Shown: positions 1 through 64,000 of the stretch, one piece after another | Position numbering within the stretch: the first letter of the stretch is position 1 | How the letters are laid out: each line of letters begins with the position of its first letter | Origin: a virus | Reading direction: 5' to 3' (one strand) | IMG/VR virus record: IMGVR_UViG_3300020057_000035 | Coordinates: 1 to 64,000 of that record | DNA: 64,000 nt | Notes under the pieces: generated by a model | Told to the model about the DNA's origin: nothing | The model's database searches: none | What the model saw: the letters and a program-made list of their open reading frames with translations, nothing else | Program-made: the position numbers and the translations under genes

Positions 1-145
1 GGCGAGAGGGCGAGAGGGTGAGGGTGAGGGTGAGTGAGAGGGCAAGGGCGACCTGAGGGCGAGAGGGCGAGAGGGTGAGGGTGAGAGGGCGAGAGGGTGA
101 GGGTGAGAGGGCAAGGGCGACCTGAGGGCGAGAGGGTGAGAGAGT
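1..145 (+). repeat. G-rich low-complexity repeat (GAGAGGG/TGAGGG/GGGC units), G-quadruplex-prone
   Basis: More than a dozen GGG runs separated by 2-8 nt; 32-nt block GAGAGGGCAAGGGCGACCTGAGGGCGAGAGGG repeated at 36-67 and 106-137. Confidence 0.9.
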
Positions 146-181
146 GGCCATACGTTATGGGCATATGCGATTCCGTTATTA

Positions 182-294
182 GAACTGACGTTCTATTTGA
201 CATAACGTACTTGACATGCCGTTATGGCATATCGGAACGGATGTTCGAATGTTTCACGTGAAACATTTCCTGGCTTAAATCGGAACGGATGTTC
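182..294. promoter_or_regulatory. Three LexA (Cheo-type GAAC-N4-GTTC) boxes at 182-193, 235-246, 283-294
   Basis: Exact GAAC-N4-GTTC matches (TAGAACTGACGTTCTA; GGAACGGATGTTCG twice). Confidence 0.65.
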
Positions 295-313
295 GAATGT
301 TTCACGTGAAACA
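250..313. promoter_or_regulatory. parS: Two parS palindromes TGTTTCACGTGAAACA (250-265, 298-313) within a 48-bp tandem duplication
   Basis: Exact match to the canonical chromosomal parS 16-mer. Confidence 0.85.
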
Positions 314-669
314 TTTCCTGGCTTAAATCGGAAAAACCGTTTCAAATGATTAACTCGAAAAAACCGCGAAAAGTGCCCCTCGCGCGGCGCGCGACCGTAT
401 ATATGCTTTTATATGAAATCTGCGGAAAATCCGGTGGGTTGCGGCGCGCCGTCGCGCGACGGCGACGCGAGTGAAAAAAATACCCCACGCGGCGACGGGG
501 CCACGCAGGGTAAATTTAAGTGCGTTTTATTTAAGTTAAGTCGTTTGTTCTGCTGGGCGTCAATACGTGTCAGTCTTGATATTGGCGCGGTTACTTTACT
601 CTCAATCTTTGGCGTCTGTCTCGACTTGAATTTTGGTGACGAGTGCTACACGCTCTACTGTAGTATCCG

Positions 670-891
670 CTAACGCATTCCGTCGATGTGGATTACCTTG
701 AAATTCTCAATGCGGCCACGCGGTTCGATGCATTCGCGGAGCAGGAGACGAGCGGCACGTAAGCGTGAATCGCACCAGTCGCGGCGATAGTGTCGGCCTT
801 GATCAGCACACCAATACCGTGCACCGAACGACGTTGGACTGCCCGGCATCCTGTAGGTTTCGATGGTCACTTTCATCTGTTTGTCCCTCAT
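670..891 (-). CDS. Cassette micro-protein (MRDKQMKV...), hypothetical
   Basis: ATG after AAGGAA directly downstream of promoter repeat at ~900-935. Confidence 0.7.
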   Translation of the reverse strand: MRDKQMKVTIETYRMPGSPTSFGARYWCADQGRHYRRDWCDSRLRAARLLLRECIEPRGRIENFKVIHIDGMR

Positions 892-1142
892 TTCCTTGAT
901 GATGTCATCATAGCATGGGGATCGATTTGGGTCAAGCAAAGTGTTCGGCATTCGAACCAATATGTTCTGCTTTTTACTCTCGTCATTATTTTCTTGCGTG
1001 TTTATGCATAATACACTGTAAACATGCCCTGAATAGCGCCAGGAACAGAATCTAGTGGCATAGCGGCGAAAAAGCTAGTATAATAGCTCTTTGCTAAAAA
1101 CAGGCTCAGAATCGAATCCTACAGCATCTGAATGATCTGATG

Positions 1143-1225
1143 TTTCAAAATTCAGATTTTAAATTCTAAAATACAAATTTAATTTCTCAAATCTGAATCT
1201 TGAAACTTGAAACCTGAATTTAGGT
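1143..1225. repeat. AAAT/AAATT-rich tract (copy 1 of 5)
   Basis: Short-period A/T tracts; related tracts at 7192, 15484, 22945, 36591. Confidence 0.8.
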
Positions 1226-1437
1226 TTTAGTACTTAGAATCCTTGTTCCTCACCAAGAACCAAGAGATGGCGTTTCTTTTTCTTACTTTGGTGATACCAT
1301 TGTATCGCGATTTGGGATTTGGGTCAAGCGCCGCCCACGCTTGACATAACGCTACCAGCGAACTAACGGAGTTGCCACCCAAGCGCGTACTCTGTGATGC
1401 AATCATAGCATGGGAGTCGATTTGGGTCAACTCCCTG

Positions 1438-1638
1438 CTAGTCGTCCTGTCGATTGTCACGTGGCACGAATTCCCTGTATGCCTCTTCGGTGTCGTATTC
1501 AATCTGGGTGACGTTGAGAGCGTCCCTGTAGCGTTCTACCAGTTTCTCGCCGTTCATATGCATCTCGAAAATTTCGGTCACCTTGTACTCAGTGCCGTTG
1601 ACAGTTTCCAGTCGAGTACGCTTTACGCTGTCTTGCAA
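1438..1638 (-). CDS. Cassette micro-protein (MQDSVKRTRLE...), hypothetical
   Basis: TTG start with GAGGA RBS after promoter repeat. Confidence 0.6.
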   Translation of the reverse strand: MQDSVKRTRLETVNGTEYKVTEIFEMHMNGEKLVERYRDALNVTQIEYDTEEAYREFVPRDNRQDD

Positions 1639-1705
1639 TCTTTGTTCCTCAATTCCTTGTGATGCTATCATAGCATGGGGATCGATTTGGGTCAAGGGGA
1701 ATCGC

Positions 1706-1894
1706 CTACCACTTTTCACCTTGCCGTCGCATCCCAAAATGCAGATTTGGGAATCGAACGCACTGCAGCATTGCGATCCCGCCTCGGATTTGAAATTTCA
1801 GTCCACCTTTGCATTGGCCACAATATGGAAATTCCGTGTGCAGGCTTTGCATCAGGGCCTGATCCTCATCCAACATATGCATAATGCCAGCCAT
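1706..1894 (-). CDS. Cassette micro-protein with CxxC
   Basis: RBS GAGGGA + ATG after promoter repeat; YCGQC motif. Confidence 0.6.
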   Translation of the reverse strand: MAGIMHMLDEDQALMQSLHTEFPYCGQCKGGLKFQIRGGIAMLQCVRFPNLHFGMRRQGEKW

Positions 1895-1974
1895 CGGTTC
1901 CCTCACTTCCTTTGTGATGCTATCATAGCATGGGAGGCGATTTGTGTCAAACGCCGCTCTCGCGTGACATAAGG

Positions 1975-2148
1975 TTAGGTGCTGGCCTCTTCAAGGAATG
2001 TAGCTGGCGTGGGGTCGTTGCCATCATAGCAAAGTTGGCACTGGTATCCGGCGATCTGGTCGTCGTCGCGATACGTTAGTGGGTAACGCTCGCCAGCAAT
2101 GCGGCGCTCACACTTTAAGCAATGGGTTCTGAGGGATTCGGGGGTCAT
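1975..2148 (-). CDS. 57-aa zinc-ribbon micro-protein (MTPESLRTHCLKC...CQLC...), below ORF-track cutoff
   Basis: Translated by hand; two CxxC pairs; AAGGA RBS. Confidence 0.7.
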   Translation of the reverse strand: MTPESLRTHCLKCERRIAGERYPLTYRDDDQIAGYQCQLCYDGNDPTPATFLEEAST

Positions 2149-2160
2149 GGGTCACGTCCT

Positions 2161-2355
2161 TCACTTGCTGATGCAATCATAGCACGTCGGGGGATTTGGG
2201 TCAAGGGGAGTCGTAAACGCGGCTCGGTAGGCACGAGCCTCGCGATCCCAGTCGTCGTCGATTTCCTCTTCATCGTCACGCCAGTCATCCGCGCCGTTGT
2301 GTTGCGCCTTATAGATTTCTTCATGATCTGTGTGATTTGCCCATCCGTAAGCCAT
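2161..2355 (-). CDS. Acidic cassette micro-protein (MAYGWANH...DDEEEIDDDW)
   Basis: ORF track; ATG follows promoter repeat. Confidence 0.6.
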   Translation of the reverse strand: MAYGWANHTDHEEIYKAQHNGADDWRDDEEEIDDDWDREARAYRAAFTTPLDPNPPTCYDCISK

Positions 2356-2552
2356 GGCGGTTTCTCACTTCCAAAGTTTAACTCTGTGATGCAATCATAG
2401 CACGTCGGGGGATTTGGGTCAAGCGTCGTCGTCGGCGTGCTCTTACGATTTGGGTCAAACGCCGCTCTCGCGTGACATAAGGTTAGGGCATGGGTCACGT
2501 CCTTCACTTGCTGATGCAATCATAGCACGTCGGGGGATTTGTGTCAAGTCCC

Positions 2553-2753
2553 TTAGATGAGAGTCTTGGCGTAAATCACCATCTTGTCGAACATATCTTC
2601 AGGGAAGATCATAACACCAACGATTTCGTCGGCGTCCGTGTCGCGGAGGCTGACGTGGTAAGCTTTGGTGGCAAGGTTCTGGCGGATTTCCGCAGCCACG
2701 GAGTAAAGATCGGATTTCAGAACTGAGATGAGTTCGTAAACAGCATTGGGCAT
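2553..2753 (-). CDS. Cassette micro-protein, hypothetical
   Basis: ORF fills the space between two promoter repeats. Confidence 0.7.
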   Translation of the reverse strand: MPNAVYELISVLKSDLYSVAAEIRQNLATKAYHVSLRDTDADEIVGVMIFPEDMFDKMVIYAKTLI

Positions 2754-2816
2754 GGGTCACGTCCTTCACTTGCTGATGTAATCATAGCACGTCGGGGGAT
2801 TTGTGTCAACTCCCGC

Positions 2817-2978
2817 TCAATTCTGGAGGAAGCACTTTCGCACGATAGTGGCTTGCCAATACCCGCCCGCATCATAGGAAGGGGATTTTACCCATTCTAC
2901 TTCGAATTGTGCGGCGCAATCGTCGCAAAGCAGGGTAGGGGTCAGGGTGTTACATTCAAGGCAGAATCCGAATTCCAT
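2817..2978 (-). CDS. Zn-finger micro-protein family A, variant 1 (MEFGFCLECNTLTPTLLCDDC...)
   Basis: CxxC..CxxC; ATG at 2978 after repeat. Confidence 0.7.
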   Translation of the reverse strand: MEFGFCLECNTLTPTLLCDDCAAQFEVEWVKSPSYDAGGYWQATIVRKCFLQN

Positions 2979-3043
2979 TGCGTTTCTCACTTCCTGATGT
3001 AATCTTAGCACGTCGGGGGATTTGTGTCAACTCCCGCTCAATT

Positions 3044-3390
3044 CTAGGATGTGCTTGCCGGGCACATATATTCGTGATAATCTTGTCCACAATCGGGGCA
3101 CGATTCGTCGAATTGTGCGGCGCAATCGTCGCAAAGCAGGGTAGGGGTCAGGGTGTTACATTCAAGGCAGAATCCGAATTCCATTGCGTTTCTCACTTCC
3201 TGATGTAATCTTAGCACGTCGGGGGATTTGTGTCAACTCCCGCTCAATTCTAGGATGTGCTTGCCGGGCACATATATTCGTGATAATCTTGTCCACAATC
3301 GGGGCACGATTCGTCGAATTGTGCGGCGCAATCGTCGCAAAGCAGGGTAGGGGTCAGGGTGTTACATTCAAGGCAGAATCCGAATTCCAT
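3044..3390 (-). CDS. Family A variant 2, two identical tandem cassettes (3044-3184 and 3250-3390; 46 aa)
   Basis: Exact 206-bp tandem duplication; same 25-aa N-terminus as variant 1, different C-terminus. Confidence 0.7.
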
Positions 3391-3485
3391 TGCGTTTCTC
3401 ACTTCCTGATGTAATCTTAGCACGTCGGGGGATTTGTGTCAAGGGGAGTCGTCGAACATCCCCTCAGCACACTATGTGATTTGTG

Positions 3486-3683
3486 TCAACGAGACATCGC
3501 GAATTCGTGTTGCCGATCTCGCAATTCGTCAAGGTTGTCATTCTCTTCACACTGCTCACAATTGTCGCACTGCTCACAATCGCCGCAGAACTGACAATCG
3601 TGGTAATGTCCGCCTTGGGCTTCCCAGTCCTCTTCAGCGCGGAGTCGGTTGCCTTCGTCGCGGTCATCTTCGTTGTAGCTCAT
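3486..3683 (-). CDS. Acidic Cys-rich micro-protein (CxxC repeats); paralog of 11432-11665
   Basis: MSYNEDDRDEG...CQFCGDCEQCDNCEQC. Confidence 0.7.
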   Translation of the reverse strand: MSYNEDDRDEGNRLRAEEDWEAQGGHYHDCQFCGDCEQCDNCEQCEENDNLDELRDRQHEFAMSR

Positions 3684-3773
3684 GTGGTTCTCCTTCACTT
3701 CCTGATGTAATCTTAGCACGTCGGGGGATTTGTGTCAACTCGATGATTTGCCTACCACACTTTGGGATTTGTG

Positions 3774-4103
3774 TCAAGCGCCACTCTCGCTTGACCAATA
3801 TATAGCACGGGAGTCGATTTGTGTCAACTCCCGCTTTAGTGCCGACGCTATTTCGTACCAGTCTACCACGCGAAGCGCGCTTAGTAGTAGATCCGAATAG
3901 ATCCCACTAGAAAGGTGTGGCATACTTTCATAATGGTGTTGTTCTAGCCTGGAGGTCAGATCGTATACGCTATCGCACATTCGCGCAGTCTCTGACCAAT
4001 ACTCCTGGCTACCCCGGTCGTTGTCGATCCATAGTTTCGCCGCCCAAGTTTCGTAGTTTGTCCACCCATTGTACTTGTTGGCATTCGGGGATTCGGGGGT
4101 CAT
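3774..4103 (-). CDS. YNGWxNYETW-family phage protein; paralog of 27717-28001
   Basis: Near-identical paralog in the window; ATG at 4103. Confidence 0.75.
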   Translation of the reverse strand: MTPESPNANKYNGWTNYETWAAKLWIDNDRGSQEYWSETARMCDSVYDLTSRLEQHHYESMPHLSSGIYSDLLLSALRVVDWYEIASALKRELTQIDSRAIYWSSESGA

Positions 4104-4156
4104 TTGGGTCACGTCCTTCACTTGCTGATGTAATCTTAGCACGTCGGGGGATTTGT

Positions 4157-4234
4157 GTCAAGCGGCGGGCTGGCAATCGTTGCAGCCTGTGTCCTTGAAT
4201 AAACCGTAATAGAACAGCACCGCTTGACTTCTAC
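4157..4234 (-). ncRNA. Candidate small structured RNA family 1 (copies 4157-4234, 4652-4729, 5555-5632)
   Basis: Own promoter, no RBS or ORF; terminal stem GTCAAGCGG/CCGCTTGAC and internal hairpin GGCTG-CAACGATTG-CCAGCC. Confidence 0.6.
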
Positions 4235-4259
4235 AATGTAGCACGTCGGGGGATTTGTG

Positions 4260-4460
4260 TCAACTACCCTTGTGGTCGATGTCCCATGTTTTCGCAGCAT
4301 CCCGCAAATCCCGTGTGGTAAGCAATCCAGCCGCTACCATTTCCAATGCCGCAGCCATCGCCCAATGTCGAGCATCATCAGGATTATCCCGATTATCGAA
4401 TGCCAGATTTACGTTTCGCATCGTATGCGTGTGCTCGATAGGACGGTTAAGAACAAGCAT
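4260..4460 (-). CDS. Cassette micro-protein MLVLNRPIEH...; same protein at 12853-13053
   Basis: Duplicated cassette. Confidence 0.75.
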   Translation of the reverse strand: MLVLNRPIEHTHTMRNVNLAFDNRDNPDDARHWAMAAALEMVAAGLLTTRDLRDAAKTWDIDHKGS

Positions 4461-4780
4461 TTTGTTTCCCTCAATTCCTTCTGATGCTATCATAGCATCG
4501 GGGGCGATTTGTGTCAACTACCCTACCCTTGTCCAAGACCAGGGCATGGGTCACGTCCTTCACTTGCTGATGTAATCTTAGCACGTCGGGGGATTTGTGA
4601 AAATTGCTTTTCTCACTTCCTGATGTAATCTTAGCACGTCGGGGGATTTGTGTCAAGCGGCGGGCTGGCAATCGTTGCAGCCTGTGTCCTTGAATAAACC
4701 GTAATAGAACAGCACCGCTTGACTTCTACAATGTAGCACGTCGGGGGATTTGTGTCAAGCGCCGCTCTCGCTTGACATTA

Positions 4781-4966
4781 TTAGATACGAATCAATGCAT
4801 CCTGAGCGTAGTCCACGGCTTCATCAGACGTGGTAAACGTGCGGCTGAAGTAAAGATCCTCTCCCTTGAACGTGTCGGCCTGATAGATTCCATCAGGCCG
4901 TAGGTGAACGTTGACCGAGTAACCAGCGTCGTATTCGATAGTCATGTTCGTGAGTGTTCGTTTCAT
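4781..4966 (-). CDS. Cassette micro-protein MKRTLTNMTIEY...
   Basis: ATG after repeat; N-terminus reused at 20827-20994. Confidence 0.7.
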   Translation of the reverse strand: MKRTLTNMTIEYDAGYSVNVHLRPDGIYQADTFKGEDLYFSRTFTTSDEAVDYAQDALIRI

Positions 4967-5039
4967 GTCTTTCACTTCCTGATGTAATCTTAGCACGTCG
5001 GGGGATTTGTGTCAAGCGCCGCTCTCGCTTGACATAATG

Positions 5040-5222
5040 CTACCCGTGAAGAAGCGAATACTTTCGCAATCTTTCGCGAGATTCTTCCAATCGCTCGGAG
5101 GCGAGTTTCGCGCGAAATTCCGCAGCAAACAAGTCACGGCGAGCATCTTCGTCACGCTCTTCGTGAATTTTAATCTCTGCGCGTAGTTCACGCTCGCCAT
5201 TTTGTTCTGATACCGATTGCAT
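5040..5222 (-). CDS. Charged helical micro-protein family B (MQSVSEQ...); variants at 6014-6241 and 20827-20994
   Basis: GGGGAG RBS; paralogs in the window. Confidence 0.7.
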   Translation of the reverse strand: MQSVSEQNGERELRAEIKIHEERDEDARRDLFAAEFRAKLASERLEESRERLRKYSLLHG

Positions 5223-5314
5223 TTCTTGTCTCCCTCTCACTTCCTGATGTAATCTTAGCACGTCGGGGGATTTGTGTCAAATCATCGATTTGACTACCAC
5301 ACTTTGGGATTTGG

Positions 5315-5455
5315 GTCAAGGAAGGTCTGACTTCTATTTATACCAGACTGTACCGGCGTCGTCCCGCCACTCATTCCCTAACCCCAACGCTACTAAGCGG
5401 ATCGGGACTGTGTTAGTTCTGTGGCGATGTCCGTTGTAGCTTCCTTAACTTCTAC
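5315..5455 (-). ncRNA. Candidate structured RNA family 2 (also 20181-20260, 20297-20418, 21039-21101)
   Basis: Closing stem differs but pairs in every copy; shared GCTA...TAC(A/T)(G/A)TCTGG-loop-(T/C)CAGA(C/T)C core. Confidence 0.65.
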
Positions 5456-5685
5456 AATATAGCACGTCGGGGAATTTGTGTCAACTCCCGTTCTGTGCTG
5501 CCAAAATTGCTTTTCTCACTTCCTGATGTAATCTTAGCACGTCGGGGGATTTGTGTCAAGCGGCGGGCTGGCAATCGTTGCAGCCTGTGTCCTTGAATAA
5601 ACCGTAATAGAACAGCGCCGCTTGACTTCTACAATGTAGCACGTCGGGGGATTTGTGTCAAGCGCCGCTCTCGCTTGACATAATG

Positions 5686-5940
5686 TTAGATTAGGCTCAA
5701 GGCCACGAGCCACGATGGTTGATCATGCGAACACGTTCCATCGGGTTCGATGCCACTACAGCCGTCTATGGCGCGTGCCACGCCGTCCATCATCCACCTT
5801 TCTAGGGTAGCATAGGTCGGCTGTTTTCCCTTCACGTTGGCGATTATGGCATCAGGGTAAGACGCCTGATATCTTTCAAGCGTAACGCCATCCCTGAGAG
5901 TCTTAAGACCGCGAGCTTCGCTGTAAACCTGGAGTGCCAT
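5686..5940 (-). CDS. Phage hypothetical protein (…DGVARAIDGC…EPDGTCSH…PSWL)
   Basis: ATG 5940 after repeat. Confidence 0.75.
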   Translation of the reverse strand: MALQVYSEARGLKTLRDGVTLERYQASYPDAIIANVKGKQPTYATLERWMMDGVARAIDGCSGIEPDGTCSHDQPSWLVALSLI

Positions 5941-6013
5941 GTCTTTCACTTCCTGATGTAATCTTAGCACGTCGGGGGATTTGTGTCAAGCGCCGCTCTC
6001 GCTTGACATAATG

Positions 6014-6241
6014 CTACCCGTGAAGAAGCGAATACTTTCGCAATCTTTCGCGAGATTCTTCCAATCGCTCGGAGGCGAGTTTCGCGCGAAATTCCGCAGC
6101 AAACAAGTCACGGCGAGCATCTTCGTCACGCCTAACCTGCTTTGCGACGATTGCGTCGCACAATTCGACGAATCGCTCTTCATGAATTTTAATCTCTGCG
6201 CGTAGTTCACGCTCGCCATTTTGTTCTGATACCGATTGCAT
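6014..6241 (-). CDS. Family B variant with 15-aa in-frame insertion
   Basis: Identical to 5040-5222 apart from a 45-nt insert. Confidence 0.7.
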   Translation of the reverse strand: MQSVSEQNGERELRAEIKIHEERFVELCDAIVAKQVRRDEDARRDLFAAEFRAKLASERLEESRERLRKYSLLHG

Positions 6242-6336
6242 TTCTTGTCACTTCCTGATGTAATCTTAGCACGTCGGGGGATTTGTGTCAACTCGATGAT
6301 TTGACTACCACACTTTGGGATTTGTGTCAAGTTCAG

Positions 6337-6404
6337 TGTTTCACGTGAAACATTCGCCCGCGTCTAGCACACTTTGGGATTTGTGTCAAGTCGAACATTT
6401 GTTC
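6337..6404. promoter_or_regulatory. parS: parS (6337-6352) and LexA box (6393-6404)
   Basis: TGTTTCACGTGAAACA; CGAACATTTGTTCT. Confidence 0.8.
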
Positions 6405-6598
6405 TAAACGTTATGTCAAGTCGGGATTACTGTCAACTTCTCGCGCGCGCGTGAGTATATATGCGTATATAAAAATCATGGGAAAATTCATACGAATTTT
6501 GGCGCGGACGCTGGCGCGAGTAAAAAAAATACCCCGCGCGGCGGACCACGAAGGGTAAAATTTAAGTGTGCTTTATTTTTAAGTTTGAACACTTTATG

Positions 6599-6934
6599 CT
6601 AGTAGGCTAGACCAGCTTTGGTCAACACACTAGCATATCTGTTCAATACGTTACCAGCATAGAGAAGTTGATCGATTGTCATCTCACCACGTACCAAATA
6701 ATCGGAGTATTCCGCGTCAGGCCATGAATTCGTATCCACACCACCACACACGGGCGAGTGCATGTACTGCCATGCAGCCGGTAGATTCTCACCGTCGGGA
6801 TAGAGTACGTCGTGATAGATTACGTCGGCAATGGCGAACATGTGTGACATTGTAGTACCCCATGGATCATTGTCACCGTATTCCATTCGTACCATTGACA
6901 TTGCTTCTTTTTTCTCTGTGACTGTCAATACCAT
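6599..6934 (-). CDS. Hypothetical protein
   Basis: 111-aa ORF with AAGGA RBS downstream of a promoter. Confidence 0.75.
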   Translation of the reverse strand: MVLTVTEKKEAMSMVRMEYGDNDPWGTTMSHMFAIADVIYHDVLYPDGENLPAAWQYMHSPVCGGVDTNSWPDAEYSDYLVRGEMTIDQLLYAGNVLNRYASVLTKAGLAY

Positions 6935-7191
6935 TTTGTGTTCCTTGGTTTTTCTTGGATGTGCTTAGTATAGCATCGTTCGACATTTGAGTCAAGCAAA
7001 GGGGTATGTTATGTCTCTTCTTTGCCTTTTCTGCGTTGTTTTCTTGAGTGAAGCAAATAGCTAGCTACTACGGTAGCGTTTTTGATTGTTATACGCTTAA
7101 AGAATCGAATCCTACTGTGCCTGGGGGCATGTTTAGAGTGCTTAAAAATATGCTTAGAATCGAATCCTACAGTGTCTGAATGATCTGGATG

Positions 7192-7272
7192 TTTCAAAAT
7201 TCAAATTTTAAATTCTAAAACGCAAATTCAATTTCTCAAATCTGAATTCTAAAATTTGAAATTTGAATCTCT
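7192..7272. repeat. AAAT-rich tract (copy 2)
   Basis: Close homolog of 1143-1225. Confidence 0.8.
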
Positions 7273-7292
7273 AAATAGCAGACTAGCGATCC

Positions 7293-7760
7293 CTAAGGAC
7301 TCGCCCAGAATCGTCTACGTCGCCAGTCGCAATCTTTGCGGTGTTCATCGGAATGGAAAGTCGGTTCGTTTGTTTCCTTGCCACAATACATACAAGTTAC
7401 CCTGTTTTTTCCTTCACTTCCTGATGTTAATCTTAGCACGAGAGTCATCAATGAAAGGGTGGATGGTTTCGAATTCACGATACCATTCTGGGATTTTACC
7501 CATTCTACTTTGAATCTGGCGGCGCAATCGTCGCAAAGCAGGTTAGGAGTCAGGGTGTTACATTCAATGCAGAATCCGAATTCCATTGCTCTTCCTGATG
7601 TTAATCTTAGCACGAGAGTCATCAATGAAAGGGTGGATGGTTTCGAATTCACGATACCATTCTGGGATTTTACCCATTCTACTTTGAATCTGGCGGCGCA
7701 ATCGTCGCAAAGCAGGTTAGGAGTCAGGGTGTTACATTCAAGGCAGAATCCGAATTCCAT
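7293..7760 (-). CDS. Family A variant 3: internally duplicated chimera carrying a Fic-gene fragment and eroded promoters
   Basis: 174-bp tandem duplication; 44 nt copied from 7900-7943. Confidence 0.5.
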   Translation of the reverse strand: MEFGFCLECNTLTPNLLCDDCAARFKVEWVKSQNGIVNSKPSTLSLMTLVLRLTSGRAMEFGFCIECNTLTPNLLCDDCAARFKVEWVKSQNGIVNSKPSTLSLMTLVLRLTSGSEGKNRVTCMYCGKETNEPTFHSDEHRKDCDWRRRRFWASP

Positions 7761-7813
7761 TGCGTTTCTCACTTCCTGATGTAATCTTAGCACGAGAGTC
7801 GATTTGTGTCAAC

Positions 7814-8242
7814 CTATCCCCAAAGTTGCGGAGGAGTGACGGGATGATCAACATTGCCCGCTAGGATATTCCAAACTATGGAACCCGTACGTCCGTTGCC
7901 ATCAATGAAAGGGTGGATGGTTTCGAATTCACGATACCATTCTAGGGCGTCTACGTTGGCGTTGGCGAGACTTTCCATGGCGCGCGGGATATTGCTAGGA
8001 TCAACTCCCTTGTCCCCACTGGCGAACATTCTGGTAACTTTGGCATACTCCGCTGAAGACGGTTTGCCTAACACCAAACCAGCAATAAACTTGATAGTCT
8101 CGGTGTGAGTCACGGAAGGAAAACTCTTTGCATGATCCCATGCACGCAACATGTAAGGAACGAACTCTGGTCCATCCCCCTGTCGCTTAACTTCTTCTGA
8201 TGCCCAGATAACTTCGTGCAGGGTGAACATTTGTTCTCTCAT
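7814..8242 (-). CDS. Fic/Doc domain protein
   Basis: HPFIDGNGR Fic motif. Confidence 0.9.
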   Translation of the reverse strand: MREQMFTLHEVIWASEEVKRQGDGPEFVPYMLRAWDHAKSFPSVTHTETIKFIAGLVLGKPSSAEYAKVTRMFASGDKGVDPSNIPRAMESLANANVDALEWYREFETIHPFIDGNGRTGSIVWNILAGNVDHPVTPPQLWG

Positions 8243-8279
8243 TTCTGTAACTTAAGTATGGCATACTTAAGTATTTGTG

Positions 8280-8606
8280 TCAAGCGCCACACATTCCCTT
8301 CGTTGTTTCCATGTATTCTTTCACCGCTTCTTGCATTGCATCGTTTTTCATGTTCTTGGAATTCTCCAGAGTAATCTTCCCCCAGCATAAACTTGTCAGC
8401 ATTTTGGCAACTTCTTTTGCCGCCCATACCGTGGCATATCTTCCCGGGAGTTTTAAGCCAGTTACTTCGTGAGTGATTATCCACTTGCCGGATTCCTTTC
8501 CGGTAGTGTATTCTCGGTGAATAAAGAATTGATTAATCCTGTATCCACTGACTTTTACTTGGGCGGTTCCGTTGCTAGTTCCTGTAAGAATCTTTGCGGT
8601 TTGCAT
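8280..8606 (-). CDS. Hypothetical protein (MQTAKILTG...)
   Basis: GAGGA RBS; N-terminus shared with 8608-8811. Confidence 0.65.
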   Translation of the reverse strand: MQTAKILTGTSNGTAQVKVSGYRINQFFIHREYTTGKESGKWIITHEVTGLKLPGRYATVWAAKEVAKMLTSLCWGKITLENSKNMKNDAMQEAVKEYMETTKGMCGA

Positions 8607-8812
8607 CTTAGAAATTCCTCTGGATATGCGTATCTATCAATCTTCCAGCTCCAACTGATGTGGCTGACTCATCTTCCCATCCACAAGTATCGCAACGTAC
8701 CAAGAAGGAGCGCCTCGACCACCGGACAGGACTACCGGCCTCGTGGATTTTGTTCTTACCCTTTCGGGCGGTTCCGTTGCTAGTTCCTGTGAGAATCTTT
8801 GCGGTTTGCATC

Positions 8813-9067
8813 TTATTTTGCATCAAGGAATTCTCGAATTGCCTTGTAGGTGTGAGGAATGCTAAAGTACTTGCAAGCATTCTTTACAGCTTTTCCGTCC
8901 TTATTGGCCGTTCCATTATCAAGGGAAAGCGTCATGCTGCGTGCGAGCGATGCTGGCGTAGTGATAGTGGCTGGATACATGTATTCGGGATCTTCTCGAA
9001 AGAGGCGAGTGTACTCTTCTTTCAAGTATTCGTAGAATGAATCTAGGTTTATTTGTGTGGCTTCCAT
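8813..9067 (-). CDS. Hypothetical protein (MEATQINL...)
   Basis: Hairpin+GGAG module upstream. Confidence 0.7.
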   Translation of the reverse strand: MEATQINLDSFYEYLKEEYTRLFREDPEYMYPATITTPASLARSMTLSLDNGTANKDGKAVKNACKYFSIPHTYKAIREFLDAK

Positions 9068-9123
9068 TAGTTTTCTCCGCATCGCCCCGCGTGTCCGGGG
9101 TCGATAGATGAACCCTACCAGCA

Positions 9124-9387
9124 TTATGATGCTACAGCCTCAAAATTCATTTCATTAGCGCAATATGTCACCATATTTTGTGATGTATACTCGCCTAAAT
9201 ATGGATCATGAGCTGTTATTGCGATGGTAAGATCCCATGATTTAAGAATGCGATTCCATCGGCGATTGCGTTCAATAAATCGTGCGCCATGTTCAAATTT
9301 TACGGGCGATCCATATTTTGGCCAAAGGATAATGGTATTTATGGGCGTAAGAATCGGATATACAGTATGGACATCGTAGGCGTTCAT
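9124..9387 (-). CDS. Hypothetical protein
   Basis: ORF track; RBS module upstream. Confidence 0.65.
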   Translation of the reverse strand: MNAYDVHTVYPILTPINTIILWPKYGSPVKFEHGARFIERNRRWNRILKSWDLTIAITAHDPYLGEYTSQNMVTYCANEMNFEAVAS

Positions 9388-9484
9388 TTGACTTTCTCCG
9401 CATCGCCCCGCGTGCTCCGGGGTCGATGTGATGACTCTAATTGATGTGGTCGACTCATCTTCCCATCACGCTATTTGATGGACT

Positions 9485-9730
9485 TTAATATCCCGGCTCA
9501 TCTGAAAGAATCCATAAAATAGCCTTATGGGGATCTTCTAGTTTCCAAGAGATAATAGGCATAAGGGATTGAATACCAATTCCCCTACGCGGAAGCCAAT
9601 GCCCAACAGAGCGTTCCTGAATAGCTCCTATCTCTTTTCCTTCACGCATTAAAGTAATGTTCTGATGGCCGTTTACATACGTTGTTTCATATGTAATTCC
9701 AGTAGTTATAACATCCCCTGTTGGCATCAT
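9485..9730 (-). CDS. Hypothetical protein
   Basis: ORF track; RBS module upstream. Confidence 0.65.
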   Translation of the reverse strand: MMPTGDVITTGITYETTYVNGHQNITLMREGKEIGAIQERSVGHWLPRRGIGIQSLMPIISWKLEDPHKAILWILSDEPGY

Positions 9731-9822
9731 CCCGTTTTCTCCGCATCGCCCCGCGTGTCCGTGGTCGATCGGACGGTTCCGTGCGTATCTATCATCTCTT
9801 ACCTCGCTGTAGCTATCTTAGC

Positions 9823-10053
9823 CTAGAACTCGATTTGTGTCAAGGTTACATCGAAGTCTCGATCATTTGTAAGCGCCACCCATCGCTCTTTGCCTTGAAT
9901 ATCGTTATTCGGTCGAATAAAGATCCAAGGGCCACTCTTTGGGGAAAAGCTAACGGACTCCCTTTGATCAAGGATAATCCAAGAAACAGGACTATCGGCC
10001 TCGTGGATTTTGTTCTTACCCTTTCGGGTTTTGCCATTGAGTAAAATTCGCAT
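9823..10053 (-). CDS. Hypothetical protein
   Basis: GAGGT RBS after promoter. Confidence 0.65.
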   Translation of the reverse strand: MRILLNGKTRKGKNKIHEADSPVSWIILDQRESVSFSPKSGPWIFIRPNNDIQGKERWVALTNDRDFDVTLTQIEF

Positions 10054-10319
10054 TTCTTACCTCGCTGTAGCTATCTTAGCGTGTTTGACTATTTGCGTCA
10101 AGCATTCTTTTAGTCTTTACACGCATTTTGTCACAATCGCAGATATCTGTTCGCTGTCGAACATTGTCAGCTTGATTCACAAGAATTTGCTGAGCGATGA
10201 ATACGTTGGGATCTCTCGTTCCAATGATTCGCATTTTTTGTCTCCCTCAACCTTGTGACTTAAGTATGCCATACTTAAGTATTTGCGTCAAGAGGGTAGG
10301 GCGTCGGCGACGCGGCGCA

Positions 10320-10610
10320 TTACTTCACTCTGATAGTCACGAAGTAATGATGGTCACAATCATCATCTTCTGCACATTCACAAAGAAATACGTATTTCTT
10401 TGAGTATGCAGAAATATCGATCGTACTGGTATCGTAGCCTTGACATGCAAGCTGCTCACAGGCATCCTCTGCCGCTTCATGCTTACTCTGCCCAATACCT
10501 GTGGCAATGTCGTCAAAGTCCGTATAAGTCAGGCCAGCGCCGTGCCAGTATTGGCTGCTATCCCAGCATATTTCGATGTCGTACTCTGTAATTTCCATCG
10601 CGGGGGTCAT
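10320..10610 (-). CDS. Acidic hypothetical protein; paralog of 19297-19587
   Basis: Paralogous pair. Confidence 0.75.
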   Translation of the reverse strand: MTPAMEITEYDIEICWDSSQYWHGAGLTYTDFDDIATGIGQSKHEAAEDACEQLACQGYDTSTIDISAYSKKYVFLCECAEDDDCDHHYFVTIRVK

Positions 10611-11042
10611 GGGTCACGTCCTTCACTTGTCTGATGCTATCATAGCATCAGACAGGATTTGTGTCAAGCGAACATGAGCGCTATCTCCCGTGCATTCTCC
10701 ACCCTGATACACGTCCCGCATACCAGCGATTGATCCGGCGACCAGTTCGCACCATTCGCCCGAATTGTTCGCCCGCATATCGCGCGATACGTAGGCGCAT
10801 CGTATCGATCGTCGTCATCTACCAGGTGTGTTGCACGCTCGCCATATAGGGATTGTGAAACGGGAACTAAATTCGTTATCATTGTTTGGGGTTCTCCTTC
10901 ACTTCCTGATGTAATCTTAGCACGTCGGGGGATTTGTGTCAAATCGATGATTTGCCTACCACACTTTGGGATTTGTGTCAAATCGATCCCTTCACTTCCT
11001 TTGTGATGCTATCATAGCACGCTGATGCGAATCTTTGGAATG

Positions 11043-11432
11043 TTATCGCGTAGCAATTTCCGTAACTCCTGCATCACAAAGATCATAAACAATCTGTTGA
11101 ACTGTATCACTATCTACAAATCCCGCCACACTGACACAACTGTGTTCATAATGCGGTTCAAATTTACTTACCCACTCAAAAGGCAAATCATGTGGACATA
11201 TTTTCGAGATTCCAACGTCGTCGGTGGGGGTTCTCCATATTGCTACTTCAAACTTAGTGTACGATTCTAGCGATAACCCTGTCACTTTTGGTTCGCAATA
11301 ATGATATTCACTAGCCTGAACACTTACCGTATGATTACCAGCACGAAAATTATTGAATCCCAACACATGAAAATTATTGAATCCCAAACTTTCTATCCGT
11401 GGCGTCATATGATCCCGAAATCCAATTGCCAT
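11043..11432 (-). CDS. Phage hypothetical protein (SVQASEYHYCEP motif)
   Basis: 129-aa ORF coupled to the upstream gene. Confidence 0.75.
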   Translation of the reverse strand: MAIGFRDHMTPRIESLGFNNFHVLGFNNFRAGNHTVSVQASEYHYCEPKVTGLSLESYTKFEVAIWRTPTDDVGISKICPHDLPFEWVSKFEPHYEHSCVSVAGFVDSDTVQQIVYDLCDAGVTEIATR

Positions 11433-11665
11433 TATATCCCCCTCGATGCTGCATATTCACGCTTTTGATCATTAAACATATTTTGCCATTCACCTTCCGC
11501 GCACTCTTCGCAATTGCCGCAGTTTTCACATTTACAGCAATTGCAATTGTTACAATCTGATTGACAGTATTCAGTGTGTTGCATGTGATAATGTCCGCCC
11601 ATATTTTCCCACGCCTCTTCGGCGTTTAGTCTTTTTCCTTCTTCGCGGTCATCGTCGTAGCTCAT
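11432..11665 (-). CDS. Cys-rich acidic micro-protein
   Basis: Paralog of 3486-3683. Confidence 0.7.
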   Translation of the reverse strand: MSYDDDREEGKRLNAEEAWENMGGHYHMQHTEYCQSDCNNCNCCKCENCGNCEECAEGEWQNMFNDQKREYAASRGI

Positions 11666-12039
11666 TTTTGTCTGGCACACCATAGGTCGTGTAAGCTGAT
11701 GAATGGTATTTCACTGCCCATGTCGTTGGTCGATTTGGGTCAAGCCACTTTTACTCACAGTAGCAACGGTAGGGTTGCCCGCCCTCGTAATGAGTTGCCA
11801 CTACGATAGCAGCGGGATAACCACTACGGACGTAAACTACCTGAGAATCTTCTGCATTCTGAAGATTGCCCTCTTCTGAATAATTCACGGCGATCCTTTG
11901 TGAGTTCGGAATCCAGACTCCGAAACCATGATTAGTTGCCATTGCTTTTCTCACTTCCTGATGTAATCTTAGCACGTCGGGGGATTTGTGTCAACTGCCC
12001 TCACTTCCTGATGTCATCATAGCATGGGGATCGATTTGG

Positions 12040-12172
12040 GTCAAGGTGGGTAGTTCGACGTTGCATTCTTGGCAGCCCGACCTTCATGAGCCTATTTCAG
12101 CCTGATATGGTCGCCGAACATCCCCGGTCAAACCCGTGGTCTAACTTCACGTAGCCACAACTTGACTTCTAC
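12040..12172 (-). ncRNA. Candidate structured RNA family 3 (second copy ~19669-19790)
   Basis: Shared GGCTAC...GGATGTTCRGCGAYC...CAGGCT...TGCAACGYYGAACTAC with covarying stem. Confidence 0.65.
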
Positions 12173-12242
12173 AATATAGCACGGGAGTAGATTTGGGTCA
12201 AGGAAGGTCTGACTTTCTCACTTCCTCGGGAGGCCGAGTGTG

Positions 12243-12476
12243 TTATGCGCGCCAGGACCGATACTCACACTTGTCACACTCTGGAATGACCCCGTACCCA
12301 CTGCCGTAATTGTAATCCGTGATTAGGACGCCGCATCGCCCGCAGGCGCAGCCGAGCGCTGCCGAGCGGAGCGCCGCGCTTAGGCGATCTTCGTATGATT
12401 CTCGGCTCTCGAACCGAGCTTCAAGTGAGCGCCGTACCTTCGACGGGTCGAATATGCGGGAAGCGATCGTAAGCAT
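12243..12476 (-). CDS. Zn-ribbon micro-protein (CGRC...CDKC)
   Basis: GGAG RBS before ATG 12476. Confidence 0.6.
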   Translation of the reverse strand: MLTIASRIFDPSKVRRSLEARFESRESYEDRLSAALRSAALGCACGRCGVLITDYNYGSGYGVIPECDKCEYRSWRA

Positions 12477-12597
12477 GGTGGGTGTCTCCCTTACCAGTGT
12501 CGGCGTTTCCCGACCACCTGATGTACTAAGTATAGAGTACGTTCCTTCACTTGCTGATGCAATCATATCACGCCGGAGGATTTGGGTCAAGTGATGC

Positions 12598-12807
12598 TTA
12601 TGATACCGTCCAATTGCCAGTAGCAAGTAGCATTTTAGCCTCGGCCTTCGTGCGTGCCGTGTAGCGATATCCAGCAGCATAGCCTATCTCGTCCTGCTGA
12701 ATGGTGAGTACGTCATAACTCTCACCATTAAGATCGCGAAACTCTATCGTTACGGGTCCAGCTTCACGAACGATATGGGTTCGAGTGACGATGAGAGGGT
12801 AGGGCAT
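12598..12807 (-). CDS. Cassette micro-protein
   Basis: ATG after repeat. Confidence 0.7.
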   Translation of the reverse strand: MPYPLIVTRTHIVREAGPVTIEFRDLNGESYDVLTIQQDEIGYAAGYRYTARTKAEAKMLLATGNWTVS

Positions 12808-12852
12808 TTCTTTCACTTCCTGATGTAATCTTAGCACGTCGGGGGATTTGTG

Positions 12853-13053
12853 TCAACTGCCCTTGTGGTCGATGTCCCATGTTTTCGCAGCATCCCGCAA
12901 ATCCCGTGTGGTAAGCAATCCAGCCGCTACCATTTCCAATGCCGCAGCCATCGCCCAATGTCGAGCATCATCAGGATTATCCCGATTATCGAATGCCAGA
13001 TTTACGTTTCGCATCGTATGCGTGTGCTCGATAGGACGGTTAAGAACAAGCAT
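12853..13053 (-). CDS. Duplicate of cassette 4260-4460
   Basis: Identical protein. Confidence 0.75.
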   Translation of the reverse strand: MLVLNRPIEHTHTMRNVNLAFDNRDNPDDARHWAMAAALEMVAAGLLTTRDLRDAAKTWDIDHKGS

Positions 13054-13364
13054 TTTGTTTCCCTCATTTCCTTGATGTAATCATAGCACGCTGGGCTATT
13101 TGTGTCAACTACCCTACCCTTGTCCAAGACCAGGGCATGGGTCACGTCCCGTCACTTGGTAAGACCATCGTAGCACGTCGGGAGATTTGTGTCAAGGGAA
13201 GTCGCCTTCACATCCATATATGCCAGATGTGTCCATTTCCTAGGCCGGGTAAAAATAATTCCCCGCGCAGTGCAATATCACTACTTCTGGCGACTTCCTT
13301 CACTTCCTGATGTAATCTTAGCACGGGAGTCGATTTGTGTCAACTCCCGTGCAGTGTTATTTGT

Positions 13365-13613
13365 TTACCATCGGCGATCGATGCTGGCGAAGGCGTACGC
13401 GCCTTTTTCTTCGGGATTGATCCAGAACGATAGCGGAGCATGGCCCGCGTATGTTTCGTTCCTATCGCCCGGCTGGTAAACGTGAAGCGCATAACCGTTC
13501 GTGCGAAGATAGTCGGCAGCATCGTCCACGTTCAATTCAACGCGAACCGTGCGACCTTCGCCGTTGCGAATTGCTATCGGGTACTCATAGGTGACTGGCA
13601 TGGTGTTCCTCAA
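13365..13613 (-). CDS. Cassette micro-protein
   Basis: ORF between repeats. Confidence 0.7.
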   Translation of the reverse strand: MRNTMPVTYEYPIAIRNGEGRTVRVELNVDDAADYLRTNGYALHVYQPGDRNETYAGHAPLSFWINPEEKGAYAFASIDRRW

Positions 13614-13666
13614 TTCCTTCTGATGCTATCATAGCATGGGGATCGATTTGAGTCAACCCGTCCTGC

Positions 13667-13876
13667 CTAGAATCGAGATCCTAGGCAATTGAGAGAGATC
13701 GCATCTCCAGCGATATCAATCCCGTTAGGCGGGTTAGATTCTACGTGTACCATAGCACCACAATTTTGACACTGCGCCCACGCCCACGCTGGCCAATGAT
13801 GGAATTGACCCATGCTATGCCCATGCCACGTGCAGGATTCGAGTGCAGATTTTCGGAGTGTCTTAACTGATGCCAT
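13667..13876 (-). CDS. Zn-binding micro-protein (CxxxGH...CQNC)
   Basis: ORF between repeats. Confidence 0.7.
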   Translation of the reverse strand: MASVKTLRKSALESCTWHGHSMGQFHHWPAWAWAQCQNCGAMVHVESNPPNGIDIAGDAISLNCLGSRF

Positions 13877-13917
13877 GGTGGTTTCTCACTTCCAAAGTTT
13901 AACTTCCTGATGCAATC

Positions 13918-14139
13918 TTAGCACGTCGGGGGATTTGTGTCGAGTGCCCGCCATACGATGGCCCAGACTTTGCGAGCGGCGGCGTAGGCGTCAAGGTGGG
14001 CGGCGATGGCGGCGGTGTAGGCATCGTGTCGCTCGTCGCCACCCAGCGCATCGAACGCCTCACGGGCGGCGTCTGTCAATGCGTTGAGAGCGTCGGCTGA
14101 TGCAAACACTTCGCGGTAAACGGTGGCGTAAACAGGCAT
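13918..14139 (-). CDS. Ala-rich cassette micro-protein
   Basis: ORF between repeats. Confidence 0.65.
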   Translation of the reverse strand: MPVYATVYREVFASADALNALTDAAREAFDALGGDERHDAYTAAIAAHLDAYAAARKVWAIVWRALDTNPPTC

Positions 14140-14335
14140 GGGTCACGTCCTTCACTTGCTGATGCAATCTTAGCACGTCGGGAGATTTGTGTCAAGTCGC
14201 CTTCACATCCATATATGCCAGATGTGTCCATTTCCTAGGCCGGGTAAAAATAATTCCCCGCGCAGTGCAATATCACTACTTCTGGCGACTTCCTTCGACT
14301 TCCTGATGTAATCTTAGCACGGGAGTCGATTTGTG

Positions 14336-14506
14336 TCAACGACACTTGTCCGAGGCCCATCGCGGGCCGAATTCCTTGCATTTGGTAAAGGCGATCCTTC
14401 GTGCGTGTTTTCCCCAGTGCCTTGCAATGCATGTCGTATGGATCGGATGCATATCGAAGATGGGCATAAATTCTTTACCGCAACATCGGCAGATAATTGT
14501 TTCCAT
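14336..14506 (-). CDS. Cys/His-rich micro-protein
   Basis: ATG 14506 after repeat. Confidence 0.65.
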   Translation of the reverse strand: METIICRCCGKEFMPIFDMHPIHTTCIARHWGKHARRIAFTKCKEFGPRWASDKCR

Positions 14507-14656
14507 GGCGTTTCTCACTTCCTGATGCAATCTTAGCACGCTGGGAGATTTGAGTCAAGTTATCGACGGTCTCGATTGTGCTTACCACATTTCTGCATTT
14601 GTGTCAAATCGAACAAATGATAAGGCTGGTGATCTGATATTTATTACGATCCCCAA

Positions 14657-14672
14657 TGTTTCACGTGAAACA
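14657..14672. promoter_or_regulatory. parS: parS palindrome
   Basis: TGTTTCACGTGAAACA. Confidence 0.85.
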
Positions 14673-14770
14673 CTTTTTCACGATTTTTTCGATTTAATTG
14701 AAAAAAAAAAACGATTTGGGGGTCGCACGCATTATATATGCGTATATTAAAAAATCACGGAAAAATCCCC

Positions 14771-15154
14771 CTAACCATGCGCATTACATTTTTCATTTTT
14801 CAAATTGCTCTTTACTATAGATTCAAAAACCCAATTTCTTAGAAAAGGAAATTCAAGTCTTATCTCTTCTAAGTAATTCTTTCCTCCGCATTCAATAAAT
14901 CCTTCCGCCCACTGCTTAATTTGAAAATTAAGGTTGACTTTGCCCTGTAATGCGGAGAATAACAACCTGGGATGCTTAGTTGAAGCCCTTTCCCCATTCT
15001 CCCACTTCAAAAATGCTTTATTAGCTGAATAACCATTATTTTCTTTCTTAATTATGGGATTACTCCCGTTAGTAGGGGGAATGAAGCTTTTATCCCATAA
15101 TCTGTACCATTTTACATATATCCAGAAATCAGGATGTATTTTTTCATTTTTCAA
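14771..15154 (-). CDS. AT-rich hypothetical protein
   Basis: 127-aa ORF. Confidence 0.6.
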   Translation of the reverse strand: MKNEKIHPDFWIYVKWYRLWDKSFIPPTNGSNPIIKKENNGYSANKAFLKWENGERASTKHPRLLFSALQGKVNLNFQIKQWAEGFIECGGKNYLEEIRLEFPFLRNWVFESIVKSNLKNEKCNAHG

Positions 15155-17009
15155 ATTATTTCTACTTTAAATTAAGCCTCCTCTTTTACTGCCCTTCTAT
15201 CTCGGAACCTAAACCACCAAATAATTCTACGTGCGGTGTGCGACCCTATCATATCACCAGCATTTCTGTTGCAAATGCACGGAACGACTGGTCCTCCGTT
15301 CCCGCGCCACATGTTTGCACGTGCTTTGTGATCGCCGCGTTCGCCGCGATCTCGTCCCGGAACATTGCACGACCTACTGAGCACGCACATTGAACGGCTA
15401 TCCAGCCTCGATCAGAAGACACTAGAACTTCGAACATGACCATTCTCCTTGAAATAGAGCTGCATGGCGATCTATTCGCCATATTTCAAAATTCAAATTC
15501 TAGATTTCAATTTCTAAATATAAAATCTAGTTTCTGAAATCTTTAATGTCTAATCTATATGTGCGAGATACGGATCTCTATCTGATAGTTGTGTACCAAT
15601 ATACTCGTATGAAATTAGATTCAATTTGACCATTTCATCAATGATCCTCATTGCCCACGCTCGGGATTCTATTTTTTTGTTCACGTTGAGGTAAGCGATT
15701 GATTTGCTTAGTGCTCTGTTGATCTCTGTTCTATCTGTCATATTTACAGATTACCACTCTGTGAGATTTGTGTCAAGTCTATCTGTTTCTCTTTAACTCT
15801 TCGACTTACGTTTCGTTTATTGTACTCTGTTTTTCGTGTGTTTGCTTCTCTTGAGGTTTCGTGCTCCCATACTGGAGTACCAGTGCTGTCAATGTAGTTC
15901 GGACGTGCATATTTGATGCGGGGATCATCGTCACCATGATATTGTACGTCTTTACGTCCTAGATCAATCCATCTCTTTGGATCATAGACTTCTCGTCCTT
16001 TGCGCCCTATTAGTTCGGCCATGCTGTATTGTGTACCTCTTCCTCTATTTTGTTTTGTTCTTCTTGGTGTTCTTCTGCTTGTGCTTGTGCATCCGACCAA
16101 TCACTACTAGATCCTACGGAATCATTACAGTCATAGCAGAAAGCGACGTATCCACTATAGGGATGATCGTCACAGCATCCCCCACGGTCTGAGACACTTA
16201 CTTCGTGTTCCATTACTCTATGAACAATCCCGCAATCGCGAAAGTGAAACAAAGAGTAGCGAAGAAGAATAATTCAAACATTTACTTTTTCCTTCAACGT
16301 AATTGTGTTTTTTAATATGCCCTCAATACTGAACCCAAGTGCTCCAATCTCACAAAGATTGCTGCAATAGGTCAGCCGTAGGCTTGATGTGCTCTTAGAC
16401 GTTGTGTATATCGTCTTGCATCGCTCACAAACTTTCATCGTGTCCACCTTTGTATTGTTTCTAACTACTCACAGTGTATCATCAAAGGGCATTTGTGTCA
16501 ATAAGCATAATAATGAGTGCTCTTTCCCTAAACCTGTCAAACCTAGATATTTGGGGTACGTAACCATGCGTGAATCGCTTTGTGTGTATATTCAATTTCT
16601 ATGATATCCAGGACTTGAGGAAAGAACTGTTGAGTAGGGGAGAAACGTCCATTGCGAAGAGAAAAAGCCAATTGATCCATATTTTTGATTTCTAGCTTTT
16701 CATCACTTTCGCTTTGTATTCTTTCATACAAATCAATAAACAATTCCATCTTATCTTCATTCAGTGTACTCGAAAACCAACTAGTCATATAGTTTCTCCT
16801 GTAGTGTGGCGCACTTTTCTGCATCATCATCTGGGGCCGCCCGCGTTGGCCTTGTGACGTTGCCCGCCCAAAATGTGAGCAACGTCACGCTCGTCGGGTA
16901 TGCCGGTCGCTGGTTGTTGCGGCCCACCTTCACGAGATCAGTCATCATAGGGGCCAATCCGCTAGCAGGTCCCATGCGTTTGCCACAAGTTCGCAGGTGG
17001 CGGCGGGCA

Positions 17010-17339
17010 TCAATCTTCGTTAGGATCATCGTCGAAAAATACGTGCATCGAAACTACTCGACCCTCTCGATTCTTCTCTACATATACGGGATAAAATCCA
17101 TCACCGTAGCCTGTTTCCACTGCTACAGCATAACCGCTGTCTAGGTCACCTGAACGTTCCTTAGAATTTGATGCTTGACAAGCGCCCTCGTAGCTATATG
17201 CGTATGGCAGCTTACAATCCTCTGGCTCTAAATTAAGATTGTTTCCATGTGTAACAAACCGATCAAGATAGCAGGGATCGCCTACCATCACCTGACCAGA
17301 ATCTACCATCACTTTGCCCACAAGTTCCATTATGTCCAT
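17010..17339 (-). CDS. DUF4241-like protein
   Basis: VDSGQVMVGDPCY and TGYGDGFYPVY motifs. Confidence 0.65.
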   Translation of the reverse strand: MDIMELVGKVMVDSGQVMVGDPCYLDRFVTHGNNLNLEPEDCKLPYAYSYEGACQASNSKERSGDLDSGYAVAVETGYGDGFYPVYVEKNREGRVVSMHVFFDDDPNED

Positions 17340-17867
17340 CCTTCTTTTTTCCTCTGTGTACTTAATATACCAGACTTAGGTATTTGTGTCAACTCCCGTT
17401 CTGTACTGCCACGGGACTGCTCGCCATGCGGCATCTTCCGCCTTTGCTGTTTCATACCACGCTTCATCTTCGATGGGCATAGGGTGGGAAGATTTGCGCC
17501 TCCAACTACTCGCCATCCTTGCAGTGCTTTCTGCCTTTGCAGATTCACGCCATATGGCGTAGGCTATGTCGAAAGTATTTATTGACACTTCTTTGTTCCT
17601 CATTTCCTTGATGTAATCATAGCACGCTGGGAGATTTGTGTCAAATTATCTTTGTGCGCGCAAAGTCGATCATCCAACGAATACCAGAAAGAGTATCTGC
17701 TTTAACATAACCATAGTCTGGTACTAGGGCGGAATACATGTCTGAGTGCTCAATACGATCAACGGTTATTCCATGATAGGTGCGTAGTTTCATGTTTGTT
17801 CCTTTTCCTTGGTGCGTTTATTGTAGCAGCAGAACCTATTTGTGTCAAGTGACACGTTGTGTCAATC

Positions 17868-18251
17868 TTAGAAAGGCACATATACCCTGAATAGTGGGGG
17901 ATGCACCCGCCACATTTCCATGCGATCCGCCGCACTTAATTCATAGCCCTCTCCGGTTCCCATAATTCCTTCGCCTTCGATATGATTCAGCCAAAGGCAA
18001 TGACCGACTTCGTGTGTAATAATCTTCTGTTGAAGCTGAGCAGGATATGTTTGCCATACTGGTGGTACCCAGATTACACAACTGCCTTCAGCAACATAAG
18101 TCCATGCGGCCCAAATGCGTTCATATTCGCGAAAATCTACATTATCACTAGTAGACGAATCATGTACCTGAATATCAGGTACAGTAAACATGGAACCAAG
18201 GGCACTCCATAATGCAAGGGCAATCATCACCATTGTTTGTACTAATCCCAT
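17868..18251 (-). CDS. Secreted or membrane-anchored metzincin (matrixin-like) zinc metalloprotease
   Basis: HEVGHCLWLNH zinc motif plus downstream GIM Met-turn; hydrophobic N-terminus. Confidence 0.75.
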   Translation of the reverse strand: MGLVQTMVMIALALWSALGSMFTVPDIQVHDSSTSDNVDFREYERIWAAWTYVAEGSCVIWVPPVWQTYPAQLQQKIITHEVGHCLWLNHIEGEGIMGTGEGYELSAADRMEMWRVHPPLFRVYVPF

Positions 18252-18253
18252 AT

Positions 18254-18574
18254 CTAATCTCCGTCTCCGTAGATTGATTTGTATGCCACCGTATGCCACC
18301 GTCGAGCGGTGCTATGTGCGATCGCAACATCGTCGGAAGAAAAGTATTGGGGGAAAGTGAGAGCAACGATTGACCAATCGCAATCCTCTTCGTAGATACC
18401 TTCTTCTATACTCCACCTGGAATCAATCTCGGCGTTCCTACGCTTGCCTAGAATGTAGCCGCCGTGTGACGGAGTTTCGTACCTGATGATACCAGGGCCA
18501 TAGGTACGAGCGGTCTCCGACGTACCCCACGGGGTGCTGCGCTTGACATATCGTGCTTCTGGTTCTGTGTACAT
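18254..18574 (-). CDS. Conserved phage/MGE protein (STPWG...TPSHGG...YEEDCDW; DUF7007-like)
   Basis: Motif recognition. Confidence 0.65.
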   Translation of the reverse strand: MYTEPEARYVKRSTPWGTSETARTYGPGIIRYETPSHGGYILGKRRNAEIDSRWSIEEGIYEEDCDWSIVALTFPQYFSSDDVAIAHSTARRWHTVAYKSIYGDGD

Positions 18575-18627
18575 GTTCTTTCCTCACTTGCTTGATGATG
18601 TAATCTTAGCACTGAAAGGTATTTGTG

Positions 18628-18924
18628 TCAACCACCCATAAGGTTGGAAGCATCAGATGTATACCACCTATAGATGGCATCTAGTGCTATACGTGCTGGC
18701 CTGTCTCCACCGTGCTCAAATTCTTTTACTGTGAGATTGGCGAGTAGGTTGTATGCAAATGCGATTGCCAATTGTGGATAGAATGGTGCGGCATTCTTCG
18801 CTGCCTGTTTTGTACCATATGGACACGCCCATCCATAATCCAGAATCACATCGTACAGCGTCTCAGGGACTGCTATACACGCTTCCGCTCCGCCATAGTG
18901 TGCATGAAACAATTTGTCTTTCAT
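18628..18924 (-). CDS. Hypothetical protein
   Basis: GAGGA RBS after promoter. Confidence 0.7.
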   Translation of the reverse strand: MKDKLFHAHYGGAEACIAVPETLYDVILDYGWACPYGTKQAAKNAAPFYPQLAIAFAYNLLANLTVKEFEHGGDRPARIALDAIYRWYTSDASNLMGG

Positions 18925-19296
18925 TTTGCTTTCCTCGACTGTTCTGTGATGTAATCTTAGCCTAGATTGAGGTTTGTGTCAAGGTGCTTACACCCAAACT
19001 TAGATCCACCGTACCAATGCCCTTCCCACATAGTTCCACTAAGAATATACTGCTGGATATTGTTCCTATGTGGGGAAAAAGGATCTTGTTGTGCAATCCT
19101 AGCAAAGACATTCAATACCTTGATCTTTTCTCTGATAGTAAGCTCATGGAAAGTACGTGCCGCTACAATGTATGCCCTATTATTACCGAAGGACAACGGA
19201 ATTACGGTTGCTTTCATTTTCTTTTCCTCATTCGCTTTTTCTTGTTGATGTAATCTTAGCACGATAGGGGATTTGTGTCAAACAGGCTTCGGTAGT

Positions 19297-19587
19297 TCAC
19301 TTTACCCTGATGGTTACGAAGTAATGATGGTCACAATCATCATCTTCTGAGCACTCACACAATTGTGTGTAGTTCCCTGAGTATGCGGAAGTATCGATCG
19401 TACTGGTATCGTAACCTTGATGTGTAATCTGCTCACAAGCGTCCTCTGCCGCATCACGCTCGCTTTGACCAATACCTGTAGCAAGGTCGTCGAAGTCCAT
19501 ATAAGACTGACGCCAAAGATTGAGAGTAAAGTATTGGCTATGATCGTAGGATATCTCGATGTCGTATTGTTGAATCTTCCTCAACAT
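19297..19587 (-). CDS. Acidic hypothetical protein, paralog of 10320-10610
   Basis: Paralogy. Confidence 0.75.
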   Translation of the reverse strand: MLRKIQQYDIEISYDHSQYFTLNLWRQSYMDFDDLATGIGQSERDAAEDACEQITHQGYDTSTIDTSAYSGNYTQLCECSEDDDCDHHYFVTIRVK

Positions 19588-19668
19588 TTATTTTATCCTT
19601 TCAAGAATTTTCCATCTTTGTTTCCTCGATTGCTTGATGTACCTATAGTATCATCGCTCTTGATTTGT

Positions 19669-19965
19669 GTCAAGTAAGTAGTTCAGCGTTGCACTATCGG
19701 CGGATGTATCTTCCTCATCCCGATTAAGCCTGTGTAGTGATCGCTGAACATCCTAAGTACTACCACTACATGATAACCGTCAGTAGCCAAAGGCATAGAT
19801 CCCCTACCTCTTCAATGAGCCGATAGGGGTAACTACCTTCTATGAAGGCGCACGGTTGTTTTACCCGTGCCTCATCCTGCGCCTACAGGGCAGACTTCTG
19901 TCGTCAAAAATACAGGTACCGGGATTCTTTACGAATTAGGAACCCATACGCATTTTTGACTTCTT
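19669..19965 (-). ncRNA. Multi-hairpin non-coding cassette ending in a family 3 domain
   Basis: Promoter at ~19965-19995; stem GTCAAAAATGC/GTATTTTTGAC plus further hairpins; no ORF in the track. Confidence 0.55.
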
Positions 19966-20476
19966 AATACTAACACCCTAGAGCATTAGTGTCAAGTCTG
20001 AATAATTGTTATTTAACCATAATAACTAAGGTGTCTTTGTGTTCTTGCACTTTGCTTTAACTTTAGTGCGTCTTGATGTTTTAATTGCCCTCTTATTAAC
20101 CGCATGAGGGCTAAGCGTTGCCGTCTATTTCGTGCTGTCACTCTACTCGTTGCCCGCAAGGTAGATGCCGGTTTGATGTCGCAACGGTCTGGGCTTTGGT
20201 ACTCACCAGACTGTATTTCGATACCCGCTGTTGCAACAGATAGGGTTTGAATAGCGTTGCTTCAACTCATTAAGAATAGCACACTGGCTAATTTGTGTCA
20301 AGTGGTCTGACTCACAAACCAGACTGTACGATTATTTATCACCAATCAACCTACACACGGGTTGCGTAGGCCACTCCCACTTCGTCAGTGAACGCGGTTT
20401 CGATAGCACTTGACTTCTTAAGTATACCTTAAATAGGTATTTGTGTCAACTTCCTCATGGAATTGCCACACAGAAA

Positions 20477-20734
20477 TTAAGACGAAATTTCTCGCAGCTT
20501 TGCACCGTCCCAAATTGCCCCTTCGGCAAGAATGGCGCGCGATTCGTGAGCGCGACCGCCCCGATGGGCGGTCATAACGGACATTACCACATCTGCCAAC
20601 TCGGCGCTTGATAGCTTGTCGAAAAGTGTGGGCTTGATATCCGCTATTACTGCTGCCCATGTCGCCTGTCCGGTGTGATAACCGGCCTGCTGGACGGTAC
20701 ACAGCGCCCGGTTAATTTTGACTGAATGATTCAT
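20477..20734 (-). CDS. Hypothetical protein
   Basis: GGAG RBS. Confidence 0.7.
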   Translation of the reverse strand: MNHSVKINRALCTVQQAGYHTGQATWAAVIADIKPTLFDKLSSAELADVVMSVMTAHRGGRAHESRAILAEGAIWDGAKLREISS

Positions 20735-20826
20735 GATTCTCTCCCAAAAAAAGTTAGCTGTGATTTCATTAAGACTATCTTAGCTTAAGTTTGGATTTGT
20801 GTCAAGCGCCGCTCTCGCTTGACATG

Positions 20827-20994
20827 CTACCCGTGAAGCAGAAAATACTTTCGCAGTCTTTCGCGAGATTCTTCCAATCGCTCGGCAGCGAGTTTCGCGC
20901 GAAATTCCGCAGCAAACAAGTCACGGCGAGCATCTTCGTCACGCTCTTCGTGAATTTTCATCTCGATAGTCATGTTCGTGAGTGTTCGTTTCAT
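20827..20994 (-). CDS. Chimeric micro-protein (N-terminus of 4781-4966 + C-terminus of family B)
   Basis: Direct sequence comparison. Confidence 0.7.
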   Translation of the reverse strand: MKRTLTNMTIEMKIHEERDEDARRDLFAAEFRAKLAAERLEESRERLRKYFLLHG

Positions 20995-21103
20995 GTCTTT
21001 CACTTCCTGATGTAATCTTAGCACGTCGGGGGATTTGTGTCAAGGGCGATCTGACTTGTCGATACCAGATAGTACGTATACTACTTCGTAGCGTCCCTGA
21101 CTG

Positions 21104-21418
21104 TTAGCTCTTTACTTTTACGAGCTTGCCAAAGAGCGTCTTAAAGACCGGTACACCATTGACGATAGTGTAATCAAGGTGACTGAACGATTCAGCCGCA
21201 ATGCTCACAAGACGCGCCTTAGCAGTCTCTGCCTTCTGTTCTGCCGTGAACGACGGTCGCCCACGGGGGTTAGGTGGATTGGCAAGACGTTCAGCCGCCT
21301 TGGCCTCTGCACGCTCAGCCTTGATGGCCTCAGTAAGTGGAGGGCGTCCTCGTCCACGCTTACCCTTGCCGACCTCAGTCGGAGCTTCTGATTCCCGAAT
21401 AATTTCAAGTGTCGCCAT
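21104..21418 (-). CDS. AT-hook DNA-binding protein
   Basis: KRGRGRPP and PRGRPS AT-hook motifs. Confidence 0.7.
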   Translation of the reverse strand: MATLEIIRESEAPTEVGKGKRGRGRPPLTEAIKAERAEAKAAERLANPPNPRGRPSFTAEQKAETAKARLVSIAAESFSHLDYTIVNGVPVFKTLFGKLVKVKS

Positions 21419-22078
21419 TGATTTGCCTCTTTCCTTTGTTTGCCACGTCAGATGTTGTGTTTTGTTCCTGACTCACTTAATATAAGTCAGATTTGCTTTT
21501 GTGTCAAGGGTTAATTTGACCTTTTTGAGAATTCCTTGAGGGTATTCTTGAGATTCCTGACGAGCGCCTTGGCGTCATATTCGGAGATCCACAGATCATA
21601 GCCCATATTGTCTTCCCAGAACGAAATACAGATAGGCGTATGGGCCTCTGCACTATCGAGCGTGAAGGTAGTCGAGTCAAATCTACTGTCAGTCAGCTCG
21701 ATCGTAGGGACGGGATCATGTGGGTTCTGATTTGAGATACTATTTCGTTTGATGACTTTTTCCTTGTTGTAAGGCGTTTCCCTCATCAACAATGCAATAA
21801 TAGCACGCTGGTCGATTTGCGTCAACTATTTTCTTAGGGCATAGCCCTTATTCGTTAACACCATATTGATGTCGCACCACAGTCCGCAAGGTAGCATAGC
21901 TAATCCTTGGTCAGCAGTAGCATCACACCCCAAACATCGAATTTGGGGTTCTTCCCCATCTCGCCCACAATTAGAGCAAGTGTAATGTACTCCGAATCCG
22001 TGTTTCATTTTTTCTTTCCTCAATTCCAGAGTAACTCTGTGATGCTATCATAGCATGCTGGTCGATTTGGGTCAAGTA

Positions 22079-22178
22079 GAACACTTGTTCTAATGTTTCA
22101 CGTGAAACAGTCGTCTACTATTTGTGTCAACCTACCCCACGTTATGTCAAGTGATTATGTTGATTAGAACATGGGTTC
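22079..22178. promoter_or_regulatory. parS: LexA box 22079-22090, parS 22094-22109, LexA box 22167-22178
   Basis: Exact motif matches. Confidence 0.8.
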
Positions 22179-22636
22179 TACTTTTTTTTAATGGCTTCGC
22201 GCGCCTATATATGTATATAGTAAAATCACGGGGAAAAATCTCAGTGAAATTTAAAGCGTAGCCCAATGGTTTATTTTTCACAAATACAACAATAAACTCC
22301 TGATACGCTAATACAGTGCCCATATTGTTTGCATGTTAAAAAAAGATAATTGATGTTCTTTTATTAGAATACTTCTCTTTTTCGTTCTATTGCGCTATTG
22401 GCTTTGTGTACTCTGCGCTGGTCAATTCGCTCTGCTCTATCTGCTTCTGCTCTTTGGATTGTAAAAAGACTTCTACCACTCATATTCATCTTCTTATTCT
22501 TTTGCCTTTTTGCGTCTCTTGATGTCGCGTGTTTGTCGTGAGTTTCCATTATTTTATTCCTTGTTCTGCTTTCTTAGTATAATAAGTATAGCATCCTTGA
22601 TAATTTGTGTCAAGATTTTTATGCTATCTAATTTAC

Positions 22637-22918
22637 TCAAATCTTTGCATTTTGTCTACATAGACAATCACTACCATCATAACCAGAAACTTCACCACAG
22701 TCAGGGCATTCATCAGAAAACGCTACATCTGGTGTCATTCCGTGAATAGCTTTACCTAAAGCTATTGCTTGTTTTCTGATACTTTCCCGCCACGCTCGAT
22801 CATTAGTTTCTTGAAAAACTTCTATATCAAGACCTGTATTGATATCTAATTCGGGCCAAGACAATCCATTGGAATAACCACTCCAAAATAAATTGATTAC
22901 TAACTTATTGTTTTTCAT
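22637..22918 (-). CDS. Hypothetical protein with C-terminal CPDC...CLC
   Basis: ORF track. Confidence 0.6.
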   Translation of the reverse strand: MKNNKLVINLFWSGYSNGLSWPELDINTGLDIEVFQETNDRAWRESIRKQAIALGKAIHGMTPDVAFSDECPDCGEVSGYDGSDCLCRQNAKI

Positions 22919-23408
22919 TTGATGTTTTCTTTCTGACTTGATTTATTAAAAATGAAGTTATGAAATCAAAATTATAAAATCAAAATCTATTTTTTGAGAT
23001 CTGAATTTGAAATTATAAATTTAGTTCTTTATTTTGCGTTTTAGGTTGTACAAGAGATTAAATTTAAGAGCAGTCATTTCTTGGTAATTTAATCGCACTT
23101 AGATCGTAAAGAAACGATGATTTCTTATTTAACCATTGAATATGACATTTATTACAGAAACGATTAGTCATATATGTATTTGTTCCGCAGTATTCACACT
23201 TCATTTTACAATTCCTTTTTCGTGAAGAACTTGGTTTTTACAAAACTAAAAACACTATTACTGTACTCAAAAACACAATACCCTAAGTACAGTAAAACAG
23301 GAATACCCCATAGTGAGACACTAAGACTTACTATAGGATCTGTAATATCTAAAAAGACAATCACTACTGTATAGCAAACTAATCCCAATACTAACCAAAG
23401 TCTCATTC

Positions 23409-23693
23409 TCATGCCAATCTCCTCTGTTTTCCGTTGGTATCTAGTTCTGGTGAGTACACCTTGATGTGGCTACCAAGAACTTTTACTATCCTCTTTGCCA
23501 ATTGTATTTCTGTCATAGAAGAATGATCCCACTCTCTATCTTCTACTGCGTTTACTGCAATAGAGTCTGGAAATTGCTCAGCAACATCTCCTTGGATCTG
23601 ACCCCACCATTTACCATTCTGTTTCCATAAATAGAATTTTTGGTCTGGTTCAATTATTGCGTTTGTAATGCTGATAATAGCGTCTTCTAACAT
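23409..23693 (-). CDS. Hypothetical protein
   Basis: ORF track, coupled to neighbours. Confidence 0.6.
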   Translation of the reverse strand: MLEDAIISITNAIIEPDQKFYLWKQNGKWWGQIQGDVAEQFPDSIAVNAVEDREWDHSSMTEIQLAKRIVKVLGSHIKVYSPELDTNGKQRRLA

Positions 23694-24373
23694 TATTTAT
23701 TGCTTGAAGTATTTTTGGGCGCGGTCATAGACAGAAAAATAAGTGTTTACTAGAGAGTATGGGAGTCTTTCTACGAGTTCTATTAGATTGTATTCTTCTG
23801 CTCTGCCGATTGCAATTTTTATAGCGAGTTTCTTACTAAACAAATGCGCATCGTCTTTCCTACAAAGAGCATATCCAAATTTGTCTGGCCCAATTGCTAC
23901 CACTACACCGCGTGGACTAAAATCTTTGTTCCTCAAGTATTGAATTAGAATTTTCTTACCTCTTTCTTTTGTGTTTCATTCTATGCTTATAGTAGCATAC
24001 TTGCGCTTTTGTGTCAAGCTACTTTGTATTTAGTTTGCTCAAATCTAATGAATTCTTTAGCATCTTCATATACTCCAAAGATATGAAGTCCTGTGTAGAC
24101 ACTGATAACGTGCCAAGACGACCTGACCTGAGAGCTGGTCACACCAAGAGCGTAATGAGAGTCGTGCTCCTCAATAGCAACACCGCGATAGATAGTAGTT
24201 TTCATTAACTTGTTCTTTTTCTTCCTGCTTCTGATGCAGCTCGTCCAATAATTTCAACAGCTAATTCGTTTTGTTTGATTCTTTCAACATGTCGTAATAC
24301 CGCTGCATTACTTGTGCATTGTGATGGTTGTATATGATAGTAATCAACTAAAGCCTTTATTTCTGGCCTGAGA

Positions 24374-24601
24374 TTAACCACGATGTATTCTCGCAAATTG
24401 ATGTTCAGATACTTTTACTTCTATAGTAAGATCTCCAACATCATTACATGTATAGTCTCGATAGTGTTCTTTTACTTCAGTATTTTCTGCCATTTGTATA
24501 TTACGTAATGATACCTTCATTACCGCTTCATCGACAGTTTCTGCTTCTACTTCGTAAGTTACATCCCAGATTTCAGGCACTGTGATTCTAAATGTCTTCA
24601 T
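24374..24601 (-). CDS. Small protein, DpnD/PcfM-like (V.E...YEVEAE..DEA)
   Basis: GGAG RBS; motif recognition. Confidence 0.55.
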   Translation of the reverse strand: MKTFRITVPEIWDVTYEVEAETVDEAVMKVSLRNIQMAENTEVKEHYRDYTCNDVGDLTIEVKVSEHQFARIHRG

Positions 24602-24776
24602 CCTTTTCTCCTTTGATATCTCTAGTATATCAGTTTAGATGATTTGTGTCAAGCTCAAAGATGATGTACACCTATGTCATTTAATTCTTTCTGGTGTATA
24701 TTGTGTTTGCTTCTTAAAGTCTTTCGCCCAACCTTTGTCTCTCAACGTAGCGTTGCTTCAACTCAAGAATAGCACA

Positions 24777-25113
24777 CTAGCTAATCTGTGTCAAGTGGTC
24801 TGACTCACAATCCATTGACATGGAGGATACCATTCGGTGCATTGAGAACAGCCCTTCGGCCATGGCGATGTGGACGTCGATCTCCGCCTTTGTGAGACCT
24901 GCATCCTCCAAGATTAACCGTTCGTCGATGGGAATGGTTAGAGTTCCTGAACTCTGCCATTCCTTCAAACTCCGGTGAAGCTCTTCTATTATCGCTTAGA
25001 TACAGCAGCTTCAATAGCATGGCGTGATCCATCGACTGACTATCGTTCAACCGTATCAGGAGAATCGCCGCGTCTGTCGCCTTGCTCTCATCAAAGATGA
25101 ATCTCATAGTCAT
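24777..25113 (-). pseudogene. Panacea/DUF4065 (GepA/SocA-like) antitoxin, internally deleted and frameshifted
   Basis: FDESKAT.AA...LLKLLYLSD N-terminus; EWQ..G.L.IP....IL C-terminus in another frame. Confidence 0.55.
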
Positions 25114-25383
25114 TCTTCGTCCTCTTCTTTTTCATTATAGTACTCTTGACACAATGTGTCAAGGTGTAATGTGGCAGTTTTTAGTCTGACTGCCAACAGA
25201 TCGAGACGGTCATCAGTCGTCTCTTGCTCAATTGAATTCAGGTAGAGCTTCCAATAGGGACGGTCATCACGCGCCCCACACAAAGGAGGAGTAGGTTCTT
25301 AACGATACCTACAAACGCTTAGCAGCCACGACACTGCTTCTCAATTATATTACTTACTCTTCCGCTGGGCCGTGCAGATTGTG

Positions 25384-26611
25384 TCATTGTGCGCGCCCCC
25401 ATGCTGGACCAGGGAGCAGTTCCTCGATAGGGCCGAAGTCCTTACCGAGACCGCTGGTCGTCCAGCCGAAGGAAAGGGCAATGCCTAGGGGTTTGGTGAG
25501 GGCCGCGCGGTCGAACAGCGCGAGAACATCCTTATGACTATGGGTGTCGTTGTATCTGCTGACCGCGCCGACATCACCGATCATTAAGCGCCACCCATCG
25601 CCCGGAGGCAGAGCAGAGCGAAGAGTGTCTACAGCAGCTTCAATAGCATGGCGTGATCCATCGACTGAACCGGCCAAGCCAACCATTCGACTGGTACCGA
25701 CCGCCATAGAGACAGCCTGAACTGTACAGAGCATGCGTGGCGATTGGGGTGCCTTCCCATCCCACCAATCTTCGCGATTCTCGATAAGTTGCCGCGCGGC
25801 TTTCAGGATCTCGATTGTGTCATTCATCCTCCGCACACTCTGTCTGCATAATGGCGCGGTCGAACAGCGCGAGAACATCCTCATGACTATGGGTATCGTT
25901 GTACGTGGCGAGACCGTGCCGACGCAATGTTGGTGGAAGCGCATTGAGAAGTTCGCCATAACATTCTTCCCACGCCGTGGGATAGTCAGCGCGTTTGAGT
26001 TCATGAAAATCCTTCGCCAAGGCCTGCATCACGCAAAACGTCCCGGCAGGCTGTGCCCACCAGTCCCTCCTGCCATCCCACCAGTCCTCGCGCTTCTCGA
26101 TAAGTTGCCGCGCGGCCTTCAGGATCTCGATTGTGTCATTCATTCGTTTACCTCTGTCGCCGCAATGGCGCGGTCGAATAGGGGCGAGAACGTCCTCATG
26201 GCTATGGGTGTTCCTACACTACTTATCAAGCCAGTCATATATCCCCCTCGATGCTGCATATTCACGCCTTTGATCGTCAAGTGTATTTTGCCATTCATCC
26301 TCCGCACACTCTGTCGCCGCAATGGCGCGGTCGAACAGCGCGAGAACATCCTTATGACTATGGGTGTCGTTGTATCTGCTGACCGCGCCGACATCGTCGG
26401 TCATTTTCGCGCCCGGAGGCAGGGCGGCAAACAGAGCGTCCAAAGTAAACCAACCGGCCAAGCCACCCCTTGACTGATACTGAATGCGGGCCGTGGAGAC
26501 AGCCTGCACCGCACAGAGCCGCTGTTCTACGCCCCCGCTGCCATCCCACCAATCCTCGCGCTTCTCGATAAGTTGCCGCGCGGCTTTCAGGATCTCGATT
26601 GTGTCATTCAT
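25384..26611 (-). CDS. Three tandem paralogs (25384-25827, 25820-26143, 26219-26611), DUF6197-like
   Basis: MNDTIEILKAARQLIE...WW...C..QA...YNDTHSH.DVLALFDRA in each. Confidence 0.7.
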
Positions 26612-26635
26612 TTTCTTTCTTTCTCCTAGTAAAGT

Positions 26636-26711
26636 TGGTGCCCGTGGTCAGATTCGAACTGACACTACAATCGTTTTAAGCGATTTCACTCTGCCGTTGG
26701 TGTACACGGGC
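26636..26711 (-). tRNA. tRNA with UAA anticodon (Leu), short variable loop
   Basis: Cloverleaf GCCCGTG/CACGGGC, anticodon arm AATCG-CTTAAAA-CGATT, TTCGAAT T-loop, 3' CCA. Confidence 0.85.
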
Positions 26712-27121
26712 AACAAGTTTTCATTCATCTGTTTCTTCAAGTAGTATACGTACTATCTTCTCGAACAGACCAACTGTTATAGTCGAAATTGTCAAACGTG
26801 GAACCATATGTTCGATCTACTTCTTCTCCCTCGCCCTCACACACTAGACGCCGAGCGTCATCCTCATATTTCTTCATTTTTTAATTGCCTCACTTGGCGG
26901 CGCAAGCCTTTGTGATTACAAACAATACACCTGCGATAATCATTGTCAGTGTGCCTCTTTGCACAGGCATTATGGTTGAATTTTCATTCAACCAATCTTT
27001 AAGTCGTGTGTCTGATTGATTCTGTCGATTTCGATTGTAGCTCTGTCGTTTGTTATTCACTAGGGGTATTATATCTCACTTTCGCCTTTGTGTCAAGTGG
27101 TTGCGAAAAAAATAAATTAAA

Positions 27122-27733
27122 TCAAGCTGTAATGCGGATTTTGTCAACAATTTTATCAATATCTAAGTATGCACTTTTTGCATCTTCGTATCGAAAATAC
27201 TCGTTACAAACGTACATAGCGTCCACCACCCGTGTAAATAGTTCGTCGTCGCCCAGTGCTTCTAGTGCGCTGTTTGTCTCTTCGTTATCGCCCAGATGTT
27301 CACGTAGTGCTTGTCTCACATCAGATGCGATACAATAATCCCAACACACCTTTTGTATTTCTTTTTCAAGCTCGGATAGATCCTCTGCATCAATCAAAGG
27401 ATAATCTTTTAAGGCAAGGAAGACTTCACGCATTTCTTCCGTAACACAATCTGCACGAATAACTACGCCCTCGCTGTCGTAGCTACCAATTACATGCATT
27501 ACACCTTCAATTTCACCAAATTCTCGAAGAAATACACGACAGTTGGAGCGTGTAACATGGTCACCACTATAATCTCCCCATATCAGATTATGCGGAATAT
27601 AGAATCGCGGTTCACTGCTAGGCGTCCACGATTCTACGCTACTGTAGGAATCCATATCCCAAAAATAGTGCCATCCACTAAATACGTACAGTTCACCTAG
27701 AGGATCGTTCACGCGATCATGCCATGCGATCAT
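27122..27733 (-). CDS. Acidic hypothetical protein
   Basis: 203-aa ORF. Confidence 0.75.
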   Translation of the reverse strand: MIAWHDRVNDPLGELYVFSGWHYFWDMDSYSSVESWTPSSEPRFYIPHNLIWGDYSGDHVTRSNCRVFLREFGEIEGVMHVIGSYDSEGVVIRADCVTEEMREVFLALKDYPLIDAEDLSELEKEIQKVCWDYCIASDVRQALREHLGDNEETNSALEALGDDELFTRVVDAMYVCNEYFRYEDAKSAYLDIDKIVDKIRITA

Positions 27734-28001
27734 ATTGTGACACTCCGAATTTCAGTGCCAACGCTATCTGATACCAGTCTACCACGCGAAGCGCACTGTT
27801 CAGTAGATCCGAATAGATCCCGTTAGGAAGATCGGGCATACTCTCTGAGTGATGCCGTTCTAGCTTGTGCGTCAGATCGTGTACGTTGTCACACATTCGC
27901 GCTGTCTCTGCCCAATACTCCTGGCTACCTTGGTCGTTGTCGATCCACAATTTCGCCGCCCAAGTTTCGTAGTTCGCCCAACCGTTGTATTTACCGTCCA
28001 T
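27717..28001 (-). CDS. YNGWxNYETW-family protein
   Basis: Paralog of 3774-4103. Confidence 0.75.
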   Translation of the reverse strand: MDGKYNGWANYETWAAKLWIDNDQGSQEYWAETARMCDNVHDLTHKLERHHSESMPDLPNGIYSDLLNSALRVVDWYQIALALKFGVSQYDRMA

Positions 28002-28523
28002 ATCTACGGATCATCCTTTCGTCCACTCTGTCGGCGCGTTCGCCATTATCTAACGCTAGTTCTATAGCGTATCTCTCCTCAGAACTAAGCGCCGAACATT
28101 CGACACCTAGCCATGCGGAACGATGAAGCTTTACCCTATACCCTTCGTTCTGTTCTTGGAATACGCTAGGGTAAACTCCCGTCAACGTTTCAATCGCGCG
28201 CGCCAAGCGTAGACTGTATCGGCGATCATGCCATGCGATCATATTGTGACACTCCGATCCATCAATTCAGGGCGGAATGGCATGCTGATGCGCGAAGTGT
28301 GTTCTATGCAATACAGGAATATATTGCCATATGCGGATATGTAAGCAGATACAGCGGGCAGTGTGCATGCGCCGAATCGACAATCAGTCTGTTGTAGATA
28401 GTACGCGGTTAAGCGTGCGTAAGTTTGTTCGGATCGTTCATCAGTCGTTTGTTTCGTGATCGTGATCATTGTTTCTACTCTTCCCCTAGTGCGTTTAGTT
28501 TTCCTTTTTTTGCATTGTGTCAA

Positions 28524-28778
28524 ATAGTGGGACGAATATAGGGCGCGGATTTTATCCCGTCTTTATAAAAATTCCCTATACTCAATGCATGACGTGATCA
28601 GCGTCTACACTTAAAGCCGTCGCTTCATCCCATAATTAAATTAGATTCCGATACTGTTCGATTTCTTTTGATCTATATGGATACAACGTACAAGGTTCTG
28701 ATTTGACCAGAACGCTCAGGGACGGATACTCTATAGACTAAGTGTGTGTCACCAGTGGAATATCTAACTTAACTTCCT
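28524..28778 (-). ncRNA. Candidate structured ncRNA cassette
   Basis: Promoter 28780-28809; AGTTAAGTTAGAT/ATCTAATTTAATT and TGGGATGA/TCGTCCCA stems; no ORF in the track. Confidence 0.45.
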
Positions 28779-28938
28779 GTATCTTACCACCTAAGGTGGT
28801 TTGTGTCAAGCAGGAATTTCCAAAAAAGCTGAACCTTCCGTCTCAACATAATCAAAAAAATCTTCGTTGACTTTTAACTTCATTTTCTTTCCTTTGTGTT
28901 CTTATCTTACTACCTAAGGTGGTTTGTGTCAAGTACCT

Positions 28939-29157
28939 TTAGAAAATTAACACCTCTTTCTTTTCCACAAAAGGAAACCAATGGGTAATGTGCTTACACC
29001 TATCATTTCTGTAGACAAAATCAGGACAACTACACTTAGCTACACTGATTGGATCAGTGTAGATAAAGTAATTATTAGTCTCTCCTATAATTTCCCACAC
29101 ATTATTCCTAATTTTACGAAGTGGGAATCTACCTTCTGTCCAATCATCAGGTTTCAT
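28939..29157 (-). CDS. SWIM zinc-finger protein
   Basis: CSCPDFVYR...CKHI. Confidence 0.8.
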   Translation of the reverse strand: MKPDDWTEGRFPLRKIRNNVWEIIGETNNYFIYTDPISVAKCSCPDFVYRNDRCKHITHWFPFVEKKEVLIF

Positions 29158-29516
29158 TTGCTTTTCCTTTTTGCCGCTTCTTTATAGTCTAGGAGATCTG
29201 ATTCTAAAGATTGTCTGCTTATCCCCGCAAGAGTATTGTCGATAAGCTTCTTTAATCCAAACCTTGTATTTCAAAGTTCTTGTCCTATCTCTTCGTTATA
29301 TGTTTCGAATGCTCTATCTAATAGGTTTTGAAGCCTGAGTGTAAGATATGAGACGGTATTGGCGTTTGGTTGATTATGTGAAGCACGAACGAATCCGATA
29401 ACTTCACTAATGATTTGAATGTTCTGTTTGTATTGTTCTAGGTTAGTCATATCTATAGTCTACCTCCTTTTGCGTTTTGTGTCAAGAGGTATACCAATAT
29501 ATCTTTTGCCTCTCTC

Positions 29517-30050
29517 TCATCGTCCTACATAGCCATAAGCAATACCTTCGGCAGACGATTCCCTCAAAGCACGCCGGAGACGCTTCCGCCAAATTGATGC
29601 TAATTCACTATGAGTAATATCAAGAAATAAACTCAAGGAATACCACGGATTCTTCTCATAATCAACATGAAGGTTATATTTCTTGATCATATCTATAGCC
29701 GTTTTGTTTAATCTAATGTAATCTTCTTTTTCTGCTACTCTGATAATACTCCAACTCATTCTTTTTCTATCCCTTTCTTCACTTCTTTTCTTTATTGCCT
29801 CGGCAGTTCCGTGTGGTGTACCATCTAATCTATCATTATTACAAATATAATGTGTTAGTCGTAGATTGGTATATGCGTTTGAGCCACCACTACTTCTAGC
29901 AAGAATGTGATCTAGTGTTGCTCCCATTTTATGCATTTTTCCGGCTATACACTTAATAGATGGATCAATTGGATTCATACATATCTGACAAACCCAACCA
30001 AATTCTTTAATTAACCTAATCTTAATTTTTTTTCTTTGTCTACTATTTAT
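29517..30050 (-). CDS. HNH endonuclease (frame open upstream of the called ATG and including CQIC; start uncertain)
   Basis: TLDHILARSSGGSN...NLRLTHYICN. Confidence 0.8.
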   Translation of the reverse strand: MNSRQRKKIKIRLIKEFGWVCQICMNPIDPSIKCIAGKMHKMGATLDHILARSSGGSNAYTNLRLTHYICNNDRLDGTPHGTAEAIKKRSEERDRKRMSWSIIRVAEKEDYIRLNKTAIDMIKKYNLHVDYEKNPWYSLSLFLDITHSELASIWRKRLRRALRESSAEGIAYGYVGR

Positions 30051-30525
30051 TTTTATACCCTATTGTCATGTATACCTGATTGGCGCGTTTCACGTCTACA
30101 TGTAGATTAGCTTGAGTTAGTCTTTGTGTCAACAGTGTGTCACTTTTTATTTCGTGTCTGAGGAACTGTAGGAACACGTTTTCAGCCTCTTTTAGAAAAA
30201 AGTAGTAGTTAGGTAGCTCTTCGTCCCTCAATGCCACCTGTGGGCGTTCCTACGGCTTCTCAGAGGTATTGTAGGTATAGTCCGCTAGGGATGTTAGACC
30301 GCTCTGAAGACTTTCTTGTTTCTTATGCCCAAAGTAAAGACAAGGTAAAGATTTTGCTCTTTTCAAAAGTTTTGTCCACAGATCTGGCTCAACCTCTGTA
30401 TTATATAGGATACCAGTTTTATTCCTTGTGTTGTTTATTTCGTCAATTAAACTTTAGGTAGAAAATTAGAAGATGATACTTGATTTTGAGTAACCAAGCC
30501 CGCTCGACTTGGTTCTCGTTTTCGA

Positions 30526-31536
30526 CTACTTTACACCTGCCATCAGGTGCTTAAACGCCTTTGACCTGAGATCAAAGCCGGGACCGTCCAGATTATACAA
30601 AGCACGACGGGTTTGTGAATCTGCGTTCTTGCTGTTTGTATTCATTCCCTTGACTTGCATATCGTGAGACACCCACTGAGTGACGGCGTTGTACCATCCA
30701 TAGGCAGTATCTCGTTCCACAGTCTCGGATTTCTGAAAGACCGACCACAAGCGCAGACGTTCCTCTTGCGCAGAACGAATAACACGGTCTGTAATATCTT
30801 TACCAGTAGGAATCGGAATAAGAAAATCAATCATGCTTTCAAATTCTTCTGGGTTTTTCCTAGTATTGGCAAGAATCTCAAAACGTTTTGCTTGTTCGAT
30901 CATCCTTTTGCTCTGAAGATTGAGTGCCTTAATCATTTCTGAAACTCGCGCTTCTACAGTGCTAAGGTGCTTGATGGATGCTTTCACTGTGCGTTTGCTT
31001 TCACCCAAGGATACACTCATAGTATTCTGGCAAACAACCCGAGTAGAAACATCCGCAAGATGTACACCAGTCTTACCGTCGTGACCGACAATAAGCAAGA
31101 CATAGGGGCGGATAGGGTCAACACCACCGACTAGAATATCCTCGTCCAAGCGAACGAGTACCCAAGTTTTGCCATCATTGAGTACACCAATAGTCTCAAT
31201 AGCCAATGGTCGATCTTTAAGTGCTTCTGTAAGTGCTAAGATGCCAGTCATATTCTGATAGATAGTATAGGCACCTTTTACTTGCCCGAAAACTTTACCA
31301 TCACTAACTCGTCTAATGTTGTAGATGTTTGGCACCTCACGATATTCATCATTAAAGAGATGATAGGTTGGTGTCTTCTCTACTTCAAAGTCAGCTCCCG
31401 CTTTGTGTGCTAATTCTTCGGTATTATATGTGTCAATCTCTGACATAGCGATACCAAGCCCATGCCACGGGGTACCAGTTGCTTCACGATAAGCCATCGC
31501 TGCTATACCGTCTTGTCTAATTTCTAGATTGTGCAT
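30526..31536 (-). CDS. DUF932/DUF945 family phage protein
   Basis: MAY...PWHGLG, HDG, RVVCQNT, YNAVT motifs. Confidence 0.85.
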   Translation of the reverse strand: MHNLEIRQDGIAAMAYREATGTPWHGLGIAMSEIDTYNTEELAHKAGADFEVEKTPTYHLFNDEYREVPNIYNIRRVSDGKVFGQVKGAYTIYQNMTGILALTEALKDRPLAIETIGVLNDGKTWVLVRLDEDILVGGVDPIRPYVLLIVGHDGKTGVHLADVSTRVVCQNTMSVSLGESKRTVKASIKHLSTVEARVSEMIKALNLQSKRMIEQAKRFEILANTRKNPEEFESMIDFLIPIPTGKDITDRVIRSAQEERLRLWSVFQKSETVERDTAYGWYNAVTQWVSHDMQVKGMNTNSKNADSQTRRALYNLDGPGFDLRSKAFKHLMAGVK

Positions 31537-31648
31537 TTTGCCTTCCCTTTGACTCTGTGAGTCTTTGATAAATTAAGAGTACATCAGCTTTGTCTTTGTG
31601 TCAAGTCGTCTCTTGACTTTTCTTTTATGTGAGGTTATAATTATAAGT

Positions 31649-32215
31649 ATGAAACTATTAAAACATTGTTTATATTGCGAAAAAGAAACATTTAATCCAA
31701 AATATTGCTCACGATCTTGTACAGCTAAAGTAAATGGTAAATCTAAATTATCTATAGAAGAGCGATTCTGGTCTAAAGTAAATAAAACCAATACTTGTTG
31801 GATTTGGACAGGGGCTTCTGATAAAGGGTACGGTAGACTTAAGATAAATGGTAAATCCATAGGTGCACATAGGATTTCTTATGAGTTACATAAAGGTATA
31901 ATTCCAGAAGGATTACAAATAGATCATTTATGTAGAAATAGAATATGTGTAAACTATGATCATTTGGAGGCAGTAACTCTCAGAGAAAATATTCAAAGAG
32001 GATTATCAGGATCTAATATGCGAAATAAAACACATTGCTCACAGGGACATCCCTATGTCGGAAACAATCTATATATACAACATGTTAGTTTTGGTAATGG
32101 AATACGTAGAAAGTGTCGTACATGTATATCAATACAGAAAAAAGAATACTATTATGTGAAAAGTAAGGGGATTCCGCCATCCCATAACACACTAGGCAGT
32201 GAGAGCGTAGAGTGA
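31649..32215 (+). CDS. HNH homing endonuclease
   Basis: RFWSKV...CWIWTG...AHRISY...DHLCRNRICVN.DHL; own TTGACT-17-TATAAT promoter at 31613-31641. Confidence 0.9.
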   Translation: MKLLKHCLYCEKETFNPKYCSRSCTAKVNGKSKLSIEERFWSKVNKTNTCWIWTGASDKGYGRLKINGKSIGAHRISYELHKGIIPEGLQIDHLCRNRICVNYDHLEAVTLRENIQRGLSGSNMRNKTHCSQGHPYVGNNLYIQHVSFGNGIRRKCRTCISIQKKEYYYVKSKGIPPSHNTLGSESVE

Positions 32216-33157
32216 GAGATTACGCCACTCGGGATTGCCACTAGCTCTGATTTTAGCCGTGATTAACAAAGAGCGAAAATTCAATGTAGTAATCACCTCT
32301 TGTTTTTGCTTAAGGAAACTTAAAGCATCACGCTTAATTTCCAGAGACAGTTCAGGCAAGACACTTTCCAGCACCGTTTCCATTCGTTCAATTTTCTCTG
32401 AATTTGACATAGAGAGATCAACAGTAATTGCCCGAGTACGAATTGGTGGTGGAATTGAGTATTGCGGCTTGTTACTGATGAATACAATACCACCAGTAAA
32501 GTTGAAACTAGAAGCATATCCTACTGCTGGCCTACCCGATACCCAAGAAACAGTTCTAGTCTCATAGCTATCAAGCGCGGCCTTAAGAAGATTGATTGTA
32601 GTTTGATTTTCCAACACGCTATCACAGTCATCAAATACAATAATCTTATCGTAATTGTCGTGCATAGTCTCATACAAACCTAGTGGAGTAGTGAATCCAC
32701 TAATAGGTAAGTATCCTGATTGATCACCCTCAATCATGTTCGATTCAAGACCGATAGATCGAAGCGTATCAAAGACCGTGTATGTCTTACCCAGACCGGA
32801 TTCACCAGTAACAATCAAACTAGGCAGTTTGCGTTCTGCTACCATAGTAGTGAATTCTTCCAAGTACTTGAAGCGTTCATTGATAGTGAAGCTAGGGGTG
32901 ATAGTCTTGGGTGCATACGTCTGAGTGACTGTACGAGACGTGTCAGAGCGAGTGCCTTTGGCCATTGAAGCATAGCCCTCGCCTACTTCTACAGCGGTCA
33001 CGCCCATCTTGAAAGCCTTGACGTTCTCGCCATTTTCTATGCGCCGAATGATTTGCTGCTTACCATTCTCACCCGTGCCCGTGCCAAGAGTGATGCCAGA
33101 ATAAGTACATACCCACTTTTGTCTTGCTATGTCGAATCTGAGCGATGCAGTTTTCAC
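32192..33157 (-). CDS. AAA+ ATPase
   Basis: Walker A GESGLGKT, Walker B IVFDD. Confidence 0.85.
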   Translation of the reverse strand: MKTASLRFDIARQKWVCTYSGITLGTGTGENGKQQIIRRIENGENVKAFKMGVTAVEVGEGYASMAKGTRSDTSRTVTQTYAPKTITPSFTINERFKYLEEFTTMVAERKLPSLIVTGESGLGKTYTVFDTLRSIGLESNMIEGDQSGYLPISGFTTPLGLYETMHDNYDKIIVFDDCDSVLENQTTINLLKAALDSYETRTVSWVSGRPAVGYASSFNFTGGIVFISNKPQYSIPPPIRTRAITVDLSMSNSEKIERMETVLESVLPELSLEIKRDALSFLKQKQEVITTLNFRSLLITAKIRASGNPEWRNLSLYALTA

Positions 33158-33346
33158 GATGCCTTACCTTTGCGTTCCCGCCGTCATCAAGCTTATGCTC
33201 GTGCGGCTGATGTACTTAAATATAGCTTAAGTCTGGGTTTGGGTCAAGCCACTGGAATAGATGTATCCTATCTCAGCTATAGACCAGATGCTACTTGACA
33301 CAAAAGCTGTTAGGAGGTAAGATACAGTAAGTTGAAAGGATACCTA

Positions 33347-33604
33347 ATGAACACTGACACAGATTACAGCTTGATTCGTCCCAACATTCGAGAATCCCTC
33401 GATAATTATGTGAATTTTGGCTATCATCCGGGCGGATTTCTAACCGCAGTATTGGAAAACAATCTCTCTGAGGCTATTGCGCGCGCAGATTTACAAAATC
33501 TTGAAACACTGCCTGCCCTCGTCTCATATGTCTACAATGAGATGCCCCGCAATTGTTGGGGTAATCCTAAGTTTGTTACACACTGGCTTAATAGTCATGC
33601 TTGA
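33347..33604 (+). CDS. Conserved phage hypothetical protein (PGGFLTAVLENNL)
   Basis: First + strand gene after the divergent promoter; AAGGA RBS. Confidence 0.75.
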   Translation: MNTDTDYSLIRPNIRESLDNYVNFGYHPGGFLTAVLENNLSEAIARADLQNLETLPALVSYVYNEMPRNCWGNPKFVTHWLNSHA

Positions 33605-33667
33605 CACAAACGTCTAGGTATGCTAAGTTATAAATGTTGAGTGAAGAGAATATCTGATCTCTTTTAT

Positions 33668-33735
33668 GCCGGGATGGTGCAATGGCTTTAAGTCCCGTCC
33701 CTCCTTAAGCAAGAGGTTGCTCGCTCCCGGTACCA
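33668..33735 (+). pseudogene. Degenerate tRNA-like element
   Basis: Acceptor GCCGGGA/TCCCGGT + ACCA, but no recognisable anticodon or T arm. Confidence 0.5.
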
Positions 33736-33943
33736 TAGGATATTACTCGGTAGTAATACTGGGTTTTAGGGTCTTCGTCCGGCAAGAAACAATACATAAA
33801 TAGTTGCCCTGTTCTATTTATGCTAGTCTCAATAATTGCCCAGCGAAACATTAACAGGGCAAAAATCACCACTTGACACAACGTGTCGTTGACACAAACG
33901 CAAAACGCTTGACACAGTAGAAAAAGTATGATACAATAGTCCT

Positions 33944-34021
33944 GCACAGATAATTCAAAGGAAGAATCTTAGTCTTATATACTAATGGGTGGTTTGGGTT
34001 CGAGTCCCCCTCTGTGTACCA
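33944..34021 (+). tRNA. tRNA-Ile(UAU), imperfect T stem
   Basis: TTAGT-CTTATAT-ACTAA arm; TTCGAGT loop; CCA. Confidence 0.65.
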
Positions 34022-34033
34022 TACAAATTAAGT

Positions 34034-34107
34034 CGCGTGATGGTGTAAAAGTAACACATGGCGCTCATAACGTTAGGTTCTAAGTGAGATTCTTAGTCAC
34101 GCTACCA
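34034..34107 (+). tRNA. tRNA-Met(CAU), initiator-like 1:72 mismatch
   Basis: TGGCG-CTCATAA-CGTTA arm; CCA; atypical T loop. Confidence 0.7.
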
Positions 34108-34155
34108 GTTATTTAAAGTAAAAAGTTTTGCTGGTTTAAAACGTGAAAACCAGAA

Positions 34156-34215
34156 GTTGACACAACGTGTCGTTGACACAACGTGTCGTTGACACAACGT
34201 GTCGTTGACACAAAT
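34156..34215 (+). repeat. Tandem 16-bp repeat GTTGACACAACGTGTC x3 leading into a promoter
   Basis: Direct observation. Confidence 0.85.
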
Positions 34216-34331
34216 ACAAAACTGTGTTAAGATAGATTCACATGTGACTATAGTGTGTTTTATTTTACTCGTGCGCTTGTAGCTCAATGGACAGAATACT
34301 GCGCTTCTCGCTCCGGTATGCCGCCACGGTT

Positions 34332-34994
34332 CTAGAATTTAATATTCAAAATACCGTTATCAAATTCCCAATGACAATTTGGACATAATTGAACTACGTT
34401 AGAGGGATCATTTATTTCTCCTACTGTAGTAGTAAGGGGATAAGTAGATACAGCTTTAATATGAGCTAACTCCACATGTTTAATATAACCACAAACATAA
34501 CATGGAAGTAGACAGAGATCACGGTTCCATGATCTACAGAAGTTTCTGACTGCTACATTGGCCCATGAAGGGTGTTTATCTACTACATTATTTTTTGTGC
34601 GATACTCTTCAATTGTTAAATTTTTATAATAAGCAGTCTTGTCTGCACCAGTACAGGGTTTACATTTGGTTCTTTTATAGGTTACTATATTTCCGCACTT
34701 GTTAATACATTGTTTTTTATGATTCTCTTGCCAAATTTTAACTTTTTGACTTTTTGTTAATTTAGTATATTCTAATTGCTGTGGTGTGCTTCTATTAACA
34801 GGGTCTCTAGCAGTCGTGCAAGCATCACAAATTATTCTTCGATAACTAAGTATTTTAGTAGAATCACAACAGTATTTGCATACTCGCATAATTTTTTCTC
34901 TCTTTGGAGATAATGTATTGTTGACTATGGTGGCGCACGATCTAGAACAAAATTTTGGATTCTTAGTTTCCACTTGACAACTAAAACACTTCAT
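34332..34994 (-). CDS. HNH endonuclease with zinc fingers
   Basis: CYVCG...ELAHIK...LCPNCHWEFD. Confidence 0.85.
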   Translation of the reverse strand: MKCFSCQVETKNPKFCSRSCATIVNNTLSPKREKIMRVCKYCCDSTKILSYRRIICDACTTARDPVNRSTPQQLEYTKLTKSQKVKIWQENHKKQCINKCGNIVTYKRTKCKPCTGADKTAYYKNLTIEEYRTKNNVVDKHPSWANVAVRNFCRSWNRDLCLLPCYVCGYIKHVELAHIKAVSTYPLTTTVGEINDPSNVVQLCPNCHWEFDNGILNIKF

Positions 34995-35011
34995 GGTATA
35001 CTTCTCTCTAC

Positions 35012-35087
35012 GGCCCTATGGTGTAACGAAAAACATAATTCTCTTCTAAAGAATAGATTCTAGGTTTGATTCCTAGTAGGGCTACCA
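35012..35087 (+). tRNA. tRNA-Arg(UCU)
   Basis: GGCCCTA/TAGGGCT acceptor; ATTCT-CTTCTAA-AGAAT; CCA. Confidence 0.8.
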
Positions 35088-35168
35088 ATCTATTATAACA
35101 TGCTTTTTATGAAAAGGAGAAAGCTAATTGGATTCATGCAGGTTCGAGTCCTGTCCGGAGTTCCATTT

Positions 35169-35335
35169 TCTATTTATCAGGATTATCATGTTCCCAATGA
35201 CAATTAGGACATAATTGAGAGAGGTTTTATATGTAATTATTAATTCCGTTTGTAACTCAGTAAGTAAAGTAGGAAGCTTTTTGTCCAAATTTAATTCAAC
35301 GTGGTCTTTCGCCCAAACCACTTGACACATATCAA
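35169..35335 (-). pseudogene. HNH endonuclease remnant
   Basis: NLSQLCPNCHWEHDN, like 34332-34994, with an in-frame stop. Confidence 0.6.
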
Positions 35336-35348
35336 CAGATAAACACGT

Positions 35349-35426
35349 GCTCTCGTAGCTTAGCCTGGTTAAAGCAAAAAACTTTTAATTTTGAGATCGA
35401 AAGTTCAAATCTTTCCGAGAGTACCA
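35349..35426 (+). tRNA. tRNA-Lys(UUU)
   Basis: GCTCTCG/CGAGAGT acceptor; CTTTTAA loop; TTCAAAT; CCA. Confidence 0.8.
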
Positions 35427-35785
35427 CCTAACTTTGCCGTAAATCACCTACTAGAGAAGCCACGAATCGAAATAAGTGGTTAGTATGTTTAGTGGAGTTT
35501 AGCTCATAAACCACTAACTAAAATAAATAGGGAGATAAATTATGATTAGTTTTGGATTACAAATAGGAAGTTATATTGCTGTTCTTCTTTTGACTGGCTT
35601 TGGTGCTTTTCTTGAGTGGATGTTTGGTTGGTTTTAATTACTATTTTTGCGCCCCTTGACACAAATCAAACTATGTAGTAAAGTAAGCTGACAAGAGGAG
35701 GAAAAACATGAATTGCTGTTCTTCTTTTGACTGGAGGTAGAGAAGCAAAGTAAAGTTTTTCTACCTCTCAGAATTATGTTAAGTA

Positions 35786-36000
35786 GAACAAGTGTTCTGG
35801 AAAATTATTATGTCAAGTTTTATTTCTATATATACAGTTTTTAAAAATCCCACGAAATTCTTTATATATGGCGAACAAAAACCCCCACGTAATTTTCTAT
35901 ATATGGCGAACAAAAAAATCCCACGTAATTCTTTATATGGATTTTTAAAAAAACCGGCGGAATTCTTTATATATAGAGTGAAGAAATCCCACGAAGTTTT
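35786..36000. repeat. LexA box (35786-35797) plus five ~35-bp tandem TATATA..AAAA(T/C)CCCACG..ATT repeats
   Basis: AGAACAAGTGTTCT; repeats related to the motif at 398, 6456, 14733, 22206. Confidence 0.75.
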
Positions 36001-36170
36001 AAAATAGATAGTACGCCCTTTTCTTCTTTCCTTCTAGAGTTAACTCTGTGTTGGCGCACTACCTAGATGCAATGCCCTCTCATACCTACGAGTATTCTTT
36101 TATGAAGAAGTTAGGTTCCTGTGAGGGCATTGCTATTGACATATCCCCAAAAGTGTGATATCTTGAGCAT

Positions 36171-36623
36171 ATGAACAAAGGATTCTGTATAAAAGAAACC
36201 CGTAGAGCTAGACCTAATGATGTTGATGTTACAAACATGGTTAAAGTCTATAAATATGTATTAAATTGTACTAATTCTTATCTTAATATTCCTTTTCCAA
36301 ACTATTTTGATATTAGGTGGTTGCGTACTTTATTTACTAAATTAGAACTTAATATAGATAATATATTAAGAACCGAGGATATCCCTAAAGCAAATAAAAG
36401 CTATTCTGAAAATATATTACTAGACTTATTAGAATAAGATGTAAGATGGAAAATAAATAGTATAAATACTTATGCTGCTATAAATAAATTTATTAATATT
36501 CATCCTTTTATTGATGCAAATAAAAGAATAGCAAACTTAATACTCAATAGTATATGTGGTACTCTTGAGCACCCTATAACAATTGAAAGACTAAAATCTC
36601 AAATGTTAAATTTCAAATATTAA
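36171..36623 (+). pseudogene. Fic/Doc-family gene split by an in-frame TAA at 36435
   Basis: Same frame continues to HPFIDANKR after the stop. Confidence 0.7.
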
Positions 36624-36748
36624 AATAGAAATCTGAAATTATAAAAATCAAAATGTAAATCTGAAGTTTTAAATTCTAAAAATGAAAATATAAAATTAAA
36701 ATCTCCAAATATAAATTATAAAATCAAAATCTGAAATTATAAAAATCA
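36591..36748. repeat. AAAT-rich tract (copy 5)
   Basis: About 20 AAAT-type units. Confidence 0.8.
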
Positions 36749-37747
36749 TACGCAATGTGTCTAAATGAATTACTTTGGTATAAATTAAAATATGATAATA
36801 CAGATACAATCTAAAAAAAGCATAGAAGCAATACAATATGATGGAACAAACGAAAGAGAGATAATTGACTGGGCTAAACCAAAATCAAGTTATATAAAAT
36901 CTGGTGGAGTGAATAGATTCGAATTTGAAGGAATAACAATACATAAAACTGATTGGTTTATAAACTTAAATCTAACCATGATAGTTTGTACTAATGAACA
37001 ATTCACAGATACCTATGATACATAATTGCTTAAATTTAATTTCTTTAATTTTGGTTGTTTCGCACCCATAACACCGCTGCTATCCATATAGCTGCTGAAC
37101 CGTTCCACACTCACTACAGCACTAAAAAAGAAACGCTAATATAAATTACAACAGAAATACCAGTACTAAAGACTGGGGATAAGATTTAAAAAGAATGTTA
37201 GTAGAAACTTAATGAAGTATCCAAGTAAATTTAATTACTTTTCTTTTAATTTGCCATTTTTGGTCTCATAATCTTAATTTTATCTGCTTTTATGGTTCAG
37301 TCGGTCTTTATATTATTCACCGGTGATTCAGGGCATTAGGATTAAGAAAAATCCACAGGTAAGAAACATAATTCTTCATAAGTATGAAAGGTTAAATAGA
37401 TATTACTTAACCAATTATTCGAAGAGAACTACCTAATCTAACATAACTATGTACGCTGCCTGCATACTATTAGATTGATATCTATGTCTTAATTATACCA
37501 CAGAATCTAAGAAAAGAAATGAATTATATTTACAAACTATTACCACATTTAACAAGAGGTTTTATATATTTCTCTACTTTAGAAAAGGCAAAAGAATACG
37601 CAAATGAATCTAAAGATTGGGAGTATAAACATTTTAACAAAAGAATATGGATAGCTAAATTCGGTATCTAACAGAAGAAGAAATAGACCACATCTACAGT
37701 AATACCACCAGACATTAAGAGCAACTTCATATCTGATAGGCGATATT

Positions 37748-37940
37748 ACTAGATTTTGCTTTTTATTATGGACACACAGTCACCTAACTAGATTTTGCTT
37801 TTTATTATGGACACACAACTGCCTAAGATGGATAATCTAAGTGTTTTGGGGTTTTCAGATGGATAATCTAAGTGTTTTCAGGTGTTCTCAGATGTTTTGG
37901 TGTTTTCAGGTGTTCTCAGATGGATAATCTAAGTGTTTTG
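37748..37940. repeat. Clustered direct repeats in a long non-coding AT-rich region
   Basis: ACTAGATTTTGCTTTTTATTATGGACACACA x2; AGATGGATAATCTAAGTGTTTT x3. Confidence 0.8.
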
Positions 37941-38489
37941 CTACTAAATAGGGGGGTTTTGGATCGGGTTCGAGTAAATTTTTATATTCTTATTAGCTTC
38001 TTACTATTAGTAGGCTCTATTTTAATGATTTATATATAAAGTATATTATTATTTGTTATCCTGATTTTTGTATTTTATACCTATACCAAATGTTAAGTTC
38101 TAACATTCTTTACTTTTCATAACTACATATATAGTATTACCTAATTTTCCTTTTTTGCGCCCTTGGGTTTTTGAGGCGGTACATAATCAATATTGGAAGG
38201 ATTATTCGTATAATAATTAAATCAGATATTAAGTTATTAAATGTCACGATCTACACTACTACTGTAGATTTAAGTTTATTTTGCGGTTCTAAGTATGAGA
38301 TTGATGTTGATCCACTGGATATCTCAAAATCAATCATGTTAGTTATTGATCATTCTATTAATAGGATTATTCATGTTAGACCTACAGATTGGTTGTTTTC
38401 TAATTCTAATTGCGACTTTCTTATAGTTTTTCATGAAGATGAATTTAATAATATATTTGAAGTAGCGTCAATTACTCACTAATTAATTA

Positions 38490-39137
38490 ATGCTAAAAGT
38501 GGAAATGTTGCCACTTGACAAGTACAGACGAAGCTGGTATACTGAAGCTATGAAACCATATAATATTCAATCAGAAAACGAACAATATCTTTTTAGTCTT
38601 TATGCCCAGCCTCATAGGTATTACCATACAAGGGAGCATATTTTCAATATGCTTTCTGGACTTAGTGATTTTGTATATTGTTCTTATTTAACTCAAAAAG
38701 AAGTAGATCTATTAACTATAGCTATTTGTTATCATGACGCTATTTATGATCCACAAGCGAGTGATAATGAACTTAATAGTGTTGCATTAATGATGTTACA
38801 TTATAATAATATTTTGCCCTTAGAGGATATTAAAACTGTTACTCATTTGATTATGGCTACTAAAGATCACATCAGTTATGATCTATTAAGTAGTATTATT
38901 ATTGATCTTGATCTTTGCGTTTTTGGATCTTCTGAGAAAAAGTATAAGAAATATGCAAAGAGCATTAGAAAAGAATATGGTCATGTATCACAAGAAGACT
39001 ATGTTAAAGGTAGAACTGATGTATTGAATTCTTTTCTCAATAAAGAAAATATATATTCTAATGATTTCTTTGGAAACTTATATGAGAAGAAAGCAAGAAC
39101 AAACATCAAATCAGAAATATATTTATTGGAGAGATAG
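38490..39137 (+). CDS. HD-domain metal-dependent phosphohydrolase
   Basis: HRYYH...H, YHDAIYD, DLDL, IRKEY motifs. Confidence 0.85.
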   Translation: MLKVEMLPLDKYRRSWYTEAMKPYNIQSENEQYLFSLYAQPHRYYHTREHIFNMLSGLSDFVYCSYLTQKEVDLLTIAICYHDAIYDPQASDNELNSVALMMLHYNNILPLEDIKTVTHLIMATKDHISYDLLSSIIIDLDLCVFGSSEKKYKKYAKSIRKEYGHVSQEDYVKGRTDVLNSFLNKENIYSNDFFGNLYEKKARTNIKSEIYLLER

Positions 39138-39987
39138 TTAACAGGCAGTAACCAAAGAATTAAGGTCTTTAGGGCACGAAGCATACTCTTGTGATTTACG
39201 ACCTTGTTCTGGTGGTCACTCAGAATGACATTTACAATGTGATGTATAATAAATATTATTTAAATCTAAAACAACATTTATTTTGTAGGTTTTTCCACAA
39301 AGAAGATCTCTGTTTTGGTGGTCAACTTAAATACTGGCACTGTATGAGATGTAATTTTTGTAGTGAAAAGTCATTTTTGTAGTGAAAAATTTGATTTTTC
39401 ACATGAACTGGACAATTAGTTTAGATGATCTAAACTCGGCATTAGGAGACGCTTTCTATTCTTAATGCTCACATCGCGTTAATAGAATTCATGAAAAAGA
39501 GCAATCATCTTGATCGCTGTGCAATTTTATTTTCAACACACCCGTTTGAACCCGATGATTGCGATTGTGGTTTAACTTCACTGAAGGAGAAATTTAAAAA
39601 ATGGAATATTATGTATTTAGACTTATATTTTGTATGGGATTAATTAGTTTAATTTTTGCTGAAATACATATCAAAGATGTGAATGTTTTTCTACAAATAT
39701 TGTGGGTTGGTTTTTCTTTATTCTTAATTGGCATGTCTTTAGATGAAATGTATGGTAATAAAAATTAATGAGAATTTATTGAAACAAGCGTCGTATATTG
39801 GAAATTCAATCATTGCAGAAATTCGTAAATTAAAAGAAGGGCTTCTTAACTAATATGAGAGAAATAGGAATGTGGATATTAAGTGCCTTTATACTCATGC
39901 AAACATTTAGTAATTACGTACAAAGGGCAGATATAAATAAAAACACTAAAGACATTAAAAAATTACAGATATTTAATTGGAAATTAA

Positions 39988-40278
39988 ATGAGTAAAGCGT
40001 CAAATAAAGTTGCTTTAAGTCAACAAACTAAAATCCTAATAGTACTACAAGATACTGGATTAGAGTTAATTAGTTGGAATACTGATATGGATTTTTCAGT
40101 ATTTGAGACAGAGAAACCCCATATTAGACACGATATATATAGTCAACTTGCAGTCGTACTAAAGAGATTTAGTGCTGCTGAAAAAGCATGTAGGGTATTT
40201 GACGAATTGGGTTATGGTTCGGCTGAATTAGATGATTGGAGAGTACTGGCAAAAGGAAGACCAATACAAAATGAGTAA
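39988..40278 (+). CDS. Hypothetical protein
   Basis: ORF track. Confidence 0.6.
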   Translation: MSKASNKVALSQQTKILIVLQDTGLELISWNTDMDFSVFETEKPHIRHDIYSQLAVVLKRFSAAEKACRVFDELGYGSAELDDWRVLAKGRPIQNE

Positions 40279-40319
40279 TATAATAGAACAATGTTTAAAA
40301 TGTAAGAAATGGAGATATA

Positions 40320-40670
40320 ATGAGTATTTTATCTAATAAAAATCTACCAGTAGTAACTTTAGCCTCTTGGGAAGGCGTAATAACAAACACAAAAGAACAA
40401 GGGTATACAGACTCTGTTTCTATTCCTCCGTGGTTAGACATATGTGGATATGATCTTTCTTCTTGTATAGAATTTAATGCGGCTCCATTTTCTATTACTG
40501 ATATTGTTGAAGTTATGTTGCTTAAAGAAGGAGAGCGTGATAGTGGTGCTTGGGAGTGGATTATTACACTAAATAATCGCGATAAATATTTTATCCAAGG
40601 ATCGTGTGATTATACTGGTTGGGATTGTCAAAGTGGTGCAAGTTACGTAAGACTACCTCGTGAACGATAA
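40320..40670 (+). CDS. Hypothetical protein (GSCDYTGWDCQ)
   Basis: GGAG RBS. Confidence 0.7.
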   Translation: MSILSNKNLPVVTLASWEGVITNTKEQGYTDSVSIPPWLDICGYDLSSCIEFNAAPFSITDIVEVMLLKEGERDSGAWEWIITLNNRDKYFIQGSCDYTGWDCQSGASYVRLPRER

Positions 40671-41076
40671 CTCTTGCATGTGTACTCATACAAACGAGAA
40701 GTATTTCTTTAGTCTAGATGGGAAAGAATATGTTGATGAAGAATTAGCTTTAGTTAGATTACTTAGTGATGGTATTTTATTTTCTAACTCTCGCGATTAT
40801 TCTCTTACTTTAGATGGAAACCTTGTTAATGCCGGTCACACTATAGTTCTTTTTGTATCCTGTAACGATATTTTTTATTGGGGAACAGCAGATGGAGAAA
40901 ATATAAGTCATGATGAAATTGGTTCATTATTAAAAATGCATTTAGATGATCCAGAGTGGGGTAGTATAAAATGGTGTTGTAAAAAGCGTAATCTACAACC
41001 ACAAGTACCAGTTAAACTAGATATGATTACTGCTGGTGCGTGGGAAGAGTGGATGAATCAACTACCAGAACGATAA
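40660..41076 (+). CDS. Phage hypothetical protein (CNDIFYWGTAD)
   Basis: ORF track. Confidence 0.7.
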   Translation: MNDNSCMCTHTNEKYFFSLDGKEYVDEELALVRLLSDGILFSNSRDYSLTLDGNLVNAGHTIVLFVSCNDIFYWGTADGENISHDEIGSLLKMHLDDPEWGSIKWCCKKRNLQPQVPVKLDMITAGAWEEWMNQLPER

Positions 41077-41171
41077 TAATAAAGAAATTAATTAGTGAGT
41101 AGTTCATGAGGTAGAAAGCTGTCTCTTGACAAGCAGATGAAGTAGTGTTACGATATAAACAAGACTTAATT

Positions 41172-41245
41172 TCCGGGGTAGAACAGTGGTAGTTCGGTGA
41201 TCTTTGGAATCACACACGAGAGTTCGATTCTTTCCCCCGGAACCA
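41172..41245 (+). tRNA. tRNA-Gln(UUG)
   Basis: TCCGGGG/CCCCGGA; GTGAT-CTTTGGA-ATCAC; TTCGATT; CCA. Confidence 0.85.
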
Positions 41246-41309
41246 AATAGTGGCGCACTAGAATAGTAGAAGTTCGTAAGAGTCCAAATCTCCCCAAGAG
41301 TACTATTTT

Positions 41310-41383
41310 ACCACTATCGTTCAACGACAGGACATGTGACTGATATTCACATAATCTAAGTTTAATTCTTAGTAGTGGTACCA
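41310..41383 (+). tRNA. tRNA-Ile(GAU)
   Basis: ACCACTA/TAGTGGT; TGTGA-CTGATAT-TCACA; CCA. Confidence 0.8.
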
Positions 41384-41406
41384 ACTATAATAAGGAAATA
41401 TAAATA

Positions 41407-41799
41407 ATGATTGATTTTTTTAATTATGTAGAGAGTGAAGAGTTTTGTTTTTCTCAGAAAGCGCTGTCTATTTTAGATGCAAAAATAGACAGAATATATG
41501 AAGTAGAAGAAGAGTGGTCTAATAAACAGATATTAAATAACTCTCTAATGTGTGATAGAGCAGAAATGCTACTGACACTAAATCATAGAATGCCGGATAA
41601 TTTCGTAGATCCACATGACGAGGCGCTATTATGTTATTTAATACTAATGGGTTATTATAATGATGAAAAATTTATTAATTTGTGTAAATTAATTAGTAGA
41701 AATTATCCTAATTATAAGTTTTCTGTATTGTATTGCGATAGAGTATTACTTAGAAAACTAACTGATTTGATTAGAGAAAAAGATAGGTTATTAAGTTAA
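41407..41799 (+). CDS. Hypothetical protein
   Basis: ORF track. Confidence 0.6.
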   Translation: MIDFFNYVESEEFCFSQKALSILDAKIDRIYEVEEEWSNKQILNNSLMCDRAEMLLTLNHRMPDNFVDPHDEALLCYLILMGYYNDEKFINLCKLISRNYPNYKFSVLYCDRVLLRKLTDLIREKDRLLS

Positions 41800-41800
41800 C

Positions 41801-42898
41801 ATGAGCAATATGCGAAGCAAAGAAGAATCTGGTCTTAAAAGATTAAAAGTACCAACACATGTAGATCTGGAATTATTCAATAAATTAAAAGAAGAAGATT
41901 TATTAAGATCTCAAAAACACCCAATATATCCAATATCTATATGGAACTATACACAAAAAGTACAATTTGAAAAATTATGGACAGAAGAGACAATGATGGC
42001 TCGTGGTTTAGTTTTAGATAATATTACTGGTGAGATTTTAGCTAGACCATTTAAGAAGTTTTTTAATTTTGAGGAGCACTTCGGCCCACTTCCAGACGGA
42101 CCTTTCGACGTATGGGAGAAAAAAGATGGATCTTTGTTTATTTTGTTTCATTGGAGTGGTGGATGGATTGGGGCTACTAAAGGATCATTTGCTTCTGAAC
42201 AAGCCGTTGAAGGTATGAAAATTCTTATTGAAAAATATTCTGATACAATAGAAAAATTAAATAAAAAATCTACTTTTCTATTTGAAATTATATATCCAGA
42301 AAACAGAATAGTGCTTGATTATGGTAGTGTTAGAGATTTAATATTTCTTGCGGAAATAGAAACTAAAAGTGGTTTAGAATTAGGACCAGATACTTATTAT
42401 GGTTTTCCTATACCAGAATTCTTTGGTAAATTAGGAAGTAAAGAAAACCCATTAGATTTAAAGCTATTAGAAGTACCAAACAAAGAAGGCTTTGTTATTA
42501 AGTATACTTCCGGCCTAAGATTGAAACTTAAATTTGACGAGTACATTAGATTACACAAAGTAATGACAGGATTTACTGAGCGTAATGTTTGGGAATCTTT
42601 AATGCGTGGCGGCAGAGAAGAGTTAAATAGAGTTATTGATAGAGTACCGGACGAATTTTTCCTCTGGATAAATGAAGTGGCAACAAAATTAGAAATAAAA
42701 TTTAATGAAATAGAATCTACATCAATAAAAGATATGGTATTCATGCCAGAAGACACACGAGCAATACAGGCTGCATATATTAAAGACACAAAGTATCCAC
42801 GTATATTATTTGCTATGTTAGACTCAAAACCATACGCAGAAGGAATTTGGAAAATGATTCGACCTGTCTCCACGGAAGTTTTTCGCCTTGTGATATAA
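41801..42898 (+). CDS. RNA ligase, T4 Rnl1-like
   Basis: ARG, RPFKKFFN, motif I KKDGS, FEII, EGFV, KLK. Confidence 0.9.
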   Translation: MSNMRSKEESGLKRLKVPTHVDLELFNKLKEEDLLRSQKHPIYPISIWNYTQKVQFEKLWTEETMMARGLVLDNITGEILARPFKKFFNFEEHFGPLPDGPFDVWEKKDGSLFILFHWSGGWIGATKGSFASEQAVEGMKILIEKYSDTIEKLNKKSTFLFEIIYPENRIVLDYGSVRDLIFLAEIETKSGLELGPDTYYGFPIPEFFGKLGSKENPLDLKLLEVPNKEGFVIKYTSGLRLKLKFDEYIRLHKVMTGFTERNVWESLMRGGREELNRVIDRVPDEFFLWINEVATKLEIKFNEIESTSIKDMVFMPEDTRAIQAAYIKDTKYPRILFAMLDSKPYAEGIWKMIRPVSTEVFRLVI

Positions 42899-42906
42899 TA
42901 AAATAA

Positions 42907-43779
42907 AAGACCAAGAAGGTATATATTAATAGAAGATGGACTACTCACACATCTTTATTAAAACAAAATAAACACCATTCTATTATTCTTCAAAGGGCTT
43001 ATAATAAATATGGTGGAGAAAATTTTAAGTTAGAAATAATTGAAGAGTGCACAAAAGAAGAACTAAAAGACAGAGAACAAGAGTATTTAAACTACCAGAT
43101 TGGTAAATATAATATTTCTATTGATGCAGGTAACGGAATGAGGGGCAGACATCATTCAGATGAAACAAAAGCTAAAATAGGTAAAGCACATGCTGGTAAA
43201 ATTATGTCAGAGGATGCGCGAGAAAAAATAAGTAAGGCGGGTATTGGCAGACTAATATCAGAGGAAACACGGGAAAAATTAAGAAACAGAATAATCACAG
43301 AGGAAACACGGGAAAAATTAAGAATGGCAGGTATTGGGAGAGTGTGGACAGAAGAATCTAAAGCACTAATGAGTAAAAACTGCTGGCGCGGACCCCGCAC
43401 AGAAGAAGCTAAAGAAAAAATAAAAATAGCACAAACCGGTAAAACACGCACAGAGGAATGCAAGGCTAACATAAGTAAGGCAAATACTGGTAACATACAT
43501 ACAGAAGAAACTAAAGCTAAAATGAGAGGTAGAGTTGTCTCAGAAGAAACACGAGAAAAAATAAGAAAAAGTCTTCTTGGTAAACCACACACTGAGGAAA
43601 GAAAACTAAATATAAGTAAAAGTAAAAAAGGCATGTTGCTTACGGAAGAACATAAAGAAAAACTAAGTGCGTCCTGCTTAGGTAAGATTCATACAGACGA
43701 AGCTAAAGCAAAAATGAGCAAAAGTAAAAGAATAAGACGCTTATTAGAAATAAAAAATATTCCTTATCAAGAAAAGTAG
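42907..43779 (+). pseudogene. GIY-YIG/NUMOD3 homing endonuclease with damaged N-terminus (NUMOD3 repeats intact from 43138)
   Basis: Upstream in-frame KVYI-NRRW..H...LQRAYNKYG lacks an intact GIY-YIG motif and start; many HTEETKAKM repeats. Confidence 0.75.
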
Positions 43780-44197
43780 AGAATTAAAAGTGGAATTTTA
43801 CTGGAAAAGAAAAGAATGGTCTATATTAAAAACTAATTTAGTAAATATTTTAGTTGCTCCAGATAATAGATATTTATTAATTGTTGATAAAGATACTGAA
43901 ATTGCATGGCTTCCAACATATCTTAATATCCAAAAAGAAATAATAGAACTATTCGTACAACGCGAAAAAGATCCAAAAACTTTCTCAAAAGAACAAAGCG
44001 ATAAACTTTTAGAATTTGCGAAATATACATTACTTTGTACAAATTTACCTCTTTACAACGAGAAAGAAATGTGATACAATAAATAAACAATCTAACTGTG
44101 ATGTAGAGGTAATATATTTGCTTTGGGCGCAAACAGGCGTTGCCTTTAGTAGTGGAAGCAATTCACACAGTTCCATAAAGTTTAATGGAAATCAAAA

Positions 44198-44585
44198 ATG
44201 AAAACTTTTCTTTTCAATATATATAAAACGACAGCAGAAGTAGCTGAAACAGAAGTTAAAGCAAAAGACGAAAATGAGGCTTGGGAAATTTTTGTTTCGC
44301 AAGATTTAGGAACATTTACATGGAAGCTATTAAATACAGAAATAGAACTATTCGTACAACGCGAAAAAGATCCAAAAACTTTTTCAAAAGAACAAAGCGA
44401 GATCAAAAATGAAAACTTTTCTTTTCAATATATATAGGACAACAACAGAAGTAGCTGAAACAGAAGTTGAAGCAAAAGACGAAGATGAGGCTTGGGAAAT
44501 TTTTGTTTCCCAAGATGTAGGAACATTTACATGGAAGCTATTAAATACAGAAATAGATAGAGAAGAGATCATAGATGAATACTAA
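44198..44585 (+). CDS. Tandemly duplicated small gene (44198-44437 chimera; 44409-44585)
   Basis: MKTFLFNIY.TT.EVAETEV.AKDE.EAWE twice. Confidence 0.65.
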
Positions 44586-44888
44586 ATGGTAATAGAAGAT
44601 ATCGTAAAGTTAAATGATTTAGTTATGGTAGATTTTTGGGCACCTTGGTGTGGGCCTTGTAAAACAATAAGTCCAATATTAGATGAAATAGAAAAAGAAA
44701 ACAGTAATATTACAGTAGTAAAAATAAATATAGATGAAAATTCAGAAATGCCAACAAAATTTGGCATAAGATCTTTACCATCAGTAATATTTTTCAAAAG
44801 AGGTAGTATAGATCCAATCGCTATGATGAGTGGAGCACAACCAAAAGCAAAGTTTTTGAATAAAATAACTTCAATATTATATGCTTAG
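44586..44888 (+). CDS. trxA: Thioredoxin
   Basis: DFWAPWCGPC. Confidence 0.95.
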   Translation: MVIEDIVKLNDLVMVDFWAPWCGPCKTISPILDEIEKENSNITVVKINIDENSEMPTKFGIRSLPSVIFFKRGSIDPIAMMSGAQPKAKFLNKITSILYA

Positions 44889-44955
44889 TATAGGAACTAC
44901 TTTTAGTGGTATTGGTGCTCCAGAGCAGGCATATAAACAGCTAGGAAGTACTATG
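44881..44955 (+). pseudogene. N-terminal fragment of a C5-cytosine DNA methyltransferase
   Basis: MLSIGTTFSGIGAPEQA (motif I), cut off by a GC-rich insert. Confidence 0.6.
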
Positions 44956-44990
44956 ACCCGGTTGGGCAGGGCAAGTTAGACTTGGGATAG

Positions 44991-45067
44991 GGGTGATTAG
45001 CTCAGTCGGCTAGAGCACCTCCTTTACACGGAGGGGGTCGGGGGTTCGAGTCCCTCATCGCCCACCA
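44991..45067 (+). tRNA. tRNA-Val(UAC), canonical GC-rich bacterial type
   Basis: Perfect cloverleaf, CCTCC-TTTACAC-GGAGG, GGTTCGAGTCC, CCA. Confidence 0.95.
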
Positions 45068-45660
45068 GACTCCCTCAATTGGCGTAGGCCGGACGTTCGA
45101 GCTTGCCTCGGTGCTCGCTGCCTTCTCGGCGGAAGTAGTCGCGCCAGGCCCGCACGCTGGACCAAACACCGGTGCTGACCAGCGGAATCGGTGCGTGGAG
45201 CGTCAGCCCCAGTCGTTCCGCATTCGCGAACGCCCGCATTACGCAATGTTGATGTGGTTGCTGGAGTAGATGATATTTATTGTGGATTAAGCACAAAAGT
45301 AGAAACATATGATAATGGAGATGTACTTCCTGCTTATGTTCACTATTTAGAAGAGCAGTGGAAATCTTGACAAAGACTGATGTTTTTGGTACACTACGTT
45401 TAGAGATAAGCATGAATAGAGAAAAAGTTTTAGTTTGGATAAAAACATTAGAGAGTGAAAAATATACACAAATAGATTTAATAAAAAGAAAAAATCTATC
45501 GAAAAAATAAAAGCCTTCGGAGAAAAATCCACTATTTAATATTATAAATATTAAACAAGATGTTTCGATGATAAGGAGAAAAACACATAGCAGTAAATGA
45601 TGCAATTAGACAAGCTGTTATGGTACAAGAGGCAATGACATATTTAAGGAAGATTAGAAA

Positions 45661-46134
45661 GTGAACACTATACCAAAAATAGATATTCCGAAAAAAGAAA
45701 AGTATGAATGGAATGAAGAATCAATAGCTACAGATAAATTAATGATAGCTAATATAATTTCTGAATTTACTCTAAAAGGAGATTTCACTTTATCTAATGG
45801 TGGAACCTCTGATACATATATAGATTTAAGAGCAGCTATTTTAACACACCCAAGATTTATAGGAAAATATATGAATTACATGGTTGGACCAGATAGTTAT
45901 CCAGTAGGAACAGGGGCTGGTGGGGCATTACTTCTTGGAGTAATGCAAAGAGAGGGGTTTTTATGGAATCCTAAGCCACATGGTATTGAGTGGAGTCCGC
46001 AACCTAAAGAAGGAATGAAAGTAGTTCTAGTAGACGATGTTCACACAACAGGTAATACAATAAAAAACCTTAGAGAAGCGTGTAAGAAACAGAAACTTAA
46101 TGTGATAAAAGAAATTGTACTTTACAGACGGTAG
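45661..46134 (+). CDS. pyrE: Type I phosphoribosyltransferase, orotate PRT-like
   Basis: GDFTLSNG..S..YIDLR; VVLVDDVHTTG PRPP loop. Confidence 0.75.
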   Translation: MNTIPKIDIPKKEKYEWNEESIATDKLMIANIISEFTLKGDFTLSNGGTSDTYIDLRAAILTHPRFIGKYMNYMVGPDSYPVGTGAGGALLLGVMQREGFLWNPKPHGIEWSPQPKEGMKVVLVDDVHTTGNTIKNLREACKKQKLNVIKEIVLYRR

Positions 46135-46632
46135 AGAATTCAATACATTATATAGACAACAGTGCTTCACAAGAAGGGATGGAATGATATACTGTAAGTA
46201 CATAATATTTAATTCACTGGTTAATAAGTGATGTCAGAATCAGGGTGGTTTTGGTTTATTATAACTTCCGCATTCATTGTTTGGTTAGAAAATATAAGTA
46301 TATATTTTGAAAATCGTCAATGTAATGAATGCAGAAGTTACAGAACTGAAGAATTAAATACAGAATTAAAGTGTTGGAATTGCGGTTCCACAAGAGAAAG
46401 AGGAAAAAGTAAATGGTTGAATTGGTAAGAGAAGAAATAATTCTTGATCGTAGAATAAGTCCTGTAACAAGAGAATCTATTATCGAAATAAAACGCCCCA
46501 TAGAGCATGAAATACTATCTACATTGGTTGTTTGCATAGTGAGTTTTATTACAGGTGTAGTTTCAGGTGTATTTTTCTTTTAGGGACTCTCAGCGCGTTC
46601 CTACTGCGTTCTAGAGGCATTCTAAGAGCAGC

Positions 46633-47448
46633 ATGACTATAAAGGTGGAGCTTCTTGATAGTATGGGGACAGACCTTGATCTTGTAAACTCAGCAAGAGT
46701 TTCTTATAACAAAGAATCTACTATGAATTTAGATTCTAGTTGGGAATTTCTTAAAGACATTGATTCCAGGTATCTTAATTGGGATGCTGTATTTAGAGAT
46801 TATGGCTCATTAACAAAAAGAGATATAGGGATATCTAATTCATTATCTGCTAATGGTCACACTAGTCCCTCTGAACAAATAGAGTTTAGATTTAGAATAG
46901 AATGTCCTATTAGTGTAGCTAGAGAGATATTTAGAACTAGAATTGCTGAATACAATGAGATTAGTGCTAGATATACTAAAATGCCTAATGAATTTTATTT
47001 GCCTTTACCTGAGCATGTAAGAAGACAGACAGGTAAAGCGATGTCTTATACATTCGAATCAGTAGATAGTGAAAAAGCGGAAAGATTTATTGAAGAACTT
47101 GACAACATGTATAAGATAATGTATACTTTCTATGAACGATGGACAGAGGAAGAAGGATTAGCTAAAGAGTTAGTTCGTAATGTTTTACCTGTTGGTATGA
47201 TGACTAAATTTATCATGAAACTTAATTTACATAGTTTATTTAATTTTCTAGATTTGCGCTCTTCTGATCTAAATAGTGATTCTGGAGTAACTAATGCTTC
47301 TCAAGCTTTGTTGGAAATACGAATGGTAGCTGATGAAATGGAAAAACTAGCTACACCTATTGCTCCTATAGCGTTTGCTGGTTGGAGGAAAAGAAAAGCG
47401 CAATGGAATGAATTTTTAGAATGGAAAAAATCACAAGTAAATGTATAA
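46633..47448 (+). CDS. thyX: FAD-dependent thymidylate synthase
   Basis: SARVSY, H.SP.E, R.R...NEISARY, R..LP motifs. Confidence 0.9.
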   Translation: MTIKVELLDSMGTDLDLVNSARVSYNKESTMNLDSSWEFLKDIDSRYLNWDAVFRDYGSLTKRDIGISNSLSANGHTSPSEQIEFRFRIECPISVAREIFRTRIAEYNEISARYTKMPNEFYLPLPEHVRRQTGKAMSYTFESVDSEKAERFIEELDNMYKIMYTFYERWTEEEGLAKELVRNVLPVGMMTKFIMKLNLHSLFNFLDLRSSDLNSDSGVTNASQALLEIRMVADEMEKLATPIAPIAFAGWRKRKAQWNEFLEWKKSQVNV

Positions 47449-47776
47449 TTATAAAGCAGAGATATTGAGAGTTGTCGATGCCGACACCCTTCGTATCCGG
47501 TGCGATCTTGGGTTAAATATATTCACAGATGTTACTGTAAGATTATGGGGTATTGATGCTCCAGAACTATCTACAGTAGATGGAAAAGCAGCTAAGGCAT
47601 TTGTAGAATCTATGTGTCCTGTAGGATCTATTGTAGAAATAGAAACTATTAAAGACAAAAGAGAGAAATACGGACGGTATCTAGTGCGGGTTTACGTTCA
47701 ACCTGCGTTATTTTCTAAGTCGTTGAATACTATTTTAGTAGATAATGGACATGCGATTTATAGAAATTTTAAATAA
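47441..47776 (+). CDS. Thermonuclease (SNase family)
   Basis: VVDADT, RLWGIDAPE, KYGRYL. Confidence 0.9.
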   Translation: MYNYKAEILRVVDADTLRIRCDLGLNIFTDVTVRLWGIDAPELSTVDGKAAKAFVESMCPVGSIVEIETIKDKREKYGRYLVRVYVQPALFSKSLNTILVDNGHAIYRNFK

Positions 47777-47903
47777 GTAAATATATACAACAACAATAAT
47801 ATATATTACTAAAAAGAGACAATAATAAAGCTATTTTAGATGTAAAATTAAGTAATGGCCCGCGATATCGGGCCAATTTAGATCAGATTAATAAGGAAAA
47901 TAA

Positions 47904-50900
47904 ATGAAAACTGTAGATATTAAGTTAGGTGATTTTGAAAAAAAGGGAATATCAGCTCCAGATAGTTGGAGTGAAAAAGCAATAGGAATTGCAGCTAGAA
48001 TATATATGACACCAGATGAATATTCTATATATGATTTAATTGATAGAGTAGTAAATAGAATAGTAGAAACTGGTGAAAGATTAAATTATTTTCCTCAAGT
48101 CATCAAAAAAGAAGAGTTTAAATATAAATTAAGAGACATATTATTAGATCAAAAAGCAGCGTTTAATACACCAGTATGGTGTAACGTTGGTGTTCCACAC
48201 AGAGATGAACAATCATGGGCTTGTATTCAATATGATACTAGAATGCTCACTAATAGGGGACTGGAGAAAATAGGAGAAATAGAAAACCTAAATAGACTGT
48301 TTTATACTCCTAATGGATGGTCCGATGGTTTTTCTTGGAAAACAGGTACTAAAAAAACAATAAATATATCCTTATCTAACGGAATGAATATTACTACCAC
48401 ACTAGATCATAAGTTTGTAGTAGGAGAAGCATTAGAAGAAGCGCAGTTTTTAAATAATTTTAAACTTGAGCCTTTTTTAGGAAAAGGAAATTGGATTAAT
48501 GGAAACGATTTAGATTTGTCTTTCATAGAATTAACTAAATTGGGATACATACAAGGAGACGGATGCGTTAGTAATGAGGGGTGGGTTGGTTATTTCGGAG
48601 AGAAAGACAACGACGTTAGGGACTTTTTCGGAAACGAAGAAGGAACAATAAGATCATCTCAAGAAACTGGAATTTATTTTGGAAAATATACATCTCTCAA
48701 TAAAGCGGCGGATTTATTAGGTTTAGAAAGAGTCTCGTTGCCAAATAGAGATCTTCCTAAAAATTCTTTTACTTTAACACCAGAAGGCATGGCTGCTTTT
48801 CTTAGAGGACTATATAGCGCTAATGGATACGTGTTGGTTGATAAGAAAAATGCATCTAGGATATCCCTTAAGACGACTTCTATTTCTCTCGCTATAAACA
48901 CTCAAAGAATGTTATTAGCCTTGGGAATTAGATCTTCTGTAAATTCAAAGAAATCAAAAAATATAATTTGGAAAAACGGAGAATATATATCTAAAAAAGC
49001 TTACGAGCTTAATATTTTATCTAATGAATATAAGGAAAAATTTCAAGAATTAATTGGATTTATTCATGAATATAAAAATAATAAAATAAATACTGCTTTA
49101 TCCACTACTAAGAGAGAATCACGATATATTAAAATACCAGTAGTTATAAATATCGAAGAGATGGAAGAACAAGAGGTTTACGATTTTAACGTAAAGGATA
49201 ATTCTCATGTTGGGTGGGCAAATGGGTTTGCTGTTCATAACTGCCTGATCCTTGATGTAAAGGATAGTATGAAATCTATCGAAGAAGGGTGGCTTATAGA
49301 ATCTAAAACATTTCAAGGTGGAAGTGGAAGCGGTGTGAATGTTAGTAAGATTAGAGCAGATGGAGAACCTATAGTAGGTGGTGGATATGGAAGTGGACCT
49401 ATTTCACTATGGATGCGCCCCACAGACTCTATAGCTGGTGTAGTAAAATCTGGCGGGAAGTGTCTTGCTGGAAATCAAAAAGTCTATACAAATAATGGTC
49501 CAAAAGAAGTTAAAGAATTAGCAGATTCTAATGAGAAATTTATTGTTTTATCTTATGATCCTCCAGCTAAAAGATATAAAGCTAAATGGGCTTCGGCATG
49601 GAAAAGTGGACAAAAAGAAGTAATAAGAATAACTACAGATAAAGGATATTTTGATCTTTCTTATGATCATCCTATACGTTTATCTGATACTACAGTAGTT
49701 AAAACAGAAGATTTAGTAGTTGGGCAATCTTTATTTGCTTGTTCTATAGATGAATCAGAAGGATATGTTCGTGTTCATTTAAGGGATGGAAAAAAAGGAA
49801 AAGAAAAACTACATAGATTATTAGCTAAAGATATATTAAATGAAAAAATTGATGGAATGTCAGTTCATCATTTAGATTGTAATAAAACAAATAATTCTTT
49901 ACATAATATCGCAGTTCTTACTCAAAAGGAACATTCTGCAATACACGCTACTATGCAAGTAGAAAATAATTCTCATGTTTTTCAAATATCTACTTTTTCT
50001 CATGCAGGAATAGATAATGGAATGCATTCTTCAGGAACTTTTTGGAGCAATGAAGAAAAAGCTAAAGAATTTAGAAAGAAAAAATCTGAAGAGCTACTAA
50101 CTAGGGGTGATGCTGCTAATATGCAAAAAACAGCAGTTAAACAAAAAATGATTAATACTGGATTTAAATTAATTAATTTAGGTTGTGATATATCTACATT
50201 TGATAGCTATGTTTCTGCTAGAAAAACTAATATTGGACCATTAGGGTGTTCCACTAAAAAAATAGAAGAAAAATTTATAAATCAATTCGGAGGATACAAT
50301 AATTATATAAAAGAATTATCCAACCTTAATCATAGAGTAGTTTCTATAGAGTCTCTTGGTATTATGGATGTTTATAGTGTTGAAGTAGAGTGTCCAACTT
50401 TAGACGATAAAACATCTGAGTCTGGGCATAATTTCGTTATTTGGTCTAATGCTTCTGATAGTGTTTATGGAAGTGGAATAGTTGTATTTAATACACGTAG
50501 AGCTGCCAAATTAATTTGTATGGATGTTGATCATCCAGAAATAATGGATTTTATTAAATTAAAAGCAAAAGCAGAAAAAATGGCTAGAGATTTACTTAAT
50601 CTTGATTATGATATTTCGATGACTGGTAAAGACTCAGCTAATATACCGTTTCAAAATGCAAATAATAGCGTCAGAGTAACTGATAAATTTATGAATGCAG
50701 TAGAAAATGACTTAGATTGGGAAACCACATATAGAACAACAGGCGAGGTAGCGAAGACATATAAAGCGAGAGATTTATGGTATGAAATAGCAAAAGCTTC
50801 GTGGGACTGCGGTGATCCAGGACTCCAGTTTCATGATACTACTAACGCTATGAATAGTTGTTTGAATGACGGAGAAATAGTAGCAAGTAACCCGTGCGTT

Positions 50901-53852
50901 ACTGCTGACACGTTAGTTTCTACTGAAAAAGGGCTTATTAAGATAATTGATTTAATAAATCAAGATATTAAAATAACAGGAGCAGATGGTGAATTACATC
51001 ATATGTCTCGTGCTTGGAAAACAGGTACAAAAGAAATATTTAAACTTACTACTAAGAGTGGTTTTTCTATTAAATTAACATCTGATCATAAGGTTCTTAC
51101 TTCTTCTGGAGACATTAAAGCAAAGGATCTTACTTCTGATATGAAAATTAAACTTAATAGATTTAATTTTGGTAAAGAACACTTAGATATTAGAATTGCT
51201 GAATTTATTGGACTAGCTGTTGGTGATGGATGTAAAACAACAGATGGAGCAATAACAATTACTCTTTCTCCAGAAGAATATACAATGGCTAAACGAATAC
51301 ATGACAATCTTTCTTCTTTTAAATTAGAATTCTCAGAAGATAATTTAGGAAAAAGAAAAACAAGTATTCATCAGCCTCAAAAAACCCTAAGAATAACATG
51401 TAATACAAAATTAATTAATTCTATTTCAGATAAATTTGCTATATTAAATGAAAAATCTGATAAGAAATTATTTACTGATTCTATTTATTCTTTAGATCAA
51501 GAATCAGTAGCTTCTTTATTAAGAGGGCTTTTTTCTGCTGATGCTACAGTAGCAAATTATGGACAAAAATCACAATATATTTCTCTTGATTCTACTTCTT
51601 TAATTCTTCTAGAACAAGTTCAACTTCTTCTTTTGGGGTTTGGAATTAAAGCTAAATTATATAAAAATAGAAAACTAGCTGGTTTTTCTTTACTTCCTGA
51701 TGGAAAAGGTGGGCAAAAAAAGTATCCCACTAACTGTTTGAGAATTTCTAAAGCAGGAAGAAGATTATTTCAAGAGCACATAGGGTTTTTAGAGGGAAGT
51801 AAAAAGAACCTACAACTTAATGATATGAACTCTACCATTTCTTCATATAGTGAACCATTAGAAGATAATTTTTCTTCACTAGAATATATTGGAGAAGAAG
51901 ATGTATATGATTTAACTGAGGGAAGTACTAATCATTTTGTTGCTAATGGGCTAATAGTACATAATTGCAACGAGTATGTCTGGCATAATAATACAGTTTG
52001 TAATCTGGCTTCAATTAATTTAATAAAATATCTTAAAAATGATAATAGTTTTGATACTGAGACGTTTCTAAACGACTGTAAAATAATGATTATAGCCATG
52101 GATATACTTGTAGATTTGAGTTCATATCCAACAAAAACAATAGAAAAAACCTCCAAAAGATATAGAACATTAGGATTAGGTTTTACTAATCTTGGTGCAT
52201 TACTTATGTCTTTAGGAATAGCTTACGATAGTGATGAAGGTAGAGATATAGCAACATCAATTATGTCTGCTATGCAAGTAGCAGCTATTAATCAAAGTCA
52301 AACTTTAGGTGAAGTATTGGGGTCTTATCCAGCATTAAAAAACAATGTAGATCATCAAGCTTCCGTATTACTGAAGCATTATAATTCGTGGAAAACTAAG
52401 AGTTCTATTTATTCTCTCTCTCAAGATATAGATGAGATTTCCTCATCAGAATGGGGAAACGTTATGCCATACAGTCCACGAAGAAATGCTCAATTAAGCG
52501 TGATAGCCCCGACTGGCACGATATCGTTTTTGATGGATTGCGAAACAACAGGAATTGAACCAGTATTAGCTGTTAATGCTAAAAAAGATTTAGTTAACGG
52601 CGGTACATTAGACGTTGGTGTAGATGAATGTGTAAAAGCAGGGATCAATAGCATTAGAAATAATACAATTAATGGAAAAACACTATCTGATCAATATATT
52701 TTGAATTCATACACAAAAATATTTCAAACTAGTCTTGGTGATAATTCTGTCAGCCCAGAAGGACACGTCAAAATGTTAGCTGCTGTGCAGCCTTTTGTGT
52801 CTGGTAGTATTAGTAAAACCTGTAACGTACCAGCAGAGTCCACAATAGAAGATATAGAAAATATCCATATGTTAGCTTGGAAACTAGGAGTTAAAAATAT
52901 TGCTATATTCAGGGATGGAAGCAAGACATATCAACCAGTTAATCAAATTAAAAAAGAAGAAAAACTTACAAGTGAGGCTACCAACGAAATGCACAAGCTC
53001 ATAGAGGCCGCACGCGGAATCAAGATGTCCGCCGAGGAGAAAGAGCGGCAACGGCGGAGTTTCGCCTATGGCAACACTCACGCTGAGAACGAAAAGATAA
53101 CCCGAGCGACAATAGATGATGCGGCTGACAGGCTGACTAATGCACAAGTTATTAGTGTTACACCTACATTAGATTGGAGTGCAATTACCAACACTACAAA
53201 TACTTCTTCTCATGCCTCTATGGTTATTTCTAGTGTTGCTATTTTCCCTGAACCAAAGGGAACAGTAAGAAGAAAACCAAATGGAACAAGAGTAGGAGAT
53301 ACGCATAAGTTCAATATAGCAGAAGATGAATATTACTTAACTATGAACTATTATGAGGATGGGCTACCTTGTGAGATATTCCTGAGAAATAATAAACACG
53401 GTTCTAATATCGGTGGTTGGGTTGATGCTTTTTCTATTGCAATTAGTTTTGGACTCCAACATGGTGTGCCTATAGAAAAATTCATAGAGCAATTTAGAAG
53501 AAGTAACTTCTTACCTAGTGGTTTAGTAGAAAGCGACTCCAGTATTAAAATGGCAGATAGTCCATTAGACTATGTGGTAAGATGGATAGAGCACAAACTA
53601 CAACACAATAAAGAAGACAAGAGATTTAACAAGAATGTGACACAATTAGATACTAGTACAGTATCCGTAGTCCCTACTTATGTCTCTTCTTATTCTCATG
53701 AACCTGATATTTATCCTAGTTTAAAAACTAATACTAGATTAAGATCTGGAGCACCAACAGAGTGTCCTTTCTGTGCTAGTGATGATATTAGAGATACAGG
53801 AACTTGTTTCACTTGTGGTACTTGCGGAGAGTCTATAGGAGGATGCGCTTAG
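47904..53852 (+). CDS. nrdJ: Class II (B12-dependent) ribonucleotide reductase with three inteins, C-terminal TSCPD-like domain and zinc ribbon
   Basis: FNTPVW, GSGSG, RRAAK, GDPG, NP|C-NE, CNLASINL, IAPTGT, SGSISKT. Confidence 0.92.
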   Translation: MKTVDIKLGDFEKKGISAPDSWSEKAIGIAARIYMTPDEYSIYDLIDRVVNRIVETGERLNYFPQVIKKEEFKYKLRDILLDQKAAFNTPVWCNVGVPHRDEQSWACIQYDTRMLTNRGLEKIGEIENLNRLFYTPNGWSDGFSWKTGTKKTINISLSNGMNITTTLDHKFVVGEALEEAQFLNNFKLEPFLGKGNWINGNDLDLSFIELTKLGYIQGDGCVSNEGWVGYFGEKDNDVRDFFGNEEGTIRSSQETGIYFGKYTSLNKAADLLGLERVSLPNRDLPKNSFTLTPEGMAAFLRGLYSANGYVLVDKKNASRISLKTTSISLAINTQRMLLALGIRSSVNSKKSKNIIWKNGEYISKKAYELNILSNEYKEKFQELIGFIHEYKNNKINTALSTTKRESRYIKIPVVINIEEMEEQEVYDFNVKDNSHVGWANGFAVHNCLILDVKDSMKSIEEGWLIESKTFQGGSGSGVNVSKIRADGEPIVGGGYGSGPISLWMRPTDSIAGVVKSGGKCLAGNQKVYTNNGPKEVKELADSNEKFIVLSYDPPAKRYKAKWASAWKSGQKEVIRITTDKGYFDLSYDHPIRLSDTTVVKTEDLVVGQSLFACSIDESEGYVRVHLRDGKKGKEKLHRLLAKDILNEKIDGMSVHHLDCNKTNNSLHNIAVLTQKEHSAIHATMQVENNSHVFQISTFSHAGIDNGMHSSGTFWSNEEKAKEFRKKKSEELLTRGDAANMQKTAVKQKMINTGFKLINLGCDISTFDSYVSARKTNIGPLGCSTKKIEEKFINQFGGYNNYIKELSNLNHRVVSIESLGIMDVYSVEVECPTLDDKTSESGHNFVIWSNASDSVYGSGIVVFNTRRAAKLICMDVDHPEIMDFIKLKAKAEKMARDLLNLDYDISMTGKDSANIPFQNANNSVRVTDKFMNAVENDLDWETTYRTTGEVAKTYKARDLWYEIAKASWDCGDPGLQFHDTTNAMNSCLNDGEIVASNPCVTADTLVSTEKGLIKIIDLINQDIKITGADGELHHMSRAWKTGTKEIFKLTTKSGFSIKLTSDHKVLTSSGDIKAKDLTSDMKIKLNRFNFGKEHLDIRIAEFIGLAVGDGCKTTDGAITITLSPEEYTMAKRIHDNLSSFKLEFSEDNLGKRKTSIHQPQKTLRITCNTKLINSISDKFAILNEKSDKKLFTDSIYSLDQESVASLLRGLFSADATVANYGQKSQYISLDSTSLILLEQVQLLLLGFGIKAKLYKNRKLAGFSLLPDGKGGQKKYPTNCLRISKAGRRLFQEHIGFLEGSKKNLQLNDMNSTISSYSEPLEDNFSSLEYIGEEDVYDLTEGSTNHFVANGLIVHNCNEYVWHNNTVCNLASINLIKYLKNDNSFDTETFLNDCKIMIIAMDILVDLSSYPTKTIEKTSKRYRTLGLGFTNLGALLMSLGIAYDSDEGRDIATSIMSAMQVAAINQSQTLGEVLGSYPALKNNVDHQASVLLKHYNSWKTKSSIYSLSQDIDEISSSEWGNVMPYSPRRNAQLSVIAPTGTISFLMDCETTGIEPVLAVNAKKDLVNGGTLDVGVDECVKAGINSIRNNTINGKTLSDQYILNSYTKIFQTSLGDNSVSPEGHVKMLAAVQPFVSGSISKTCNVPAESTIEDIENIHMLAWKLGVKNIAIFRDGSKTYQPVNQIKKEEKLTSEATNEMHKLIEAARGIKMSAEEKERQRRSFAYGNTHAENEKITRATIDDAADRLTNAQVISVTPTLDWSAITNTTNTSSHASMVISSVAIFPEPKGTVRRKPNGTRVGDTHKFNIAEDEYYLTMNYYEDGLPCEIFLRNNKHGSNIGGWVDAFSIAISFGLQHGVPIEKFIEQFRRSNFLPSGLVESDSSIKMADSPLDYVVRWIEHKLQHNKEDKRFNKNVTQLDTSTVSVVPTYVSSYSHEPDIYPSLKTNTRLRSGAPTECPFCASDDIRDTGTCFTCGTCGESIGGCA
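48222..49241 (+). mobile_element. Intein 1 in NrdJ (LAGLIDADG type)
   Basis: A|CIQYDT...VHN|C; LGYIQGDG and FLRGLYSANG. Confidence 0.9.
49461..50492 (+). mobile_element. Intein 2 in NrdJ (HNH type)
   Basis: K|CLAGNQ...VVFN|T; VHHLDCNKTNN...EH...H. Confidence 0.85.
50895..51965 (+). mobile_element. Intein 3 in NrdJ (LAGLIDADG type), at the catalytic NPC
   Basis: NP|CVTAD...IVHN|CNE. Confidence 0.9.
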
Positions 53853-54276
53853 TATGATGGACCAAAAACTAATTCAGTGGTATTACTATTTGTACGATTC
53901 ACAGATTGTTGACTTATTAGTAAAACTTGACAAAGAAAATAAAAAGAAGTAATATAACAAACACATACATTATGATGTCTAAAAAAATTAATAAAATGAC
54001 GATATGAAAATTTTGAGGAAAAATGATAGAAGAAGAAACTGTTAAATATTTAAATACAATTATTAAATGTGCAGAGTGTACAGGAGTAATACTTGTAGAA
54101 GAGTGCAACGTTTTGTTTCAACAACGAACATTACATATGAGATGTTTACCTGTTAAAAGACCATCGTGGATTGTGTATACATGTAAACACAGTTTAAATT
54201 GTCATGATAGACCTGTAAATAGAGAAATTGAAAAAGCAAGATCAAATAGAGAAGATGATTCTCGGAAAGTACCAGC

Positions 54277-54477
54277 ATGAGATTAGTAGATTACATAGTA
54301 TCAATAGGGTATATATTTATATTTATTATTTGCGCTATAGCATTAGTAAATCCAGATATTTTGCCATTATTTATAAGAATAGGATTAGCAATAGGATTAT
54401 GTATACCAGCATTAGGGAACTTAATGTTCATGATAAATAATGGAAAAAATAAAGAAACTAACACAGATAGTAGCTGA
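54277..54477 (+). CDS. Small two-TM membrane protein
   Basis: Two hydrophobic segments. Confidence 0.55.
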   Translation: MRLVDYIVSIGYIFIFIICAIALVNPDILPLFIRIGLAIGLCIPALGNLMFMINNGKNKETNTDSS

Positions 54478-54965
54478 ATTAGGTTTAGATATTAAAGAGA
54501 TAAACGCCTTAATAATTAATCTTGAATACTTTATTCCACAATTTGAGAACTACATTCAAGATACAAATACACAAATAGAAATATTGAGAAAAGAAAAACA
54601 GATGATAGAAATGTACCTTCATGTCCAAAGAAATTAAGGGTCCATTTATTCCAAAAGAGATATGCTCTTGTTCTTCTCCTAAAATAGAAAGCTATATAGA
54701 TTTACTAGTTGGTTGGGGAAGAAGATGGTGTGTTTACTGCAACAAGCACTATAAGTGGGGAGTCAAGGATGTTTAGAAGAGACGAAATCGCAAAAGGCAC
54801 TAATAAAATGCCTTGGGTAGAAAGAGTACCGAACGATCTACTTAAGCAAAAACCAAAAACAATAGAAAAATGGTATAATAGAGATAGTACTATTAAATGC
54901 TTTATTTGTGCATTATCTATAGGTACACTAATTAAAGTTAAAGACGGGATTTATACGCATAAAAA

Positions 54966-57473
54966 TTGTCAAGTGAATTAAGTCCAATTGACGCCATAAA
55001 ACAAATGGCGAAAGACAACTTAGCAATATACATTAGTTTAGTTCATAAAACAGATAGTGGAGGAATGGCAATTCCTCCAGCGCATATCTTAAATAAAATA
55101 ATTCCAGTACTAGAAGACGAAACTAACGGACATACACTAATTATTGCTCCTCCCGGTAGTGCAAAAACCAATACAATGATCGCTTACTGTTGTTGGTTAT
55201 TAGGCAAAAATCCTAATTTACATATTGGGTATTTGAGTTCTACTTCTACTCAAGCAACACAAAGATCTGTTGCTATTAGAGATATTATAGATTTAAGTAA
55301 AGAATATAGAGATATATTTCCTTTAACTTTGCCTGATAAAAGTAGAGGATGGGCAGAAGCAGAATGGTTCGTTAAGAGAGCAGATGTAGGGGATAAAAAT
55401 GCCTCTATGATTATATCTGGTACTCCGGGAAACATTCTTGGTTCTAGATTAGACTTAATTGTGTTGGATGACATAGCGGATGAAGAAAATATGGCAACTG
55501 CTTTACAAAGAGCAAAGGTTATTAACTTTCTGCAAAAAACAGTAGATACAAGACTAACTCCATTAGGTAGAATAGTACTAATCTGTGTTACTGGAGACAG
55601 TAAAGTATCTACTAATAAAGGACCAATAGAAATAAAGGATATAAAAATTGGAGATCTAGTTTGGTCTTTAAATGAAAATAAACAATTTGAATTACAAAAA
55701 GTAACAGATCAATTTTCAACTGGGATAAATAAAGTATTTAAAGTATCTACTAGATTGAAAGAAGTAAAGGCCACTGCATATCATCCATTTCTTTGTATTG
55801 AAGATGATGGATCTTTAGTATATAAAAAAGTAGAAGATCTTAAGAAAAGAGATAAATTAGTAGTTGAGCATGAATTACCTGAATATGGAACACCATATGA
55901 ATTATCAGATGGAACATTTACAGACTCTGATTTTATGTGGTTATTTGGGTTTTTAACTGGAGACGGGTGGGTAACTGCTAGAAATAGAGCCGCCAAATGG
56001 CTTGTTTGTATGGCAAAAGGTGTGCATAAAGAAGTTAATGATAAAGCTTTTTCTCTGTTTACTAAATTCGGAAAAAAAGAACCATCCTATACTAGATTTG
56101 GGTATTGGAGATTAGATGATGCCCCTACTGGTAGATACGGATTCAAGAGAAACTTAGGACAGATACTAATAGATGCAGAATTTCAACAAGGAGCATGTAA
56201 TAAATCTGTTCCTGATTGGATTTACACATTACCTAATGATCAACGTAAGGCTTTTATTCTTGGTCTTTTAGCGGCGGACGGACATAAAGGCACTTATTCT
56301 AATAATTCATATATATTATCCTCAGTAAGTAAGTGTTTAGTTGAGAAAACAAGACTGTTAGCTATGACGTGTGGGATTACACCAGCTAAATTACGAGAAA
56401 GCACTAGAATAATACAAGCACCGCACTCTAAAGCCCCGTCTCTTCACACAGAATTCTCTTGTTCTTTTAATTTTGATTATAATGTAAAAAAGAACCATAT
56501 TATTCATAATAATGGTTTACATTATGAGTTTGTTAAAGAAATTGAGTATTCAGGAGAGGAAGAAACTTTCGATATTACAGTAGAAAACACACATAACTTT
56601 GTTGTAGACGGTATGACAACCGCAAATTGTACGAGATGGTCAGAATCTGATCCAGCAGATTGGGCAATGAAGCAAGGCTGGAAAAAAGTACATATTAAAG
56701 CAATAGATGAAGAGGGCAGAGCTTACTGGCCTGATTATTGGCCTATTGAGAGATTAGCTTGTCCTGATAACATACATGGTAAGATTTTATTAACTGATGG
56801 GGGGAACGCATGCTACATGCAACCACTGCCTTCTGGTGGATTTAGACCAATTAACTGCAAGAAAAGAGCAGGTTCTGTTGCTTTTGCTCAACAGTATCAA
56901 GGTGAAGTATTTGACGAAGAAAGCAGTATAATCAAAAGAAGCTGGTGGAAATCATATGAAAAACTACCAGAAAGTACAATAGAAAAACCAATAGATTTAA
57001 TAGGCGGTATCTTTATTGATACTGCACATACAGAAAAAACATATTCTGATTACTCTGTAGCAACTGTCATGTATACAGATGGTAATAAGTTTTATATAGA
57101 AAACTTAATGAGAAAAAAATTAGAATTCCCTAGACTAAAAGATGAAATTAAAATTATTAAATCAAGATATGACTTACCGCTCTATATTGAGTCAAGTGTT
57201 GGTTCCTTAGCTTTAATTTCTGAACTTAAACAAGATTTTCCAGACGTAATAGCGTGGGAAAATAAAGGAAAAAGTAAAATGACCAGAGTACAATCTATTA
57301 TAGGTAAAATAGAAGGCAATGGTGTGTATCTAAAACAAGATTCTCCTTGGGTAGAGGACTTTATATCAGAATGTGAAGCTTTTCCACACGGAAGACACGA
57401 TGATCAAGTAGACGCTTTGTCTATGGGTTTAATGATTCTTGGTCCAAGTAAGATTGTTTGGACTACGATCTAA
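54966..57473 (+). CDS. terL: Terminase large subunit with intein
   Basis: Walker A APPGSAKT, Walker B IVLDD, TRW...D, QQYQG, nuclease IDTA/DYS/HDDQVDA. Confidence 0.9.
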   Translation: MSSELSPIDAIKQMAKDNLAIYISLVHKTDSGGMAIPPAHILNKIIPVLEDETNGHTLIIAPPGSAKTNTMIAYCCWLLGKNPNLHIGYLSSTSTQATQRSVAIRDIIDLSKEYRDIFPLTLPDKSRGWAEAEWFVKRADVGDKNASMIISGTPGNILGSRLDLIVLDDIADEENMATALQRAKVINFLQKTVDTRLTPLGRIVLICVTGDSKVSTNKGPIEIKDIKIGDLVWSLNENKQFELQKVTDQFSTGINKVFKVSTRLKEVKATAYHPFLCIEDDGSLVYKKVEDLKKRDKLVVEHELPEYGTPYELSDGTFTDSDFMWLFGFLTGDGWVTARNRAAKWLVCMAKGVHKEVNDKAFSLFTKFGKKEPSYTRFGYWRLDDAPTGRYGFKRNLGQILIDAEFQQGACNKSVPDWIYTLPNDQRKAFILGLLAADGHKGTYSNNSYILSSVSKCLVEKTRLLAMTCGITPAKLRESTRIIQAPHSKAPSLHTEFSCSFNFDYNVKKNHIIHNNGLHYEFVKEIEYSGEEETFDITVENTHNFVVDGMTTANCTRWSESDPADWAMKQGWKKVHIKAIDEEGRAYWPDYWPIERLACPDNIHGKILLTDGGNACYMQPLPSGGFRPINCKKRAGSVAFAQQYQGEVFDEESSIIKRSWWKSYEKLPESTIEKPIDLIGGIFIDTAHTEKTYSDYSVATVMYTDGNKFYIENLMRKKLEFPRLKDEIKIIKSRYDLPLYIESSVGSLALISELKQDFPDVIAWENKGKSKMTRVQSIIGKIEGNGVYLKQDSPWVEDFISECEAFPHGRHDDQVDALSMGLMILGPSKIVWTTI
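55584..56627 (+). mobile_element. Intein in TerL (LAGLIDADG type, ends Ala-Asn)
   Basis: I|CVTGDS...TAYHP...HNFVVDG.TTAN|CTRW. Confidence 0.88.
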
Positions 57474-57908
57474 ATGTCTTTTCCTATTTACGTGCGCTCT
57501 GGTAGCATTTCTATACGAGATATTCAATCACAAGATCTTATTCAATCTGTTGATCCGGCTTATATATTAGGAATAACAACTAAACTAATTGATAAACTGT
57601 ATGTTGGATTAAATAAAACAATAAGAATAACAACAGAAAACAATCAAATAGTTGTATCAGAAAATCAATTAATACTAACAACAGAATTTAATCCTATATT
57701 AGAAATAAAACACTATATTCTTAAAAAAATAACAGACTTATTATCTGGTGATGAGATTATTTGTATAGACATAGAAAACAAAATAACTGAACAAATAATA
57801 GAAGAAATTACACCAAATAAAATAGAGGAAACGTTTGATATAATAGTAGAAAGGAATAGATTATTTGTTTTGAATGAATTTGTTTTTTCAAATGAGGAAA
57901 TAGAATAA
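57474..57908 (+). CDS. Stand-alone Hint (intein-like) domain lacking catalytic residues
   Basis: G.ISIRDI..QDLI.S, TIRITTE..QIVVSENQ, DL.SGDEI, EETFDIIVE.NRLFVLN. Confidence 0.7.
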   Translation: MSFPIYVRSGSISIRDIQSQDLIQSVDPAYILGITTKLIDKLYVGLNKTIRITTENNQIVVSENQLILTTEFNPILEIKHYILKKITDLLSGDEIICIDIENKITEQIIEEITPNKIEETFDIIVERNRLFVLNEFVFSNEEIE

Positions 57909-57909
57909 T

Positions 57910-58239
57910 ATGAGTAATGACAGCAAACACAGCATTCCTTGTCCGGGTGTAGCACCTATTTTCGGTCATACTATTCCATGTAATAAAATATATCAACATA
58001 ATGGAGCATGTTTAAATTATGAGTTAGTATCATATTGGTGTTGGCCGTGTGAGAGTTTTGGATGTGAACACTTAAGTTCAGAAGAAATTGTTTTTAACAT
58101 AGATCAACAACTAACAACAAGTATGTACACATATATGGTAAATGAACGAGAGAGACAATCAAGAGAGAATATGTTGAATTCTTTCACAAAGACATTAGAG
58201 AAACTAGGAACTACACTTGACAATGAGCTTGAGATATAG
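57910..58239 (+). CDS. Cys/His-rich hypothetical protein
   Basis: ORF track. Confidence 0.6.
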   Translation: MSNDSKHSIPCPGVAPIFGHTIPCNKIYQHNGACLNYELVSYWCWPCESFGCEHLSSEEIVFNIDQQLTTSMYTYMVNERERQSRENMLNSFTKTLEKLGTTLDNELEI

Positions 58240-58271
58240 TATGCTTGTGAAAACTAACGAAACAGGGTGTC

Positions 58272-58646
58272 ATGAGTAGTAAGGATATAGTCGGTTGGGT
58301 GGAAAAGGGGTGGCTCAATTATTGTAATGATTGCGAAAGAAATAAAGAACCAATCTCTTTATATTTTGTAAAATCATCAGATATAAGTAGAAATCCCATG
58401 ATAAGGTATAAGTCTAATCAATTTACAGAGCTACACAAATGTAATGAAATTAGACCTATTTATATTAAACAAATCCAAGAAGTTGTAAAACAGAAATATC
58501 TTAAAGAAGGCAGTAAAGTTAAAATGAAAACTTCTGGTATAGAGGCAGTAGTACATAGAATATTTGCTAGTGGAAGTGTAACATTAAAGGTAGCTGGTCA
58601 AGCAGGTGTTTTAAGAGTAAGAAAGAACGAATTGGAATTAATTTGA
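58272..58646 (+). CDS. Hypothetical protein with C-terminal KOW/SH3-like segment
   Basis: LKEGSKVK....G.EAVV pattern. Confidence 0.55.
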   Translation: MSSKDIVGWVEKGWLNYCNDCERNKEPISLYFVKSSDISRNPMIRYKSNQFTELHKCNEIRPIYIKQIQEVVKQKYLKEGSKVKMKTSGIEAVVHRIFASGSVTLKVAGQAGVLRVRKNELELI

Positions 58647-58817
58647 AGAAATCACTAGAAGAAATATGGGCAGAAAAAACATACAAACTACTAAAGAAAT
58701 ACGAATGGGTAAATGACCACGAGTGTCTTACGTTTTGTATGAGTGGGTATTTAAGTAGTCATGTTCTTAAACATTCTGAAAAATGTGAACTAAATTCTTT
58801 ATTAAAAGAATGGGAAA

Positions 58818-59231
58818 ATGAATAATTTGGAAGAACGAGAACCAGAGATAAAAGAATCAGGACATTATGATCCTAGTAATAAATTAAAAGAAGACACACC
58901 AGATAGTATTTTTCATAGAGCACAAATCTTATTAAAGAATGAAAGCAAATGGTGTCAAAACTCTGTAGCTATAAACAGAAACGGAGAAAAAGTAAGTGCT
59001 TTACATAAAGATGCAGTAGCTTGGGATATCTACGGTGCTATTATGAAAACATGTAACCAGTATAGACCAGATCTTCTTATAAAAACATTAGACTATTTAG
59101 AGACATTAAATCTAGGAAAGTTTAGTTCCATTATAGATCTAAATGATTATGGTACTCATAGTGATGTTTATTGGTTATTGTCAAAAGCGGCAATAGATTA
59201 TAAATTGTGGAAAAAACGTGTTAATTCTTAG
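58818..59231 (+). CDS. DUF6197-like protein
   Basis: RAQILL....WCQ...A...WDIYGA...LND..TH.DV. Confidence 0.6.
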   Translation: MNNLEEREPEIKESGHYDPSNKLKEDTPDSIFHRAQILLKNESKWCQNSVAINRNGEKVSALHKDAVAWDIYGAIMKTCNQYRPDLLIKTLDYLETLNLGKFSSIIDLNDYGTHSDVYWLLSKAAIDYKLWKKRVNS

Positions 59232-60277
59232 TTGGCAAATTTGGCTTGTTGTTTTGTTCATAGTTTTGTTTTTTCTTATTTTAAATGGGATTCGTAATGA
59301 CAGACATTGAATTAAATTTCGAGGGTTATTGTGAGATATGTGATGTTGCCCTCAGAGAAGATGCTATTAGAAAAGGTGAAAGTCTTTGTATAGAATGTGC
59401 ATCAAGAAGAAAGAAATCGCAAAAAACTAAAAGAGAAAAAGATCCTTGGCCGGAGAAGTATTAATATTAAAAGATCTATTGTTTTAGATGTTCTAGTTAC
59501 TTACCAAAAAGAAATAGAAAAACGTAAACAAGAAGCAGTAGGGTATGAAACTTTATTAAAAGAGATAAAATTAAAAATAGGAAAAGTTTCTATTATGATA
59601 GCTGGCCCTTTACATTTAGCAGATAATTGTGTACAGTGTCAAGACGACATTATAGAGGCAAAACTAAATTTAAATTCTGCGTGGGCACTCTTGACAAATC
59701 ATCAAAACAGTGGTCCGCTAGACTCAGACAAAGAAGATACTAGAATCGAACAGCATTAAGAGATTTACAAAATAGCGTAAGTGGACTTAGTTTGTATGTT
59801 GATCAAATACATTCGGGGATTAGGATTAACAATGATTGAAAAAATAGCTAAAATAGAAAAAACACAACTTGGAATTATGAAAAAGAAAGATTTATTACAT
59901 TTAGCTGCGGAACTACTTCAGGGTAGGGGTTGGGACTACGACGACTCAGATGAAACTGTATATTGTCTTAATTGTTTAGGGGAAAAATATATTCACACTG
60001 ATACATGTGAGTTAAAGAAATTTCAAGATCAATTTTTACTTAAATACCCAGATTCTTCCATTACTTTTTATAGATAATGATAAAAGAAAAATTCATGTGG
60101 GAAAAAGTTAATGAAAGAGTTTCTATAATAGAGGATTTAGCTCAATGGTACAAAGAAACAGAAAATAAGTTTTTAACTGGTGAAAATGTGAATAGACTAA
60201 CAGAACTATGCGAAAGGGCACAAAAATTAGTAAATGTTAAATAAAATAACTATTTATATTCCTGAGGGGAAAGCTTA

Positions 60278-60583
60278 ATGAGTGCAGAAGAAGGATCAAT
60301 ATGTCTTACATATATTGGTCAAGTAACATGCTACGGATCAGAAGAGTGTTTATTACCGCCTACTTTTAGATTAGATATTGGTGAGTACTCTGATTGGAAT
60401 GGTGGGGTATACTTGTGTCATGCCCATGCCACTATCGCAATAGAGGAAGCAATTAAAAATAGGTATCAATGGCTTGATTTAGATTATTATAATAAACTTA
60501 ACAAAGAAACAATAGATGGATTCAAACTAGAGCGAGATAATTTTTACTCTGCTGTTAATATAGAGTTGGAAAAAGGAAAGTAA
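60278..60583 (+). CDS. Hypothetical protein
   Basis: GAGG RBS. Confidence 0.6.
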   Translation: MSAEEGSICLTYIGQVTCYGSEECLLPPTFRLDIGEYSDWNGGVYLCHAHATIAIEEAIKNRYQWLDLDYYNKLNKETIDGFKLERDNFYSAVNIELEKGK

Positions 60584-60652
60584 GTATAATGATGGCTTTA
60601 TTAAATGGTCCTTTTAATTGAAATGCAGAAAATACTACGTGCGATAAATGTA

Positions 60653-60857
60653 ATGAATAGTGTACGAGTGCTTTCACTTTTCGACGGAATGTCTGTCGCA
60701 TACACAAGTCCGTAAACTAACTCCTATAGAGTGTGAGAGACTTCAAGGACTTGAGGACAATTTCACAAAAGGTGTTTCAAATACTCAACGTTATAAAATG
60801 TTGGGTAACGCATTTAATGCAGATATAATAGCACATATACTTTCGAATATTAAATAA
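60653..60857 (+). pseudogene. C5-cytosine DNA methyltransferase with large internal deletion
   Basis: MNSVRVLSLFDGMS (motif I) joined out of frame to RKLTPIECERLQG...YKMLGNAF (motifs IX-X). Confidence 0.8.
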
Positions 60858-60865
60858 GGAAAATA

Positions 60866-61534
60866 ATGATTGATTTTGAGTACAAAGAATATACACTAAC
60901 AGAAGTGACAATAAATGAAGGTGGTATAGATCTTAGATTTGGGTGGTCTTTTTTTGCAGAAGAAAACAGAGATAATATAACTCCAGAAGTTGGAGATACT
61001 GTTCGTATTTATGGAAAAGGAATTGGTTTCTCTGTTCGTGGTGTAGAAATTGTAAATAAAGGGTTTCTTTTCTATAGAACAAAAGATCAGGAAGAAGGAA
61101 AAAGAGATCTCGAACAGCAAGAACGTATACAAGAAAAAGAAGATAATTTAACTAAAACCATGGAAATAAGAAACTTAAATTGGTCTAAGCTTCCATATTC
61201 TTTTCAAGAGCGTAAAAAAAGATTTGAAAAGAATAATCCAAACTGGAGAAGAGACCACGAAGAGTATGAATTATTTGTGTGTCAAGAAGCATTTAATTTT
61301 AGTAATCATTTTTCTACCTCTGCTGATCTATTAAGATGGCAAAAGCTACCCTACGAAAAACAACAAGAAGCTTTTACATTTAGTGATTCTCATTCTGGAA
61401 ATACTTTCGAAGCTTCTTGTTTCTTTGCTTCTTTATTTTTAGAAGAAAAAGAAGTAGAATTAGTTGCACAACATGGCTCTATTTGTCCATTAGTTGGGTG
61501 TATTGAGTATGGGTGTGTGAAAACAGATAATTAA
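60866..61534 (+). CDS. Phage hypothetical protein (HSGNTF motif)
   Basis: 222-aa ORF, AAGGA RBS. Confidence 0.75.
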   Translation: MIDFEYKEYTLTEVTINEGGIDLRFGWSFFAEENRDNITPEVGDTVRIYGKGIGFSVRGVEIVNKGFLFYRTKDQEEGKRDLEQQERIQEKEDNLTKTMEIRNLNWSKLPYSFQERKKRFEKNNPNWRRDHEEYELFVCQEAFNFSNHFSTSADLLRWQKLPYEKQQEAFTFSDSHSGNTFEASCFFASLFLEEKEVELVAQHGSICPLVGCIEYGCVKTDN

Positions 61535-61757
61535 CTCTACAGAAAAATTATATGTAATATTGGTATAGGATATCCTATACAACAAGAAGAAGAAGAGCGC
61601 GTTCGTAAGAACATATATAACACTGAATTTCATTCTATTATGTTAAAGGATATTTAAGCGATTGATAATGTTATTAAATTAATTGAAAAAACACTTGACA
61701 TATAGACAGAAACAAAGTAAGATTAAATAAAAAAGAGTAATAATAGGTTCTAATAAA

Positions 61758-62282
61758 ATGAAGATAGCATTTGTAGGTCCAATTTTCAGTGGTAAAACCC
61801 GTACAGCACTAGCATTAGGCTATGTTACTAAAATAGAAACACTGGCTTTTGGTGATTTAGTTAAAGAAGAAGTTGCTAGGGCAGTTTCAGATAATGATCC
61901 AATAGAAAGATCTAGAGTACTACATGAAATGCACACCCCAGAACTAAAATACAAATGGAGAGAAATACTTCAAGTGTGGGGTACTGAAGTTAGACGTAGA
62001 CATTATGGTGATGATTATTGGGTTAAAAAAATGGAAAATGAGTTACTTGATTTCTCTTCCATTATAGTAGATGATTGTAGATTTTGGAATGAATATGACA
62101 TGCTTAAAGAGCATGATTTTTGGTTTGTAAGATGTATGCCAAAAGAGGCAAATACTTCATTAACAGCACTGCATGAGAGCGAAATGTATTGGGCACAGTT
62201 TCCAGTAGATTTAACTTTAGAGTGGAAACCAGTCGAGAAAAGAGTTAAAGATATAATTAAGAAGTTTAATTATCACATATAA
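61758..62282 (+). CDS. Deoxynucleoside monophosphate kinase
   Basis: GPIFSGKT, FGD..K, REILQVWGTE..R...DYWV, DDCRF.NE, HESE. Confidence 0.85.
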   Translation: MKIAFVGPIFSGKTRTALALGYVTKIETLAFGDLVKEEVARAVSDNDPIERSRVLHEMHTPELKYKWREILQVWGTEVRRRHYGDDYWVKKMENELLDFSSIIVDDCRFWNEYDMLKEHDFWFVRCMPKEANTSLTALHESEMYWAQFPVDLTLEWKPVEKRVKDIIKKFNYHI

Positions 62283-62324
62283 AGCAACTGACTGTTTTAT
62301 AGAAAAGTGTGATATAATAAACAT

Positions 62325-63473
62325 ATGCCAAATAAAATAAAAACAAGAAAGCATATGATAAAAACATACCAATATAGATTACAAACAAGAAAAAATACAG
62401 AAGAGAAATTATTATTCACTCTTGAGCAGTGTAGATTGCTTTACAATAAGATATTAGAAACAAAAATTAAATATTATGAAATAGAAATTAAATCATTATC
62501 TATGTTTGATTGTAATAATTTAATTAAAACTTGGGAAATAAAAAATGTTAATGCTCAAGTATTGCAAAATGTTTCAGCAAGAGTAGATAATGCATTTAAA
62601 GGCTTTTTCAGAAGACTAAAAACAAAAGAAAAAAAAGCTGGTTTTCCTAGATTTAGGGGATTTAATAGATATGATTCTTTTACCTTTCCTCAATATGGAT
62701 TTAAATTGAATGGAAAATATCTCAAACTACAAAATATTGGAATTGTTAAAGTAATTTTACATAGACCAATTGAAGGTAGAATTAAAACATGTACAATTAA
62801 ACGAAATGGATTAAATCAATGGTTTGTTAGTTTTGTTTGTGAAATAGATAAAGAAATAATTATTAGTGATAATAAAAAAGCAATAGGTATTGATGTTGGG
62901 TGTAATAAATTTGCAGTAACAAGTGATAATACAATAATTGAGCACCCACATTATTACAGACAATCAGAAAAAAAACTAAAAGAACTTCAATCAAACTTTA
63001 ATGAAGTAATCAATTTATCAAATGATAATAAAAAGAAAATAAATATAAGGAAAAAACTAACAAGAACACATATTAAAGTAAAGAATCAAAGAAAAGATTT
63101 CTTACACAAAACAAGTAGAAGTATAGTAAATGAAAATGGTATTATTTGTGTAGAAAAACTAAATATTAAGAAAATGACTTCTGATAACTGGAAGTCACTA
63201 AACAAAAGCATGCTTGATGGTGGTTGGTATAACTTCAAACAAATGCTAACTTACAAGGCAGAATGGGCCGGTAAGAAAGTAGTTGAAGTAAATCCAGCAT
63301 TCACCAGTCAAACATGTAGTAAATGTGGAAATATTAAAAAGAAAGAATTAAATGAAAGAGTACATAATTGTTCATTTTGTGGATTAATATGTGATCGAGA
63401 TTTTAATGCTTCTTTAAATATATTAAGAGTTGGGATGAACTCTTTGAGTAGAAATATTCTAAATGCTGTTTAA
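62325..63473 (+). CDS. tnpB: IS200/IS605-family RNA-guided endonuclease TnpB
   Basis: TYQYRL N-terminus, GFPRF, RuvC GIDVG / VEKL / DRDFNA, zinc finger CSKC-CSFC. Confidence 0.92.
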   Translation: MPNKIKTRKHMIKTYQYRLQTRKNTEEKLLFTLEQCRLLYNKILETKIKYYEIEIKSLSMFDCNNLIKTWEIKNVNAQVLQNVSARVDNAFKGFFRRLKTKEKKAGFPRFRGFNRYDSFTFPQYGFKLNGKYLKLQNIGIVKVILHRPIEGRIKTCTIKRNGLNQWFVSFVCEIDKEIIISDNKKAIGIDVGCNKFAVTSDNTIIEHPHYYRQSEKKLKELQSNFNEVINLSNDNKKKINIRKKLTRTHIKVKNQRKDFLHKTSRSIVNENGIICVEKLNIKKMTSDNWKSLNKSMLDGGWYNFKQMLTYKAEWAGKKVVEVNPAFTSQTCSKCGNIKKKELNERVHNCSFCGLICDRDFNASLNILRVGMNSLSRNILNAV

Positions 63474-63828
63474 TAAACAAGCGCATTCGTACAGACGAAT
63501 AATAGAAACGTTTGGTTACGAAATATTATTCTGGAGAGAATTTGGAATATTACAAGGAGATAGTTTTGTTCTTTTAAAAAAAGATTCTGATTTTGGATAT
63601 TTAGTCATTGGTTGGGGCAGTTGTTTGGGGTGTGATGTGTTGATGAGAACTACTACAGCGAAAGAATTTATAGAATTAGAAAATATCTTACAAAATAAGA
63701 TATTTTGGGGAACTGCAAGTGGAATCATCAAACATATTGCAGAAGACTGTTATGATTGGTACCTTTATGAGGAAGATTTTGTTGATCTATTTAAAGAGGC
63801 AGTTGAAATAATTAAGGAAAATATCTGA
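63463..63828 (+). CDS. Phage hypothetical protein (GWGSC.GCD)
   Basis: ORF overlapping the tnpB end. Confidence 0.7.
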   Translation: MLFNKQAHSYRRIIETFGYEILFWREFGILQGDSFVLLKKDSDFGYLVIGWGSCLGCDVLMRTTTAKEFIELENILQNKIFWGTASGIIKHIAEDCYDWYLYEEDFVDLFKEAVEIIKENI

Positions 63829-64000
63829 TTCTACTGCCACAATGCCGCTGAGAAGCTGTAGGAACGCGCTGAGACAGCTTTGTGGTTAAAAAGCTGTCTA
63901 ACTACTACTTTTCTAAATGAGGGCGGAAAACGTGTTTCTGCTATACTTAGTATATCGGAGTATACAATTATTTATACAGATTGTGTTGGAATGTCGGGGG

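Follow-up and report, generated by a model that had tools for sequence, protein, structure and literature searches.

We found five exact copies of the universal chromosomal parS palindrome, TGTTTCACGTGAAACA, in the leftward early arm of a large phage. On sequence grounds, we give a probability of about 0.5 that host ParB uses them to load onto phage DNA. Orphan host-type parS on a phage is not new in kind, since Bacillus phage phi29 provides a precedent and ParB_N is likewise missing from 26/26 other viral records with at least two perfect parS. What distinguishes the present phage is the placement of parS inside early-promoter hubs, beside LexA-type boxes, 6-8 kb apart and in the early arm only.

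Exact parS sites in the left part of the phage genome

The window, i.e., the whole stretch of DNA analysed, covers 64,000 nt of a virus record of 111,848 bp, whose completeness was estimated at 73% by CheckV (phage genome size ~150 kb). An exact search of the window for TGTTTCACGTGAAACA returned five matches (Table 1), all of them intergenic, between minus-strand ORFs, and all matching the 16-bp palindrome consensus TGTTNCACGTGAAACA of chromosomal-type parS. The number of exact matches expected was ~0, and shuffled sequences gave 0.00. When up to three mismatches were allowed, no extra site appeared in the window (0.33 expected), and no further site with at most one mismatch was found in the whole 111,848-bp record. 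Thus, parS is confined to the left 22 kb. It is also the most repeated palindrome of the 10-16 nt class in the whole record. These searches confirm the initial annotation, which had reported five exact intergenic sites, had noticed none in the right half and had identified them as canonical bacterial parS; all five are the exact universal chromosomal 16-mer.

Sites 1 and 2 arose from a 48-bp tandem duplication, read directly from the sequence (units 231-278 and 279-326), and a 95% identical metagenome fragment (L206) carries the 48-bp unit in a single copy. The parS flanks diverge right to the edges of the 16-mer, indicating that what is conserved is the 16-mer itself. A hairpin or terminator function of parS was considered and rejected, as the transcript would form only a weak hairpin (-3.9 kcal/mol) and the transcribed strand shows no U tract after it.

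Table 1. Coordinates of the parS sites, promoter hubs and early arm in the window
Feature	Position	Strand	Description
parS site 1	250..265	none	exact match, perfect 16-bp palindrome, hub 1
parS site 2	298..313	none	exact match, second copy of the 48-bp tandem unit
parS site 3	6337..6352	none	exact match, hub 3, flanked by two tandem leftward promoters
parS site 4	14657..14672	none	exact match, hub 4
parS site 5	22094..22109	none	exact match, hub 5
Hub 1	150..560	minus	GAAC-N4-GTTC boxes at 182, 235 and 283; two parS; TATATATG motif at ~398; strong minus-strand terminator at 481-512
Hub 3	6242..6598	minus	minus-strand terminator at 6532-6553; TATATATGCGTATA motif at 6456; GAAC box at 6393; tandem TTGACA promoters; parS
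Hub 4	14507..14770	minus	TATATATGCGTATA motif at 14733; parS; leftward promoters
Hub 5	22009..22363	minus	TATATATGTATATA motif at 22206; GAAC boxes at 22079 and 22167; parS; leftward promoter
Early arm	880..33250	minus	~50 near-identical sigma-70-type promoters, TTGACACAAATC-N8-TGCTAAGAT plus RBS, one ORF of 45-150 aa each

Promoter hubs and LexA-type boxes

All five parS are held by four repeated hub modules of the leftward early arm (at 0.3, 6.3, 14.7 and 22.1 kb), giving a spacing of 6-8 kb within this arm only. The hubs stand at the heads of early transcription blocks, after strong terminators, and their alignment to one another has a mean column identity of only 57%. Promoters are present in hubs 3, 4 and 5, and no leftward promoter is obvious in hub 1. 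Specifically, site 3 spans about +2 to +17 of a TTGACA-17-TAGACG promoter, with the next -35 box 6 nt downstream, and site 4 lies ~50 nt upstream of a leftward TTGACA promoter.

The hubs also contain a second palindrome, GAAC-N4-GTTC. It occurs eight times in the record, and 6/8 copies are located within 100 bp of a parS. The gap between box and parS is 3 nt at sites 1, 2 and 5: the box at 235-246 ends 3 nt before site 1, and AGAACACTTGTTCT (22078-22091) lies 3 nt from site 5 and 2 nt upstream of the -35 of a TTGACC-17-TATGAT promoter. A box 2 nt upstream of a -35 element was likewise found in hub 3, where the distance to parS is 40 nt, and near site 4 there is only a degenerate half of the GAAC box. 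The Gram-positive LexA box is GAACN4GTTC (PMC4234289, PMC2248561), and we infer from this identity that LexA may bind the phage boxes and repress there. The setting of parS in early-promoter hubs with LexA-type boxes had been missed by the initial annotation.

The GC content of the early arm is 45-50%, compared to 32% elsewhere in the genome. A chimeric assembly was rejected as the source of this jump, because the two sides of the boundary share the promoter type, the TATATATG motif and an AT-rich repeat. The left end of the record carries a telomere-like G-rich repeat.

Gene content and partition functions

Six-frame searches of the 111,848 bp (~73% of the genome) were negative for ParB_N, AAA_31 and CbiA at E<=1, and six-frame searches of the available record were also negative for Phage_integrase and protelomerase (ResT/TelK). 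No partition, integrase or protelomerase family was among those listed in Pfam and PHROG scans of 164 ORFs (one Pfam list gave 25/63 families). The earlier statement that the region has no parAB therefore holds for the 112 kb available, and extending the search to the rest of the record, as had been suggested, revealed neither parA/parB nor further parS.

The phage encodes RNR, ThyX, UvsX, PNK and RNA ligase and has ~50 strong early promoters, a gene content that looks like that of a virulent phage. There were no structural genes among the listed Pfam and PHROG matches, so the missing part of the genome is expected to hold mostly structural genes. We also found an XRE-type HTH_3 protein encoded at about 71.9 kb, and a DUF932 homologue that is 94% identical on a 22-kb contig (P0001). 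An Rfam scan of the first 40 kb revealed only tRNAs.

Candidate host lineage and viral relatives

The SufB exteins of the phage point to Chloroflexota, the nearest genome being a Chloroflexia MAG of 3.4 Mb (G001). This genome contains three perfect, identical parS 5 kb upstream of parA-parB, compared to five in the phage, and its lexA is preceded by a CGAACATCCGTTCG box. In two other Chloroflexota MAGs, parS differs from the 16-mer by one mismatch, and ParB_N was matched in 5/5 MAGs, four of them above the cut-off. The host assignment is weak, as the genome of the best SufB match has 65% GC and the phage 32%.

The phage has no close cultured relative in our comparisons: megablast of both window halves against cultured phages gave no match, the best DNA polymerase matches are 31% identical, and relatives by TerL and DNA polymerase are at most 39% identical. 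Scans of IMG/VR returned TerL relatives of at most 37% identity on contigs of at most 60 kb by profile, nothing by single protein and 0 matches to the early-promoter pattern. The promoter pattern recovered three fragments from JGI metagenomes (L203, L205 and L206) that are 95-99% identical to the phage; two others (L204 and L207) were rejected as chance matches without similarity to it. For judging purifying selection, these fragments are either too close or unrelated.

The comparison of 119 parS-bearing viral contigs with the phage revealed no meaningful similarity. In a quick survey of other IMG/VR records with at least two perfect parS, 26/26 are without ParB_N, and eight of them are at least 90% complete. 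Together with the present case, this suggests that orphan host-type parS is a common, little-studied phage trait.

Comparison with known systems

In chromosomal ParABS, parS is bound by the ParB/Spo0J-CTP clamp, which is an SMC loader. The phage sites have the identical 16 bp, the same perfect 16-mer that the Chloroflexia MAG has three times, but they are viral, do not lie near parAB or replication-origin genes, and have no cognate protein encoded alongside them.

The closest precedent is phi29 (and Nf), which has five host-type parS through which host Spo0J brings about spore entrapment, and host Spo0A boxes at early promoters (PMC2731898; the finding is that of Meijer et al. 2005, as cited there). 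In our own search of the phi29 genome, four of the sites were perfect copies of TGTTCCACGTGAAACA and a fifth was degenerate; most of them lie within genes of the right genome half rather than in promoters. Both phages look lytic, have five host-consensus parS and are without parA/parB, the present one in the 112 kb available. phi29 also carries sites for a host global regulator at early promoters, and the LexA-type boxes are predicted to be such sites in the present phage. However, phi29, a protein-primed podophage, has a 19-kb genome and infects a spore former, whereas the present phage is ~150 kb and its host is possibly a non-sporulating Chloroflexota. Unlike in phi29, all parS of the present phage are intergenic, in repeated promoter hubs 6-8 kb apart and only in the early arm, and the neighbouring boxes are LexA-type, with a constant gap of 3 nt in three cases.

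Other mobile elements also employ centromere sites for inheritance, including P1 (parABS), N15 (sopABC) and SGI1. N15 scatters its centromere sites. P1 and N15 both encode their own ParA and ParB, whereas the present record has no partition, integration or telomere-resolution gene. SGI1 hijacks the ParABS of IncC plasmids with its own sites and borrowed ParAB (PMC10954446); it borrows from a helper plasmid and not from a chromosome. In the IncP plasmid RK2, the ParB-family CTP clamp KorB silences promoters kilobases away (PMC11790492). As with the KorB operator OB, the clamp sites of the phage are dispersed over promoter regions of a mobile element, which would allow long-range silencing. In contrast, RK2 encodes KorB, the clamp-locking KorA and TrbA, and uses a private operator, while the phage would rely on host ParB, no ParB_N regulator of the KorB kind being found in its record. 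Finally, LexA-controlled phages such as GIL01 (as cited in PMC9437464) have host LexA-type boxes in phage promoter regions, so the lytic programme of the present phage may likewise be under host-state control. The present boxes differ from those of GIL01 in being predicted from sequence and paired with parS in a phage where lysogeny functions were not seen.

Proposed loading of host ParB and alternative explanations

The initial annotation had proposed that the phage recruits host ParB and SMC to position, compact or disguise its DNA, or else titrates ParB. The recruitment of host ParB stands as the best-supported reading, given the exact universal parS, the lack of ParB/ParA in 112 kb, the identical 16-mer beside parAB in the candidate host lineage and the phi29 precedent; titration fares less well, as set out below.

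If the sites work in this way, host ParB-CTP dimers would nucleate at each parS after entry and slide outward, and with a parS every 6-8 kb the clamps would coat the early arm over its full ~30 kb. Judging from phi29, the phage genome would then most likely be treated as a piece of host chromosome, and be segregated and retained by host ParABS, whenever lytic development is on hold. The LexA-type boxes at -35 elements could provide the host-state input that restrains early transcription, the role of the Spo0A boxes in phi29. As a side effect, bound ParB would probably also dampen the hub promoters somewhat.

Several observations count against this explanation. Partition by ParB is useful to a virulent-type phage only if infection can pause. 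The phi29 sites lie mostly inside genes rather than promoters, and the different anatomy here may indicate a different primary role. Furthermore, the missing ~27% of the genome could hold a ParB, and the candidate host is at 65% GC against 32% for the phage.

A more specific model concerns the composite of GAAC-N4-GTTC box, 3 nt and parS. Host LexA and host ParB might compete or cooperate on these 31 bp, so that ParB-CTP loading would depend on the state of the host (SOS on or off). Clamps from sites 6-8 kb apart would then coat and silence the 30-kb early arm with its ~50 promoters, and the genome would be passed to the host segregation machinery. Such a dormancy switch would need neither a repressor nor lysogeny genes, only two host proteins, and it would operate in a large phage of virulent type whose host probably does not sporulate; we consider it a long shot.

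The primary role of the sites could instead be transcriptional, with host ParB, whose binding is still required, acting as a repressor or roadblock at hub promoters and silencing the early arm over long range in the manner of KorB, and with partition incidental. The anatomy speaks for this: every parS is in a promoter hub, site 3 covers the start of one promoter (about +2 to +17) and lies 6 nt upstream of the next -35, site 5 with its LexA-type box is directly upstream of a -35, and the sites occupy only the early arm, at the heads of blocks after strong terminators. ParB spreading ranges are compatible with the 6-8 kb spacing, but chromosomal ParB proteins usually affect transcription weakly. 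KorB silencing of RK2 promoters kilobases away is a further point in favour (PMC11790492), yet KorB requires a clamp-locking partner (KorA or TrbA), and none was identified in the phage. Hub 1 has two parS without an obvious leftward promoter, and the nearest -35 is ~50 nt from site 4. We regard a mainly transcriptional role as rather unlikely.

Titration of ParB as a means of host takeover appears improbable. Here, replicating phage DNA with five perfect parS per copy would soak up host ParB and thereby upset SMC loading, the control of ParA/DnaA and the segregation of the chromosome. With its perfect consensus, each of the five sites presumably has the highest affinity; together they outnumber those of the 3.4-Mb candidate-lineage genome (five vs three), and they lie in the early arm, the probable carrier of host-takeover genes. 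However, a lytic phage would gain little from disturbed segregation within one infection cycle, titration leaves the hub placement and the fixed 3-nt spacing to GAAC boxes unexplained, and we know of no experimental precedent for parS titration by a phage.

Conventional partition as in P1, N15 and mycobacteriophage parABS, with the sites read by a ParB (alone or together with ParA) from the unsequenced ~27% of the genome, is likewise improbable. The 73% completeness of the record leaves room for such a gene, N15 centromere sites are scattered near promoters, and the telomere-like repeat at the left end would fit. On the other hand, ParB_N, a ParA-type ATPase, integrase and protelomerase are all absent from the 112 kb, the remaining part is expected to be mostly structural, and plasmid and phage ParBs normally use a private site and not the exact chromosomal consensus. 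The lack of ParB_N in all 26 other multi-parS viral records (26/26), including the eight that are at least 90% complete, also argues against it.

Least probable of all is that the 16-mer is not a ParB site here but an operator of an unrelated phage protein (for which the HTH_3 protein at about 71.9 kb would be a candidate, operators being commonly palindromic), an RNA/DNA hairpin or inert captured host DNA, since an unrelated operator would equal universal parS at 16/16 positions in ~1 of 65,000 palindromic 16-mers by chance, and the four independent contexts with different flanks speak against captured DNA.

Taken alone, the present case is a variant of a known phenomenon and not a new principle. 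If host ParB does load here, borrowed host centromere machinery would extend beyond the phi29-type podophages of spore formers to an unrelated lineage of large phages, with a host that may be non-sporulating and of higher GC content. The layout, in which parS sites are joined to LexA-type boxes within early-promoter hubs and recur along the early arm, offers a concrete model of how two host DNA-binding proteins might set the fate of an infecting genome.

parS sites and control hubs

An exact-match search of the window found five copies of TGTTTCACGTGAAACA, the 16-bp chromosomal-type parS, at 250, 298, 6337, 14657 and 22094 (sites 1 to 5). All five were intergenic and flanked by minus-strand ORFs. 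The observation in the initial annotation was borne out in each detail. Dinucleotide shuffles gave 0.00 exact copies, and no extra site was found in the window at up to 3 mismatches (expectation 0.33). The check for more parS beyond the window yielded none at ≤1 mismatch across the 111,848-bp record (linear class; CheckV completeness 73%; the window is its first 64 kb), in which parS was the top repeated palindrome of 10-16 nt. Sites 1 and 2 are contained in a 48-bp tandem duplication. In L206, a metagenome fragment 95% identical to the phage, hub 1 carries one parS rather than two, indicating that the copy number of this unit is polymorphic; the related DNA found was 95-99% identical only.

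The sites are borne by four repeated intergenic modules, or hubs. On the transcribed minus strand, the general order in a hub runs from a terminator to a TATATATG motif, then to one or two GAAC-N4-GTTC palindromes, and finally to tandem TTGACA promoters with parS among them. The conserved motif reads TATATATG(C/T)(G/A)TATA...AAAATCAYGGGAAAA. Mean column identity across the aligned hubs was just 57%, and the MAFFT alignment placed site 4 out of register with the other sites. Flank divergence reaches both edges of the 16-mer, yet the 16-mer is perfect at 5/5 sites, as would be expected if selection acted on the 16-mer itself.

The palindrome GAACN4GTTC is the Gram-positive LexA (Cheo) box (PMC4234289, PMC2248561). 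We found eight copies in the whole record, six of them within 100 bp of a parS. The box precedes parS by exactly 3 nt at sites 1, 2 and 5 and lies 40 nt from it at site 3, while the match near site 4 is limited to a degenerate half. A -35 hexamer begins 2 nt downstream of the box in hubs 3 and 5. The hub 3 parS spans about +2 to +17 relative to one promoter, with the next -35 starting 6 nt beyond its end.

The plus-strand motif TATATATG..(A)AAAATC(A/C)C(G/A)..AAAT(T/C)C occurs once per hub and four times in tandem near the 35.9-kb divergence point. Its role could be that of an iteron or origin element; alternatively, a phage-specific factor could use it as a promoter reading antisense to the early genes. 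Repeats rich in AT, inverted or iterated, sit about 850 bp rightward of hub 1, hub 3 and the 35.9-kb module.

Features of the record (window positions unless stated; L001 and L002 are parts of the same record beyond the window)
Feature	Position	Strand or setting	Content
Hub 1	150-560	minus-strand transcription	parS sites 1 and 2
Hub 3	6242-6598	minus-strand transcription	parS site 3
Hub 4	14507-14770	minus-strand transcription	parS site 4
Hub 5	22009-22363	minus-strand transcription	parS site 5
48-bp tandem duplication	231-278, 279-326
Strong intrinsic terminators	481-512, 6532-6553	minus	first hub element; close the preceding block
Fifth module, without parS	35.78-36.0 kb	transcription divergence point	one GAAC box, four tandem TATATATG copies
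Plus-strand TATATATG motif	398-440, 6456-6490, 14733-14770, 22206-22245, 35820-36000	plus
AT-rich repeats	1142-1206, 7192-7275, 36590-36740		AAATCTGAAAT-like units
G-rich repeat	1-150	contig end; strand-polarised	GAGAGGG and TGAGGG units
Early-arm promoter units	880-33250	minus	many duplicated or shuffled, e.g. 206-bp tandem units at 2902-3519
Dense intein/homing endonuclease regions	47904-53852, 54966-57473; L001 15492-17981, 8150-8764, 13986-14840; L002 4171-6723
SufB with intein	L001 15492-17981 (record ~78.5-81.0 kb)		Fe-S cluster assembly
172-aa protein	L001 8899-9417 (record ~71.9-72.4 kb)	minus	XRE-type HTH_3 domain

The early arm

The unusual early arm takes up the leftmost ~33 kb and carries about 50 nearly identical minus-strand sigma-70-type promoters, TTGACACAAATC-N8-TGCTAAGAT. 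Their -10 is extended and their spacer is 17 nt long, and a strong RBS and an ORF of 45-150 aa lie downstream of every one. Promoter-like sites over the first 20 kb numbered 87, against 31 expected. The arm is an extreme case of one promoter for each tiny gene. Its GC content is 45-50% (window 1-35000) versus 32% in the remainder (36000-111848). The phage encodes eight tRNAs, mostly for A-ending codons (anticodons include UAA, UAU, UCU, UUU, UUG and UAC). Together, the GC contrast and the tRNA set suggest a host GC above that of the phage core.

Pfam matches in the early arm comprised DUF932, DUF7007, DUF6197, DUF7249, Fic, DpnD/PcfM and HNH; ParA, ParB and a recognisable repressor were absent among them. 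The families matched by proteins at 25384-33157 (DUF932, DUF7007, DpnD/PcfM, Fic, DUF6197, DUF4241) are typically found in anti-defence islands and in the leading regions of plasmids. A 22-kb contig encodes a DUF932 protein 94% identical to that of the phage. The G-rich repeat at the contig end could be the genome terminus or an assembly break point. Fragment L206 also terminates in this repeat (its positions 3400-3511), which is there separated from hub 1 by 1.4 kb of additional sequence.

Partition genes and gene content

Six-frame searches of the record for ParB_N, AAA_31, CbiA, Phage_integrase and ResT/TelK were negative at E≤1, with control matches obtained in known genomes. The same families were absent among the Pfam and PHROG matches listed for 164 ORFs (the Pfam listing covered 25 of 63 families for the 93 ORFs that lie beyond the early arm). 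The claim that the phage lacks parAB therefore holds for 112 kb, with about 27% of the genome missing at 73% CheckV completeness. Since structural genes were absent among the matches listed, it is probably the structural module that is missing.

Outside the arm, the record has genes for a class-II-like, intein-containing RNR, an intein-bearing TerL, ThyX, RNA ligases, PNK, a UvsX-like recombinase, primase, helicase, family-A DNA polymerase, several methyltransferases, TnpB and an intein-bearing SufB. This gene set appears to be that of a large virulent-type phage. No close cultured relative was found, and relatives of TerL and the DNA polymerase were distant only. The only clear candidate that we found for a site-specific regulator of phage origin is the XRE-type HTH_3 protein.

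The density of inteins and homing endonucleases is very high (RNR, TerL, SufB, an exonuclease); the RNR, of 1982 aa, has intein, LAGLIDADG and HNH domains. RNA-ligase domains accompanied by intein fragments occur in two ORFs that lie far apart, suggestive of a split intein. The phage also bears an Fe-S_biosyn (SufA/IscA-like) gene.

Candidate host

The SufB exteins were nearest to Chloroflexota (N-extein 57-65%, C-extein 67-83% identity), and their best-matching genome was a Chloroflexia MAG. This MAG has three perfect parS 16-mers inside 180 bp, a parA-parB pair about 5 kb downstream of them, and a CGAACATCCGTTCG box immediately before lexA, indicating that the lineage has both proteins and both sites. 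Green non-sulfur bacteria, too, have GAACN4GTTC as their LexA box. Assignment of the phage to a Chloroflexota host is weak, because the GC content of the MAG is 65%. As a nearly universal site, parS cannot tell which host.

Proposed role of parS

The parS 16-mers are confined to early-arm control hubs and physically coupled to LexA-type boxes. Judged from sequence, the best reading is that host ParB would be recruited to them, as the initial annotation had proposed. Host ParB-CTP would nucleate on phage parS and then spread, and at a spacing of 6-8 kb it would coat the early arm. When infection is held back, host ParABS would handle the phage genome as chromosome-like cargo, with host-state control exerted via the LexA-type boxes. 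Borrowing of partition proteins is known from SGI1, a mobile element that uses the ParAB of another replicon (PMC10954446).

Alternatively, ParB may silence the hub promoters; in the RK2 plasmid KorB/OB system, ParB-family clamps are able to silence promoters at a distance (PMC11790492). The sites may also titrate ParB. Further alternatives are that the missing ~27% of the genome encodes a phage ParB, or that the 16-mer has a role independent of ParB. We ruled out that it acts as a hairpin or terminator, the hairpin reaching just -3.9 kcal/mol with no U tract after it.

Recruitment of host ParB has a direct precedent in phi29. Its genome has five parS sites, host Spo0J is exploited for spore entrapment, and the lytic cycle is suppressed via host Spo0A boxes at early promoters (PMC2731898; summarised also in PMC9437464). 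In our scan of phi29, four sites matched TGTTCCACGTGAAACA perfectly and a fifth had an intact core; the majority fall within genes of the right genome half. A scan of IMG/VR with the perfect 16-mer found parS in at least 119 contigs. Among the matches listed, 26 contigs had two or more sites; ParB_N was found in 0/26 of these records, eight of which are rated ≥90% complete. Several of these 26 records are complete genomes of 12-18 kb that bear inverted terminal repeats and have a GC content of 37-41%; they may be phi29-like. Others measure 60-200 kb. Together with phi29, these records without ParB_N indicate that orphan host-type parS is recurrent among phages and not new in kind.

What sets this phage apart from phi29 is that its parS sites lie in promoter hubs, are coupled to LexA-type boxes and tile the early arm. 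Taken together, the phage appears to be a variant of the phi29-type phenomenon, whose novelty would reside in these three features.

Follow-up and report, generated by a model that had tools for sequence, protein, structure and literature searches.

The window analysed here comprises 64,000 nucleotides from one end of a 112-kb viral contig that is ~73% complete. Nearly one third of this contig is taken up by an array of small gene cassettes, each introduced by a copy of the same promoter-like sequence. The phage is large and probably virulent, encodes a family-A polymerase and has no close cultured relative; it is not T4-type, and its nearest cultured match is 31% identical. The region is organized as follows:

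670 to 33247, minus strand: whole leftward array, with 78-84 promoter-leader units, ~90 small ORFs and several non-coding cassettes.
481 to 6330, minus strand: Block I, ~30 units at a ~200-bp pitch, each with one small ORF or non-coding segment; GC3 0.55.
6532 to 14607, minus strand: Block II, operons at 7.8-11.9 kb and single-gene cassettes at 10.6-14.6 kb.
14655 to 22075, minus strand: Block III, units more diverged; GC3 0.45.
22092 to 33247, minus strand: Block IV, sparse, diverged units as operon heads.
250 to 1220, minus strand: composite element E1, with the palindrome GTTTCACGTGAAAC twice (251, 299), a TATATATG box (398), a terminator (481-512), the block's last promoter and ORF, and then an AT-rich satellite (1095-1219).
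6337 to 7268, minus strand: element E2, with the palindrome at 6338, TATATATG at 6456, a terminator (6532-6553) and an AT-rich satellite (7143-7268) 87% identical to that of E1.
14655 to 15553, minus strand: element E3, arranged like E1 and E2 but weaker as a copy.
22092 to 23012, minus strand: element E4, arranged like E1 to E3 and the weakest of the four copies.
3002 to 3030, minus strand: example of the canonical unit, TTGACACAAATCCCCCGACGTGCTAAGAT, present in 15 exact copies; the leader TACATCAGGAAGTGAGAAACGCA and ATG come next.
33219 to 33323, no single strand: divergence point between the last leftward unit (33219-33247) and the first rightward unit (33295-33323).
33295 to 35684, plus strand: rightward units of the same promoter class, with a small ORF and tRNA-Ile(tat), tRNA-Met, tRNA-Arg(tct) and tRNA-Lys(ttt) downstream.

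The repeated unit reads TTGACACAAATC-N8-TGCTAAGAT on the minus strand, followed by a leader of the form TACATCAGGAAGTGA that leads up to an ATG. It combines a TTGACA -35 hexamer, a 17-bp spacer and a TGn-extended -10 hexamer (TAAGAT or TATGAT), and its conserved core consists of TTGACACAAATC, TGCTAnGAT and the leader tACATCAg.AAG. The leader, which includes tACATCAgGAAGTGA, carries a Shine-Dalgarno sequence, with the ATG located within ~25 nt in most units. Their sequence supports the assignment of the units as sigma-70-type promoters that are near consensus, have an extended -10 region as well as a common leader and ribosome-binding site, and are placed before small ORFan genes. An earlier note on this DNA had described a repeat-based cassette array, and this array is real, with 63 minus-strand matches to the 29-mer at up to two mismatches compared to 0.02 expected; the literal promoter pattern given in that note returned no match, only because its spacing had been written wrongly. 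The proposed 80-90 copies agree with the 78-84 minus-strand units recovered by a 29-nt position matrix between 907 and 33247, all of them co-oriented, with no plus-strand unit within the array and none past 36 kb of the 112-kb contig. A loose regular expression detected 69 minus-strand units in the same interval, four plus-strand units at 33295-35684 and one in the other 76 kb. The repeats had been said to be near-identical at 2-14 kb and to diverge toward 33 kb, which is roughly right, with exact canonical copies at 3.0-6.3 and 10.9-12.9 kb, although one more is found at 21.0 kb.

Between 0.9 and 6.3 kb and again between 10.6 and 14.6 kb, nearly every unit is followed by one ORF of 46-110 aa or a short non-coding segment, while rightward of these zones the units stand at the head of small operons. 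The spacing between a unit and the start of its small ORF is constant. As previously suggested, most of these ORFs also end at or in the next unit: of the 47 that are promoter-proximal, 35 have their stop codon inside it or no more than 60 nt away, seven of them using the TGA of its TTGACA for this purpose. The four composite elements divide the array into blocks of 6-11 kb. Blocks I and II end at intrinsic terminators (481-512 and 6532-6553, respectively), the only two good ones in the first 17 kb, both within composite elements; terminator-like sites are not enriched (21 versus 16.3 expected).

Most of 72 ORFs lack a Pfam, PHROG or PADLOC family match, the few exceptions belonging to the Fic, DUF932, DUF7249, DUF6197, DUF7007 and DUF4241 families. 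The following genes stand out:

7817 to 8242, minus strand: Fic/DOC-domain protein of 142 aa, a candidate host-modifying effector.
Block IV: genes for an NrdC.10-like protein (321 aa), DUF932, two DUF6197 proteins, one DUF7249 protein and one HNH protein.
26636 to 26711, within Block IV: tRNA-Leu(taa).
31598 to 32215, plus strand: HNH_3 homing endonuclease gene, absent in the relative L100.

Hints that array products may act on host processes or defences come from the Fic domain, from DUF932 and from proteins that are small and acidic.

A second set of features bears on the history of the cassettes:

2902 to 3442, minus strand: 206-nt whole-cassette tandem, 2.6 copies, 100% identical, with zinc-ribbon ORFs at 2817-2978, 3044-3184 and 3250-3390.
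7293 to 7760, minus strand: 155-aa ORF made of 2.7 fused copies of this zinc-ribbon cassette.
4239 to 4480, minus strand: 66-aa ORFan cassette, duplicated at 12832-13073 (99%) with different flanking units.
4162 to 4234, minus strand: 73-nt non-coding cassette after a TACATT -10, beginning GTAGAAGTCAAG; identical copies at 4657-4729 and 5560-5632.
13196 to 13314, minus strand: 119-nt strongly folding non-coding cassette (z -4.5), with a second copy at 14196-14310.
20827 to 20994, minus strand: chimeric ORF whose first 52 nt match cassette 4781-4966 and whose remainder matches cassette 5040-5222.

All whole-cassette recurrences reported earlier were confirmed at 99-100% identity with ends at unit boundaries, among them a 182-nt repeat at 4105, 4600 and 5503 (99-100%) and the 100% identical segments 13199-13301 and 14194-14296. 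The duplicates extend from base 0 of one -35 hexamer to +43 to +56 of the next unit, a placement that is partly expected because any homology extends into the shared repeat. One and the same cassette is found between different neighbours. The 174-nt repeat of the fused ORF holds a remnant of the -10 and leader region that is now coding, and chimeric ORFs have their N-termini in common. Moreover, the spacer (CCCCCGACG) and the leader form discrete sub-families that are common to neighbouring or duplicated cassettes, which points to identity by descent, and all four spacer/leader pairings (S1/L1, S1/L2, S1b/L1 and S1b/L2) are present. The non-coding cassettes, previously proposed to be structured RNAs, do exist, but only those at 13196-13314 and 20302-20420 (z -2.3) fold better than shuffled sequences; no such effect is seen for the 73-nt unit that occurs three times (z -0.25).

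The one relative compared, L100, is 98% identical over 27.2-34.3 kb, the least repetitive block of the array, and retains its gene order, with substitutions in clustered patches. Its single indel, the missing homing endonuclease gene, corresponds to an insertion that begins inside the -35 hexamer of the L100 promoter and is not a unit-to-unit exchange. Protein variants of four cassettes, seen as proteins on short contigs from other metagenomes, switch their tails at the junction of the ORF and the next unit; one of them (P0076) fuses ORF 13918-14139 to a segment located at 5484-5510 in this contig, and further junction variants are P0088, P0090/91 and P0096/97.

We consider it likely that the array represents the early region of the phage, dedicated to host takeover or anti-defence, and that its promoter-leader units serve as homologous-recombination seams between single-gene cassettes. 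Homologous recombination at the units is indicated alike by where the duplications end, by the chimeric ORFs, by the assortment of spacer and leader types and by the metagenomic junction variants, in agreement with the dual role that the earlier note had envisaged for the promoter. The RNA polymerase of the host, carrying the housekeeping sigma factor, would initiate at the ~80 near-consensus promoters and proceed leftward; since the cassettes individually have no terminator, transcripts would read through to the single terminator at each 6-11-kb block end. The 45-70-bp promoter-leader unit, in turn, may be repeated densely enough to act as a substrate for ordinary homologous recombination, with unequal exchange between units causing single-gene cassettes to be duplicated, deleted, fused and re-ordered in a PeSL-like manner. 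Such exchange would involve no dedicated integrase and could rely on the phage's own UvsX-like recombinase and exonuclease, both of which are encoded on the contig.

The array also differs from the core genes in its codon usage. TTA, ATA and AGA make up 2-26% of their synonymous codons in the array, compared to 50-74% in core genes, and array genes shun the codons decoded by phage-encoded tRNAs, the genes of which are placed behind the array's promoter class. The GC-richer codons of the array genes could be suited to translation without these tRNAs, which, expressed from the same promoter class, would serve the AT-rich middle and late genes. Alternatively, the GC-richness may reflect recent capture of foreign genes, with the youngest ones located leftmost and older ones decaying to the AT-richness of the phage, rather than selection for tRNA-independent early translation. 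This explanation, which we regard as possible although doubtful, is consistent with the stepwise decrease in GC3 from Block I to Block IV (0.55, 0.50, 0.45 and 0.38, versus 0.20 in core genes), with the finding that canonical units accompany GC-rich cassettes, as also holds for the unit standing apart at 21.0 kb, and with the wide distribution of the DUF932, DUF7007 and DUF6197 families outside phages. However, paralogs at 69-76% amino-acid identity have similar GC3 values regardless of their position (0.56 versus 0.58 and 0.48 versus 0.47), and the DUF6197 genes of Block IV reach 0.60-0.63. Diverged paralogs in the innermost block are as GC-rich as left-end copies, which argues against simple decay with age; the age gradient that the earlier note had read from the array is not supported, even though GC3 falls inward. 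In addition, no donor was found: the duplicated 66-aa cassette had no homolog among 1.84 billion cluster representatives, and the best relatives of DUF7007 are at most 48% identical. [quoted passage not shown]

The units could also be conserved purely for regulation, combining a strong promoter with a site bound by a host or phage factor in the CAAAT extension, spacer or leader, such that recombination at them would be incidental and play no role in the evolution of the region. In line with this idea, TTGACACAAAT is kept in the rightward units as well as in those that have diverged furthest, and unrelated jumbo-phage contigs of ~350 kb carry the same extended -35 in front of NrdC.10-like genes. 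Furthermore, the array units constitute a distinct promoter class, because the other sigma-70-type promoters of the contig lack the CAAAT extension. Still, the sub-families of spacers and leaders indicate descent, and the chimeric ORFs, unit-bounded duplicates and alternative junctions found elsewhere need recombination. A purely regulatory role is rather unlikely, and regulation and recombination are compatible as functions of the same units.

Less probable still is that the promoter array is real while assembly errors account for the internal duplications and the cassette order in its most repetitive parts. One assembly provides the order and copy number of the 99-100% identical cassettes (2.7-6.4 and 12.8-14.4 kb), and in building it the assembler may have strung together strain variants or run in loops through identical repeats of 50-180 bp. 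Such errors would be favoured by the 15 exact 29-mers, the identical promoter-leader stretches of 46-70 bp and the repeats of 182-242 nt at 99-100% identity, all of which exceed k-mer sizes in common use. Repeats are also present at both ends of the contig, for which IMG/VR found no end repeats; the left end, adjoining the array, is a minisatellite and may be no more than the point at which the assembly broke off. Moreover, several cassettes have allelic variants in other samples and hence derive from a mixed population. On the other hand, other JGI contigs, up to 21.7 kb in length, carry exact copies of cassette proteins from 0.67-12.8 kb, and those of further cassettes are found on contigs of 22-32 kb. 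The duplicates are flanked by unique sequence on either side, and the fused ORF at 7293-7760 together with older paralogs at 69-83% identity shows that cassettes duplicate in this lineage regardless of the assembly. A true integron-like system, its site-specific recombinase supplied by the host or by the 27% of the genome that the contig lacks and acting at the repeat to insert and excise cassettes, would account for the single-gene cassettes and their recurrence, but is highly improbable given that no tyrosine or serine recombinase (Phage_integrase, PF00589; Resolvase, PF00239) was detected on the 112 kb in searches with positive controls, that no consistent attC-like hairpin or imperfect palindrome marks the cassette ends, where ORFs abut or overlap the next promoter, and that crossover points vary between the -35 hexamer, the spacer-leader boundary and positions inside ORFs.

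Integron arrays consist of intI, attI, the promoter Pc and promoterless cassettes bounded by attC sites. The phage array resembles them in its co-oriented, mostly single-gene cassettes of unknown function, some of which recur, but has no integrase, attC or attI, equips each cassette with its own promoter and shows breakpoints at no single fixed site, so that the term integron-like, used in the earlier note, holds only as a loose analogy. In T4, phage tRNAs read A/U-ending codons that are dominant in non-early genes. A partition of codon usage between early and late genes has also been described (PMC5683454). It is seen here as well, with tRNAs reading the A/U-ending codons of non-early genes and predicted early genes that use others, although the split is unusually large (GC3 0.55 versus 0.20) and limited to one contiguous array; it is among the sharpest within-genome splits that we were able to compute. 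[quoted passage not shown] 1998). As far as described there, it likewise clusters small early genes behind strong housekeeping-sigma promoters and ribosome-binding sites and is presumed to shut down or redirect the host, but has about a dozen promoters as operon heads and no near-identical promoter-leader repeat; no proteins common to both regions were detected.

The closest known kind of element is the PeSL (promoter-early stem-loop) cassettes in the hyperplastic regions of T4-type phages (Arbiol et al. 2010, PMC2839356; Comeau et al. 2014, PMC4122927), a likeness that had already been suggested for this array and is apt. In both systems a strong sigma-70-type promoter, predicted to be early in the array, is repeated many times and the 3' end of the unit carries a Shine-Dalgarno sequence. 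Both also have units flanking ORFan genes in a plastic region, and these units serve, probably in the array too, as homology patches for the gain, loss and shuffling of cassettes without a dedicated recombinase. PeSL crossovers were mapped between the -10 region and the ATG (PMC2839356), and the PeSL authors themselves likened these elements to integrons (PMC2839356; PMC4122927). The array does not change the understanding of integrons or phage early regions. Its ~70 unexplored predicted early proteins constitute a reasonable candidate pool for host-takeover and anti-defence functions and, if the duplications are real and polymorphic, it would be a natural setting in which to follow the birth, amplification and fusion of small effector genes. 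Unlike PeSLs, the units of the array have no general stem-loop or terminator (7 of 69 reach z < -2 over positions -45 to +29; mean z -0.5). PeSL-type promoter cassettes have been described in T4-type phages only, whereas the array belongs to an unrelated, uncultured phage and is far larger and contiguous, with ~80 units over 33 kb, a codon dialect of its own, non-coding cassettes and four composite block-end elements whose terminators would take the place of per-cassette hairpins.

The leftward array (670-33247) is built on a repeated promoter-leader unit that is real and whose array copies lie on the minus strand. The literal promoter pattern proposed in the earlier note gave no matches owing to its wrong spacing, but in corrected form it recovered the repeat. 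A 29-mer allowing up to two mismatches matched 63 times, against 0.02 expected, and a loose regular expression returned 69 units on the minus strand (907-33247) and four on the plus strand (33295-35684). A position matrix bore out the high copy number first estimated, with 78-84 units on the minus strand up to 34 kb and, on both strands, none elsewhere except the four rightward ones. Conserved unit positions comprise TTGACACAAATC, TGCTAnGAT and the leader tACATCAg.AAG; the exact promoter plus leader had no match in IMG/VR. Elsewhere in the contig there are also sigma-70-type promoters co-oriented with genes, but at roughly one-sixth of the density and without the CAAAT extension, so that the array units constitute a distinct promoter class. 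In the stretches 0.9-6.3 kb and 10.6-14.6 kb, the units follow each other at a pitch of 75-425 bp, each leading into a single ORF of 46-110 aa with a Shine-Dalgarno sequence or a short ORF-less segment, and to the right of these stretches they head small operons. Most promoter-proximal ORFs (35 of 47) end inside the next unit or no more than 60 nt from it, and in seven of them the stop codon is the TGA of the next unit's TTGACA.

The cassette recurrences that had been listed from the sequence are all present, at 99-100% identity. High-identity duplicates extend from base 0 of one -35 box to position +43 to +56 of the following unit, and one cassette, shared by 4239-4480 and 12832-13073, has different flanking promoters on either side of its two copies. 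Similar mosaicism is seen within ORFs: four share the N-terminus MEFGFCLECNTLTP and differ in their tails, the ORF at 20827-20994 is a hybrid of two cassettes, one supplying its 5' part and the other its 3' part, and that at 7293-7760 represents 2.7 fused cassettes, with a -10/leader remnant persisting in its repeat. All four combinations of spacer and leader types are present, which places exchanges around the -10 box, where the crossovers of mini-circles from promoter-early stem-loop (PeSL) cassettes of T4-type phages were also mapped (PMC2839356). Collectively, these arrangements are sequence-based evidence that the units serve as recombination seams. The phage has genes for a UvsX-like recombinase and for an exonuclease; no recombinase of the tyrosine or serine type was found on the contig. 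The array is not an integron, and 'integron-like' fits only as a loose analogy.

Among relatives, L100, a contig of 6.5 kb found in a different JGI metagenome, is about 98% identical to 27209-34297, with gene order kept. Its substitutions are grouped in patches (overall pN/pS 0.35). The two sequences differ structurally at one place, beginning within the -35 box of L100's promoter; the difference consists of an HNH_3 homing endonuclease gene (31598-32215, plus strand) together with replacement of both the promoter and the 5' end of the DUF932 gene. Within 27717-28242, substitutions are concentrated in two adjoining small genes (pS 0.12-0.16), with identical neighbouring genes, and this patchiness suggests localized exchange. 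Between 3 and 9 further contigs (JGI, Logan, ENA; up to 32 kb) encode identical cassette proteins, and sister contigs are 21,704, 22,170, 22,382 and 31,971 bp long. For four of the roughly 19 cassettes examined, there are variants, read at the protein level from short contigs, whose C-terminal tails change exactly at the junction between the ORF and the next unit. In one of them (P0076), the product of the 13918-14139 ORF is joined to AILAAQNGS*, which is encoded in the window at 5484-5510 before a different unit, and this protein, again from a short contig, appears to represent an alternative adjacency. Another (P0088) continues through the next promoter unit with a tail that fits the loss of that unit's -35 box, and in two pairs (P0090/91 and P0096/97) the ends lie at different junctions. 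In variants P0070 and P0079, it is chiefly the first 8-19 residues, beside the leader, that differ.

A significant hairpin is found in only 7 of the 69 units, and the first 17 kb contain just two good minus-strand intrinsic terminators (481-512 and 6532-6553). Judged by sequence, the cassettes thus appear to be without individual insulation. Each terminator sits in a copy of a composite element; there are four copies, all with the same geometry:

250-1220, composite element, copy 1
6337-7268, composite element, copy 2
14655-15553, composite element, copy 3
22092-23012, composite element, copy 4

Each comprises the palindrome GTTTCACGTGAAAC, a TATATATG box about 100 nt off and an AT-rich satellite 810-880 nt off. 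Since the palindrome lies directly upstream of the next block's first promoter, the array falls into four blocks of 6-11 kb (I-IV: 481-6330, 6532-14607, 14655-22075 and 22092-33247), and transcripts inside one block should be 3'-coterminal. The satellites, with AAATTCAGATTT / TTGAAAC motifs, stand within the GC-rich array at 1095-1219, 7143-7268, 15481-15553 and 22969-23022 and could be curved DNA, a nucleoid-protein site or a pause site. We rejected the idea that the blocks are ancient duplicates of one another, as paralogs are few and most ORFs unique.

Most of 72 ORFs examined have no match. Those that do include Fic/DOC (7817-8242), two copies each of DUF7249 and DUF6197, DUF7007, DUF4241, DUF932 and HNH, and a 321-aa NrdC.10-like array protein is widespread in T4-like and jumbo phages. 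Position, size and the analogy with SPO1 (PMC6873191) suggest a role in host takeover or anti-defence, for which the Fic protein, the acidic ORFs at 2161-2355 and 3486-3683, a zinc-ribbon family and the duplicated 66-aa cassette (4239-4480) are candidates. The two DUF6197 paralogs (25384-26611) and a fragment at 11432-11602 have near-identical stretches of 75-90 nt in common; a long plus-strand ORF opposite the DUF6197 genes (25733-26473) has no family match and probably arises only as a consequence of the GC-rich sequence. Downstream of several units with a TACATT or TATATT -10 box, the predicted transcript starts with GTAGAAGTCAAG and contains no ORF. ORF-less cassettes thus exist as anticipated, but significant folding is confined to 13196-13314 (two copies) and 20302-20420, which limits the notion of structured-RNA cassettes. 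The non-coding cassettes had no Rfam match; at gathering and E-value thresholds, Rfam returned the tRNAs and one chance-level match.

From block I to block IV, promoter-proximal ORFs have GC3 values of 0.55, 0.50, 0.45 and 0.38, versus 0.20 in the AT-rich core genes outside the array. In core genes, the shares of TTA, ATA and AGA within their synonymous sets are 50%, 53% and 74%, whereas in the array they are only 2-11%, 9-22% and 5-26%. The phage tRNAs read UUA, AUA, AGA, AAA, CAA and GUA. Rightward units of the array's promoter class immediately precede four tRNA genes, and tRNA-Leu(taa) is located in block IV. At 33873-33940, three tandem TTGACAC -35 boxes and then TATGATACAAT stand directly upstream of tRNA-Ile(tat) and tRNA-Met. 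In the simplest reading, the immediate-early genes would be written for translation by host tRNAs alone, and the phage tRNAs, made at the same time, would serve the AT-rich later genes; codon differences between early and late genes are known in principle (PMC5683454). A reading of the array as young foreign DNA decaying over time is weakened as a sole explanation, because paralogs at 69-76% amino-acid identity do not differ in GC3 between blocks I and IV, giving no support for GC decay, and because no donor was found.

The source contig (111,848 bp, linear, IMG/VR viral, about 73% complete according to CheckV) is AT-rich outside the array (GC 0.29-0.35). This body carries genes for two intein-bearing enzymes, a class II-type ribonucleotide reductase and a large terminase, as well as for ThyX, RNA ligase, a family-A DNA polymerase (closest match only 31% identical), the UvsX-like recombinase, a DnaB-like helicase, the exonuclease, TnpB and eight tRNAs. 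The inteins of the reductase (1982 aa, 47904-53852) and terminase (835 aa, 54966-57473) carry LAGLIDADG or HNH endonuclease domains, and the TnpB gene (OrfB_IS605 / Cas12f-like TNB domain) lies within the phage at 62325-63473. Megablast with array and core each as query revealed no DNA-level relatives among cultured phages, and a Phage_capsid search of the contig gave no match. We rejected a chimeric contig, with a GC-rich array fused to an AT-rich phage, because L100 independently crosses the divergence point (spanning 27.2-34.3 kb), the same promoter class carries on along the plus strand, and paralogous stretches tie the array to 64 and 102 kb. The contig's left end carries a GGCGAGAG/GGGTGAG minisatellite of about 18 copies (1-142), several CCGTTAT/ATAACGG repeats (150-240) and a perfect 48-bp direct repeat (x2.1, 231-333) with the palindrome GTTTCACGTGAAAC inside; these repeats could be a genome end, an origin, a packaging site or a mere assembly stop point.

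A looser promoter pattern retrieved about 80 IMG/VR loci, most of them pieces of jumbo-phage genomes some 350 kb in size. These loci were not accepted as relatives, because the UvsX match is just 23% identical and neither a polymerase match nor a shared small cassette was found. As here, they have an extended -35 box upstream of an NrdC.10-like gene. Many of these contigs (L045, L089, L069, L083, L035 and others) have a pair of TTGACACAAAT..TGCTAnnAT promoters, spaced exactly 281-283 bp, directly before a homolog of the 321-aa NrdC.10-like gene (24-36% identity). Phages that are not related thus have the extended -35 class in common, perhaps owing to a host group that they share. A related-locus search of IMG/VR with DUF932, the 321-aa protein and UvsX found none.

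Assembly error in the most repetitive stretches is the main risk to our reading, according to which the array is a real, very large PeSL-like early-gene cassette array. The comparison with PeSL elements made at the outset thus holds in modified form: the array is a variant of this kind that differs in lacking a general stem-loop component, in being organised in terminator-bounded blocks and in having its own codon dialect.

Follow-up and report, generated by a model that had tools for sequence, protein, structure and literature searches.

The window analysed here is the left 64 kb (64,000 nt) of a 111,848-bp IMG/VR virus record, which consists of one metagenome contig and is ~73% complete. The phage is uncultured, apparently lytic and at least 112 kb in size, and its record carries genes for a UvsX/RecA-like recombinase, a DnaB-like helicase and a DNA polymerase which matches A-family/DNA polymerase I PHROGs. 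Motif matches and a cassette table delimit an early-gene array at ~670–33250, composed of ~75 cassettes with a promoter, a leader and a micro-ORF. This array and the genes described below lie on the minus strand. The array promoter, present in ~75 near-identical copies, is of sigma70 type with an extended -10 (TTGACACAAAT-N10-TGCTAAGAT) followed by a Shine-Dalgarno leader, and a micro-ORF is found downstream of every promoter/leader copy; the expression module belonging to each micro-gene (its own extended -10 promoter and Shine-Dalgarno leader) measures 50–80 nt. The pattern TTGACNCAAAT-N10-GCTANGAT gave 80 matches where 0.2 would be expected, and 77 of these lie on the minus strand. Similarly, positions 1–20000 contain 87 sigma70-like sites versus an expectation of 31, and almost every one has a TG-extended -10. 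These promoters are predicted by consensus match. The commonest subtype can be exemplified by positions 4987–5015 (TTGACA, 17-nt spacer, TGcTAAGAT), with a leader at 4967–4986. Reuse of one leader by several genes, proposed in the initial annotation, is borne out by six exact copies and one near copy of GTGAAGGACGTGACCCATG, with 0 expected. G+C content is 45–55% in the array versus roughly 30% for the phage.

The distance from the stop codon to the next -35 is -4 to +24 nt in many cassettes. Intrinsic terminators between cassettes are not enriched (23 terminator-like sites in 1–20000 versus 18.9 expected), and some promoter copies carry an 8-bp hairpin overlapping the -35, with no T-run. Some cassettes are gutted, with ORFs of 2 and 9 codons. 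At 2461–2547, promoter, leader and ATG CCC TAA are directly followed by a gene-end/stem-loop remnant, 27 nt of which are identical to 1953–1979. In a DUF7249 gene (3774–4103; Pfam, compared with variants), loss of the stop codon lets the frame continue through a degenerate promoter, so that it is 109 aa long in the window but 92 aa in the variants P0049 and P0050. Megablast of positions 2000–22000 against 50,697 phage records returned no match and no close relative, scans of IMG/VR seeded with proteins gave zero relatives, and ten micro-proteins matched no PHROGs family. A search with the promoter pattern found nothing in IMG/VR or in species genomes; its only matches were three short metagenome contigs.

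Once promoters and leaders had been masked, the array (34 kb) still yielded 64 internal repeat HSPs, against 11, 1 and 2 in equally long stretches elsewhere in this phage and 0 in 5 shuffles. This concentration could reflect tolerance, the genes being non-essential, and not a higher rate of events. Sub-gene sharing is of three kinds. The first comprises blocks running from the promoter/leader into the first 5–24 codons, such as 2133–2205 versus 4088–4162 (93% identical, promoter into CDS). The second consists of 3′ tails common to different genes. The third comprises internal 30–45-nt patches which match other array genes, two of them inverted and two in a different frame. All six chimeras named in the initial annotation were found in place by a check at the nucleotide level, and three further cases emerged that it does not mention: the 45-nt insert of B2, the 39-nt block present at 25001–25039 and 25630–25668, and the inverted patch at 19504–19533.

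The assertion that one Zn-finger N-terminus carries three C-termini was confirmed by nucleotide alignment. From the promoter to CDS nucleotide 77, the Zn genes that begin at 2978, 3184 and 3390 show 100% identity. ZnA (2817–2978) has this 77-nt 5′ part in common with ZnB and 19 nt with ZnC (the 7760 and 7586 copies), and ends in a unique tail. ZnB1 (3044–3184) and ZnB2 (3250–3390) are a tandem duplicate, 100% identical, with another (CPDC) tail. ZnC (7293–7760) is a read-through ORF of two tandem units running into a third small cassette, each unit being made of the Zn 5′ part, an out-of-frame Fic fragment and a translated promoter remnant without -35. The Fic fragment, which forms the third tail, is 44 nt long (7620–7663, second copy 7446–7489) and is 100% identical, though out of frame, to the source-like copy 7900–7943 in the neighbouring small Fic-domain gene (7814–8242; Pfam Fic, E 7e-8).

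Fusion of the MKRTLTNMTIE start to family B was equally clear, since 4935–5016 and 20963–21044 are 100% identical over 82 nt. This block comprises promoter, leader and 32 nt of CDS, and its source-like copy belongs to gene K (4781–4966). In the chimera B3 (20827–20994), alignment shows the first 32 nt of K (20963–20994) joined in frame to family B sequence (20827–20962). Alignment further identified B1 (5040–5222) as a family B gene without modification and B2 (6014–6241) as one with a 45-nt in-frame insert (6131–6175). In reverse complement, the insert corresponds to the core of the Zn genes, with 95.6% identity to 3101–3145 and 25 nt exact to 7523–7547; no identical donor was found in this genome, the insert combining parts of two Zn alleles.

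Downstream, X2 (8608–8811) is a three-part mosaic of the X3 N-terminus (8766–8815), a block shared with Y (8726–8768) and a unique tail. MQTAKILTGTSNGTA is indeed joined to two tails, as 8561–8610 and 8766–8815 are 98% identical over 50 nt; X3 (8280–8606, 108 aa, in a cluster of 6 variants) has its first 15 codons in common with X2. The tail said to be common to the gene at 9823 was likewise recovered as the RKGKNKIHEA block of Y (9823–10053), a 43-nt stretch in which 8726–8768 matches 9986–10028 at 97.7%, with the frame unchanged. The proposed graft of the EWQN tail corresponds to 88% identity over 75 nt between 11433–11507, in a Cys-rich gene (11432–11683, EWQN...YAASRGI tail, tail alleles P0029–P0033), and 26238–26312, situated past the Pfam domain of DUF6197 paralogue 3 (26219–26611). 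DUF6197 paralogue 1 (25384–25827) contains a 39-nt foreign block (25630–25668), 100% identical to 25001–25039 and read in a different frame in the two places; it is also present in variants P0021–P0024. The ORF with the other copy (24805–25113) has no Pfam hit, and the idea that it might be a Panacea/DUF4065-type protein was dropped for want of Pfam support. MIAWHDR does start two genes, of 203 aa (27122–27733) and 83 aa (27991–28242): their 36-nt blocks, 15 nt upstream plus 7 codons, are 100% identical (27713–27748 and 28222–28257). Finally, a paralogue of 10320–10610 (19297–19587) has a variable segment (19504–19533) which is a 30-nt inverted copy of 592–621.

Shared N-termini and tails might also be old functional modules, i.e. 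conserved domains or signals maintained by selection instead of recent DNA transfers. The EWQN tail, only 88% identical at the DNA level and in frame in two families, agrees with such a view, and the first codons may be part of the translation initiation region and be selected along with the leader. However, most blocks are 96–100% identical at the DNA level, synonymous sites included, versus 82–94% for the gene bodies of true paralogues, and they reach into non-coding flanks; two are read in more than one frame, two have inverted orientation, and relatives of families B and Zn were not detected outside this phage population. We consider an origin as old modules unlikely.

Recombination acts inside genes and not just between cassettes, as initially claimed: junctions fall within CDS, block identity is high and variants recombine the same segments. 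The qualifier ‘microhomology-driven’ is not supported in this form. The six junctions with both parents readable share 2, 3, 0, 1, 2 and 1 nt, a mean of ~1.5 nt versus ~0.7 expected by chance, and six junctions are too few for this excess to be called a signal. Most N-terminal grafts continue without a break from the repeated promoter/leader, so homology probably guided one of the two crossovers and only the other was illegitimate. In part, the Zn and DUF6197 cases come down to ordinary conversion between paralogous genes. Every internal patch has a donor-like copy 0.3 to 19 kb away, with 0–3 nt of junction microhomology. Neither flanking imperfect repeats nor adenine-specific differences were seen at the patches.

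The reading frame is preserved at the fusion in B3, through the insert in B2 and in the Y-like block of X2, and frames remain open across the patches in DUF6197 paralogue 1 and the gene at 19297–19587. Four independent open-frame events would occur by chance at ~(1/3)^4, which makes selection for open frames likely. The statement that recombination ‘diversifies proteins’ is not supported as worded: several predicted products (the out-of-frame Fic fragment, translated promoter remnants, gutted cassettes) look like debris.

Near-identical repeats of 50–200 nt fill the array and the record is a single metagenome contig, so we considered false joins made by an assembler walking between repeats. 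Indeed, given this richness in repeats, the order or copy number of identical cassettes (e.g. ZnB1/ZnB2) could be wrong. For the sub-gene joins themselves, however, an artefact is barely credible. Their junction homology of 0–3 nt is far under any assembler k-mer, hence graph walking cannot create them. Exact chimeric proteins also occur on 2–9 other public contigs from JGI, ENA and Logan assemblies, making an artefact of a single assembly unlikely: the exact protein was found on 2 contigs for ZnA, 3 for B3, 4 for gene K, 6 for B2, 8 for 19297–19587 and 9 for Y. Moreover, metagenome contig L009 is collinear with 9383–11148 at 99.6% identity and covers Y.

The public variants show changes in copy number and swaps of tails. 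They recombine the same segments as the window, namely NMFND/NTLDD tail alleles, IMQT/IAAT alleles and Zn-Fic units, of which there is one in P0018 and two in P0016, P0017 and P0019. Cassette order in relatives was compared on three short contigs. Besides the collinear L009, L010 is 98.3% identical to the window and diverges exactly at the promoter 2781–2809, upstream of which it carries a different gene and non-coding remains of the gene 1975–2148 tail. L011 contains segments that the window lacks.

The array is a clear natural case of recombination shuffling gene fragments, and the process looks like ordinary phage recombination and not a new mechanism. Judging from sequence comparison, we find it probable that this is a hyperplastic early region resembling those with promoter-early stem-loop (PeSL) cassettes, in which module exchange, illegitimate joins and template-switch-like patches would make chimeras filtered by selection for open frames. 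In such a scheme, the ~75 near-identical modules would provide portable homology for the phage's own recombination/replication machinery. Exchange between modules would generate tandem duplications and deletions, the latter visible as empty cassettes, and would let co-infecting variants replace each other's cassettes. An illegitimate second crossover inside a CDS would move a neighbour's first or last codons together with the module, giving N- or C-terminal grafts. Separately, at least four internal 30–45-nt patches (two inverted, two in another frame) would have been copied from other array genes, most likely by polymerase template switching or templated fill-in during break repair. Broken frames would be removed by selection, and such events could survive because the array genes are dispensable. 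A segment newly common to two unrelated genes may then offer fresh homology for gene conversion, as the population variants suggest.

Alternatively, a dedicated system (integron-like, resembling a diversity-generating retroelement (DGR), or using a new recombinase) might shuffle sub-gene segments to vary early proteins. The fairly narrow patch sizes (30–45 nt), the open frames and the clustering of events in one region could be understood in this manner, and the array recalls an integron in being long and one-directional, with small and mostly unknown genes between repeated elements. Yet its repeat is a promoter, not attC, and every cassette has its own promoter. Tyrosine integrase (PF00589) and reverse transcriptase (PF00078) were both absent from the 112-kb record (~73% complete), for which reason integron and DGR readings were rejected. 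Furthermore, inspection of the patch borders by eye revealed no common motif, and out-of-frame or antisense patches with frequent debris fit untargeted events. Programmed diversification is accordingly very improbable. A bolder proposal, which we rate as improbable, sees the array as an ‘ORFan nursery’ with a raised input of ~30–50-nt templated patches, coming from the phage A-family polymerase or from recombination-dependent replication at heavily transcribed promoter repeats, so that micro-protein variants would arise much faster than elsewhere in the genome. If so, new variants could include host-takeover or counter-defence factors, and the G+C content of the array could be the trace left by gene conversion that is both intense and biased.

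Whichever applies, the locus bears on two open questions, the origin of phage ORFans and the rapid change of small early (host-takeover/anti-defence) proteins. The array and its population variants show intermediates together: codon-carrying promoter modules, in-frame fusions, antisense or out-of-frame reuse and gutted cassettes.

The components of the recombination scheme that we favour can be compared with known systems. In the ‘moron’ model of phage mosaicism, attributed to Hendrix and Juhala, small promoter-bearing genes are reportedly added between others. The array resembles illegitimate/homeologous mosaicism in its near-random joins with little or no homology, its selection filter and its added small promoter-bearing genes. 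Lambda Red recombination on diverged sequences offers a further reference (PMC2327257). In the array, by contrast, events are intragenomic, recent (96–100% identity), very short and clustered in one place. Templated mutagenesis in T4 rII is said to be an example of template-switch (quasipalindrome or templated) mutation. As in template switching, short patches would come from an ectopic template, sometimes inverted, and alter several codons at once; those of the array differ by their greater length, their distant donor-like copies and the lack of evident flanking repeats. Template-switch mutations affect protein evolution in yeast (PMC8604942).

PeSL cassettes mediate modular shuffling in hyperplastic regions of T4-type phages (Arbiol et al. 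2010, PMC2839356; Comeau et al. 2014, PMC4122927). There, repeated strong sigma70-like early promoters and Shine-Dalgarno sequences flank small non-essential ORFans, the repeats delimit the indels and replacements that distinguish close relatives, and short homology suffices for recombination (PMC2839356, PMC4122927). The array has the same succession of a repeated conserved sigma70-like promoter and a Shine-Dalgarno sequence, by consensus match, and among the short contigs L010 diverges from the window at the promoter motif. It differs by the A-family polymerase of its phage (PHROGs matches), which places it outside the T4 superfamily, and by having no enriched stem-loop terminator just upstream of the promoter. 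It is also far denser: 33 kb contain ~75 copies, and many of these agree perfectly over stretches exceeding 50 nt. Lastly, whereas the PeSL papers describe shuffling of whole cassettes (PMC2839356, PMC4122927), the array documents crossovers and patches inside genes, and would extend the PeSL idea past T4-type phages.

The promoter pattern TTGACNCAAAT-N10-GCTANGAT was found 80 times against 0.2 expected (up to 3 mismatches allowed), and 77 of these 80 matches lie on the minus strand within 907-33247. By sequence it is a sigma70-type promoter, with TTGACA, a 17-nt spacer and a TG-extended -10 reading TAAGAT or TATGAT. It is followed by one of a few leader types, each ending in a Shine-Dalgarno-like run; in cassettes the ATG lies 20-38 nt downstream of the -10, and the micro-ORF stop codon is usually -4 to +24 nt from the next -35. 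Some promoters have no gene after them and others only a remnant of 2 or 9 codons. Intrinsic terminators were not enriched in the array.

Several further motifs were seen. In the TATGAT subtype, the -10 and leader start form a perfect palindrome (GATGCTAT / ATAGCATC; 10626-10656 and 4478-4504), a possible operator that overlaps the promoter. Several promoters are preceded by an 8-bp hairpin (GTCAAGCG / CGCTTGAC) that has the -35 box as its 3′ arm (4761-4786, 5018-5039, 5664-5685, 5992-6013 and 20808-20825); since it carries no T-run it is probably not a terminator, and it could bind a protein or serve as a site of recombination. Three 99% identical copies of a 146-nt repeat (4118-4263, 4613-4758 and 5516-5661) comprise a promoter (TACATT -10), a 73-nt transcribed spacer without ORF starting gtagaagtcaag, and a second promoter; the repeat may represent a small RNA or regulatory site. 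Similar starts (gtagaagt) follow the promoters at 12201 and 5484, and related ones (taagaagtcaa) those at 20449 and 19995. Perfect palindromes with TGTTTCACGTGAAACA (parS-like; 248-267, 296-315, 14655-14672 and 22092-22109) adjoin the few minus-strand terminators punctuating the array.

All chimeras named in the initial annotation are present in the sequence, and the leader that it quoted occurs exactly six times. The Zn-finger micro-genes ZnA (2817-2978), ZnB1 (3044-3184) and ZnB2 (3250-3390) are identical from the promoter to CDS nt 77 and then differ; ZnA has 19 more nt in common with the two ZnC copies (starting at 7760 and 7586) before its own tail. The ‘tail’ of ZnC (7293-7760) is a 44-nt piece, 100% identical to 7900-7943 in the neighbouring gene with a Fic domain (Pfam Fic), in another reading frame and joined to a promoter without its -35. 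This Zn-Fic unit is duplicated in tandem, and reading continues into a third cassette. The family-B gene B3 (20827-20994) carries the promoter, leader and first 32 nt of gene K (4781-4966), 82 nt at 100% identity, which continue in frame into a family-B body only ~94% identical to that of B1 (5040-5222). X2 (8608-8811) is tripartite, combining the first 15 codons of X3 (8280-8606; 98%) with a 43-nt block common with Y (9823-10053; 97.7%, same frame) and a unique tail. The EWQN tail is common to the Cys-rich gene (11432-11683) and DUF6197 paralogue 3 (26219-26611) at 88% identity, and in the latter sits beyond the end of the Pfam domain. The MIAWHDR block is 36 nt long and 100% identical, including 15 nt upstream of the ATG.

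Further cases were detected. In B2 (6014-6241), 45 nt of the Zn-gene core are inserted in frame as their reverse complement, and in gene 19297-19587 the variable segment reproduces 592-621 in inverted orientation. ORF 24805-25113 and DUF6197 paralogue 1 (25384-25827) have an identical 39-nt block, in different reading frames. Having lost its stop codon, the DUF7249 gene 3774-4103 runs on across a degenerate promoter; in population variants it is 17 codons shorter at this end.

When the 34-kb array, its promoters and leaders masked, was compared with itself by BLAST, 64 HSPs were obtained, against 11, 1 and 2 for three other 34-kb pieces of the phage and 0 for shuffles. Similarly, exact repeats of at least 14 nt numbered 136 in the array and 38-73 in controls, where nearly all were below 20 nt. 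Sub-gene repeat sharing is thus beyond chance and specific to the array.

Misassembly between repeats could also produce chimeras, but only 0-3 nt are common at the junctions, so that a k-mer graph could not invent them. Exact protein look-ups in public contigs (JGI, ENA and Logan assemblies) recovered B2 on 6 contigs, B3 on 3, ZnA on 2, Y on 9, gene 19297-19587 on 8, DUF6197 paralogue 3 on 4, and the Zn-Fic read-through on 2, with variants on others. One short metagenome contig also covered 9383-11148 at 99.6% identity. The chimeric junctions are very unlikely to be an assembly artefact, a statement that applies to junctions and not to the order or copy number of identical cassettes (such as ZnB1/ZnB2).

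A second contig (L010) matches at 98.3% as far as the promoter 2781-2809, upstream of which it carries a different gene and then a non-coding remnant of the gene 1975-2148 tail; the moving unit therefore has the promoter at its centre and can take along parts of flanking genes. A third (L011) has additional segments compared with the window. Among public variants, the Zn-Fic unit is present once (P0018) or twice (P0016, P0017, P0019), and the Cys-rich gene tail reads NMFND or NTLDD. The NTLDD allele matches the DUF6197 gene tail, one such variant continuing into YDW as that gene does, and DUF6197 paralogues 2 and 3 show reassortment of the IMQT and IAAT alleles. Read from sequence comparison, these differences are evidence for ongoing exchange. 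The contig start (1-146) is a GAGGG-rich tandem repeat, and ~1.5 kb of L011 (1927-3430), between the equivalents of 146 and 85, has no match in the record, indicating a variable or incomplete left end.

The linear record (111,848 bp, ~73% estimated completeness; the window is its first 64 kb) has no close relative among 50,697 deposited phage genomes. Its left 33 kb consists of small minus-strand ORFs, with 41-52% G+C per 2 kb across the first 22 kb; the right-hand portion of the window, like the remainder of the record, is at ~30%. The high-G+C cassettes within 1-22000 have 45-64%, compared with ~30% at 34000-64000, the top values accompanying the CCCCCGACG promoter-spacer subtype; foreign origin or biased gene conversion are possible explanations. 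The low-G+C part encodes ribonucleotide reductase (47904-53852), which carries inteins, and large terminase (54966-57473), which carries one, the inteins bearing LAGLIDADG or HNH endonuclease domains. It also encodes HNH endonucleases, TnpB (62325-63473), thymidylate synthase, RNA ligase and eight tRNAs, together with an A-family DNA polymerase, a UvsX/RecA-like recombinase and a DnaB-like helicase. HNH genes that stand alone lie at 29517-29978 and 34332-34994. Neither reverse transcriptase nor tyrosine integrase was found in the record.

From the observed array anatomy, junctions and population variants, we infer that promoter and leader modules would supply homology for recombination-dependent replication, their exchange yielding duplications, deletions and cassette swaps. 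A second, illegitimate crossover within a gene would leave blocks that run unbroken out of the promoter and cover the first 5-24 codons. Template switching or templated fill-in would be the best fit for the 30-45-nt patches inside genes, of which two are inverted. Frame or open reading frame is preserved at B3, B2, X2, DUF6197 paralogue 1 and gene 19587, which suggests selection against broken frames. The initial annotation had proposed microhomology-driven shuffling that diversifies proteins: its observations are confirmed and its interpretation partly supported, but ‘microhomology-driven’ is not established, as the six readable junctions have 2, 3, 0, 1, 2 and 1 nt, not clearly above chance.

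In the classical model of phage mosaicism, sub-gene joins arise by illegitimate recombination. Lambda Red has been shown to recombine diverged sequences (PMC2327257), and template switching is a documented source of protein change in other systems (PMC8604942). Of the systems described so far, PeSL cassettes of T4-type phages come closest; their repeated early promoters mediate the shuffling of modules and the formation of mini-circles (PMC2839356, PMC4122927). The array works like these cassettes but falls outside their family, since it belongs to a phage that is not of the T4 type, and the stem-loop terminator by which a PeSL is defined was not found in it. The principle is known already; the novelty lies in how dense and recent the events are and in the short internal patches. 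As a natural system in which to study the making and remodelling of phage micro-genes, the array is of moderate interest.

Follow-up and report, generated by a model that had tools for sequence, protein, structure and literature searches.

The window analysed here, 64,000 nucleotides from the virus record IMGVR_UViG_3300020057_000035, includes the promoter-packed early region of a large uncultured phage, whose TerL has at most 30% identity to that of any cultured phage. About 70 promoters of the sigma-70 type, placed by their consensus, all point in the same direction, and the extended -35 motif TTGACNCAAATC has 58 exact occurrences. Two segments on the minus strand of this region, termed copy 1 and copy 2, are homologous to each other (Table 1), with 70% identity over 76 nt and a blastn E value of 1e-5. 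They form the sole significant mutual match in the 111,848-b record once the shared promoter hexamer is excluded, the next best match having an E value above 0.04. The element measures 115-125 nt, roughly 120 bases; 29 differences separate its copies, the sequence divergence is about 33% and the RNA identity is 64-70%. The first-pass annotation had described two diverged copies with shared motifs. The blastn homology bears this out, and every quoted motif is found in both copies, on the minus strand; its reading of CAGGCT.AAT is incorrect for copy 1, where the actual letters are CAGGCT-G-AAAT.

Table 1. Positions in the window of the two copies, their motifs and helices, and the neighbouring promoters and genes
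Feature	Position	Strand	Details
Third-copy relic	3438-3465	-	P0/P1 5' strand; model R1 10.9 bits
Gene P0002, paralogue of P0001	10323-10610	-	69% aa identity to P0001; 1.4 kb downstream of copy 1
Copy 1	12156-12040	-	Homologous to copy 2
Closing stem, 3' strand CUUGAC (copy 1)	12040-12045	-	Doubles as -35 region of the promoter that follows at 12044-12016
Copy 1 core, bulged hairpin P0-P4	12048-12124	-	Alignment A2, pair counts, RNAalifold; model R1 103 bits
Copy 1 5' hairpin	12136-12158	-	GGCUAC on 5' strand; predicted folds
Closing stem, 5' strand GUCAAG (copy 1)	12161-12166	-	First base at the predicted start site, 7 nt past the -10
Cassette 1 promoter, sigma-70 type	12173-12201	-	TTGACC-17-TATATT, TG extended -10
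Orphan gene P0001, 96 aa	19300-19587	-	Next to copy 2, on its downstream side
Promoter directly 3' of copy 2	19645-19673	-	TTGACA-17-TACTAT; drives the 96-aa gene 19587-19300
Copy 2	19788-19669	-	Homologous to copy 1
Copy 2 core, same P0-P4 bulged hairpin	19675-19755	-	Folds, alignment A2, RNAalifold; model R1 106 bits
Copy 2 5' hairpin	19765-19787	-	GGCUAC on 5' strand; 8 bp and one bulge; predicted folds
Promoter of 292-nt composite non-coding cassette	19967-19995	-	TTGACA-17-TAGTAT; leader TAAGAAGTCAAA
GGCTAC	12156-12151; 19788-19783	-	Copy 1; copy 2
GGATGTTCRGCGAYC	12123-12109; 19753-19739	-	Copy 1; copy 2
TGCAACGYYGAACTAC	12065-12050; 19693-19678	-	Copy 1; copy 2
CTTGAC	12045-12040; 19674-19669	-	Copy 1; copy 2

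The two copies differ in their placement. Copy 1 is a stand-alone cassette of 127 nt with its own sigma-70 promoter, and starts at about +1 of the transcript. Copy 2 starts at about +170 and forms the final module of a non-coding cassette of 292 nt (which as a whole folds at z -3.1); it lacks both a promoter of its own and the closing stem. The GUCAAG of copy 1 falls within the leader GTAGAAGTCAAG, which lacks a ribosome-binding site, is common to the RNA cassettes, occurs on six other non-coding cassettes and represents a leader type reserved for such cassettes. In both the MFE and the centroid folds of copy 1, the first six bases of this leader pair with the -35 hexamer of the following promoter. 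The hexamer CTTGAC, listed in the first-pass annotation among the conserved motifs, is present at both copies, but it serves the following promoter as its -35 box and is no conserved part of the element itself. No intrinsic terminator follows either copy and no credible ones are found downstream on the minus strand, terminator-like sites numbering 8 against 8.4 expected in shuffles; by default the element would therefore lie at the 5' end of a longer transcript produced by read-through, and a discrete RNA would need processing. The array has been shuffled by recombination, as seen in empty promoter units, triplicated cassettes and a truncated relic of the element. In this relic 16 of 17 bases match copy 1 and the sequence is joined straight onto the next -35 box, which indicates that the element is open to loss of copies. 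No third full copy is revealed by a covariance model of copies 1 and 2.

Both copies share one fold, obtained independently with RNAalifold, which consists of a bulged hairpin of about 80 nt and 22 base pairs, all 22 of which form in each copy. Between the copies, five pairs show compensatory double changes and four show wobble-type changes (G-C/G-U). The compensated stem proposed in the first-pass annotation, GTTCGGCG/CGTCGAAC in one copy and GTTCAGCG/CGCTGAAC in the other, holds up, with one double change from G-C to A-U and one change from G-U to G-C, and the consensus fold extends beyond this single stem to four stacked helices. In copy 1, P0 (3 bp) is followed by a 2x2 loop, P1 has 8 bp, P2 has 3 bp, P3 (3 bp) is followed by a 7-nt bulge, and P4 (5 bp) carries a 9-nt loop; in copy 2, P0 has 4 bp and P2 has 5 bp. 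Sequence is kept in the internal loops, in the 7-nt bulge (U.AAU..) and in the purine-rich apical loop (A.GAAG.U.), while the stems vary by compensation. The 5' domains of the two copies give no BLAST alignment and have only UGGCUAC-N5-GUUA in common, with identical spacing. A 5' hairpin can be drawn in both; its support is weak in copy 1, since covariation is absent, and in copy 2, since its register is unlike that of copy 1. A pseudoknot between the loop and J1/2 (A2 columns 16-19 with 48-51, one double change, identified by eye) is too weak to claim.

Three controls, by shuffling, neutral simulation and strand, support selection for the fold. The consensus energy of -26.55 kcal/mol compares with -6.6 +/- 2.6 in column shuffles (z = -7.6), none of the 1000 shuffles being as good. 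When neutral divergence with 29 differences was simulated 1000 times, a mean of 13.5 and a maximum of 19 of the 22 pairs were kept, no simulation retained them all, and the observed energy was never reached. The plus strand folds to only -11.95 kcal/mol, the fold being strand-specific through its four G-U pairs, and the minus strand that carries it is also the strand of the roughly 70 early promoters. Folded singly, the sequences give unremarkable z-scores (-0.6 to -1.6). The RNA identity is no higher than the 70% seen at third codon positions of the co-duplicated genes P0001 and P0002, so that the divergence is deep and the shared pairing does not merely reflect a recent duplication. The structured-RNA interpretation of the first-pass annotation is thereby strengthened, and since the same bulged hairpin has been kept in both copies through matching base changes, the element is probably a genuine RNA of an as yet uncatalogued kind. 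The annotation also listed no ORF in either copy; six-frame translation of both reveals no frame open in the two, and conserved short-peptide coding, which it had named as grounds against an RNA, was looked for in both copies and not found.

Searches for the element return nothing outside this genome. No homologue appears in IMG/VR, JGI metagenomes, GTDB genomes or GenBank phages, the last of which were also searched by blastn in near and distant modes without a match. Motif patterns (two in IMG/VR, one in JGI metagenomes and one in GTDB) yielded 12 matches altogether, which were rejected as homologues: each falls in unrelated DNA that is coding or GC-rich, and model R1 gives a score to none of them. 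The promoter-array signature gives single chance matches or none in IMG/VR and GTDB, and no phage relative was found in IMG/VR through the 96-aa protein or the DNA polymerase. The support thus consists of two paralogues and one decayed relic, and the "family" is a pair of paralogues in one uncultured phage genome. Among known RNAs, the 4227 models of Rfam 15 report only tRNAs across the whole window at gathering scores, and with permissive filters only noise-level snoRNA or tpke11 hits, at E values up to 10 for both copies and up to 5 for 1-30 kb. Neither ARAGORN nor Rfam RF00005 finds a cloverleaf at either copy, so that a tRNA-like identity is rejected; SRP- and 6S-like identities are likewise rejected, as no Rfam SRP, 6S or other model scores even at E values up to 10. 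The 96-aa protein has two relatives by protein search, on ENA and JGI contigs of 0.9-1.2 kb, and its AlphaFold model (pLDDT 58) is too poor to judge RNA binding. The presence of its paralogous genes downstream of both copies suggests an old duplication of a unit comprising RNA and gene.

The best reading of these data, to which we assign an even chance, is that the copies are paralogous modules of a non-coding, structured small RNA, which would be expressed early and bind a protein. Host sigma-70 RNA polymerase would transcribe both modules leftward from the early promoter array of the phage. The unit under selection would be the rod-like hairpin P0-P4 of about 80 nt, which a less certain hairpin bearing GGCUAC may precede on the 5' side. 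Copy 1 would represent a complete "RNA cassette", whose transcript would begin at GUCAAG; as this hexamer pairs with CUUGAC in the promoter that follows, both transcript ends would be clamped, as in stable RNAs. Its most likely role would be that of a small RNA from the first minutes of infection, docking a protein as a decoy or regulator, for which a host factor, a defence component or an early phage protein are candidates. More tentatively, and in our view rather doubtfully, the phage may carry several families of structured RNA genes that are driven by promoters and unrelated to one another, the element being one of them; they would lie beside micro-protein genes in a first-expressed takeover array, in which the -35 hexamer of the repeated promoter would serve as closing stem. 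The element would then represent a new phage RNA class capturing a host protein, for example RNA polymerase or a defence nuclease, and the conserved CAAATC promoter extension would possibly act as a processing site.

The main rival to a protein-docking small RNA is a cis-acting element of nascent RNA, of the HK022 put type, which would bind its own polymerase, as put does at the beta' zinc-binding domain, and render that enzyme resistant to pausing and to termination, Rho-dependent or intrinsic, across a long early array that is translated only in part. Its layout parallels that of put (PMC9378689), with two similar copies, one at the promoter and one further into the transcript, and several untranslated cassettes downstream would be natural Rho targets. 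Yet model R1 gives at best 8.7 bits (E 2.4) on the HK022 genome NC_002166 with filters off, and thus no homology; the element is 115-125 nt long compared to about 70 nt for put, and the minus strand downstream has no credible intrinsic terminators. Moreover, nearly all downstream genes have their own promoter, so that read-through is not obviously needed, and we consider this explanation unlikely. A role closer to the 96-aa genes, in which the hairpin is a regulatory leader or operator bound by the gene product in autocontrol, or else a 5' stabiliser of early transcripts, seems to us a small chance. The paralogous genes have diverged to a similar degree, copy 2 adjoins its gene, and the 5' end of copy 1 is base-paired, a known protection of bacterial mRNA. 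A promoter nevertheless lies between each RNA and its gene, so that much of the mRNA of the 96-aa gene would lack the element; three other genes and two promoters separate copy 1 from P0002, and a simple hairpin would be enough for stabilisation.

The copies may be functionless intergenic filler, duplicated by recombination between repeated promoters, with the pairing left over from an ancestral hairpin, as the plainly shuffled array and an RNA identity no higher than that of near-neutral codon positions would allow; drift over 29 differences should, however, have disrupted some 8 pairs out of 22, whereas none is broken and five have changed on both sides, which leaves little room for this account. 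In both copies the conserved 3' block (about -38 to -57) lies right against the -35 box of the promoter that follows, which would fit a signal at the DNA level, be it a protein operator, a site resembling an UP element for the downstream promoter or a hairpin of single-stranded DNA. A single protein binding both copies would, however, keep its half-sites identical rather than letting them vary in a complementary way, some 54 bp separate the half-sites, and the strand-specificity of the fold also argues against such a signal, which is improbable. A short conserved peptide within the element is highly improbable: internal ATGs in the same alignment frame open short frames (28 aa for copy 1, 11 aa for copy 2), and the 10 aligned codons give four identical and two similar residues, but the start positions and lengths are unlike, no convincing ribosome-binding site is seen, the frame of copy 1 continues through the next promoter, and the compensatory partners lie outside the frames. 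Copy 2 also has a 37-aa ORF, which stop codons interrupt in copy 1.

Large phages have early "host-takeover" regions in which one usually sees sets of tiny orphan proteins. In the one uncultured genome studied here, a non-coding element of such a region keeps a complex fold through deep divergence and, if expressed, would represent a new class of structured RNA in early phage biology. It offers a compact case in which to ask for the partners of such RNAs, be it polymerase (as for put RNA), or defence or RNA-decay factors. A promoter hexamer that also closes the stem of the RNA before it would, within an array that shuffles, make an elegant example of dual coding, and if the takeover-array reading is true, RNA, besides small proteins, would be a modular, shuffled currency of host takeover.

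Several known systems share parts of this picture. The T4 RNAs C and D (species 1 and 2) are small structured RNAs with no known function, which the host polymerase makes early as part of a tRNA operon and which tRNA-processing enzymes cut out, whereas the present element lies 14-22 kb from tRNA genes and is not tRNA-like. With 4.5S/SRP and 6S RNA it shares a long hairpin with conservation in internal loops rather than in stems, and its A.CAGG...GCCAAG presumably resembles SRP domain IV; its apical part, with the 7-nt bulge and 9-nt loop, is unlike theirs. The put sequence of HK022, about 70 nt with two bulged stem-loops, occurs in two similar copies per phage genome, of which one lies just past an early promoter and one begins several hundred nt further along its transcript (PMC9378689). 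The likeness to putL and putR lies in two diverged, non-coding copies, each after an early sigma-70 promoter, and in bulged stem-loops, the second (5') of which can be drawn in both copies of the element but does not covary, whereas the element has no sequence or structure homology to them, is longer and lacks evident downstream terminators. Its setting recalls the PeSL cassettes of T4-type phages (PMC2839356, PMC4122927), in which dense, repeated, strong sigma-70 early promoters flank small orphan genes and cassettes are shuffled by recombination between the repeats. Membership in that system is rejected, as the promoter repeats are present but terminators do not exceed shuffles, and the array is PeSL-like in logic only. 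The stem-loops of PeSL cassettes are short terminators and their cargo is protein genes, whereas here the cargo is a complex RNA of 80-125 nt without a terminator, and the -35 box itself provides a strand of the closing stem.

The first-pass annotation had proposed a structured RNA in two copies with a compensated long-range stem, and all the motifs it quoted are present, on the minus strand. With the promoter hexamer removed, the copies align with one another over 76 nt at 70% identity (E 1e-5), and the only other genomic match to either was a relic of 16 nt. When the 3' 88-89 nt of both were aligned (alignment A2), a nested structure derived by hand was exactly identical to that of RNAalifold, with P1 corresponding to the stem noted earlier. 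All 22 standard pairs are kept in both copies and none is broken, five being changed on both sides and four from G-C to G-U or the like, and pairing falls to 25-46% when partners are slid by 1-3 columns. The consensus energy (RNAalifold) is -26.55 kcal/mol, against -6.6 +/- 2.6 in 1000 column shuffles (z -7.6, 0/1000 as good). Since the structure came from the same two sequences, a second null was added, in which 29 randomly chosen bases of each copy, as many as the observed differences, were mutated (2 x 500 trials); a mutated copy kept a mean of 13.5 pairs and a maximum of 19, and the observed energy was never reached. The reverse complement of A2 attains -11.95 kcal/mol at best, and this weaker fold indicates that the structure belongs to the promoter-transcribed strand. 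Single-sequence folding z-scores of the copies are ordinary; the evidence for the proposed fold rests on pairing conservation, not on stability, and favours the structured-RNA reading to the extent that two paralogues allow.

The GAYC between P1 and P2 can, in either copy, also pair with the apical loop's 3' half, and one of these pairs is changed on both sides (C-G in the first copy, U-A in the second). The result could be a pseudoknot or some other fold. UGGCUAC-N5-GUUA precedes the core of each copy by 27-29 nt, and its GGCUAC can serve as the 5' strand of a probable hairpin; its register differs between the copies, covariation is absent, and BLAST gave no alignment of the two 5' parts.

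Features of the element and its surroundings, in window positions unless stated
Feature	Position	Strand	Description
Copy 1, hexamer removed	12160-12046	minus	
Copy 2, hexamer removed	19795-19675	minus	
P0			outermost, 3 bp; then conserved 2x2 loop (AU/UA)
P1			8 bp; then internal loop AY/CAA
P2			3 bp in copy 1, 5 bp in copy 2; then internal loop
P3			GGC/GCC; then 7-nt bulge, 5' side
P4			innermost, 5 bp; closed by 9-nt loop A.GAAG.U.
Possible pseudoknot pairing	12112-12109 with 12082-12079		A2 columns 16-19 with 48-51
Probable 5' hairpins	12158-12136 (copy 1), 19787-19765 (copy 2)		
Copy 1 promoter	12201-12173	minus	TTGACC-17-TATATT
Copy 1 CUUGAC	12045-12040		
RNA-cassette promoter-leader units	12173-12201, 5632-5661, 20420-20449, 19967-19995		
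Start of 292-nt unit	~19960		
Modules upstream of copy 2	19796-19960	minus	
16-nt relic	3463-3448		
Truncated third copy (contains the 16-nt relic)	3465-3438		
96-aa gene and paralogue	19587-19300, 10610-10323	minus	
"Empty" promoter unit	11995-12044		
79-nt RNA cassette, triplicated	4156-4234, 4651-4729, 5554-5632	minus	
GCAACG	24756, 20260, 20153, 20121, 19692, 12064, 5581, 4678, 4183	minus	
Promoter array	1-29,500	minus	
Promoter motif, low-GC part	35656		
SufB gene with intein	L082:14495-16981 (record 78495-80981)	minus	
TerL gene with intein	54966-57473		

The predicted copy 1 transcript starts at the G of GUCAAG, which pairs with CUUGAC in both the MFE and centroid folds, and copy 1 is thus predicted to be a 127-nt RNA with both ends clamped. 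Its leader, GTAGAAGTCAAG, is without a ribosome-binding site and also starts six other units without plausible ORFs; in the other RNA (non-coding) cassettes the closing stem is extended by differing yet complementary bases to a total of 8-11 bp. RNA and mRNA cassettes have distinct promoter-leader units, the former combining a -10 of TATATT, TACATT, TATACT or TAGTAT with GTAGAAGTCAAG, the latter TAAGAT or TATGAT with TACATCAGGAAGTGA. Copy 2 has neither promoter nor closing stem of its own and is the final module in a well-folding (z -3.1) non-coding transcript unit of 292 nt. Two modules precede it there, one a 58-nt hairpin with GUCAAAAAU/AUUUUUGAC as its closing stem, the other a domain of two hairpins and ~105 nt; neither recurs elsewhere in the genome. 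At the upstream junction TTTTGAC-GACAGAAGTC, a -35 box seems to have been joined to a leader after the promoter core was lost. No intrinsic terminator was found after either copy, so that a discrete small RNA would need processing.

The virus record (111,848 b, estimated 73% complete, the window being its first 64 kb) carries an array of ~70 sigma-70-type promoters spaced by units of 50-400 nt, 58 of them with the exact extended -35 motif TTGACNCAAATC (0.05 expected). G+C is 45-52% in the array and 29-35% in the rest of the phage. A chimeric assembly is made less likely by a single further occurrence of the motif within the low-GC part. Ordinary promoter function does not explain why CAAATC is kept in this motif; it could serve as a signal for processing, recombination or the binding of a factor. 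The CTTGAC that ends each copy is the following promoter's -35 region. In the truncated third copy the P0/P1 5' strand runs straight into the -35 box that follows, which shows that copies are turned over by recombination. In the "empty" unit, only 21 nt and no gene separate a full promoter with RBS leader from the promoter that follows, as though promoter repeats had recombined and left a scar. Outside the array, the phage encodes tRNAs, RNR, ThyX, TerL, SufB, RecA, DnaB, PolA and TnpB. Inteins interrupt TerL, another 850-aa protein and, with a LAGLIDADG domain, the SufB/SufD-type Fe-S assembly protein. No close cultured relative was found, TerL being <=30% identical to any.

Against an expectation of 7.5, the hexamer GCAACG is found at 15 places on the array's minus strand. 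Nine lie inside the non-coding cassettes, which add up to ~1.7 kb, and are spread over four different RNA families; the hexamer may be a common recognition motif. In the triplicated cassette ACACAGGCU is joined directly to GCAACG, and in copy 2 of the present element the two are set apart by the 33-nt P3-P4 insert. RNA families may have exchanged modules here, or the resemblance may be due to chance.

We give roughly even chances to an expressed, selected non-coding RNA that would act as a protein-binding small RNA. A 96-aa gene lies directly 3' of copy 2 and its paralogue 1.4 kb after copy 1, which suggests an ancient duplication of a unit made up of RNA and gene; that the element is a leader for this co-duplicated gene seems improbable to us. 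The proteins are acidic, with a C-terminal CEC...C.HH motif, and have relatives (48-55% identity) only on two very short metagenome contigs, from ENA and JGI; related phages thus exist in nature, barely sampled. Nucleotide identity of the genes is 78% (third positions 70%, four-fold sites 8/16), and the RNA core, at 64-70%, is no better conserved than their near-neutral sites. It follows that the copies are old, and selection on structure is the best explanation of their intact pairing; functionless filler is, in our estimate, just as improbable as a leader.

What probability remains goes to DNA-level or peptide readings. The first-pass annotation had noted that neither copy has an ORF in its track; conserved short-peptide coding was sought in both copies and not found, no frame being open in both. 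The 37-aa ORF of copy 2 is closed in copy 1, and the short frames from apical-loop ATGs share 4/10 residues, differ in start and length and lack a ribosome-binding site. Nor can these frames account for the double changes that have their partners outside them.

No Rfam model matched either copy above noise, whether at the gathering cut-off or with E values up to 10 admitted, and ARAGORN found no tRNA-like gene at either; no homologues were found in IMG/VR, JGI metagenomes, GTDB genomes or GenBank phages. The closest functional analogue known to us comes from phage HK022, in its putL/putR pair. These are two similar ~70-nt two-stem RNAs downstream of early promoters, cis-acting on RNA polymerase (PMC9378689). 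The layout is alike, but the present element is larger, has no evident terminators to overcome, and its covariance model (R1) found no match in the HK022 genome. A put-like cis role, argued by analogy, appears unlikely, if slightly less so than a leader or filler. The promoter array itself is similar to PeSL, the promoter cassettes of T4-type phages, which come with terminators (PMC2839356, PMC4122927), but it dispenses with the terminators and carries RNA cargo.
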